64,000 nucleotides of DNA from Seison nebaliae. Taxonomy: Eukaryota. The position numbers and the translations under genes are program-made. A model generated the notes under the pieces. The model worked only from the letters and a program-made list of their open reading frames with translations. It had not been told where the DNA came from and did not search any database. Positions 1 to 64,000 of the stretch are shown here, in pieces; position 1 is the first letter of the stretch; each line of letters opens with the position of its first letter. The DNA is taken from positions 1 to 64,000 of the forward strand of contig JALJEE010002570.1 in NCBI GenBank assembly GCA_023231475.1, in the 5' to 3' direction.

Positions 1-1357
1 ATCGAGCGAATGGTACTCAACAGATACAGGACGAGTTTTTATTCCTCTCCTCATCAATTCGCCTACAGAACTGCTGATCGAGGCGTTCATCCGATTCTTA
101 TCATATTCCACTCATTATTCATCGAAGCTCGAGCACAACACGCACAATTACACGCGTTGTTCCTCGATGCATCGAAAGCTTTCGATTCCATTGACGTAAT
201 TCCGGCTTTCTCTTCCATAGCAGCTCGGAACACACCGGATATGGTTTTGCGTTTTCTTCGTCAATTATGTTTCTCTTCCATCACGTCGATATCACTCGAT
301 CATACTCTAGGAACTCCTTTCCTGGCCAACAATGGCGTCAGACAAGGTTCCATCCTGGGACCTTGGCTTTTCGGCCTCACTCTCGATTGGGTCATTCTCC
401 AATTGAATGAACTTTACAACAACAACATTAACGGCATGCGAATTCCCGTAGCACTCGCATACGCCGACGACATTCTCATATTTGCTACTTCTCCACGACA
501 ACTCATTCGAATTCGCAAAAGAGCACAGATTCTCTTGGCGTAAGTGTCAATTAAGATAAATCCGACGAAAACCGTTGTCTTTCCACAGCTCCCTCCCTCC
601 TGAGAAATATCTCTCTTTCTCCTGCGTCTAATCATACGTTCCTAGGAGTTCTTCTCGATTCCAAAATGATGGCATCAGCTTCACTCCATCACATCCGAAA
701 TAAATTTGTCCGCGCATCATTCTCATTCGCAACACGATCGAAGTATCTTCTACTCTCAATCCGAATTCGTGTTTTCTCTTCACTTGTCCTCCCATTATAT
801 GGACTCGACTCACTAATATTCGTCTCCAACAGCTCATTCCTCAGAATGGACCGAACAACAGTACAACAACATCGTCCGTCGTACTATTGGCTGCTTCCGA
901 AGAATTAATCGGAATCTTATCTTGGCAGTCACTGATATTCCTCCATTTCCTATTCTATATTGTCGACGCATTTTCCGCGTCCTAGACAACTTTTCGTTGT
1001 CGGGGTTCTTCCTCGATATCTCATCTTTCCTTCAACGCTCTATCACGTCGAATCATTCCATCTTCTCTCACACCATTTCGTACTATTCGTTAAACCACTC
1101 ACCCCTATCAACTTATCCTAATTTCGTGAGTTCATCTTCTCGTTCTCATCAGTGTCTAGATTACGTGATGAACCCTGATTTCATACCCTGATCGAAACTA
1201 ATCAGTCAAGCGCTCTGAGGACTCTTCTCGAGAGTGCCGTTTGAATTGTCCCTGTATGGGAATTTACAGACTTTAAAAAAATTTTTTTTTCTTATTTTTT
1301 CCTTTCTTTATCTCTCTTTTTAAATAAATAAATAAATAAATAAAATAAATAAAAAAA
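1..1357 (+). mobile_element. Degenerate non-LTR retrotransposon (LINE) 3' portion: reverse transcriptase domain, C-terminal ORF remnant, 3' UTR and (TAAA)n/A tail
   Basis: ORF 10..543 has RT motifs LFLDASKAFDSI, GVRQGSILGPWLF and LAYADDI. There are in-frame stops at 541 and 601 and a frameshifted HTFLGV (YLG-like) motif near 634. GC is higher than in the flanks, and the element ends in TAAA repeats at 1321-1357. Confidence 0.85.
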
Positions 1358-1532
1358 TTTAAAAGAGTTAATTTAGAAACGAAATTTAAGAAGAAAAATT
1401 TATTATTTGCCGTTTTTTTTTTCTTTCAAAATTGATTGATTAAATTCCACATTTATCATGGTAGGTTTAATGTTTTTATCCAATTTATAGATTAATTGAT
1501 CATAAGATTAATCAATTAATTATTTTAATTGT

Positions 1533-1724
1533 TTGAATTCCTCTCCGAAATCCTCAAATTTGGGTGAGTTCCTCTCCGAGAAACTCTTTTTGAGTGAATT
1601 GCGCTCCGAAAAATATTTTATAAGATGAACAGTCTGGTGAGTTCTGCTCCGATATTTGAGTGAATTCCTCGCCGAAGATGAGAAACAGGGTGAATTCCTC
1701 CATAAGGTGAATACCGCTCCGGGA
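1533..1724. repeat. Array of 7 degenerate ~16-bp motifs, consensus GTGA(A/G)TTCC(T/G)CTCCGA, with unrelated spacers
   Basis: Copies start at about 1533, 1564, 1594, 1637, 1660, 1690 and 1707. Confidence 0.75.
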
Positions 1725-1944
1725 TTCAGAATGTTATCGTCCGATAAAATATAGTTTGAAAAAAGAAAGTTCTGTTTTAATTTTATTTTAATTACAAGTG
1801 AAGAAATTGAGAATTATCAAAATAATAATCGAACGGTTTAAAATGTGAATAGAAATTTTTTTTATTGTTGTTCATAAAAAGTCTAATAAAGTTTTTGAGA
1901 AAGAGAGAATACTGAATTGTAAAAAGATTCAAGAATTTGAGACT

Positions 1945-2244
1945 TTAAGGTTTTCGAAAAAAATCCTTATTCATCACTCGGTTAGGATTCAGAGACGAAT
2001 TAATTTTGTCTTTTGATCCATTCTTATTATTATTATTATTAATTGGTCGATTATTCTTGTTGTTATTACTGTTCTTATTCTGTAGACTATGATGTGAATT
2101 TTGGAAATTATTGTTATTATTATTTTGAATTTGGAGAGTACAAGGTGTATTTTGTTTTAACCGTTTAACATTATTTTTATTTCCATTATTCTTACGATGA
2201 TTACTTATCGCCTCTTTGACATTGGTACGACTATTATTATTATG

Positions 2245-2289
<45 letters not shown>

Positions 2290-5200
2290 GTTAGTGTTAT
2301 TATTATTAATATTATTATTATTAGTTGTTGTTGTTGTAGATGTTGCTAATTTATTCATCATTAATGATAATTGTGCCGATTGCATAAATTCATCAACATT
2401 CTTATTATTCAACAAATTAGCCATTATTTGTAGTAGTTCACCCGATGAATCGATGTTTGATCTGACTTGTTTTTCTGGTTCTTTCACAACAATTTTCGGC
2501 GCATTATAAATAGGTGCTTGATTTCGATTCTTCGGTTTTTGTGCGTTCATCTTCGATGTTTCAAATTTGAGAAGATCTTGAATAGCTGTAAAAAATTCTA
2601 ATCGAACTTTAGCTTGTAAATTCTTCTTTCTATTCTTTGTATTCGTCCTCAGATTCTCTTCATACCAATTTAATAGTGCGCATAAATGATGATGAGCGGT
2701 CATCGATTGGACGTTGAGTTCGATCAAATCAGAATGTTGGAGAAACAGATGAAGGACTAACATAAAAATAATTTTGTTAACTGAAGAGAATAAATGTCTG
2801 ATATCGATCTTAATTTGAGATGGATTATCACTCAATGTAGTTATTGAGGGAGTACTCATTGATGTTGTTGTTGTTGTTATTGTTGTTGTTGTTGTTCTGG
2901 TGATATTTGACGATGATGAAGATTCATTATTTATAAAATTTTTATTAATTGATCGAATAATATCAATGAATAAATCGAACAAATGATTCGAAGAATTTAT
3001 TTTCAATCCTTTGAACGTTTTAAATTCGATTTGTTTCATTATCATTCCACTTTTATTCACTTCCAAAATTTGATTGATTAATTCCCCCACCAATTCCAAC
3101 ATTTGATCTTTCCCTATTAAAATATCCATTTCATTTTCATTCAATGGTCGTTGTTGAGTTGGAGAAAAATTGTCGACTAACAACGAAAATATTCGATATG
3201 TATCCCGAATAGATTCGTCGATTCTTTCCACTCGTTGAACGTGAAGAGCGATTGCTCGTTCGATCGATTGACAATTTTTGATTTCGTGATTAAGAAATTT
3301 TACTCTTAGAAAATTGACTGTTGAAGGATCTTTCGTCAATTTTTTGTCCTTTAATTGAAGTTCAACATAATTCTCTATCGCTTGTGAGATGGTGGAATGA
3401 ATATTGAAATCGGCTGATGAATTGAGAGTTAATAATTCATAAAAATTTTGTAATAAATGTTTAATTTGAATGAGAACTAATTGTTTCCATAACGATTGTT
3501 TCAATTCGATGGGAATAAAAGTGAAGAATAATTCTTTCTTTCTCAACAAACGACTTAAACAAAATATATGTTGTCCATTATCATTCTCATCCAATAATTT
3601 GACGCCTAATAAAATTAATTTCAAAAATTTCATTGAAACATCACCTGATCGTTGAGTGTCTGATGTTACCGTATAATGACTGGGTGTCAAATGGAAATTT
3701 TGGAATGGCGTTACAGTCGATTTATGTCGATGTTTCTGTAAATCGCTACTCATTAATTGAATGGAATATAAAGGAGGATTCCCACACACATATGGCAACA
3801 TTTTCCATGATTGGACAGTATAAGAAATGAGAGAATTATGGAATTGAAATTTCGTCAAATTGATGTTCTGATTAATAAGTTTCGATTGGATTTTATTCAA
3901 AGTCAAACTCATTTGAAGATAATTGAGAATGATTCGATTAATGAAAACTAACGACATTTCAGAATCATTCAATTCCTCATTCTCATCATTCGTCCGATTA
4001 TTATTCTTATTCATTCCACTTGTCAATTGATTAATTGATGTACATGATGATGATGAAGAGATATGGGAATTCGATGAAGAATTATTCATATTTACAATTT
4101 TCACTCCGAAAATGAGATGATAAGCGAGATAGAAACAAAACATGGAAATTTGTTGAAAAGATTTAAATCGAAATTGTTTCTTGAATTTATTGACGATGGA
4201 TTTATTCCTTATTAATTGATATGTTGAATTGTTGATGCCAGATTTATCAAAAAAAGTATCAAAAATATTCATATTCGTTTTGATCAATTGATAAAATCGT
4301 TTCAATTTAATGGATGAAAGTGAATAATAGAAATTACCCAGAAATTTTATAGAAGATAAATGACATTTGGGTATGACCGTTGCCAATAACTGAATATTCG
4401 TTAGAGAATTCAATTGAACTAACATAATCAAATAGAATAATCTCAATAATTTCTCACCGTCACAATCGAGTTGATTTGTGAGAAGCGTCATAATAAATTC
4501 GATGATGATACATTGTGTTTCGATGCAGATATTGAACCATGGAAATGTGAATGATAATCGATTATCAAATAAATCTCTATATCTTTCATGTGAATATAAC
4601 TTGTCATAAATCACCATGGTAACGATATCAGAAGTTTGCATTTGTTCGTCGACTTTCTTCTTCGTCGATGGAGTTGATTGTTGATCGAATTCTTCATCTG
4701 AATCGAGAATAATACATTCTGGTGATGATGGTGCTGAAGATTTGTTCATTTTATTTGGAAGAATAACTGGAACTTTTCTTTCTTCCTCAAAATCCACATT
4801 ATACGAGATTGATCGAATGGTAGATAATAAGTATTTGTAGAAATCTTTTGAACGAATTTCATTTTTAAATAAACTGATAATGTCATTCAATTGATCGATG
4901 CATTGATCGATAATTTGATCGTTTAATTTGATCGTTTCTTTTTTTTCTTCTTTTTTCTTTTCATTCAATTTCAATTCATCAAATAATTTCAAAAGAATCA
5001 GAAAGAAATGATCGGAAATCTTATAAAAACTGACGTTGAATCGAAAGAATAATTCGATCATTTCATTGAAACCTTCACAACTTCGATTAATATCAGATAA
5101 TCGTTGAATTTGAGGTACCCATTTGTTGATATTATTGAAATGATTCTGATCTCTCGTCGTTTCGAGAGTGATGAAATTTGTAGGAAATTTTATTTTATTA

Positions 5201-8200
5201 ATATGTTCCATTGAAATTGTATAGACTTTCATAAACTTATAAACATTAAATGGAAGGAATTCATTCGATTCGTTATGGATGAAGGATTTGGGAAGTCTCT
5301 TCATTTCTATCTTCTCCAACGTCTTCCCATACATGAGATTGAGGAGCCAATCTTCCGTTTTATCGGTGAAACGAATGGCATTTTGAAAAGAATAAGAAGA
5401 AATTTCGAGAATTTTTGAAATATTCAATTTCTTCTCATTTATATCGTCAGTAAATGAGTTTAATATATCGGAAATGAAGGGTGATTGATCTGATTGAATT
5501 TCTGGTTGTCGTTGTATCATCTCATAATAGATCATCTGTTTCAAATATGTGTCAGGAGATGTTGGAGCGAATAGACATATTGATGATTTGACAAAATTTA
5601 ATGACGATGTTATTTGTTTATTTGAATCCGTCATTAATAGTCCACGACGGATATAAGCGGCTGTTTGATAACCTAATGAACCAAGTTCGTACCAGAGTGC
5701 CGGATATGACATGTCGAAAGTGAAAACTTGATGATAAGAATTAGCGATAGCGAAATAATTCAATTGGATTTGTTTAAGTGAATGAAAGAAGATTTTGTAA
5801 CTGAATCGACTTTTGAAGAGAGAAGCGATTGAAGAGTTTTGTTGATATAACATAATATTTTTGATGGAGGAATTAAATATTTGTTTCCAATCATTTAAAT
5901 TTGTCGATTTCAAACATTTATTGATACAAGCGACCACATTCAAATTAATAAGGAATTCGATTAAATGAATAATTTGTTCAGGTTTTTTTATCGATAAAAT
6001 TTTTTGATAATTTCCATAATTTTCCGTATCGTTAAATAATAATGGCTTCAATGAACAATATGCTGGTTGTTCGCCGATATAAAACATCTGTTTATCCGTT
6101 TGAAATAATGGATCTACATCATAATAATAAACGAATGATGTTAATAAATTTTCATGCAATTCCGTTAACGATAATGAAATGATCGCCCAACAATTCATGA
6201 TGAGCCAAGAATCATTGAAAACTTTCTTATTTGTTAATGTGGTGGATTTATGAGTGAGAGATTGATTGAGTGTGAGAGAGATGAATGAATAGAGAATACT
6301 TTCCATATATCGTTGAGATCTTAAACACGTTTCCGACAAAGCATAAGGTAATTGATATAATGTGATAAAATGAGAATATTCATAAGAAAGTGAATCGAGG
6401 AAATTATTTGAAAATGATTTCTTTCCATCCAACAAACACCTTGTTCGTTCTTTCAAATAATCGATAGAGAAGAAATGTTTCCTCAACATTCCACCATTAT
6501 CATCATTCTCTTTCATTTGTAATATTTGAAAATTGTTTGAGAATAAACAATTACGCAAATTGTCTAATGTGACTTGGATGTAATCGGTGAAAATGGTTGG
6601 AGGAATATGAGTAAATTGTTGTTGAGATTTTGATGATAATTGGAAATATGAACAATTCATTTGTTCATCAATTAAAATGATCCATGTTAACAGATTTTTG
6701 AAAGTAGCTTCAACTTCATATCGATTAGCAATTCGCCATTGAGATTGATTGAATTCCATATATTGATTATAAGAATGTGACGTATGATCAAAATCGTTAA
6801 TATAAAGAAGTGAATGATATTCATAAATGGAAACGAGCATTCTTTTCAAATCTACCAACGATTGAAATGTACCACCATCAATCAAATTGTCGACGGATGT
6901 ACGTTCAATATAATCGTTAATATGTTGCTTAGCAACCTGATTGAATGGAAGATGATAATGCATCAGAAATTTACTATTCATCGAACAATCGATGGCGAGT
7001 GAATATAAATTGAATCGTTGACATCTTTGTCGTGTTATTCCTTCTGACACTTTCCCCCAATATTCTCCTATATTCGATTTACAATCGGATGATATCTTTA
7101 TCATAAAATCATCATTTATTATCGATTCATTCATCTTCTCTAACTCATCATTTGTCGTTCTGGAAACATTTGGTGATGGATATTCACGAAGTATCGGCGA
7201 CGAATTCTGATAACCATAAAACGACGAAAATTTTTTGATATTTTGATTTTTATCTACATTACCATTATTTATCATATTTATATTATCATCAGTAGTTGAT
7301 GTTGATGTTGATGGTAAGATACATGATTGTGATGAAGTTCCAGATAATTGCACAAGAATTTCCGTACGTTTCGTTGAGTCGATATCTAATCGAGATAATG
7401 TCGATTGTAAAATGGAGAGACCTGGTGTGGTCAAAGACCGACAATGTTTCATGATTAATTGAGAAGAGAATGAATGATTGAGAAGATGGAGAGATGCCAC
7501 TTCGAATAATGTGCAGAGACAAATAAGAAAATCGATATGATCATTTCTCAATTCTGTAAATTTCATATCTTCAATAAATTCCTCAATATTCCATTTCCAT
7601 ATTTTCTCTCTTGAATCTTCTTTTTCGTTCTTCTTCTTTTTCTTATTCATCGTCATCATCTTCTTCTTCGTTAATTCTAATTGACAATATTTCAATAAAG
7701 TAAATAATTTTCCACTATGTAATTGGAGTTGTATTAAACTAAAGAAGAAACAATGTTTACAGAAGATATAACAGAATTGAACGAAATCGATGGAATATGC
7801 AGTTCCCGGCTCATTCAAATGAATAAGAAATTCATTTTGTAATGAATTCAAAAAGATGACACCATTCGCTGATGGTAAAATGAATGAAATTATATGATCG
7901 AAAACATCAAATTGATAATCGAAATTTCTTTTGGCGATTGTCATCTCATTAATTCTCCAGAAATCGAAGACATCCGTCCTCTCGAAGAATTCTAATAAAT
8001 TCAATCTGGTATCTCTTCCATCATCTTCCAGATTACTGGTTTTTAGATAACGACTAAAATAAAGTAACCATCCGAATTGAACATAAAAATCACTCATGGA
8101 ATTCGATTCGAAATAATGTTCCGACTTCTTATTGAGGAGATGTAGGAGAAGTTTCCTCATTTCCCATATCAATTCACCAAACGATTGTGAAATGTCAATT

Positions 8201-11200
8201 GTCGTCGATTGATTTGTGAGGAAGATTTGTTGAATGAATCGAATAGTGATCGGAAGAATATTTAATAGAAATAAAAATAATTTTTGAGAGATACTTCTCA
8301 GAGATACATTTCTCTTCTCATTAATTCGTCGACTAGACAATTTATTCAAATATAAATGACATTGCCAAATGAGATGATAAACAGTCTTCAATAATTTCAA
8401 TAATTCTCTCAATCGACATTCAATCAATAAATGCATTATATGATTCTCGAGAATATTCAAAATACAATCGATCGGTTCTCCAATCGAATAAAGTTTATCG
8501 TTTAAAACGGTTCGATTCATCGAAAATAATAATTTGAAATATAAATGAAGTTCATTCGATACGAATTTTTCCGATTGTTCCAAATACAATTTATGGAAAC
8601 TTTTCATTATATTCTTCATCTTTTTCTTCGGAATCACATTGTTCGATGTCGATACTTCTGTTTGTGATGGTATCATTTTTTGATTAGTTGAACAGTTTGT
8701 CAAAAGAACCGTTTTCCCTTTCGTCGATTTAATGAGGAGTGACGGTTCTGGTAGTTTATCACTCGAATTTAATGATTGATTTAATGACGTATCAATTCTC
8801 ATCAATTGAATACGATGTCGATTTTTTGTGGAATAAAATGAATTTAATTTTGAATTTAATTGTGACGAATCATTTCCTTCATTCGTTTCGATTTCATTAT
8901 TCATATTCAATTCTTCCACCATATCATTCAACACACTTAAATATTTGTTAAAAGAATAGAATGAATGAGGAAATGAATTTCCGTTTGGTTCGTAAGTGAT
9001 TTGTTGTAAGAATTCGGTAATTATCTCATGAATTGTGAGAAGAGAAAATTGTGTAGAAGAAGAAGATCTTCTTATTAAACTCTTCAATTGAAGTCGTTTC
9101 GATGTTCTTCTTCTTAGGAAGAGTAATTGCTCTTCGATTATCTCAAGATCCAAATAAAGATTCTTCAAGAGATATTGTCGTAAACCGGAGAAAGATGGAA
9201 CGAAAATTTGATATATAATAATTTTATCATCTTCTCCTTTCTCCTTTTCAAGACAAAGAAATAAATATTTTAATGATTGAAGATGATTGAATAATTGTTT
9301 GTCTGTTTGGAGATATCGTCGAAATTGAATTCGATCAATCTCTCTCAAACTATTCGAATGAATGAAATGATTCAATCGAAGAAATATCCAATGATATCGA
9401 ATCATCAACTCCAAATTGACAACTCCATCACTTAATCGACTGATGGAAAATAATTTATTTCGTTGAATTCGACAGAAACTTGTCAGAATTGATTTGGTTA
9501 GTGATATCGTGTCATTCTCATTAATCGCTTTACATTCCTCATTCAAATCATTCCAATAATAAATGATGATTTCAAGAAAGATGATAGATAGACAGAAATA
9601 TTTCGAATTATTCTTCATTAAATAATTTTCGATTTCTTTCGTTAAACGTTCGTATTTCATGAAACATTCAAAAAAGAGAATAATCAATTGTTTCGGAAAT
9701 GATATCCAATTCATTTTGAATAATAATCTGATAATAAAATCGAAAAACTCTTCAACGATTTCATTCACATTTAATTTTAAATTAAATTCTTTTATCCCAT
9801 TTCCAAATTCATTTGACAATTCATTCAAAACCGTCTTATCATTTTCATTCAATTTCAATCGACGATCTTCCACAAATCTCAAATATCTACTCGATTGTTG
9901 TTCTTGGAATAATTGATGATTAGTTCTTGTTGAATTCCGTCGAATATTTTCAATATTTTCTGATGATTCTTTATGAGATGAATCCAATTTGTGATGTTGA
10001 TAGAGTTGTTGAATGAAAATATTGAAAATTAATTCATTATCTTCACCAATCGTCATTTCCATTTCTCGAAGACATCGAACAAATTTCTGATTAATTGTTC
10101 GATAATCGATTTTCTTTTCATTTTGTATCATATTAATTTCCATATTTAAACTTTCACTTTTAAACTTATTCCAATCCATTTCAATTCGTCCCTCATCATT
10201 TTTCTTATTTGTCTGAAGACTCAATTTCTTCATAGGCATATCATGTCCATTCGGATGAGGACGTTTACGATCGATTTTCGTTTCAACTGTTTTCGGTTTT
10301 AACAATCTAACAGATAATCGGCGACTTGACATAGTCGGATCGATCGGTTTCCATGGCAACTTATTCTTTAACTTCAAATATTTATAACTCTTTGGTGTGG
10401 ACGATTGAATTTGTTTGAGATTTTGTTTGACAAGACTGAAATTTATTTGTTTATTTGATCGATTCTTCAAATTATTCACATTCATCATCATCGTCCGATA
10501 AAGATGATCATATGTGGCATAATCGATGGGCAATAAACATTTCCCATTCATTTGCGATGTGACTATTCGTTGAATCGTTTCAAATATTTCACTTAAATTA
10601 TCAAGATTCAATTTCCATCGATATGATAAGAATTTAGTTAGGATACTTTTAAATTCATCACATAAATCAAATTGACGGAAAGTTGATGATAATTTGAGCA
10701 TATTCAACGACTTCTCCACATGTTCTACCAATTCTTCATCTTTTATTGTTCGATCGATCATAATATCAGTATTCTTTAAAATGCTTCTCCTCCTCAAACT
10801 CTCAATTCTTTCATTACTTTCATTTTTCTTCATTATTAAATTTTCGTTGAAATTATCATTTATCCAATTTGAATTATTCGATTTCATTTGAGTAGATAAT
10901 ATATTAATTCTTTTCACTTCAATCGAATCTCTCAATTTATCATTAGAATAAATAAATTTCGGGAGACTCATATCAATATGTGAATATCGTATTTGATCAG
11001 TTGATGTTGTTGTTGTTATTGATTTATTAGTAGAAGGGAAATTAAGTTGATTGTTATCCAATTTATCGATAAAATTATTAAAATTTAAATTATCTTCATT
11101 AAAAATCTTTTCTTTCACAACGTTCGTCACGACAATTTTATCAACTGGATATTTATAAGTTGATGATATTAATTCCTTCTCATTCCAAATGAAATCGAAT

Positions 11201-14200
11201 TGATTTTGTCCATTGATCGATTTTAATCCAGAACATTCAAATATTTCACATGTCTCTTTCGACACATATTCTTGGGGAATGAATGAAATTCGAGAATCGG
11301 AACGATCATTAGTCAATTGAAGAATTCCATAAAATAAATTTTTTGATTTCAATAATTTTATTCGTTTGAATAAAGAAGATTTGGTAGAAGTGAATGGAAT
11401 GAAAGAGGAAATATTCTTCAATTTCGAAAATTTTAAATTCGATTTATAATTGAAAGAATTATTGATCGTTCGATTTCCCAATTCCTGTTTCTCTTTCACT
11501 GAACATCCATCACTCTTATCATACGATCGACTTATTGTTCCATTGACATTTTTGTACGATTGAATGAATTGATCGAAATCGATAATGTTCTCAAATTGAT
11601 CCATGATGAATAAATTGGATGGGAAATTTCCCCTTTTCCAATAATCGTAAATAATTCTCATAAGAAATGGATTGATTTGTGGAAGGAGTAAAATCTGATT
11701 TTCAATGAAATGAAATGTCGTTATTTCATTCTTCAAGAAGTTGCCTTCCATTTTAAGAATAAATCGACGATTCGCTTCCGAATACCAGATTGATGGTTTG
11801 AGTAAAATTTGATTATTTTTAATAATTTTCAAAAAATAATAATTTCCAATGAAATCATAAAAGATTAATGAATTCATTCGATTCGAACTAATTATATTTA
11901 ATACTTCTACTTGAAAGTTATCTAATACTATCAATTCGTCATCATCTTCGTCACTAATACTCTCAAACTTCCCATTTGATTCATTCTCTTCTTTCTCATA
12001 ATTCAAATCGATATTATCCTCAATATCATTTTCTTCTTCTTTCAAATGATTTTCTATCCATAAATTGTCTATCGTTCGAATTTGAATTAATTTATTGAAT
12101 TTCACTCCTTTTTCCTTTCCATTTAATTCATTTTTCAAACATATTTTATTTATTCCACCATTCATAGAGGAATTGAGTGAACTCTTTCCACTCTCACCAA
12201 ACGACACTTTCGCTGATGATTTTTTTGTATTTAACGATGTGAATAATCCATGTAATTCATTCATCATAAATTCAATCGATAATTTCTTCCTTCGTGACAA
12301 ATCATTAAAATATTTTTTGAACTGATCAAATTCGTGTTGATAGAATTTAATTTGAATATTATTAAAATTTCTTATTCGCTTTGGTATCAGATAATTGTTA
12401 TTGATGAAATCATAAAAATTTTTAAAATTCACATTTTCATTATTATGGTTATTTTGTTGTAGAATAAAATTGAAATTTCCATGATAATTTCTATTTTCTT
12501 CTAGAATGATGCCCAGTATGGCGGATGAGATAGAAGAGAGATAATTGAAATCTTCCACAGAATACAAATGGAGAATGAATGACAAATTAAGAGCATTAGA
12601 ATTCATTTGAGTGAAATCCATTTCCATTCGATCGGATTTGGAGAGGAGCATTTTCTTCTTATAAAATAATCGTCTCAAATGATCATAATCTTTTGACAAT
12701 TTCCAATCGTATTGAATGAACATTAATTCATTAAGAATATTCTCATGAGATCTCATCAAAAGTCTCTTCCACTTAATCAGATCCAAAGTCTTTATCGGAA
12801 CGATGGAATCGAATTGGAATAATTGTAAAATTATTTTGTTACATTGACAAACATTGACGATATTAATTTGATTGACGTCCAATTCATTTTCGATGTGTTG
12901 ATGGAAATAATAATTGGCAAGTTCTTCCAATTCCTCATTTCGATTCTTCTTCATATGTAACAAAGAGAATTGTGGTAGGATATCGGAGATTTGTTGAGAA
13001 TCAGAAATGAAATCATGAAAAATTGATAAATGATTCGATGACGACACTTCTCGTCGAATGATGTCATAGAATCGTTTCCATTCAATCGCTTGAATTAATT
13101 GATTGGATTCATAAAGATAAGAGATACAAGTCATATAAGTTAATAATGTTTCAATTCTCTTCTTTAAACGTCGACGATTCTTTTCTTTCGAATTGATGAA
13201 GAGAGATGATAATCTCAAAAGAATCGTCCAAAAGAAGATGTTAATTTCAATAAATTGATTAACAGATTGAATTTTCGAATGTAATTGTAATGACATCATC
13301 ATTTGACAAGAACTGAAGAAGATCTCGTAGAATTGTGAGGAATTCTTCATTGTAAATTGTTTGAGTCGATGAAGAACGTCCAAAAATTTGTTGTTGGAAT
13401 TATTGAGACGATTCCAATTCGATTTCATGAAGATGCGAATAAAATAAAATTTGAAAAGGAAAGTTAAATTATAAATGAAATAGATGGAGGAATGTCTCAT
13501 TTGATGAGCGAGGATGGATAGCTGATTGAGTGATAGAATTAATTGCCAACTCTCGTCGCTCGACATCGAATGAAGAGGAAAGTAGAGACGTTTGAAAATG
13601 AAGGAAAATAATAAACAACAATATGAGATATCTGATCGATCATCTTTCAAACGATCAGCGAATACATCAAGAATTCGACTAAATAAAATGATGAAACGTT
13701 TCTGAACATTCTCACTAAAATTCAAATTAGGAGATCGTCGTCGTTCTACATTCGATCTGATTATTTCACTCCAATCAATTTCTTTAACAAATTTATTTCC
13801 ATTAATAATAGCAGAAAGATTGATGAGATATGAAGTTATCTTATTTCTCTTCTTCCTCCTCAATAAACGACGACGCTTCTTATCTGATGGAATTGATTGT
13901 TCATTCATTTCTTTTCCTTCTTTGATTTCAATAATCGATATACAATCATCATCTTCATCATCATCATCACAATCATTCAAATCTGATATGACTTCATCAT
14001 CATCATCTTCAATATCATCACTCTCATCCATAACCACATCGTCGTCATTCATATAATAATAATCATCATCTTCATTAATTTGATTTGTTGATTTTGAAGA
14101 ATTATTTGAAATAAAAAGATTCTTATTCAAATAATTCACAATCGTTTCACTTCGATCATTATTTAAATGATGTGGATTCAACGAAAATAAATTCAAATGT

Positions 14201-14571
14201 TTTTCAATAAAAACATATTTCTCTTTATTCTCCTTCTTATTTAATTGTTCATTAAAAATTAATTCGATGATATCCGATGAAATTATAAAACGGAATTCAT
14301 GAACAACTGGTAACCGGAAAAATTTTTGGAAACTCACTAAAATATTCTCGTTCTTCTCTTGAGTTTGTATCACTTTCAATAAATGCTCCAATTGATCAAT
14401 CTGCTGCTCATCATTACAAATCACTTCGTTCTCTCCAAATATTTCATTCCAATCGATGAAATTGTCACTCATCCGATTATGAGTAAGTGGCAATTGGAAA
14501 TCGTCCTCCGATGACGATGTCAATGAAATAAATGATATTTGATCATCATCTCTTTTTTCGAAAGGTTCCAT
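1945..14571 (-). CDS. CABIN1: Giant single-exon protein (4208 aa), probable calcineurin-binding protein CABIN1 (HIRA complex) with long low-complexity insertions
   Basis: Uninterrupted 12.6-kb ORF. Segments LWYELGSLGYQTAAYIRR, EDWLLNLMYGKTLEK and IELFFRFNVSFYK resemble recalled CABIN1 motifs (LWIEYGTMSYALHSFASR, EEWLIHYMLGKVAEK, LEVYFRLHASILK) in the same order. Poly-Asn C-terminus. Confidence 0.6.
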
Positions 14572-15753
14572 CGTGTATAATCGTTTGTATAATAATTAAT
14601 TCCTCAATTATTGTACCAGGAATTGGTTGGGGAAAAAAACACGATTTTCACCTTGGGCTTAAATTGAAAAAAAACTACGAATTCTTCCTATTACATTTGC
14701 TCATTTGAATAAATATTTAATTCTATTTAATTTCTCTTATTGTAATTTGTCCAATTTCCCATAAAACTTTCCTTCTCACAAAATTTCCCCGGTGACTGAA
14801 AACGGATTCTTTCCAATTTTTCTAATTCAAATTTTTAGTTTTATTCCACTCCAAATTATTATTTCCTTTCTCACACAACATCATTACCACAATTGTTCAG
14901 GTTATACACATTATCCAACATAGTTTCCTACATAACATAACGTCTTAATTTTCATTTCTTTAATTTTATCTTACAATTTTAATCATGTCCAATAATAATA
15001 GATTAGTAAGAACGATAGGACGAAGAGGAAAAGAAATTTTAAAAAATATTTTTGTCATTAAATTATTTCCATGTGAAATGTTATCTGATTCATCTAATGT
15101 CTTTTTAAGATTAGACTTATTCATTTTCAATGAAACATAAATTCATCGATCCTTTTTATTATTTAACATTAAACAATTTTTCTAATATGAAACTTATTCA
15201 TTAAATTACTATTCTTTTAACATTGTGTAACGTAAAGAGGAGAACATTGAGAATTGTTAAAAAATTGAAGTGTGTTGGTATTTGGGATGAATATTCAGAA
15301 ATTAAATTGATATGAAGCCGAAAATTTTTAAAATTCATTAAAATTTCATGTTAAATGGAGAGTGGTGAATCGAAGTATTTTCTTTTTAAATCGGACAATA
15401 ACTACACTTCAATTTGCTTAGCAATGGTAATTGTATAAGAAATGTAATTCACATAATTTGTGTTGGATGTTTTCCTTCTTAACTTCACTTCACATGTGGA
15501 ATGAGTTATGAAAATAGAGATGTTTATGTATACGTGAAGAAGTACATTGACGAATGATATTATGTTATAGATAAGAGGAAATGATGATTTTGAGGGAGAA
15601 ATCTATTATATTTATATGTCTAATTTTCTCTCTTCTTTTCGTTTGATTCTAATGGAATATTAAGAAGGAATTCTCTTATAAAATAATACCTTCCTCTGCT
15701 CATCAAAAACTTTCCTTGACATTATTAGTAGATGATATTTCTCTTTTTCCATA

Positions 15754-16674
15754 ATGAATTACAATATTGCTTATCAAGTGAATTCGGCTTCACAAATCTG
15801 TCGAACAGAATGGCAATTTCTTTCGAAAAAATCCGATAAATCCGGCACCGTTCGACCACCACTCTTAGTATTGCCATGTCGAGAAATGGAATGTTGGTTA
15901 GGTGCAGACGCCTTAGCTGTCATATTAATGTTCAAATTGAATGGATTAACATTTGATGAGATAAGTGAAAAGAATGTGATCGAAATGTCACCATCATCTA
16001 CTGTTCCATTATTCAAATGTTCCAATCTGTTAATTGCTGGATATAATTCAATTTATGAATTTATTTCAATCAAGAACTTTCATCAGAATATGATGGCAGA
16101 TAATAAAGATTTCCTTATTTATCCATATTTCACCATCATCAATCATACACTCAGAAATTGTTGTCTCTTCCAATTGTTCAACAACGAATCATCGACAGAG
16201 AAGATGGAGAAGATCTTCTCCCGATTATATGCATGGCCATTATCATCAATAATGTGGAATTATAACAAGTGGATATATTCGAAAGAACTGAAAACTCATC
16301 AACTTTATCATTTGACTGAAGAAGAAATCAATGAACAATTCAAACAATTATTAACTCTCATTCAAAATAAGTTGAATAGAAAAAAAAGAAAATTCTTATT
16401 CGGCGATCAAATGACAACTGCTGACATTATATTTTATGCATATTATCTAATAATTCATTATTTCTCTACTGATCATATATCGGACGACCAAGAACAACCT
16501 CATCCAGCCATTAATATTTTTGAAAATTTTCGCAAAATTATACGAACTCAATTCGAATATGACGAAGAGTTTTTGAAATATATCGAAAATTTTGCTTACG
16601 TTTTCGGACGACGAGACGACGAAAAAAGTGACACTACTAAAAATTTCCTTTCAAAATTTCTGTTAAAATCATAA
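15754..16674 (+). CDS. MTX2: Metaxin-2-like mitochondrial SAM complex protein (GST fold), intronless
   Basis: ADALAV...NVIEMSPSSTVPLF matches the metaxin N-domain (NAEYMSPSGKVPFI); YAWPLSSI and FLFGDQMTTADIIFYAY are typical of metaxin C-domains. Confidence 0.8.
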   Translation: MNYNIAYQVNSASQICRTEWQFLSKKSDKSGTVRPPLLVLPCREMECWLGADALAVILMFKLNGLTFDEISEKNVIEMSPSSTVPLFKCSNLLIAGYNSIYEFISIKNFHQNMMADNKDFLIYPYFTIINHTLRNCCLFQLFNNESSTEKMEKIFSRLYAWPLSSIMWNYNKWIYSKELKTHQLYHLTEEEINEQFKQLLTLIQNKLNRKKRKFLFGDQMTTADIIFYAYYLIIHYFSTDHISDDQEQPHPAINIFENFRKIIRTQFEYDEEFLKYIENFAYVFGRRDDEKSDTTKNFLSKFLLKS

Positions 16675-16876
16675 GAATAATCAAATTAATCAACCTCAAT
16701 ATCATAAATTAAATTTTCTTTTTTGAAAATTAATTGACTTCTATTATTATGGATAGAAGAGATTCATTTAGTTTTGTTGACAAAAAAATTTTGAAAAATT
16801 TTATTTTGATTCTTTTCAGATAATTTCATTTTTTTATTATTAAATTCAAATTTTTGAAGAATTTCCATCTCATCAG

Positions 16877-18412
16877 ATGGATGAGACGAATGAAAAGAAT
16901 CTATTAAATTCACCCAATGTTCAAGTAAAGAATGAACGAACAATATTTAACACGGGATACAACGACGATGATGACGGTGGTGATGTAGGAAAGAATTGGA
17001 AGATCATTGCTTATATCGCCAAAATTATCATTTTCGTTTCTTCCATCATAACGATTGTTTTCATTTCAATTCCATTGGAATATACTAACTTCTTTGAAGA
17101 TTTCTGCTACCACACTTATTGTGCTTGCGTCGCTTTCATTTAGCATAGGAAAATTCTTCGAAAGAAGAAGTAAATCTGGGGAAATTGAAGATAATAATGA
17201 AGCGGGTTCTCATCTTTCTTTCAAATTCCATCATTATTCCTGATAGATATTCATGATCTGGCTTTCACACTCTCAAATCTTGCCTTACCATTGGGTTCCT
17301 TATTGGTCGTTCTGGGCATTGCAGGAATTCTTCAATGTTTTCGACGATTCTGGTGGCCGATATTCGCCGTTTTCAATTTCTTCTTTTAATTTTGAAATTT
17401 TCACTTTTCCATTTCAAATTTCTCTAGTATATCGTCGTATCGATAGCAGTGATTATTAATACGATTATACTGATTATTGTCGTTCCCAAAAGAATTGATC
17501 ATACCATCTATTCCAAACAATGTAAAGTTAATTTTTCTTTCATTATTTCAATTCATTTCCACGAAACATTTCTTTCTCATATTCTGAGAAAGTTTATTTT
17601 GGAACGAAAATCTAATGAGAAAATTTTCGGTGTTTTTCCATTTATCTTCGGGAGTTGATGTACAAAAAAATTCTAATTTCACCTTATTCTTTTGTTTTAT
17701 GAAAAAAAAATGACATGAACTGTCCCGTTTATCTCTAAAATCCAATTCCCTTCCAATATGTGTTCAATCCCCATATCTCTCTCTTTCTCTAGCACTTGGC
17801 ATCATTTTTGGCAAAGGTAACTAAACTTTTTTCTTCTATTAATTCTCAAATAGAATTTTCCTCTCAAACTTCTTTTCACCATTCTTCAATTTAAATTGAA
17901 TTAGAATTTGAACTCTTCTTTTCACCAAATTGTCATTAAAATTCATTTTATCTCAATTCTCTCTCTCTCAGCGTTTTCTGAGTGACAACCATTTCTTTTC
18001 ATTGTAATTCCCCTTCTTTTCTGCTTCTACTGATATTCGGGCAGCTGATGTTATAATTTGTTTAGTGTTCCCCCGTTCTGGTGTTTTCGAGTGCACAAAT
18101 ATTAAATAGTTTGACTAATTTCCTCTTTATCTCCGACATTTTTTTCTGAGCACCAATTTGCATTGAAAGAAAACTTAAAAAATTTCATTTGTATAATTTC
18201 AGTTATGTCGCTATGCAATTACGGCGCTATTGGAACCGATAAGAGAATTTGGATTCGTTCTAATTACAATAGAAGTTTACAATAATTTTATTTCGTTCTT
18301 CATAATCACTTTCTGATCAACGTAGTTGTTACTCTTAATATTAGCAATTTTGATCGCAGTAAAAATTATAAAACAAAAGAATTTAAATTGCGAATCAATT
18401 TTGGGTGCTTAA
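16877..18412 (+). CDS. Four-transmembrane, tetraspanin-like protein (spliced model)
   Basis: Introns 17057-17099, ~17206-17247, ~17369-17427, 17527-18202 (join uncertain) and 18275-18325 give four hydrophobic helices, including LGSLLVVLGIAGIL and FGFVLITIELLLLILAILIAV. No CCG motif seen. Confidence 0.5.
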
Positions 18413-18517
18413 TTCATTTGTCTAACATTCATTTGTGGCCTTAACAATGATACGACAATAATTATTTTTATAAACAACCATTCCAACTAGTATAACGAAA
18501 ACGATTGAAAAGAAAAT

Positions 18518-19017
18518 TCATTTTTTTACCGCAAAAATATTTTCTTGAGCCTGTAAACGCTTCAACTTACCAGACATTTTTATTCCATGACGTGCACCTT
18601 TGTGACATGTTCTTGATGAACAATATTTGAATTGCTCTCTATATTCTGTTTGAGACAAGTGTCTTTGCTTTCTCTGCTCCGTTAAAGTTTTATTAACAGT
18701 TTGCTCAATCTCTTCATCATCACTCGAATTAGATGATGATGATGATGACGATTCATTATCTTTCTTGAAATATTTTAATAAAATTTTCATCATTTCACAA
18801 AATTAACTTGTTTCAAATTCTTGAGAATGTCATTACATTGATTCAGCCACCATCCTTCAAGTCGATTTGTTTGTCGACTTTTATTGTAACCGAATCCATT
18901 TTGATCGAATTTATTCGAAGACTTAACTGTCTTTATATTACCTTGTCGATCCTTTCCCAAACCGTCTCCTAATTCCCAACCGAATTTCTTCAAATACTTC
19001 TCCCCAAGTTTCCCCAT
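18518..19017 (-). CDS. GPATCH4: Short G-patch domain protein 4 (about 151 aa); one intron 18764-18807
   Basis: N-terminal G-patch GEKYLKKFGWELGDGLGKDRQG, a WW motif, and CSSRTCHKGARHGIKMSGKLKRLQAQE matching the recalled GPATCH4 RTAHKAAR...KLARLEAQE motif. Confidence 0.85.
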
Positions 19018-19261
19018 TTCACATGGATGGACAACTAGATGAAAGTCTAAGACGTTAGAAAGAGCAAACAAACGATAAAAATTAAAGAGAATATTTGAAA
19101 ATAAAATTGAAGATGATCATTTGATAAATAAAGAAGAAATTATTTGAATCTTAATCTTTTTTTCCTATAATTTTCGTTGATTAATATTTAATAAGGAAAT
19201 TAAAAGAATTTCTTAATTTTCGTTCAGAAATATCAACAGCGAAAATAAAATTTATAGAAAG

Positions 19262-20947
19262 ATGGAGGATTTGTTCGATGTAATGAATTCTGTCTGTTTG
19301 TCTTCTCCATATCCATTGTCAATACAAAAATTTCTGGGTTTATTATATTTTTCCATTTCTCCAATTTATGTTACAACTATTTGCAGAAGACTACAAAAAT
19401 TTGACAGGAAGTAAGTTAAATGTTGAGAAAGTTGGATTTGGATGTCTCAAAGATGCGATTCTCGCCAATAAAAAATTGGCAGCTACCCAACAGTTCGATT
19501 ATTCCATTTTCACTTCACTTCATTTAATTTAGCGATAATACGGTTTATGTGACCAATCTACGAGACGATAATTCGAAGGCGATTGAAGATTTGGTCTCCA
19601 AACAGAATAATGTTATATTGTTGCTGGAAATTTCTTTCAAATTAATTTAATTAATTTTCAATTTTAGCTTAAAAAAAAGAAGTCCGCACCGCCAGTCACC
19701 GTTAGTCATTTATTCAGTTTGAGAATATGTCTTAAATCGAGTGTTGGTAGAAAGCGTTTGTAAGGAAAAATGCAATGAAAGGAAGTGTTTTAGGACAGCC
19801 TTCCCCCGACATGCAATTGAAGACTTGTAACGTTTGTAATATTTCGTTTGCAAGCAATGATCTCCAAAATCATCTCCGTTCTGCTAAACACAAGGAATTA
19901 GAAAATAAAGCGAAAGAGAAAAAAATTACAACGTCTTCTTCTCGTTCGACATCTTCTCGTCGACGTGGTAGAAAATCATTACCATCTCATTTGGATCCAT
20001 ATTCTGGTGCCAATTATGATAATCGAAATGCTTATGAAATTAAACAAGAGAAAGTTGATGTGAGATTGAGCAGTAGAACTGGAATTAGTGGAATAGACGG
20101 TGCTCCTTATATACCAAATTCTTTTAATAATAATAATAATAATAATTACAAATTTGACACAAATTATCAGGAAAATAACGAGAAAATTAACAATAAAACT
20201 GATACTGAGAATGGAGAGAACAACAAATTAGAAAACGAATATAATCCAACAAATACAACTACTTTAACAACTGCTCAGACAACTCCATCACCAACGTCTC
20301 CTTTTGTTGCCACGACAACGACAATAGACGGTAATGTGAATAAAAATGATCAATCAATTAAGACGACAGGTCAGTCAGCTCGTAAAACCTCTTCAGAAGG
20401 ATTATGGAGTTCTGAGAATTATAATCGAATAACTTTCCAAGATATGATCAATATGGATCCAAAGCAGTTACTGGAAGAAGCAACCGAGGTATTCGAAAAA
20501 AGGTTGAAATTTGCCGAAATGCAAGATCGAAATCATGATGAAGAGATAGAACGAGAGAATTTGAGAGGTAGGCGTCAATCAGTTGATAAGTCAAATTTTG
20601 CATCACCTCAATCTTACACGAAATCGAAAAAATTGGAAATAGCAAAAAGTGAAGAAGAGTGGGAATTGTTCATGTCGAAACATTCCAAATCGTCCAATCG
20701 CAGTACTCGCACTGACTTTGTCGAGAAGCAGAATGAGGAAGATGAAAATGATCCAGTAATTAGCACGAACTTTTCATTTGAAAATATTAGCAATAATAAA
20801 TTGGGTAAGAAGATCACAGTCAATTTAGCTACAGGTGCCAATGAAATGAAGATCGTCTTTGTGTTCAAAGACGTTAAACAATTGGATATTGAGACAGTCA
20901 ATCTCATTAAGAACAAGAATGTGGTTGTTATTCCTTTATCTGAATAA
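19262..20947 (+). CDS. LOTUS (OST-HTH) domain + U1/matrin-type C2H2 zinc-finger protein (spliced model)
   Basis: Introns 19338-19386, 19493-19532, 19612-19667 and 19701-19750 join four small exons in frame to ORF 19775. The N-terminus SVCLSSPYPLSIQKFLEDYKNLTGSKLNVEKVGFGCLKDAI...SKAIEDLVSKQ resembles the TDRD5/TDRD7 extended LOTUS. Zinc finger: CNVCNISFASNDLQNHLRSAKH. Confidence 0.7.
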
Positions 20948-21454
20948 GTCCATCCGTAAGATCCATTTATCGGTATAGACGTTGCAATTCCATTAAAATG
21001 GTAAAGTTTAATGATAGAAAATCATTTAAATGATTTATACATTTTTCTACTGTTAATTCCGCTAATTTAATTTAAACTTTATTTTTTAAAATTTCATAAA
21101 ACATTTCTTTTTAAATGTCTATTTTCCAGTTTCATCATGATAAACATCACACTTTCATTATTTATTCATTCACTTCATTTTCATTTCTTTCACCTTTTCT
21201 TGAAGTAATTTACAATTTATATTAGTTTCTAATTTGAATGTTTTACAGATTATTATGATCTGATGATTAAACATCAATTAATCATTCCGACATGGTTATT
21301 AGTCATTGGCAGTGGAACTTTAATGATTTGTTATAAACATTTTCTTTCAAACGATGATAAAGTAGAACTTAATAATCATTTTCGACTATGAATAATTATT
21401 TACAACTTTAAAGATTATGTGAAGATTTTTGAAAATTAAAAAAAAATATAAATT

Positions 21455-21830
21455 TTGACAAGAGAAATGGAGGAAGAAAATAGAAGAGAGACTAAAGTAA
21501 ATTGGGATGAAGTTGTCCAAGTGAATAACTGTCCAATTATCGTAAGGATAGCATATGATTATGATAAGAGAAAGATGAGTAGGAGATGTGATTATGGATT
21601 CCAATTATATTTGGAGAATAAACAAGTAATTGCTACTAATTGTGGATAAACAATTTTAGATTATGTCGATGATCTTTTTGTGTTTGTTAAATAATAATGT
21701 ATGTTTCTCCTGGTCTCACCGATTGAGGAGGAGTAGGAGAAACGATTAAGTGAAATTGAGAAGGAATGTGAAGATATCTTGTGAAAGTGCAATTTAACAC
21801 CAATACGAAATTAGATTGATCTTGATCGAC
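21455..21830 (+). pseudogene. Possible fossil reverse-transcriptase fragment
   Basis: Reading through the stop at 21647 gives TILDYVDDLFVFVK (YxDD-like), followed by stop-interrupted charged helix-like sequence. Only a single motif. Confidence 0.25.
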
Positions 21831-24800
21831 ATTGTGTATTTATAAAAATATTTATCTATTTGTGATGACCTCTGAATTCCATTCATTTAACTAACTACCC
21901 GTCCCACATCTTATACTCTATCTCATATTATACATATATTCTATATGTCTCATTCTTATAGAATTATATTAGAATTATTCGTTTTTTAGAGAAATCGGTC
22001 GGGATGATAAAGATATTGATAATAATAATTATCTCAACTTCTTCTCCATCTCTTCGTTCTCATAGTTCTTCATTTCATTCATTCATTCATTCGATGCTCA
22101 CCTTTACTATGTTGTTGGTAGACGTTTAGTGAGCGTGTATGAACCGTATGAGGATTCCTCTTCATTCGTTTATCATCAATGATTCAAATTGTTCTCTTTT
22201 ATATTAGTATAAATATAACTAAAAAATCTATACTCAATCTACAAACCATTTAGATATTAATGTTCTTCTCCTTCTTTTTCTACACTGAACTATAACGGAT
22301 GCTATTCGATTTGCACCGTTGATCATTTATCATCTTCCCTTTAACTCTTATCTTCTTCCACTTTATTTTCTCATTATCACATCACTCCAACGTTACACAG
22401 TAAATATAGTATCAGATCTAGTCTGGATGTTCGTATGAATGACTGTTTCATCGATTATTCATTCAAGAGGAAAAATAAGCAAATCTGATTGAAACACTCC
22501 TCCTGATAATATGTTTTCTTTTAGAGTGAGAGCCTTTTCTCCCATTAAACATCAGATGAACGTTAAAGGTGAAAGTTGAATTAAAGAAGTGTCAATATAA
22601 TGTGAGGAAACGAACGACCGAACGATCGACGATGATTTCCCCTCGTTTGATAATTAAATATTCTCTACTGTTCTCTTACCGTAGAATGTAAAAGGTATTT
22701 AGTTTTCTTTCATTTAAGTTGATGATAATTATCAACTCGTTATTAGTAAGAGTAGTTGTAACAACACAACAATAACAACCATTATAATACAGATGTAGAT
22801 TGAAGTTATCGATATAATGAAATTCATAATCAACAGTAAGAGAAGTTGTTTGGGAGGGTTGGAGAAAGTCGAGAATTTTCTTTGTAGAAATCACTCTACC
22901 AGACTAACAAAATATGTTAGTAAATCTGTAGTTCTGATATGTTACCAGTTTATATTGAACATCTAATGAGAATCGTTACATTTCTGATTTGATTTATATT
23001 TCTCTCACAACCTCTTTCTTTGATATCCATCTGATATGTATCGTAAGTGGCTGATCGACCTCGAAAAAATGATGATTGAAGAGACTGAAATTTTCCGGAA
23101 AGAAAAAACAAATTACTTAAAATCAAGATTTGAAGAATGTTCCATTTTATTGTGAAAATCTGAATGACATTCATATTTTTTTCACAGATACATGGAAACG
23201 GAAGTTTTCTTTCGGATTTTCTCTAGCGGCGGAAGTGGACGAGAGAAAACCAGAATATGGTTGTTGTTCCTTGTAGAAATTATACATAATAATTATAATT
23301 CGCTTATCATTCTTTTTATTATTATTGGTTTCTTTTCGAAAAACTTTCTTTTTCTACATATTGATGCTTCTCTCATGTTTAGATGATGTAACTATTTCCC
23401 AGTGACGGAAAAAGAGATTTTGTTCAATAAAGGAAGATTGATAAATTCCTTTTTTTTTTCATTTTTATAATATATATATTTTTTTTCTCGTTAAGAATAT
23501 CTAATAATTCATTTTCATTTCTTACTATCGAACTAAATCAATCTAAACTTATAAATCAATTCGATACTCGGTATCAATATCGACAACTGAAAAGAATCCT
23601 CTTGTCAATTCTATCCTTTCCTTCTCCTATGTTACTAATCTACACAGTCTATGATGAAAGGAAATATTATAAACAATTTTTAGATTACAAATAACATTTT
23701 TATTCTATTCAGAACATTTTTCTTTAACGTTTCTTTTAATTAGAATTAGTCGTAATCCTTGAGAGTTCTCACAGTATTTTTATCGTTATAGATCAAACTT
23801 GTGGAAAAATCTGATGTCAGTTACGTTTCCATTGGATATCTCCTTCGCATTTCGATAACGTAAAAATATAATTATCAAAAAATCAGAAAAGTCATTTCTA
23901 CTAAAAATGATTCGAATCTTTTAACAAGAAATATTGAAAATTTTTTACCTGATAAATTGTGAGAATTTAATTCCATTTAAACGATTAAATTATTAAAGAT
24001 TAAATATAACCAAAATATTTAACGGGTAGAAATTAGAAATAATTTAACAAAATTTTTCATTATTTTTCATTATTTTTCATTTACATTTTTAATAAAAAAA
24101 TTAATCAGATGAATTTCAGTTAGGTTTCAATTCGCTCCAATTGATTTCTAATTAAATTGGAGAAAAGGTAATTGATTTGACAGTTGAGAGAGATTGAAGA
24201 ATAATAATCAATCATACGAAATGAGGAAGAGAAGGCGTTTATCGATGATGAGACAATTAGAAATTGAATTAGGAATTAGGAGAAAGGTTTCTTAATAAAT
24301 ATCAATCATTCCTATCGGATGATATGAATTAATATACGCAAACTAATTACGAAAACAAATAACTCTTACACGCGTAAAGACGTAGGCGAAATATTTTTGA
24401 GGAGGTAAATTAAATGTTAAAGGAACGTTTATAAAAGACATGTTGATGATAACGAAAATACGATCGAATATGAGTTGATGTTGAAGAAATTGTGATTAAT
24501 TCTCTTATTTTATTTATTTTCATATAGATTATCTATAGAATTCTAATGTGAAAAAACAATTAATTAATATAATATTAATTTGGATTGTCTATTCTCCATA
24601 ATTTCGTGCTATCGACCAAATTGGCAGTTCCACCAGTTCCTTCTGAACAGAAGTAAAGATAGTGAGGATGATCAAGTTGATAAGGAGTCAGACATGATTC
24701 AATGAATGAATGACACGAAAATATATCAATTAACTTCACCCAAACATTATGACCAATTGTTCCGTCAGAATGGTTTGATGATTGATAGAAATCGTTTAAG

Positions 24801-24896
24801 AAAAAGACAAATAAAAAGTGAGGGAAACATTCGAAATATTGTTAGATAATGAAAGTTCTACTTCATAAACATTAATGTGGTAACTGTTGGAGGAGA

Positions 24897-27800
24897 ATGG
24901 AGTCGATGACTGATTTATCGTTCGTCATGAAGCGTCACCACTTTTACGAGGGAGGAATGAATCGTGGAGAGAATGATGTGGGAAACCGTCGACGGAATCG
25001 TACTCGAGAGAAATGGAAAACGAATGAAGCACATGTAGATAAAAAACATAATTCGGGTATATTCCCCAAAATTTTCCGTTTCTATAATCCATCAAACTCC
25101 ATTCCACAACGACGGGAAACGAAAAATTCATTTAAGTCTTCAATGTCGTCGTTGTTGATGCATGGGAAGTGGTGTGACGACGACGACGACGACGAAGATG
25201 ATATTCGTGAGAGAAAAACAAAACCGAAAAATGGAAGGGAACGAGAAGGAAAACGAATGTTTTGTATTGAAGAAGAAATCATCAATAATGAGAATTATGA
25301 TAATTGTGGAAATGTTGATGATGATGATAATGATATCAATGTACATCAGAAGAGGAGACAAAACAATCAGAATAATGAAGAAATCGTCGGTAACGCGAGA
25401 AAGAAGAATATTGACGAAGGTCATTCAAATAGTCGACCTTATTGTCATTTACAATATTCAACGTCATATCTCGCTGCTATTGGGAATCGTGTAGATCGAA
25501 ATAAATGGAAAGAAAGAAAACGTGGAGGTATGTTAAATTTTATTAATCAAAAGTCAAACAAACGACGTGAACGACAAGAAGAACGAAAGACTTTGTCGAC
25601 TGACAAACAGTTGAATGGAAATCGAAGAAAACGAGAGAAAAGTGGTGAGGAGAAATTTAAAGGAAAATGGAAAATAGAAGAAATCGATTGGAAGAGAAAT
25701 GAGAGAAAACAATCACTTTCACCAAAAAAATCAATAAATGATATTTGGATATATTCTAATTCAATTCGCAATTTCAATAATAATAATAATAATAATAATA
25801 AGAGAACTATATTACCAATAATACAACAACAACATCAACGAAGATTTGAAGAAATTGATGAGACTTTCAATTCATCGACAACAACAACAACAACAAAAAA
25901 GATTAAAGAGAAAAGAAAGAATAGAAGAATTGAAGAAGAATTGTTGACAGACACTTCACCAAATTCAACAAATTCTGATGATATTGAAACGTATATCTTG
26001 TCGTCGTGTCCAAATCTTTTCGTCCATGAGAACGATTTAAATCGTGGACAACACAAGATTAATGGTCGAATTGATGCCATTGTAACGGAGACGAACGAGA
26101 GAAGAGGAAGAAGAGATGAAATGAAGAAAGAAAAATTGAATCGGAATGAAGGACAAGTGACGAGAGTATATAAGCCAATAATTCCTAAGGGAACAATTGA
26201 TGAGTATTCAAATAAAATGAATTTAAATCATTCTCTCACCACTACCAACACTAACAACATCAACAATAATAATAATAATAATAATTATATTTATTATAAA
26301 TATAAAACAAATTATAATAATTGTCATTTTAATATCAACAATAACAACAACAACAACAATAATAATAGTGGTGTTGATAAGAATAAAGATATTTATAATG
26401 CGAATAATTTTAATAATAAAAATTTGACTGAGAGATTCTTCGTCACATGTACATCAATTACAACGACGACAACGACGACAACAACAACAGTCACGACATT
26501 ATCATCATCAACTTTCTTTAATGACACCAACATCAATACATCCAGTACAATTACAATAACAACAGCGAATAATTTGTTGAGGAACGACAACAACAATAAC
26601 AACAATAATAATAATAATACAAATAATTTGAATTTTATTGAGAATTCGAATAATTTATCGAGTAAAAAGAAATATTATTATTTCTGTTCAATCGATGAGA
26701 ATAAGAAAAATTTGAAGAGAATTGTTGAACATCAGCCAAATCGACGAGAATTATCTCGCCCAATTCATACCAACGAAAATTATCATGATTATAACGACGA
26801 CGACGATGACGATGATGATGATGAGAAGAAGAGAAGAGGAAATCATTTAGTGGAGAATGATTTGATCAAATTTAATTTTAATCCGAATCCAATTCAAATT
26901 TCTAATGACAATTTCCTCCCAATTTATTATCATCGAGAAGAGAAACAGAATCATCAGATTTCTACTTCAAACGTTAATCTCATTTATCAGAATCATAAAG
27001 AACCGTATTCTCAATACATTAATCATAATGGTAATCAATTAAATACTCATCAATTCAAATCATCTGATTTCATTGTTCATTCCACCAATTCTATTCCTCA
27101 TTCACAATCACCTTCCACTCAATTCACAAGTTCATCTCTTTCGACATCTCAAAATCGTGACGTGACGACGGACGGAGGACGACGTGATTCTCAACAATCC
27201 GAATGTCTACCCGACAATTGTTTGAATCCATTACGATTGAATTATAAGAAATATTATTCCGTAAAGAATACATCGTCTGATTCAAAAAAGAGAAAATTTT
27301 CGAAAAAAAATAAAGAGAACGTTCAAATTCAATTGATGAAGGGCAGTAATGGTGGAGAATTGATGAAAGATCGACCTACAAATCGATTTCGCCCTAGATC
27401 TCCCAAGTCCTTATTCAATCACAAACGTTTCAGTATCAGTTCCACTAATATTCATCAGACGGGCAATTATCCAGATAAATCGATCGCCAAAGCTGATATT
27501 CTCAAATTCTCCTCATCACCTTCACCATCTTCACTCTCAACTTCTCCCTCTCAATCTCCACCATATCCTTCATGTTCAATACCTAACGACATGGAGATGA
27601 TGAGAGAACCAAAATTCAATAAGATTATAAATAATTCCGGTCATTTACCTGTCACCAGCATCTCTTATAAGCAAATGAACGAGAATATCGTTTATGAAGC
27701 ATCACCAAAATATTCGAATCATCCAAATTCGGTGGTACATCCGCCTTCATCCAACGTCCTCTCAACAAATAAAACGAATAAGGAGACGAGAAAGAAATCG

Positions 27801-39819: not shown

Positions 39820-41738
39820 ATGGGACGAGCTACTCTAAGAGATATCACTCTGACTTATTCAAACAATTTTCGAAGACCATCGTTCGTTGCTTATCGAGTA
39901 ACGAAGAAAGAGAAATTGAAGGCAACAGCACCTTCGATCTTCAGCAAATTTCTCGACTTCTACTCTAAATATCTACCGCAAATTTACATTCTCTATTATA
40001 TTTGTGTTGTCTTTCATACGTTTTTACTTTTGAGTATTTGCTTCAAACCTGAAAGTTTCTTCTTCAAACAATCAACTCCAAAGTATTTGTTGAAGAGTTA
40101 CAAGTACATGTTCATCACCAAATCAATTTACTTTATCCTTTTCGATATCTTATTTGGAATATATTTGTTACATCTCATACTCTTATTACCAGTGCGATAT
40201 CATATCATTACTCAATATCCATATGATCTATTCGATATCATCTATATCATTTTTCATGTCTCTACTCTATTCTATGGTGGACCGGGGTATTTACAATATC
40301 AAACGTTGGTCTGGTGTCTAAAACCTTTCCGTCTTATAGAAATACTTTCAAAAATGCCTCGATTAAATGTTTAGAACATTTCATTTAATGGACTATTATT
40401 CTTTCTTACATACGACTAATTTATAGAAATTAATAGAAGCTGTCTTTATGACTATTCGCGGCCCATTACTTTACACAGTCATGCTACTTTTCGAGGTTGT
40501 CTTCCTATTTGCTGTATTGGCATTCTTCTTCTTTGGAAATGATATTCCCAATGCCAAATTGGATAAAGAAGTTGCTCTCACAAACAATTATGTAACTGTT
40601 AACGAAAGTGCTGATGTCGACGAATTACTTCGTGATAAGAATTTCGGATCTTTTCGCTTCAACATCGCTACATTGCTGACATTCGTGTTTGTTAACATTT
40701 TTGACATTTTATTCCAATTCATATTTTTATAAATAAACTTCAAATGTACTTGACATAGCAAGACGGATGGTTCGAATTACAACGTCAATGGGATCTTCTC
40801 AATATCATGAAAGGCTCTCGCTATTTTATAGCCACATATATTATAGTAGCTCATTTTATTTTTACTAGCGTAATTGTGGCTATAATCATCTCGAATGTTC
40901 GAAAAGTGAACAGGTCGCTAGAGGTTTGTTGTTGTTTACGAGAATAATATTTGTTCATTTTCTTAAAATCTAATCATCATTGAAAATAGATTGAGGAAGA
41001 GAATAAAAATGCGATAATAAAAAAAATGAAACAGGATTTTACTCTTTCCAAATATAGAGGTACTATCTTCCATAATACGATAAAACATTATAAGGTTCTT
41101 CCACTCACATAGAGACACTTTCATTCTTCTTTATGTTTATGGAGAGAAAATTTATTCTTTCTTATTCTAACGCTTCTCCGGAAGTGAAAGAACGATCGAT
41201 TGGGAAAACTCGACAAATAATTTTCGAACATTTCCTTAATTGTTTTAAAATAATTAATTTTCTTCCTGTCATCCCGTGAATGGAACAACAAACTTATTAA
41301 CACTCTATTTTTTTATGAATTGACGAAGTGACGTCTCTGATTCAAAGGAATCATTTAACTATTTTACTTCCTTTTCTTCCAATCACTATTATAATTAAAC
41401 AATTCGCAAACAGTTAGGAATGAAAGGAATGAACGAACGTCTCTTGGAAACGGGGAAGAAATTGAAGAATGATATTTTTATTATTCCCAATTCGTTAATG
41501 ATTAATCCGATTTGGATCGAAACGTTGTTAGTTACTCTTAGACACACTCAAGAATTAAATCACAGGTATCTTATTTTATCGCTCACAATATAATTAATTC
41601 AAACATTTTATATATAGAATATTGAACATACATTCAGAAATATGCTCTAACTTATGTACTTACTATGAGTTGCATCATGAAAAATTAAAGGATCCCAAAT
41701 GGAAGAACTTCTTTAAAAATCATTACGATAGAAAATAA
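39820..41738 (+). CDS. CATSPER3: CatSper3-like sperm cation channel alpha subunit (about 451 aa, 6 exons)
   Basis: Single 6TM ion-transport domain with S4 LKPFRLIEILSKMPRL and pore IATLLTFVFQDGWFELQRQW..SRYF. C-terminal NPIWIETLLVTL...ILNIHSEI resembles the CatSper3 tail. Introns: 40369-40426, 40691-40758, 40924-40989, 41095-41413, 41566-41617. Confidence 0.7.
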
Positions 41739-42338
41739 GACGGAAATAAACTGAATAAATATATATAAAACTTTTTCCTGATATGTTTATACGTTAGAAA
41801 AATATATATGTTAAATATATGTTGTTTAAAATAAATAAAAAAATAATTATATATATCTTTAAAATTTCTTGATATTTTTCATTTATGAATTTTTAAAAAA
41901 AAATTTAAAAAGACTTTTTGTCTCATCTTAAAACACAATTTTATCTGGATTTGATATTTTTATAGCTTTTCAGACATATAGAGATACTTTCAGATGTAAA
42001 TACTGTAGCACATAAAGAAACTGATAAGATATCATACGATAAAATTCACAGTTAAAAATGAAAAATTAAATGAACGAAACACGAAACGCGGATAAGTTAT
42101 ATTTTGTATTTTATCTAAAAATTCGTTTACTTATTGTTGTAACGTGATTGCGTTAGATTTTGATATTTTAAACAATTTTAATTTTTTTGAAAACCTTATA
42201 AAAGGACATTGATGTCAATTTAATGTTACAATTAAAGCTTGAGGTACATGAATAGATAATGATAAGTTATCGAATATAATAAATTCAAATTAGAATATTG
42301 AGCTCGATGATTTCTAAGTTCTGTCGGGGAAAACAATT

Positions 42339-45300
42339 ATGTTCATGAAATGTTGGTCAACAATTTGGGTGGTGTGCATTCTGTTTGCATCAATTAATTG
42401 TGATGATTTTGATGATGACAATTTCATAAGTTGCGTTGGATTTATTCGATCGTCTGATGGAACGATAAAGATTCCTTATGAAACATTGAAAGTTCAATTG
42501 AAGTTATTAAATGGTGAAGTGAGAACAGAAGTGAATGTTGCACCAAATAATGGAGATTACATGATTCCTATTTACGAGAAAATTAAAAGAAAATATATTT
42601 TGGAAGTAGTGGCCCCGCGTGGTTGGTCGTTCAAGCAGAAGAGTTATCAGATCGAAATCGATGGGAAAACGGACAAATGTTCGAAAGGGGAAAATATCGA
42701 TTTTGAATTTGTTGGATTTGGTCTTTCTGGTTTGATAAATGGAGTAAAAAATATCAATAATGATATTCGTATAAAATTATTTCGATGGAATGATAATGTA
42801 TTAATTGAAGAAATGAAATTGACTGATGGTAATGAATATACATTCAACAACATTCTCCCTAATCAGTACTACGTCACATTCTCCTCCGATTTTTATCATT
42901 TGAAAAAAGTTTCATTTTTATTTTATTTTCAAATTTTTTAATTAAAAAAAATTTTCAGAAAAATATTTCTGTAACGATATCAAAGAATAATTGGAAAGCT
43001 GATCCAAATGAAATTATTGGAATCGGATTCAATTTGAAGATTCGATGTGACATAAAATGGAATTTCCAGTTCAATTTAATTGTTCATTCGTTGACGAAAG
43101 AAGAATGTCTCTCGAATGATGGCAAATTTGGAGATGATAAGAAATGTAAAAAGTCATTTAATTGTGAGAATGATTCGAATGTTTGGAAATTGAAAAAATA
43201 TTCGATAAATAAAAAATTATCTTATTCCATTGAAAATGTCCATTCGACAATTCTTGAAATGAAATCAAATATTATTCATTTAACAGAACTTAATCAGAAT
43301 ATGATTATCGATGTTTGTCATTCTTATCAATTCTTTATATTTGCTAATCATTTTTCTTTTAGATGAAATTAAATGAAATGAATTTTCATCTGAAATTACA
43401 TTATCTTGTAATGGATGAAATGATTATTGAACATTCAGATATTCTCGTCAATAAACAAGTTAAAACTAAAACTGACGTTTCCGGACATGTCAATCTCTCT
43501 CAATTGAAATTCAACGATATTATTGAATTGTCAAATGAAAATTTCATATTCCGAAAAATCGAATTAAATCAGGTAGAATTGGAGAAAATTATTTCAATGA
43601 AAGACAAATCTTCATTTTCTGTTCGAGCGTCTGGTATAAAAATCTGTTCGATGATCAAATGGAAACCAAACTCGATTAACAACCGTTTAATTCAGGGAAA
43701 TGATTTACAATTGAAATTATTGAAAAAGAAAAAATTATTAAATGAAATTAATATGAAAAAAGGAAGGACAGATAATTATTATGAGAATTGTCTAATTATC
43801 GGAGTGAAAGTGTTGAATGAGAATTTAGAAATAATTTTGAAAACGAAAAATTCAGATGATTTATCATTTTATCTTTCACCATCGAATTATATTATCAACA
43901 AAGAAACGATTGGAAATTATTTGAAAAATAAGAAAATTTTCCAATTCTATCAAATTGAACATTCCATCAAACTGCAAATGAATTGTTTATCAAAATGTGG
44001 AAATGAAAAATTGAAATTAATGAATAATGAAAAGGAGATAATTCCGATGAAATCAATAAAGAAATCAGAAAAGTTGATTGACTATCGAATTGATAATTTA
44101 TTGCCAGGAATTTATTCGTTAGAGACGAGTGAAATGAATAAAGCGATTTGTTGGGAGATTAAAAAAGAATATGAATCGATAAATTTATTGAAATATCAGA
44201 AGAATATGGAATTGGAATTGTCACCAATCAAAGAGAAAGGATTCACTCTTCAACTTCTTTCGAAATTATCGGGAATGAAAATAATTGTAAAAAAGATGAA
44301 TGAGGAAAAAGAAAGGAAAGAGGAAATTATTGATAATTTTGAATTGGAGCAAAATAAGAAGAAATTCCATTGTATTTATTCAACAAGTTAATTTTCAAAT
44401 TTTTTTTCTTAGAATCTTTTCTATCGTTTGTGTAGAGCCAGTGATTGTTGAAATTGAGAATAATTATTCAAATCATCTTATTCAAGAGAAATGGATAATT
44501 GATGAGAAATTCGATGAAGAGATAATTATCGATATTGATGAATATTATGCAGAATTCTCTTTGAAACTTCAACTATCTGACAATTTGATAAAGAATAAAG
44601 GATTAACCAGTAATAAATTATTTAATATGATTAATGATAACGATTTGATAACAACGAAATTAAACGGCAAATTAATTCGACCAACAAACAAACGACAAAC
44701 TGAAAAAAATACAATTTTTATGATATATTCAATTTATTCGAAGGAATCGATATTGAATGAATTAATAGTATATTCGAATAATTTCATTTTACCAGGAAAA
44801 AGTCCGGATGAATATGTCAAATCATTCAAACTCAATATCAATCAAATCGAACAATTTTTTATCGAATTATTTCCAATGACAATAATTCGACTTGAAAGTG
44901 ATCCCATCATTATGGATCTGAAAGGAAAAGTACAATTGGTACGTGAAAAAAAGAAGAGAGAAATAAAATTAATAACATCATTTCCATCATCCGGAATTAT
45001 GGAATGGAAAGAGATAGTAGAGAAGAATGATGAGATTCATGTGAATGTCTATCACAAAAATTATTTGTTCGAATTGACAAAATGTTCAAACGAGAAATTA
45101 CCAAAATCTGGAGATTATTTATTTTATAATTTATACTGTGAAAAGATTATCGGATTTAAACGATCTGGTATTATTATTACTCTGTTATATGAAGATAAAC
45201 ATCCCATATCTGGAGTGACTGTTAATTTAGTTGCCGATGATGAGAAACGTCGAAATGAGAAAAGTGACAATAGTGGAATTGTTTCATTTTCCGATTTAAC

Positions 45301-46234
45301 TGTACAATCTTATTTCATGAGAGTTCTATTGCGAGAACATGATTTTGAACCGTCGTCTAAATTAATTAAATTAAATTCAGAAGGCGAACAAATAACTTTA
45401 ACGATAATTGGAAAACGAACTGCTTTCTCTTTAAGTGGTCATGTAATTTCTGTATTAAATAATCAAACATCACCAAATGAGAAAGTTCGATGTCAATTAA
45501 TCGAATGTGATATAACAAATGAACGATTAAAGAAATTATTGGATATATCAACCATATATGACGAGAACGTCATCGGTCAACAACAACAATTTGATGTAAC
45601 ATCAGAAAATGGAAATTTCCGTTTTAGATCACTCCTTCCAAATTGTCTATATGAAATTCAACGTCTTTTAAATAATCAACCAACTGGATTGAAACAACGT
45701 CATTTGATATCGAATGAAGATATCGAACAAATTCCATTATTAATTGGACGTCGTTATCTTCCATCGGATGATGATGATGAGAATAATAAATTAGAATTAT
45801 CTATATCATTCTTAATGAAAGATGATGTTCTTGGACAGAAATTATTACCAAAACATTTACTCCTTCAATGTATCATTAAACTTTATGATGGAAATGATAA
45901 TCGATTAATCTTAACCGAATCATTATCCACATCATGGATTCTCCTTCAAGTCAATCGACAATATTTAAAAAAGAAACTTTTAGTCAAATTAGAAATCCTT
46001 TCACATCAAACCACAATAGACGATAGTGTCCAAATGGATTCATCTCGAAATTATTTGACAATGATGATCGACGAACATCCCATTATCGATGAAATGATTC
46101 AATCAGAGAAAATATCAACTGGAATCATGTTGGATATATTGTCCTTACAATCATTCGTTACTGTACTTGTTGTTACTGTTCTTTTAATACTTCCTCATAT
46201 CGTTTATAAGAAATTCTTATGGAGACGAAGATAA
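42339..46234 (+). CDS. NOMO: Nodal modulator / BOS complex subunit NOMO (about 1248 aa, 4 exons)
   Basis: Signal peptide, CVGFIR, APNNGDYMIPIY, PRGWSF, DGKTDKCSKGENIDFEFVGFGLSG, LREHDFEPS, GKRTAFSLSG, GNFRFRSLLPNCLY and a C-terminal TM. Introns 42909-42958, 43313-43362 and 44387-44435 restore one frame. Confidence 0.92.
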
Positions 46235-46413
46235 ATATTCTGAATTGAAATTAAATGTAAAAAAAAATCATTTAAACATTTTTAAATTATTTCTTTCTTT
46301 ATTCGTTTGTCCCTAAACAAAAACTGTTTTTCTATTATTTTCTTCTCGTTATTTATAAATGTAACTTTCTCTACCGATTTTTTGGTTAAATAAAAATTGT
46401 AAAATTTTGTGAC

Positions 46414-48336
46414 ATGTCCTTAATTAATTTGTTGAATCTGTTGAATTCTTATCGAAACAGTTAAATATTTTGTTTCGTTTATTTAAAAATTTCTATTCTC
46501 TAAAATTGAAAGGAATCAATTGCAAATTGGAGATTTTTTATAAGAATTCCACATTGGATCTGAAGGATTCTTATGGAAGATCTCGTCAAATTTCCATCAT
46601 CGATAAATTTACGGTTTCTCTCATAATTTAAATTTAAAAAACATTATTAAATTTAGAATGAAAATGAATTTTTAAAATTATTAATAAATTATATTGTGAT
46701 ATTCGTGTCGTATCATCAGAAAACTTCAGTTACCATTTACCATGAAAATGAAAAAATTTTCGATACAGACGATATTGTTACACATAATTCGATGAAAGAT
46801 AATTTATATCAAAATCTTTTTGCCTTGCACGAAAGAAGTTGTCTAACATGTCTTCCAATACAATTGAAAGATGTTAAAGGATTTGTTTATTTCGTGAAAT
46901 GTAAAGAAGAATGTCTACTGGTCAACCGGAACACATGGAATAATAAAATGGAATATTTTTTCATGTTAAATGGTAAATTGATCTTATTATACGATTCTCT
47001 CCTATCTAATAATTTGATACAATTAAAATTGGATATGGAAGAACATTTTCCACGTTTTTCAATTTTCATTTAATTATTTAGAATTTTCTTTAGTTTTCTT
47101 CTTTTACGATTTCCATACGAAACAACGTCGATATCATTCAAATCAATTGAGAATTATTTTATTGAAGGTGAATGAGATGGTGAAGGAATTAGTTGGAATA
47201 GAAAAGAAAATTAAAACGAAAATTCTCATAACACATCCAAGAGATTTCATACGTGTTAGATATGACGATTCAAAGAAATTGGATATTCGAAGTAATTTCC
47301 CAATAATACCCGTAAAACGGATTGATTTGTTTAAGATGAAAGTTAAATTTTACCATAATTAATATTACAACAATATTTACAATTAATCTTTTCTCTAAAG
47401 TTTATTGCTCAAATATTCCACAAATTTCTCATGAACATGATACTAGATGAGAAGACGAACAATATTTCTTTAGTTTTTCTCGATCAACATGCAATTCATG
47501 AAAGAATGAGACTCGAATATTTTAATAGTTAAATTTTGAGATTTATCCAATCTTTTATTAACATCTAATGTGAATTGCATTAACTTGTTTAGATCGTTCC
47601 AATGAATTGGTGTGGAAAATAATTCAATTATCACATCCAATCTTCTTCCCCAACATCTTTTTCACACATTCATTCGTTCAAGTGCGAAAATTGTTTAAAG
47701 AAGCTCGTTAGATTCAATTTTTTTCTTTTAATTTTTTTTTTTAATTTATCATTTTAAAAGATATCGAAATTGATATTGATTCCGAATCAATTTATGTGAA
47801 TTCAATACCAAAAGTTTTGATGGATAATTGCAATAAGAAAGATATATTATATGGATTACTTACTAATATTTCAATAGTATATTCTTTTTTAGAAGTTGTC
47901 ATTACTCAATACGTATATTCTTTTATCATATATACTTTTAAGAAATCGAATCAATTTGAAAGAGATAATATTCTGAATGAATTTCTTATCAAAGAGTCGT
48001 GTAAAAGTTTTAATAAATTTTGAGAAGTTCTAAATATTGGAAAATGTTCAGAAGCAGTTAAATTCGGTGATAAGTTATGCTTATCAGCCATTATCTTCTT
48101 ATTAATATACGCGAGACAGACGAAACATATATTCTCCTGCTGTCATGGACGTCCGTCAACAATTCAATATTCACTCTTCCGCCTACCGACGTTAAAAGAA
48201 AAGGTTTCCTTATTATTCATCACGAATATTACCGGAAATGAGAATTTTTTAGAGATTGCGGTCACCACAAAAACTGATTGAATTTTTCAAACGTTTTTCT
48301 ATTGGCAACAAGTGTCATGATGAAGAGATGAATTAA
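46414..48336 (+). CDS. MLH3: MutL homolog MLH3, miniature form (about 488 aa, ~10 exons)
   Basis: LVFLDQHAIHERMRLEYF (DQHA-x2-E-x4-E endonuclease motif), SCKKAVKFGDKL and FSCCHGRPS. Introns: 46460-46512, 46614-46656, 47054-47093, 47342-47400, 47528-47592, 47707-47760, 47895-47942 (optional, in frame), 48007-48051, 48204-48252. Confidence 0.8.
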
Positions 48337-50665
48337 AGTAACACATCTGGCAACTGCATCTTTACCTTCACCGATTATGAACTTCTTCTCTAGTTGATCA
48401 ACCGCAAAATGAAAATTGATGGAATATCAATATTGTTCATATGATTCTGATCTTGTTTATTTATCTTCGCAAAAATTTTCTTTTTTCGATAATTCCGTTT
48501 TCTTTTAATATCTGATAAATTGCCCACAATTTCTTCTAATGGAAATTATTGCGATTCATGCTTTTTCTACATAAAATTATATTCATAATATGAAATATTT
48601 CCATTAGATCTTGTCCATTCACATTCACGTGAGTGCGAATAGCCATTTATCAAACATAAAACAAGGAATCATGTTAGGGAAGATGATCGAGGGAGACACT
48701 TACGGAAAAGTGTAACGAAGTCAGTAGAAGAGGCAAGAGAATTATTCATTTTCGATTGTAGAGAAGTGGACTCCACATCTTCAACGGAAATGATGTAACA
48801 CCATCACATGACTAATGATGAAAGAAGTGCTAAGTATCGATCAATTTTTTTTCTATAACAACTTTTCTCAATTTTTTAGCAAACGCAAAAAATCTGATCT
48901 GTTATGTCTTGTAGGGAAAGTAGTCAAATTTCTCACCTATCGATTACGGAATGATTGTTTTCTTAATCATTCACACTTCTCTTAATCTGATACGTGTAGC
49001 TAATAAACCGATTGTGATGATGATGAAGTTGTTGAACAAGTTGAATTAGTGAAGATGTGTATCATAAATTTAGAGATTTCTCTTAATGTGATAATAGTTT
49101 TTGGGTTAATGCGAAAGTTCTTGAAAGGAAAATTTTGAAATTTTCCTGATAAATTTCTTAAAAAGTTTCTTTGCTTCCTTATCCGGAATGATGATCAGGA
49201 AGGTGTAGCTACTCACATGATCTGTGTCGCTCATTTCAAAGGAGGATGAAGGACAAGATCTGTAAGAGAAATGATAAAATTTTATATCACGTGAACAATG
49301 GTATGGGATGACCTTCGATAGATGGTAGAAAAGTAGAAAATCTACAAATATTCTAATAATTTTACCAGAATTATTCAAATGTTTCATCATCCGCAACTAC
49401 TCATAATTTGTCCATTCTCAACCTTATAATTATAGTAATGATGACATATGGTTCATTCGAAGAAATAGGTTAACTTCGTGAAAAAGATCTAAAAATTGAA
49501 AAAATTTCCGTTGAATGATGATGATTGTAGATGAGTTTTATGATGAAACTAATTTCATGAGATTCATCGATAACATTGACAATATAATTGGAAATTGATT
49601 GGAAATTAATTTCATAATTTCTTTTCTCTATTTAATATTCGTCATCAAAATAAATTATTCCAATCAATTGAAGTAGTCGATCGAAGTATGTCTGACATCC
49701 GGGACAAATTCTGACAAATGATTAACGGAAAAGTAAATATGTCGATATTGGGAATGGGTCAGGTGGAGGGACGGAACAAGTAGAATTTATCTTAATCGAC
49801 TTTTCATCTTCACATTGATAATCCTGGTGAGAACGAAGTGATCATTCTTCACAACATTTCATTCATCAATTTCATTCATTCATTCATTCATTCATCTCTT
49901 CTATTATCGTCGTGTGAGAAAGTAGTCTTCTAATAGAACATCGACAATTAATTGAGAGAAACCGACAAGATTGATGAGTACTCATCACAACCGAATATCT
50001 TCCAATACTTCTATCCTTAAATTTGAAGTCATATGAGAAAATCAGAACAATTTTTTTTGTTCATTCCGAATTAGAATTTCCGATAAAAAACAACTTCCAT
50101 CAAATTCATTAGAAATGCCGGTAACTGATATCCAACAAATCTGTTGAATGTTTTTTTTCTTTAACAATCTTTTTCGATACAATTGATCATTTTGTATTCA
50201 CACCTATAAATTCCACGATTAGTTCTAGTCGACGAATGCTCTGTTGGACACTTTTGCATGACAATCTCGTTGCATATTTGATAGCAGCATCATTCTTAAT
50301 CATAGCTGTCGCACTTATCGCAACAGTCATATATAAAATGGATGTGATTCTCCTAATAAACTTTCAATTCTCTTTCTCATAATTTACATTCCAAACTTTC
50401 TATAATACGAAATTAGGTGATAATTGAGCGATCACTGAAAGATTTTTATAATATTTTCAAAATGATCTTTCCTGATAATGACTTATCATTATTTTGTTTC
50501 TTTTTCATTATTCTATTTTTCGTTTATGTTCAATTCTCATTATTCATCATTTGCAATGAACGACGACGACGTCAGTTCAATCTAAACAAACTAATCGTCT
50601 TCACATTTCGTATCTTTTTTAGAACAGAAATCTTTCATTTTTATTCTTCGACAATAATCATTTGA

Positions 50666-51202
50666 ATGATGAATTCAATCAAAAATAATTCAAATAATGA
50701 TTACTCCTATTATTATCGGGAGAATGTGCAAATGCCGAATAGTGAGAATGATAGAAAATGTCATTCATGTCAATGTCAATCAAAAGGCGAAGTGGAATTG
50801 GCGAACCGAATTCAATTAGTTTTAGCCGAATTAAAAATATGTGTCGACCATTGTCATCGTATAATGACAAATTATGAATATCAAAAGAATTATTCAAATT
50901 CATCCGAATTAACAACTGATTACGATTGGAGTGATAACCACATGAAATCTAAAGTGCTTCACCAAATGCAAAAGGATTATGATGAGAATAAACGATTATT
51001 AGATGATATTTCTTACACCTGCTCTTCCGATGAAGAGGACGATGATGAAATGAAAGAAATGTCTCATAGAGAGATCAAAAGAAAAAGAACGGTAATTTCG
51101 GCTGAAACAAAATCGAATCAAAGGAACGTGTCATCAGTCAAATCATCATCAATTATCTCCACATTGTTGGAGATTGCGATAAACATTCTTCGCAAAACAT
51201 AA
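50666..51202 (+). CDS. Small uncharacterised protein (178 aa)
   Basis: Intact 537-nt ORF in very AT-rich DNA with coding-like composition; no family recognised. Confidence 0.55.
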   Translation: MMNSIKNNSNNDYSYYYRENVQMPNSENDRKCHSCQCQSKGEVELANRIQLVLAELKICVDHCHRIMTNYEYQKNYSNSSELTTDYDWSDNHMKSKVLHQMQKDYDENKRLLDDISYTCSSDEEDDDEMKEMSHREIKRKRTVISAETKSNQRNVSSVKSSSIISTLLEIAINILRKT

Positions 51203-51548
51203 AACGTTTGAAGTTGCACATTGGAAAAACAAACAATTCTTCACGTAACAATTATCTCATTTTTTTCACATTAACAATTTTATCCATTTTTCCTCATCTT
51301 TTCCTTCATTTTCATTGTACCATTTATTCATTCTTGACACGAAAAATTTACCTTTTTAATCTTCAATAAATAATTTGTAAAGAAAATTAAACTTCTTTCT
51401 TTCTCTCATTAGCTCATTGAATAATTGACAATTCTCTTGAGAATTGTTGTGTTGAATTCCAAATGTATTGAATGAGTACAAATTAAATTAAAATAAAAAG
51501 CTTTAATTAAGTTGAATATTATTCCCTAAGTTGATTCCATATTATATA

Positions 51549-54500
51549 ATGGATATTCAAATCGATGAATCTGGTTTTGATCCCGATACTTATATGCGAC
51601 ATCTCATAAAAGTTCTGACTACTATTTATTTCAAAAGATAATCAACTTAAAAATTTAGACGAAAAAATTACCAGAGTTAATCGATCGAGAAAGTGAATTA
51701 TGTAAGGAAATAAAGAACATTGGAAGTGATATGCAAACACTCGTTTATGAAAATTACAATAAATTTATAACAGCCACTGATACTATTCAACAAGTTATTA
51801 GATTCATGATGGAAATTTGTAATTATTTTAAAAGATGAAAACTGAAATTGATAAAATGTCCGATGAAGTCATCAAACTTCGATCGACGATGGATGATGTT
51901 TCTGAATATAATACAAAAATCAGTTCATCGTTGAAAAATCGACGAGATGAGATGTCTCGTGTGGTGGATAAACATAATTTATTGAAAAAAGTTTTTCCAT
52001 TTTTCTTTTCTTCCCAAATTATTTAACGAGAAATTTAAAAAGTTGAAATTCTTCTCTCATTTACCGAATCAACTTCAAGAATTTATCGATGAGAAGAATT
52101 ATGAGATGGCTATCAATTGTTATGAAACTGCAAATAAGAATATCGAACAAGCGACATCGAAGAAATCGTTTAAAACGATTCGTGGAAAATGTGACGAGAA
52201 AATGGAGAGAATTAAAAATAATTTATTTGAACAATTTGATAATCTTCAGGTTTTTTTTTAAATTTATTTTCCTTCAAAAATTTCTTTTCTGTTCCAAAAT
52301 TTCTTTCTCTTATTTCATTTTAGACAAGTGGGAAAGAATTGAGCGAAGTTGTTGGTTTATTGCAGAAGTTGAAGGTGGAAGATAAAATTATCGTTTTGAA
52401 ATTTTTGGAATTGTTTCACATTTCTTTTGGAATTATCTTTTTTGTTTTATTCTATTCTATTGGAAAAAGTCTAGATAAAAAATGTGAAGAAAATTTGAAT
52501 TTAATAAAATCTCGAATTCGAAAATCAAACGAAGTTGTTGATGTTGGGAGAGATGAAGTGATGGTTCCAAGAGTGGAACATTCATCTCATGTGAATGAAC
52601 AACAGAAACAATTGAAAAGTGGAAAGAAGAGATTTGAGAGAATTTGTCAAAATTCTAAAAGGAAATCGAAAAAGACGAATATTCTTCCATCGTTATCTGA
52701 TTCATCATCCAAATCGACAACAGAAGATGAAGAAGAAATATTGAATAAGAAAAATCCATTTTATGATGAGAATGAATTAAAGAGGAGAAAAGAAGAAAAG
52801 AAGAGAATTCGACGAGAAAGAAAACAATCGAATGAGAAGAAATTAAAGATGAGAGAAGTTCTCATCGATAGTGATGAGGAAGATGAAATGGATGAGACGT
52901 CATTCATCGAATATTCCTGCAATTTATTTGTTTATGATTTCACATTATTCATATCTGTTTATCGTGATCGATTCGTGAAACATGAAGATGATTGGAAGGA
53001 GAATGAAGAATTGTTGAAAGAAAAAATTCTCTTTCATTTTTCACAATTCTTTGACATAATCCTTTCCAATATGAAAAATGAAGTTTTCTTAATTATTTCC
53101 TTTCATCTAATGGAAATTTGTTTAAAGATTTTCAATAATCATCGTACGATCGATATCGATGAACGAATTCGTGGAATTGATCGATTATATCGACGATTGA
53201 TTGCAGCAGACAAGATCATTCGATCAAAAGAAATTATCGAGTTTAAACAAACAATTTCCACTTTCTCCTCTAACTTCTATTTAGTCGATGTATATGTTGT
53301 TGTTTAATTGGTTATACAAATTTGGTGGATATGTTTGGAAAATATTTGGAAAGATCATTTATAAGTTCAAATATTTTTCTTATTTTTTAAAGTTAAAGAC
53401 TGAAATGTTCGTTGTAGATTTGATTCTTGTGCTACATGAGAAGAGTCTTCTCATTAATGAGAAGAATGAGAAGAATATAAAATGGATGGAAATCATTGAA
53501 AGTGAATTAAATAAATTTTTGGGAGAAGTTGAGAATGTGTTGAGATTAATGTGTTTGAATGAAATGATTCTTTTGGAACAAGTTCCCATATTGACCAATT
53601 TGATATTGGAGATAATAATCGAACAACGATTATTTGATGTTCTTCATCAATTCATTTTGGATTTTATTAAAGTTTTCGGTTTTATTATGAAAAAAATTTA
53701 TGAGATAAAAATGTTTTTTCTGACAGAAATATTTGTTTGGTGATAAAAGTCCATCGAATTCTTTCTTATTATTAGCAACGTCGAAATTATGTGAAATGAT
53801 AGGAAAATATTATATTTGTCCAATAGTTAAATTTTTTAGCGATAATTTTGAAAATTAAAATTTTTTGGAAATTTTATTAGTATCATATTTATTCTGAATT
53901 ACACGACGAATATGTTAAGGAAGAGATTGGTTCGAATAAAACTGAAAGTATGAAATGTATTCAATATCTCTTATCATTACGAAAAGATTCGGTGAGTCGT
54001 TATAAGAATAATGAATTTATTGACGATGAATTGATGAAATTTGAAAAATTGTCAAAAGTTCAAATTTTATAAATTTTATAATTTTTATAATTTGCTACAG
54101 TTTATCGTTAATCAATATATTCGTTTGACTGGTTATCAATTGGGAACAATGATTGAGAAGAGTACGGAAGCGAGAGATTGGCGTCATGCTCATGAACCAC
54201 GTCAAGTACGAAGTGTTATTCGTCGATTAACAGATGAATTAGTATTGATGGAATCAGATGTAGCACAATTCTTTCCCCCAAAGATTCAACATGATAAAGG
54301 TATCAGCAGTGAGTCATCATCTCACAATCAATTATATATGAAAAATTTTTCTAGTGAAAAAATTAAAAGTCCCTCATCTAATCGAACATCATCGAAATAT
54401 GAAAATGTAAATTATTATCGACAAAATCTTCATGTGACAGCCATTCCTACAACATTACCATCTGCTCGATTGTTTAGTGAACAAATAAAAATTTTCGATA

Positions 54501-54796
54501 ATGAAATTGGTGAGAAAGGCAAATGTGTGAAGAGGGAAGATATCACGAACGGTGTAATAAAAATCATGTTGAAAACATTCATTGAAGCGGTTCGATTGTG
54601 CACATTTAACCAATTCGGATTACAACAAATGCAAGTTGATGCCAATTATTTATTGACTAATCTTTGGACTTATGTTCTCGATGAGACAATGTTACAAGTT
54701 CTCATTGATCAATTGATCAATAGTACGGTGGTGAGATGTCAAGAGAGAAACCCGAAATTAATGGATCCAACAATTGTTGAATCACTTTGCGAATAA
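51549..54796 (+). CDS. VPS51: GARP/EARP complex subunit VPS51 (about 893 aa, ~12 exons)
   Basis: FDPDTY, DMQTLVYENYNKFITATDTI, RDWRHAHEPRQVRSV and LKTFIEAVRLCTFNQFGLQQMQVD. Introns: 51612-51658, 51794-51834, 51991-52042, 52250-52323, 52413-52469, 53083-53127, 53241-53284, 53365-53417, 53672-53726, 53826-53880, 54058-54100. Confidence 0.93.
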
Positions 54797-55020
54797 AATT
54801 TTAATTCGACAGTCCATTGCAAATCATCTATCTTATTCATTATATTCAATTATTTAAGAACATAAATTATTTTTGACCATTTTCAACGTTTTATTTCCAT
54901 TTTATGATGATCATTAAAACAAATCATCAATCTTTCTAATTATTTGCCAACTTAAAAACATTCTAAAATGTCAACTTCAACTTAATTCTATTAAAATTAT
55001 TATAATTCTGTTTTTCAATC

Positions 55021-55727
55021 ATGTCTCACAATGAGAGTGATAAGAATGTGTCAGATATCGACAATGCTACAGATAAAAGCGATGATGAAAAGAGCGATGT
55101 GACATCCGTTAAAATCGAAAAACCGTCGAAGAAAACTAAAAAAGGAAAACCATCTAAAATTTCGAAGTTAATTCAATTAGTTCAGAAATTTAAAAAATTT
55201 GTCGTTTTAGGAAGAAAGATGAGAAACCATTTGGTAACATCGTTTCATGGATAAGTTTCGCTATCCTAATTTTGTCCACTACAGCAATTATCTTTATATT
55301 ATTTATGGTAATTCGGACAATGTGTTAAAATTTCTTTAGTTTTTTTAATTTAATTCTAATTCTATTCTTAAGGTTTACGAAAAGGTTTCCGTAATTCAAT
55401 TAATGGTGATGGCAGAGCAATGTCGGGAAAATTTAGCATGTTATCTATGGAAATGACTCCAGGTAATACTTGTTACAATCAAGCATGTATCCAATTGAAT
55501 AAAATAATAAATGAAGATTGCTTCGGAGAAATGAAACCAATTTCCGTTAATTTAATATCAATTTTATTTTTATTAAATTCTGTTTTAATTCTCTCTTTTA
55601 GAATTGTAATGATGTGACGAAAAGTTGGTTAAGAAATCTGGTAGGAAAATGGAAGAACTCTCCTCGAAGTTCAATTTGTTCATCGAAATTATTGAAAGCG
55701 GGAAAGAAATGGCAGAAGACTTGTTGA
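55021..55727 (+). CDS. Small type II membrane protein with Cys-containing ectodomain (about 185 aa)
   Basis: Introns 55167-55210, 55324-55372 and 55546-55601 give one frame: charged N-terminus, TM IVSWISFAILILSTTAIIFILFMVI, then TCYNQACIQLNKIINEDC...NCNDV. Confidence 0.55.
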
Positions 55728-55939
55728 CTGCAGAAGAATCGAAAATAATTGACGAAAATTACTTCGTAATTTTAAAGAACTTAATTCATTATAATCAAAA
55801 GAAAGAAAGATTTGTTTGATAATATGGACTGAAAATGAATGAGATAAGAAGTTAAAGTCAGATTGAAAAGTTTCTAAATTTTTATTTACAATAAGTGAAG
55901 AATTCGCAAACGAAAAAAAGGATATAAAATTGGTTAGAA

Positions 55940-56876
55940 TTAGAAAAACGTGTGAACATAAATAGAAAGAGAAAAAAGCCAAGCACAATTCAAGTAAGGA
56001 AGTAACGGTCTGTTTGAATTATTATGAAAATATGGAGCACGAAATGCTGAACGAGAAATACTCTCCTTCTCCTCCTTCTTAAGTATTTTCTTTTCCTTTG
56101 AGTTTTGTCGATTTCTTTGTAAATATTTATTTACTGCACGTCTTCGATCCAAATTATATCGATCGTTCAATAATTCTTCAAGAATAAAAGATTATTGATT
56201 TCATTAGGGGGGAGAAAGATTGAATAAAGAAAAACCTTTGAATGTCAAGTTGTTGTTAGTCGTCTTCTTCTGGGGAAGAACATAAAGAACAATGTTTTTC
56301 TTTTTGGATGTTGGATTAACAGTAATTTGACATTGATAGATTCCACTGTCACGTAAACGAACATCAGATATTCTTAAGTTCCATGTTTCACTCACGATAT
56401 CTTCGACACTTGTCCTTTTCGTCAATTTAATCCGACGACGTTGATGATGTTGTTGTTGTTGAGTTACATTACTAACTTTATTTTGAGCACTACTATAAAT
56501 GATTTATAATTAAATAAATAATATTGAGAATAATATTAATAATAGACAACTTTATGCGATGTAGAACTGACATTCTCCAATCGTAATTAAACTGATTCAT
56601 TCCAACAGTTAATGCATTAGGAAATTGACTATTAAATTCTTTCTTTATCCAAATTATCTAAGAAAGAAAAGAAAATTTAATCGAATAAAGTTAAAAACAT
56701 AAATTGCCAACATGCGTTTCAGGTAACAGATTCTTCACTTCACAAGGTAATATTACCTCTTCTCCGACGATTGCATGAATTGTATGATTAATTTTCGTTG
56801 AAACGAATTCCGGATATACATCATTTGATTGACCATAATCAAATAATAAAAGAACGATATTTATAATGAAGAACAT
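55940..56876 (-). CDS. Single Ig-domain cell-surface protein, Dpr/zwei-Ig/lachesin-like (about 254 aa)
   Basis: Signal peptide, PEF...VGEEVILPCEVKNL, IIWIK, ALTVG and WNLRISDVRLRDSGIYQCQI, hydrophobic C-terminus. Introns: 56658-56711, 56493-56550, 56176-56235. Confidence 0.8.
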
Positions 56877-59800
56877 CTACCAATAAAGGAAAATTATCAT
56901 CAATGTTATTTTCATCATCATCATGAAAATTTAGCAGATTAATTTATTTGTATAAAATTCATCGATAAAATTAATCGAAATAAAATGTGAAATAAGATAA
57001 AAATTAAGATTGACTCTCCTCCAATTATATAATATTATGTAACTGAAGCAGATTATTTGAGGCAATATATGGGAATTTTATTAAATTTCTCTCGAAACAG
57101 CAGCTACCCCCAAATATTATCCGCGGAAGACAAACGGAAGCTACTTTTATTTATTACTACTGTTCAGAAACAGTAGGTAATGCTACCAAATGACAGGCAT
57201 CATTTGTCAAACAGACCACTAAATTATGTAACTTTTCTTCTATGTAAATTGATAAAATTAAATGAAAAGTCTCTTCTTCCATACGTTCTCTAAAATTTAT
57301 AGTTTTGGAAAAGAACAATTTTTGTTTGAAAGTAGACAAACTAGAAACAACCAACTACTAGCCACAATCGTCAACGAGAATTTTGTAATGATTCAATGAG
57401 AACCATTTACCATTGGTAGATGTTTAATAGAAATGAATAGAAATCGATCAGTAAACCATTGCAGTTCTGATAATTAGAGATGAACATGTTAAATTAGTTT
57501 AAAAATCCGATTAAACTGAACGAACTAAACAAAAGGAACATAATAGAAATCCTTTAAATCAATTGAATCATGTATCATTCCCGAATCGGATATCTTTCCA
57601 CTAAACTCGAATTAAACTTACATTACTTCATCTTCTCCTCCTAAAAAAAGGAAAATAAAAGGAAAACACAGATGGAGGGACAGGAGGGGAGTAGACATAT
57701 GAAGTTTTGATTCAGTGTTTGATGTTGGATTAGTGATGGGAGAAGACACTTCCAAATGAGAATGAAAGAAGAAAAGAAAAAAAACTTGATCGACAATCAG
57801 TTGTTTAATATGAATCACTCAATATTCAATGCCATATAACGTAGATTTATATGAAAATGTTAATCTGGAACATATATGAATGAAATGCATGTAATCATTC
57901 TCAAAACAGAAAATAAATGAAACAAATAATTTTTTTATATTAATCACGAAAAAAATTTGGAACGAATAACTTCTCTACTGGGAGCGATTTCCACAGTTCA
58001 CTGATTGTATAGAAAAATAAACTATTATTAGAAAGAAGTAGCGAGCATAAGGAGAAGAATACTGTTCATACTTCTATCTATCTATCTATCTATTTCTATC
58101 CATTCAAATATTCTATCCACATCTACTTTTCATACTCATTCACATTACATAACATTATATCTCATTTTGAAGTTGTTAGATTAAAAGGAAAAGAATATAC
58201 TTTCTTTCACAGTCCTTTTCTTTCGGTTATCATGAAATCTATCCTTCGAGTCATCCAGTCTTTCCATATTTATTTTCCAATCCATTTCCTATTACTCCTA
58301 TTAGGGGAGATGATGTTGTATATTAACGAATATGTGATTAGTTCACTAAACTTTAATTTAGTAAATTTCCAGTAAGTGACATGTTCGATCGGTATTTCAA
58401 GTAATAAACTCTACCGAACAGCCATACAACTACTAGACTAAATGAAACAATACTATTATTTGAAATGAATATATATTTCGTCGTGAATAAACGAACTCCA
58501 CCTCATGCTAATTTAAGCGGATACATGCGTTTTGTGCATCATGAGAATAGTTGAGAATTATGCATATTGATATTGATGGGAAAATTGGGGGAATTTGTAT
58601 CGATTCATTAAACTTTTCGTCTCTTCTTCAATCGTTGAACGATTAGCACCTTTCATCTTCTTCGTCTTTTTGTTTATTAATATACTTCTCCCATACAATC
58701 GTCAAGTAATTGCTATGTCAAACAGATTGTGATTATTCTATATCAACATTCAGTTCATTAAAGATTTGTTCATTTTCTTCATCATTTCCACCTAAACAAA
58801 TTCCAATAGAATTTCCAATGGAACTTAATCTTTTCTATTCCAAATCATATCCTTGTACGAGTTACTACTCCATCTGTAGTAGACGTGAATGAGTAGTGTG
58901 AGTAGACGAATACAAAAGTAAAGTAAAGAAACCGTATTTATCAGGTGTTTTCTTTTTTTTCGGAGCATATTTAAATTTCACTTTTCGCCTCTCCTTCTTT
59001 CTTTCCTGCATAATATGACAATAAGTTTTATTGGGTGGCGAAAGACCTTCATGTTGTCGGGTGCGTGAACATGGAAGAATTGTCGAAATGGCAGTATAAT
59101 GACGAGAATCTTACTCGAATGAACGGATGGATGAGTGAGCGAGTATGTGAATGAATAAGTGAATGAATATTATCAATCGATCAAATCATTAAAATAATTG
59201 TTCATTTGCCTTTCACTGAAGAATTTGTTTTTTGACCTCAAAAAATGATGAATTAACCGACGATAATTCTTTTAAATTTCATTAACGACTAAGATTAACT
59301 GATTGCCGATTTATTTCTGTCTATCCTCCGACCTAATGAAATAATTACGAATATTTCAACTATTTCCATTCCGATTCACTTTATGACATTTATTCTCAAC
59401 CGAAACCTTTATCATCCATTATCGACTGATTACCTAGGTCGATAATAATAATGAATCGATTCCATCCTGATTAATATCTATCACTACCATAATAATGAGG
59501 AATATGAATCATCGATTATAATAAATTATGAAGAAAATCATTTAAATATTTGTCGATGACGGAATGGATGGAAATTGATTTTAATTCACATTACATCATC
59601 TAAAAATACATATACAACTCGATCCCAATATAAAAGATACAAGTGTATAAATATATATTATCAACAATTCTATCAATAATTCAAGAGTTCATCAACGAAC
59701 ACCGATTTCTATGTGACTGGAAAAGGAAGTGATAGAGGAAGTTAAGAAACATTATTTCTCGAATAAGATCGATCATCTATGTATTGACATTGAATTGTAT

Positions 59801-61508
59801 ATGCTAATTAAGGAGTGTGTATTGGTGTTGAGAATTATTGGATCCGAATGATTTGCGCGGTTCCAAACAGGAAGAATTCCGAGAAGAAAAGTAGAAAAAA
59901 CGAAAAATATTCTCATTGTTCATCGCTCAATTGAGAATGGGTTTTTAGTCTTTAGATTTTACAAGTATTTACGATTATTATACGATTATTCACATCAATT
60001 CCACTTCTTCATTTGACTGTTGACATAATTCTTAATTCATTCCTTCATCCATCGTCAAACTTCAATCATCATATATGATTCATACTTCAAATCTATTTTG
60101 ATCAATTCATATCTGACTTGATCCTTAACAATATTCGTCGTTGTCGTCGTCGTTGTCAAACACTTGATGTTCAACTGCCTCGATTATTCGTTTAGTGCAC
60201 CATCTTATTTGCTCTTTCATTCAACGAACAATATAATCCTGATTCGTAATGACAAAGAGAAATAGAAAGAAAGAAAACTTCATAAACATCCAGTAGGAGA
60301 ATGAACAATTTATTTATAGTTCGAGTAGTGTGAGCAAGGCTTTACCGAACGGAAGTAGAAGAATATGTAGTAGAAATAGGACTTGCTGTTTAATCGACGC
60401 AATCTGGAAAGATTACGTTATGACGTGAAAAGGAAGCAAGAATAAATTGCAGCAACAGCAGCTTTTATCGAAAATTATTTTCTTCTCTTTGTTGTTTATG
60501 AAATGACGAAGAGATTTATACTTGGAAATTTCGAATATGTTCTTGTCTGAAATTTATATAGTGAACTGAATATATTTGAGAAAACATTAGGAAAATATGA
60601 ATTTCTTTCAAAGATTTAGTTCTTCATGAAATGGAAGGAAGATATAGCAATCGGAGGTTCCATTGAGAAAGCGGAAAAAAGGAGAAAGGTAAAAAGTTAT
60701 AAGATTTTCTTTTTAACGAACTTCCTCCATAACTCCTTTTCCGGATATTGGAACGGACATTAGAAAACGTGAGTGGTAATGAGATTCAGGATAGAGAGTA
60801 GCGTCATTTAGAGAATAAGTGAATCAATTCTGAATGACATTAACTAAATTTTATGACCGGCTAACAAGTGATCGTGATAAAATTGAAATGAATAACTCAC
60901 AAACTTCTCATAATTATCCTTCCTCCAATGGATTGTTTTCGTTTCGAATGAAGTTTCGAGAACTCAAAATGAAGATAATGATAGACATTCATTAATATCA
61001 ACATTAATATCGATATTTCATTTTAGTAAAAATCATTCAATTTATAAATAAGAAGAAATGAAGTTAATCGACGAAGTTCTAGGAAGAAGTGTCGAAAAAG
61101 AAGAGAATATACATGGATAATTGAAAATCCACGGTTACATAAATGAATGATATCACAATTACAATCAGATGGGTTAAAATGTCCATTATTGAATAATCGA
61201 AAACAAGTGCATCAATAATGATGGTTTTATTAATAAGTCTCATATATTTCCCACTGAATCTATTATGATCATTTGGAAAGAATAGTGAAATGAGAAGAAG
61301 AAGAATGGATATGATAGTGGACAAAAGAGGTTATTGTAAATTCAATTGTATAAGTACAATCAATTCATTTGATTGTACTGTACTGTATTGTTTGTAGTAG
61401 ATGGCGATTGCACTCTACTAGTCGTCTATCCATCTAGTCGTCAATGTTTGTAAGATGATGAAAGAATGAATGGTCTGTGCAAATGTTTAATAGAGACACT
61501 TAAGAGAT

Positions 61509-63427
61509 TCATTTCGCCTTTATCTGATTTAATAAAGCTTCATAACGATGTTCATCATAATAATTCTGCTTAGAGAGATAGTTCTCTGGTCGCGAGGTTT
61601 TCAATCCCTTACTAATGAATGATTGTTTGACATAAACCGCAGCAATAGTAATGCCGATTAATAAGCCGACACCAATAAATCCACACACACTCGCCAATAT
61701 CAACGAGGAGAGCCATCTCTTCTTCGTATCAATTTCACAATAGATACCAGTGAAGGGAGGCGGGCAATTGCATTGGAATGAATCGATTCCATCAAGACAT
61801 GTTCCACCATTCTTACACGGTTCTGATACACATTCGTTAATATTGATATCACACAACACTCCGGCATATCCTAAAAATATTTGATATGAATAAAAAGAAA
61901 TAAAGATCAATAAAAGAGTTCTTCCTTAATCCTCCACTATTATGTGGCTGATGTCTAATTTAAAGTGAAGAATAATATTTTGGGATATAAAATTTTCTTA
62001 AAAAAAGGAGAAGTTCATTTATGTGTTCCTGAGAAATAGAAATGAGAATATTAATGAAAATTCATTAATTACAATTTCTCATTCGGCTAATGAGAGGGGA
62101 AGATGAAGAAGGAAGGAATGAATGAATGAATGAATGAATGAACAATTCAAATAAAAACAATGAAAATTTTAGTGGAAGTTTGGTAGAATTATGGTTAATG
62201 ATATAATTTGATCAATATATGATAAATAATCGTTTCGATTATCATTCACTTCCTCATCTGTTTGTTGAATTAACAATTCCTTTTGGCAATGAATATAAAC
62301 GAATAATATTACGAACCTGGTAAACATTTACATTTGTAACTTCCTATTTCGTTAATGCATTTTGAACGATCCGTCGGACAATTATTAGTTAAAGTCGTTA
62401 AACATTCATCAACATCATTCTCACAATGTCTTCCAGTCCACGATGGTTGACATGTACACGTATAACTGCCAGCTGTATTTGTGCATGTTCCAGCATTCTG
62501 ACACAGATTCACTTTTACACATTCGTCATAGTCCGTTTCACATGTAACTCCCATCCAGATATTTGGACAGACACATTTGAATGATCCTTCATAATTTGTA
62601 CAACTTCCTATTTTCATTCCATAATGTAAAATTAATTCATAATCGTGATATAAAACAATCAGGATTGTTCTAACCTCCATTCTGACATATGTTTGGTGCA
62701 CATTCATCAAAGTCAACTTCGCAATTCAATCCCGTCCAATATTGTGTACAAGTACAACTATAAGAGCCTGTCGTGTCAGTACAAGTGGCTCCGTGCAAAC
62801 AAGGTCCTCGACCATAATTGTAAGCCGTGCATTCATTCACATTAGTCTGACAATTCTTTCCTGTCCAACCAAGTAGACAAACACAATAATAATCTCCTAA
62901 AGTATTAACACAAGTTCCCGTATTCTGACAAGGATTAGTTAAACATTCGTCGATCTCACTACTACAATCGGCACCAGTATATCCCGATTCACAATTGCAT
63001 CTAAAAGACGATGCCTGATTAACACAAGTGGAATTGTACTTACAATTATGTATGTGGTAATAGCATTCATTCAAATGACTTTCACATCGACGACCAGTAT
63101 AGTTCCTTTTACAACGACAATGATAATTTCCGTCTTCTCGTCGAACACATGTCGCTCCATAAAGACAAGGATTCGATGCACAAGGATCTATTTCTTCATC
63201 GCATATTTGTCCCGTATATCCATTCATACAATTACAGACGTAAGTTCCAATTCTGTTAGAACAAGTGCCAAAAGCTCCACAGATTGTAGTCAAATACGTA
63301 CACTCATTGATATCACTTGCACAGGTGGAACCAGTATAACCCGGTTTACACTGACAAGAATAGCCTCCAACCAATTCGAAACAACTCCCACCATTACTAC
63401 ATGGATTAGCTGAGCATTCAGTACCAT
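61509..63427 (-). CDS. 3' exons of a Notch/fibropellin/crumbs-like EGF-repeat single-pass membrane protein (5' exons not located)
   Basis: Ten EGF repeats, many calcium-binding (DINEC, DVDEC), then TM LILASVCGFIGVGLLIGITIAAVYV and a short tail. Introns 62608-62674 and 61871-62316; upstream acceptor at 63428. Confidence 0.9.
62116..62142. repeat. (GAAT)n microsatellite in EGF-gene intron
   Basis: Six to seven GAAT units. Confidence 0.85.
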
Positions 63428-64000
63428 CTGAGATGGAAAGTTGTCGACTAAGCGATATCAACTGAACTAAAAAATGTGAGGAAAAAAGTCATTTATCGAA
63501 TGACAAAAAACTTCAACTTAATATCAGAACAATAGACTTGAATTCGAACATTTATACAATTGACTGAAGATTAAATATCTAACTGGTTTTATGGCGACTA
63601 CTAATTCTTTTTAATAATTTCCTGTCAACTAATAATCATTTCTGATCAATAATCAAAGGTTTAATAAATGTTATTCTAGCCCTATGTTAAATTTTCCTTT
63701 AGGCTACTTTCTATTGAATAATGTCGATATATATGGTCGATGTAACTTGTTATTATAAAGATTCTTATAAAGTTTTATGTTTATTGAACTTGGATGTTAA
63801 TTTCAAATTATCAAAATATTCTTCTTAAAAATATTGATATGAATAAAATTAAATGGGTATTATGTCTATGTATCAATCGAATTTGATAACGATTGAAACT
63901 TTCTAAATCATTTAAAATTCTCTTAAGTGATAATTGTGTATTATTTTATTCGTTTGAAATTGAAGCTGACACGAGAAATTTAGGAAAACGTCAGTCTTAA

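Follow-up and report, generated by a model that had tools for sequence, protein, structure and literature searches.

Intron starts in the Seison nebaliae window

Do the introns of the seisonid rotifer Seison nebaliae start as those of other animals do, and if not, what reads them? Animals are regarded as having an almost invariant 5' splice-site code, since any alteration of U1 or U6 hits all introns at once. We counted 56 introns, predicted from DNA alone, in one 64-kb stretch of this genome (the window), and about 95% of them start with GTT in place of the usual animal GTA or GTG. They belong to the following genes:

16877..17792, + strand: multi-pass membrane protein gene (own model); donors 17057, 17206, 17369 and 17527, all GTT
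18518..19017, - strand: G-patch gene (Pfam G-patch; own model), presumably GPATCH4-like; one intron, 18807-18764, GTT
19262..20947, + strand: C2H2 zinc-finger gene (deposited protein P0153); donors 19338, 19493, 19612 and 19701; GTT 4/4
37603..39652, - strand: EOGT (deposited protein P0002; homology); donors 39495, 39348, 39190, 39039, 38786, 38659, 38497, 38333, 38121 and 37930; GTT 10/10
39820..41738, + strand: ion-channel-domain gene (P0155); GTT at 40369, 40691, 40924 and 41095, CAG|GTA at 41566; GTT 4/5
42339..46234, + strand: NOMO (P0156); donors 42909, 43313 and 44387; GTT 3/3
46414..48336, + strand: MLH3-like gene (two deposited isoforms, P0154 and P0158); nine introns
51549..54796, + strand: VPS51-like gene (deposited protein P0001); donors 51612, 51794, 51991, 52250, 52413, 53083, 53241, 53365, 53672, 53826 and 54058; GTT 11/11
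55021..55727, + strand: small membrane-protein gene (own model); donors 55167, 55324 and 55546, all GTT
55940..56876, - strand: Ig-domain gene (deposited protein P0157); donors 56711, 56550 and 56235; GTT 3/3
61509..63437, - strand: 3' part of an EGF-repeat membrane protein gene (own model); introns 62674-62608 and 62316-61871, both GTT

The initial annotation had claimed GTT at 55 of the 56 introns; the pattern stands, but the count is 53 of 56, or 54 if the second MLH3 isoform is counted. Deposited proteins labelled Seison nebaliae and 100% identical to ORFs of the window were mapped back exactly onto the DNA, which gave 45 introns in 7 genes, each with exactly one GT-AG placement: 43 begin with GTT and two, at 41566 and 47877, with GTA. 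A mixed-profile search retrieved deposited proteins for 5 of the 8 genes queried, and own models alone represent the 3 queried genes for which no protein was retrieved and the unqueried G-patch gene. On the deposited proteins we recovered the same ten EOGT hexamers in the same order as first listed, with homology in agreement, as well as the 3/3 and 11/11 counts claimed for NOMO and VPS51. The 9/9 claimed for MLH3 holds in isoform P0158 (9/9) but not in P0154 (8/9), which takes GTA at 47877 where P0158 takes GTT at 47895. The own models add 11 introns in 4 genes, ten GTT and one doubtful GTA at 17817, a further donor of the multi-pass membrane protein gene that may not mark an intron; in the EGF-repeat gene regular EGF cysteine spacing returns once both introns are removed. 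The GTT pattern is present in all 11 multi-exon genes of the window, and neither C nor G occurs at +3 in any of the 56 donors.

The introns are short and G-poor, with a median length of 51 nt. All 45 deposited introns have GT...AG ends and restore the frame on removal, as is characteristic of the major, U2-type class, and none of the 56 begins with GTATCC, as minor (U12-type) introns with their RTATCCTT donor would.

Base composition and gene prediction as sources of the bias

T follows GT at 0.415 of the 5201 GT sites in the window, and intron interiors are 48% T and 6.9% G with a probability of T after T of 0.57, placing the background for +3T at about 0.4-0.57. Against the 0.57 expectation the 43 GTT starts among 45 introns give p = 6e-9, which, within this window, bears out the near-universal GTT claimed earlier. 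When scored on homologs from outside Seison, a donor-neutral spliced aligner recovered the ten EOGT introns, each with GTT; applied to other organisms, it found +3T in 5 of 82 EOGT introns. Among control loci that are themselves AT-rich (GC no higher than 0.33), +3T occurs in 3 of 22 introns, and AT bias was rejected as the cause; the near-fixed +3T is not explained by base composition. A further proposal would retain standard snRNAs and let +3U wobble with G44 of U6, the bias being created by AT pressure together with U-rich intron binding proteins, which we take to be of the TIA-1/Nam8 type. The T-rich, G-poor interiors are consistent with it, as is a mild rise of T at +10 (32/45, nominal p = 0.002). 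However, the signal is limited to one base, +4 to +9 being at background in the 45 deposited introns; G44 should accept C, which is never used at +3; and the AT-rich controls do not share the bias. We consider this explanation improbable.

The introns are predicted from DNA, the deposited proteins are themselves gene models labelled 'hypothetical' and the count covers a single window, all of which would favor the view that gene prediction created the GTT pattern or that it is a peculiarity of this region. Four of seven sequencing runs, aligned to 37400-47700, behave as DNA with no GT-AG spliced joint and bear neither way on this view. Against it, homology alone recovers all 10 EOGT introns and selects GTT at 10/10; the EOGT and VPS51 models are returned unchanged by a donor-neutral gene finder, yet gene models forced onto four region/strand sets without recognisable genes take GTT at only 39 of 81 donors; the junctions at NOMO aa 191, at two sites in MLH3 and at aa 184 of the channel gene fall in gap-free alignments to solved relatives; and all multi-exon genes are concordant. 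An artefact or a local peculiarity is accordingly very unlikely.

Age of the introns

Seven of the ten EOGT intron positions have no exact match in 36 intron-bearing control loci, as might be expected if the introns were recent transposon-derived (introner) insertions with GTT ends. However, the interiors have no common sequence (best local score 41 versus shuffled maxima of 34-42), and the positions at aa 224 phase 1 and aa 427 phase 2 are exactly common to other animals, matching 8 and 11 distinct control introns, of which 17 of 19 are GTR; position 291.0 is matched in one control locus. Such an origin, which we hold to be scarcely credible, is already largely refuted. As the two common positions are occupied by mostly GTR introns in other animals, they show that old introns were converted in place. 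A quick, unfinished EOGT tree of 35 rows identified no control locus as rotifer.

Signal around the donor and elsewhere in the intron

The A-runs described earlier at the exon end are evident in the 45 deposited introns, where A occupies -3, -2 and -1 in 28, 30 and 23 cases, such that the exon side is AAA| and not CAG|; G is found at -1 in 11 of 45 against 49 of 82 in the controls. Exons end in AA| at 17/45 and in AG| at just 6/45, which sets these introns apart from the U5-type AG// class, and with a purine at +3 in 2/45 they do not conform to the GTRAGT consensus. Positions +4 to +6 had been described as dropped. This is correct for +4 and +6, which are at background, but not for +5, where G, present in 9 of 56 introns as originally estimated (7/45 deposited), is rare but slightly above the 6.9% intron background (p = 0.014), implying that +5 is weak and not fully dropped. 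In the deposited set +5G is found at 5/12 weak-exon against 2/33 strong-exon donors (p = 0.01); the 11 extra models (0/5 weak versus 2/6 strong) did not replicate this, and the pooled anti-correlation gives p = 0.11 by Fisher's test and p = 0.013 by a rank test.

Pairing with the standard U1 end is poor: used donors form a mean of 4.07 Watson-Crick pairs at -2.05 kcal/mol, versus 5.95 pairs at -6.53 kcal/mol for control donors. Standard U1 is unable to single out the donors in use: in 29 introns the used site outranks every decoy nearby in 12 and loses in 12, while in the controls it prevails in 65 of 76 and loses in 6. With regard to a branch-point motif, TRAY occurs in 32 of 44 short introns versus 33.5 expected from shuffling. 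Compared with synonymous shuffles, coding sequence contains too few GTT (z = -7.1), an avoidance that is uninformative because the deficit of GTA is larger (z = -11.0) and numerous other trinucleotides are depleted too.

A proposed change in the splicing RNAs

It is likely that in Seison nebaliae a changed splicing RNA reads intron starts differently. The absence of GTC and GTG donors, set beside 57 nearby unused GT sites that include 16 GTC and 9 GTG, suggests that +3 faces an A, in the simplest case U1 nucleotide 6 as in Entamoeba; an A partner would accept U alone, whereas an unchanged U6 G44, which faces +3 (PMC11732430, in excerpt), should take C at least as well. Hence, we propose, with belief and doubt about evenly matched, that a major spliceosome carrying A opposite +3, predicted to be U1 snRNA nucleotide 6, explains the GTT donors. 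Under this proposal introns would be recognised mainly through their short length and G-poor, A/U-rich content, in addition to GTT and AG. The changed U1 would pair with +1 to +3 without requiring G at -1; a further alteration, at U1 nucleotide 9, would be compatible with this, and the prevalence of A over G at -1, in contrast to the controls, is as expected for a U partner there. The U-run of U5 loop I would hold the exon A-run, while pairing of the U6 ACAGA box with +4 and +5 would be weak, +5G perhaps aiding a minority of sites. In cryo-EM models exon A(-2,-3,-4) lies on the U-run of the U5 loop, and the final base of the exon lies on U40 (PMC8283771). This register is disputed, as the same work makes a case for C39 facing -1, an arrangement that would give -1A no advantage and so counts against our explanation. 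Entamoeba offers a parallel in a U1 carrying ACAAAC, matching its GUUUGU donors, but most odd-donor lineages retain a standard U1, which also counts against a U1 change (both from excerpts of bioRxiv 10.1101/2022.06.08.495308). The two deposited GTA donors likewise speak against it, as does the failure of the +5G contrast to replicate in the extra models. An Rfam search of the window gave no match.

In modelled pairing, a U1 with position 6 alone changed hardly pairs better than the standard one (mean -2.5 kcal/mol) and hardly gains in separating sites (AUC 0.62 vs 0.63), and changing positions 6 and 9 gives an AUC of 0.72 and -2.95 kcal/mol, in a fit that is circular; the doubly changed U1 still pairs far more weakly than controls do with standard U1. 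That even rewired U1 ends reach only about -3 kcal/mol favors another possibility, in which standard U1 has little weight, U5 loop I chooses the site and the reading of +3U falls to a later step, through an altered U6 ACAGAGA box with A for G44 or through altered active-site contacts of the PRP8/SF3B2/SNRNP27 type. The placement of G44 opposite +3, the role of the 5' site helix as a dock for the 3' site and the U1-independent splicing of human extracts (PMC11732430, in excerpt) agree with such late reading, as does the relaxed acceptor position -3 (T 25, A 11, C 9 of 45; C 35/82 in controls). On the other hand, the excess of AAG acceptors over controls is not significant (p = 0.09), the ACAGA box is retained even in Entamoeba (bioRxiv 10.1101/2022.06.08.495308, in excerpt), and we found no precedent in the literature for a purely protein-based readout. 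We regard late reading as a minority possibility. Returning to a changed U1, a more far-reaching version would be a genome-wide rewiring in which U1 positions 6 and 9 changed, pairing with the U6 ACAGA box was almost given up and, in an intron-rich genome, ancestral introns in their thousands passed in place from CAG|GTRAG to AAA|GTT. This we advance only tentatively; budding yeast, with its intron side strict and its exon side free, would represent the reverse outcome.

Relationship to known donor systems

A literature search, covering few subscription papers, found no report of such a donor in any animal, Seison and other rotifers included; donor sequence is not discussed in the genome paper of the species (PMC8351084), and none of six splicing terms occurs in the two text supplements to it. 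Published donor changes that we found concern protists, algae, yeasts and a slime mould, most of them poor in introns and stricter in their signals. The +3U donor has a eukaryotic precedent in Entamoeba, while its form in an animal seems to be unreported. In both, +3U is fixed in nearly all introns, those of the window in the case of Seison, and the introns are short and AT-rich. However, Entamoeba is intron-poor and also fixes +4U, +5G and +6U (88-90% GUUUGU; bioRxiv 10.1101/2022.06.08.495308, in excerpt), whereas Seison is an animal with intron-rich genes (45 introns in 7), has GTTTGT at 2/56, and has its information shifted to the exon A-run.

The U5-type (AG//GU) 5' splice-site class of Parker, Fica and Simpson (PMC11732430, in excerpt) is similar in that a weak intron side is offset by exon purines able to pair with U5 loop I. 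As described there, it makes up about half of the sites in other animals, with -1G and mostly +3R; in Seison the bulk of sites is involved, -1 is more often A than G and +3 is U. The same excerpt describes a switch from +4A to +4U in Saccharomycotina with loss of METTL16 and SNRNP27K, likewise a genome-wide change of donor preference linked to the machinery, but affecting +4 in intron-poor yeasts, whereas Seison shows no +4 preference and is changed at +3.

An animal that is rich in introns and whose donor is shorter and weighted towards the exon would provide a natural test of whether U1 or U5/U6 chooses the 5' splice site, and bears on how the machinery and thousands of its targets co-evolve. 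In practical terms, annotation of this lineage with generic splice models, weighted for GTR, would go wrong. A GTT start is also seen in the shifted-register donors reportedly described by Roca and Krainer in 2009, of the GTTNAGT type, in which the usual signal lies one base inward (+6G). The Seison introns are distinct from these, with +6G in 2/56 and GTTNAG in 1/56.

Predominance of GTT donors

According to the available part of PMC8351084, S. nebaliae is a seisonid rotifer with Nebalia as host and a compact genome of ~46 Mb; the GC content of the window is ~30%. The deposited S. nebaliae proteins SNEBB_003308 and SNEBB_003303 match two window ORFs at 100%, and further deposited proteins match five window genes, with a second isoform for one gene. 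Placing the deposited proteins letter for letter on the window DNA predicted 45 introns in seven genes, every one with a single GT-AG placement; 43 of their donors read GTT and two GTA. One GTA donor, at 47877 in the MLH3-like gene, is replaced in an alternative deposited isoform by a GTT 18 bases downstream, and the other is CAG/GTATCT (exon/intron) at 41566. Four multi-exon genes modelled here contribute 10 GTT donors and one doubtful GTA. T follows 0.415 of the 5201 GT sites in the window, and even against the highest relevant background (0.57) the 43/45 has p = 6e-9. The near-universal GTT donors of the initial annotation are thus upheld at the DNA level, with 53/56 predicted introns in the window beginning GTT, and we regard the pattern, known here from DNA and predicted proteins, as real within the 64-kb window.

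As the deposited proteins are themselves predictions, tests were run without donor preference. For EOGT, an HMM of 20 homologs, including one Seison paralog, was used to rank all frame-keeping GT/GC-AG alternatives up to 60 bases away, of which each intron had 2 to 10; the GTT site scored best in 10/10 introns. The same 10 introns were recovered by a spliced profile aligner scored on 12 non-Seison rows alone, its columns being those that the Seison protein occupies and its homologs having been found using that protein. Gap-free alignments to solved relatives span one NOMO junction (aa 191), two MLH3 junctions and one of the ion-channel-domain gene (aa 184). A gene finder whose sole donor criterion is GT, with its intron background and length prior taken from EOGT and VPS51 introns, reproduced the EOGT and VPS51 models exactly. 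In weaker regions it placed some non-GTT donors, absent from the deposited models, beside exons that were terminal or very short, and models forced on four gene-free region/strand sets gave GTT in 39/81.

Donor anatomy and control introns

Controls came from the same aligner run on 80 EOGT-related metagenome loci (those >7 kb trimmed), 36 of which had introns; duplicate removal left 88 distinct introns, and omission of six (doubtful or GC; one GTT) left 82, from mutually non-independent loci. Their +3 position is A in 64, G in 10, T in 5 and C in 3, with +5G in 50/82 and -1G in 49/82; at loci with GC <=0.33, +3T occurs in 3/22. No control locus was identified as rotifer in a quick EOGT tree. 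GTT donors recur at two AT-rich control loci whose introns are short: L030 shows GTT in 2/2, both with +5G, and L049 in 1/2, with an AAG acceptor and a position common to Seison.

In the deposited set 44/45 introns are 40-74 bases long (median 51), with interiors of 32% A, 48% T, 14% C and 7% G. The exon side (n=45) is rich in A (-4A 25, -3A 28, -2A 30, -1A 23; -1G 11). On the intron side T occupies +3 in 43, +4 and +6 to +9 are at background, and +5 is G in 7/45 (nominal p = 0.03); the proposal that +4 to +6 had been dropped therefore stands for +4 and +6 and is a little overstated for +5. This +5G falls at 5/12 weak-exon sites vs 2/33 strong-exon sites, an enrichment not repeated in the 11 extra modelled introns. 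Donors in a shifted register were rejected, +6G occurring in just 2/56. The acceptor is AG, with -3 near background but never G, and no branch motif rose above shuffles. With the standard U1 end (from PMC3033335), used donors pair at a mean of -2.05 vs -6.53 kcal/mol in controls, and outscore nearby unused GT sites in 12/29 cases vs 65/76. That the splicing RNAs are unchanged appears distinctly unlikely.

Ancestral introns with changed donors

Two EOGT introns, at 224 phase 1 and 427 phase 2, lie at exactly the same position as 8 and 11 distinct control introns, respectively; these 19 comprise 17 GTR, one GTC and one GTT. In the quick tree the loci sharing them cluster with arthropod sequences, and those sharing 427 also cluster with one from a jellyfish. 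The EOGT position 291 phase 0 is common to one control locus, where it is likewise GTT. No common sequence was found among the intron interiors of the window. The shared positions and dissimilar interiors together imply that ancestral introns changed their donors, and they rule out a new insertion family as the intron source. Artefact, for which the predicted status of the deposited proteins might speak, and introners are jointly very improbable. EOGT introns 1 (39495; 53 phase 1 vs 53 phase 0 elsewhere) and 3 (39190; 123 phase 1 vs ~123-124 phase 0) lie inside A-runs, 1-2 bases off positions common in EOGT of other animals, and intron sliding is possible.

Sequencing runs that contain the window also yielded low-depth (2-5x) contigs with ~87% exon identity over 38141-47533 and different intron lengths (e.g. 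94 letters vs 60 near 40694-40755), which we take to be a second, related lineage. At the donors 40691, 47054, 47342 and 47528 their alignments break off after covering the first 4 to 8 donor bases; these alignment end points hint that the related lineage retains donor starts while intron interiors diverge. Independently of these contigs, two S. nebaliae lineages are reported in the available part of PMC8351084.

Possible mechanism

Early in splicing +3 lies opposite U1 nucleotide 6. C is found at +3 in 0/56 donors although GTC makes up 16/57 decoys, and U without C is easier to reconcile with an A partner than with a G partner. Such an A would most simply lie in U1, by analogy with Entamoeba, which has +3U in common with Seison and differs by its strict hexamer and intron-poor genome. 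The A-run at -4 to -1 and lost -1G preference would be consistent with the U5 loop I U-run as positioned in the cryo-EM register, which is disputed (PMC8283771, available part); they would also be compatible with a change at U1 position 9. The U5-type donor class has exon weighting like Seison but, unlike it, -1G and +3R. Judged from sequence, a U1 change with U5 support has about an even chance of explaining the GTT donors. Against it, rewired U1 ends also pair weakly (-2.5 to -3 kcal/mol), and most odd-donor lineages, in the partial sources available, keep a standard U1. A change in U6 or a protein, the standard U1 being lax, is a less probable alternative; U6 G44 faces +3 at a later stage (PMC11732430; bioRxiv 10.1101/2022.04.05.487178; available parts), a G where A fits better. 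An Rfam search of the 64-kb window returned no RNA gene.

A literature search, mostly of papers outside subscription, found no report of a Seison-type donor in Seison or other animals. This donor goes unmentioned in the available parts of two cross-species surveys (PMC3033335, PMC10599564), a review (PMC3488318) and a lamin paper mentioning Seison (PMC10125929); a check of all but PMC10599564 for the string "GTT" found it absent from those parts. The Seison donors would be a new form of candidate donor/spliceosome co-evolution, itself a known phenomenon.

Other genes

Three very long ORFs, which adjoin genes with one intron per 100-200 bases, and an intronless gene were also found:

1945-14595, minus strand: uninterrupted ORF, 4216 codons stop to stop, poly-Asn/Gln runs
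15736-16674, plus strand: metaxin-like gene, intronless, Tom37 and GST_C domains
24876-33650, plus strand: uninterrupted ORF, 2924 codons stop to stop, poly-Asn/Gln runs, RapGAP domain (Pfam)
34767-37103, plus strand: uninterrupted ORF, 778 codons stop to stop, poly-Asn/Gln runs

The 4216-codon ORF had no match in Pfam or PDB. In the MLH3-like protein (46414-48336; just 482-488 aa), motifs of the C-terminal endonuclease domain agree with those of yeast Mlh3, but the N-terminal part had no match. A second EOGT-like protein, P0006 (labelled S. nebaliae), is 45% identical to the window EOGT and is encoded elsewhere in the genome.
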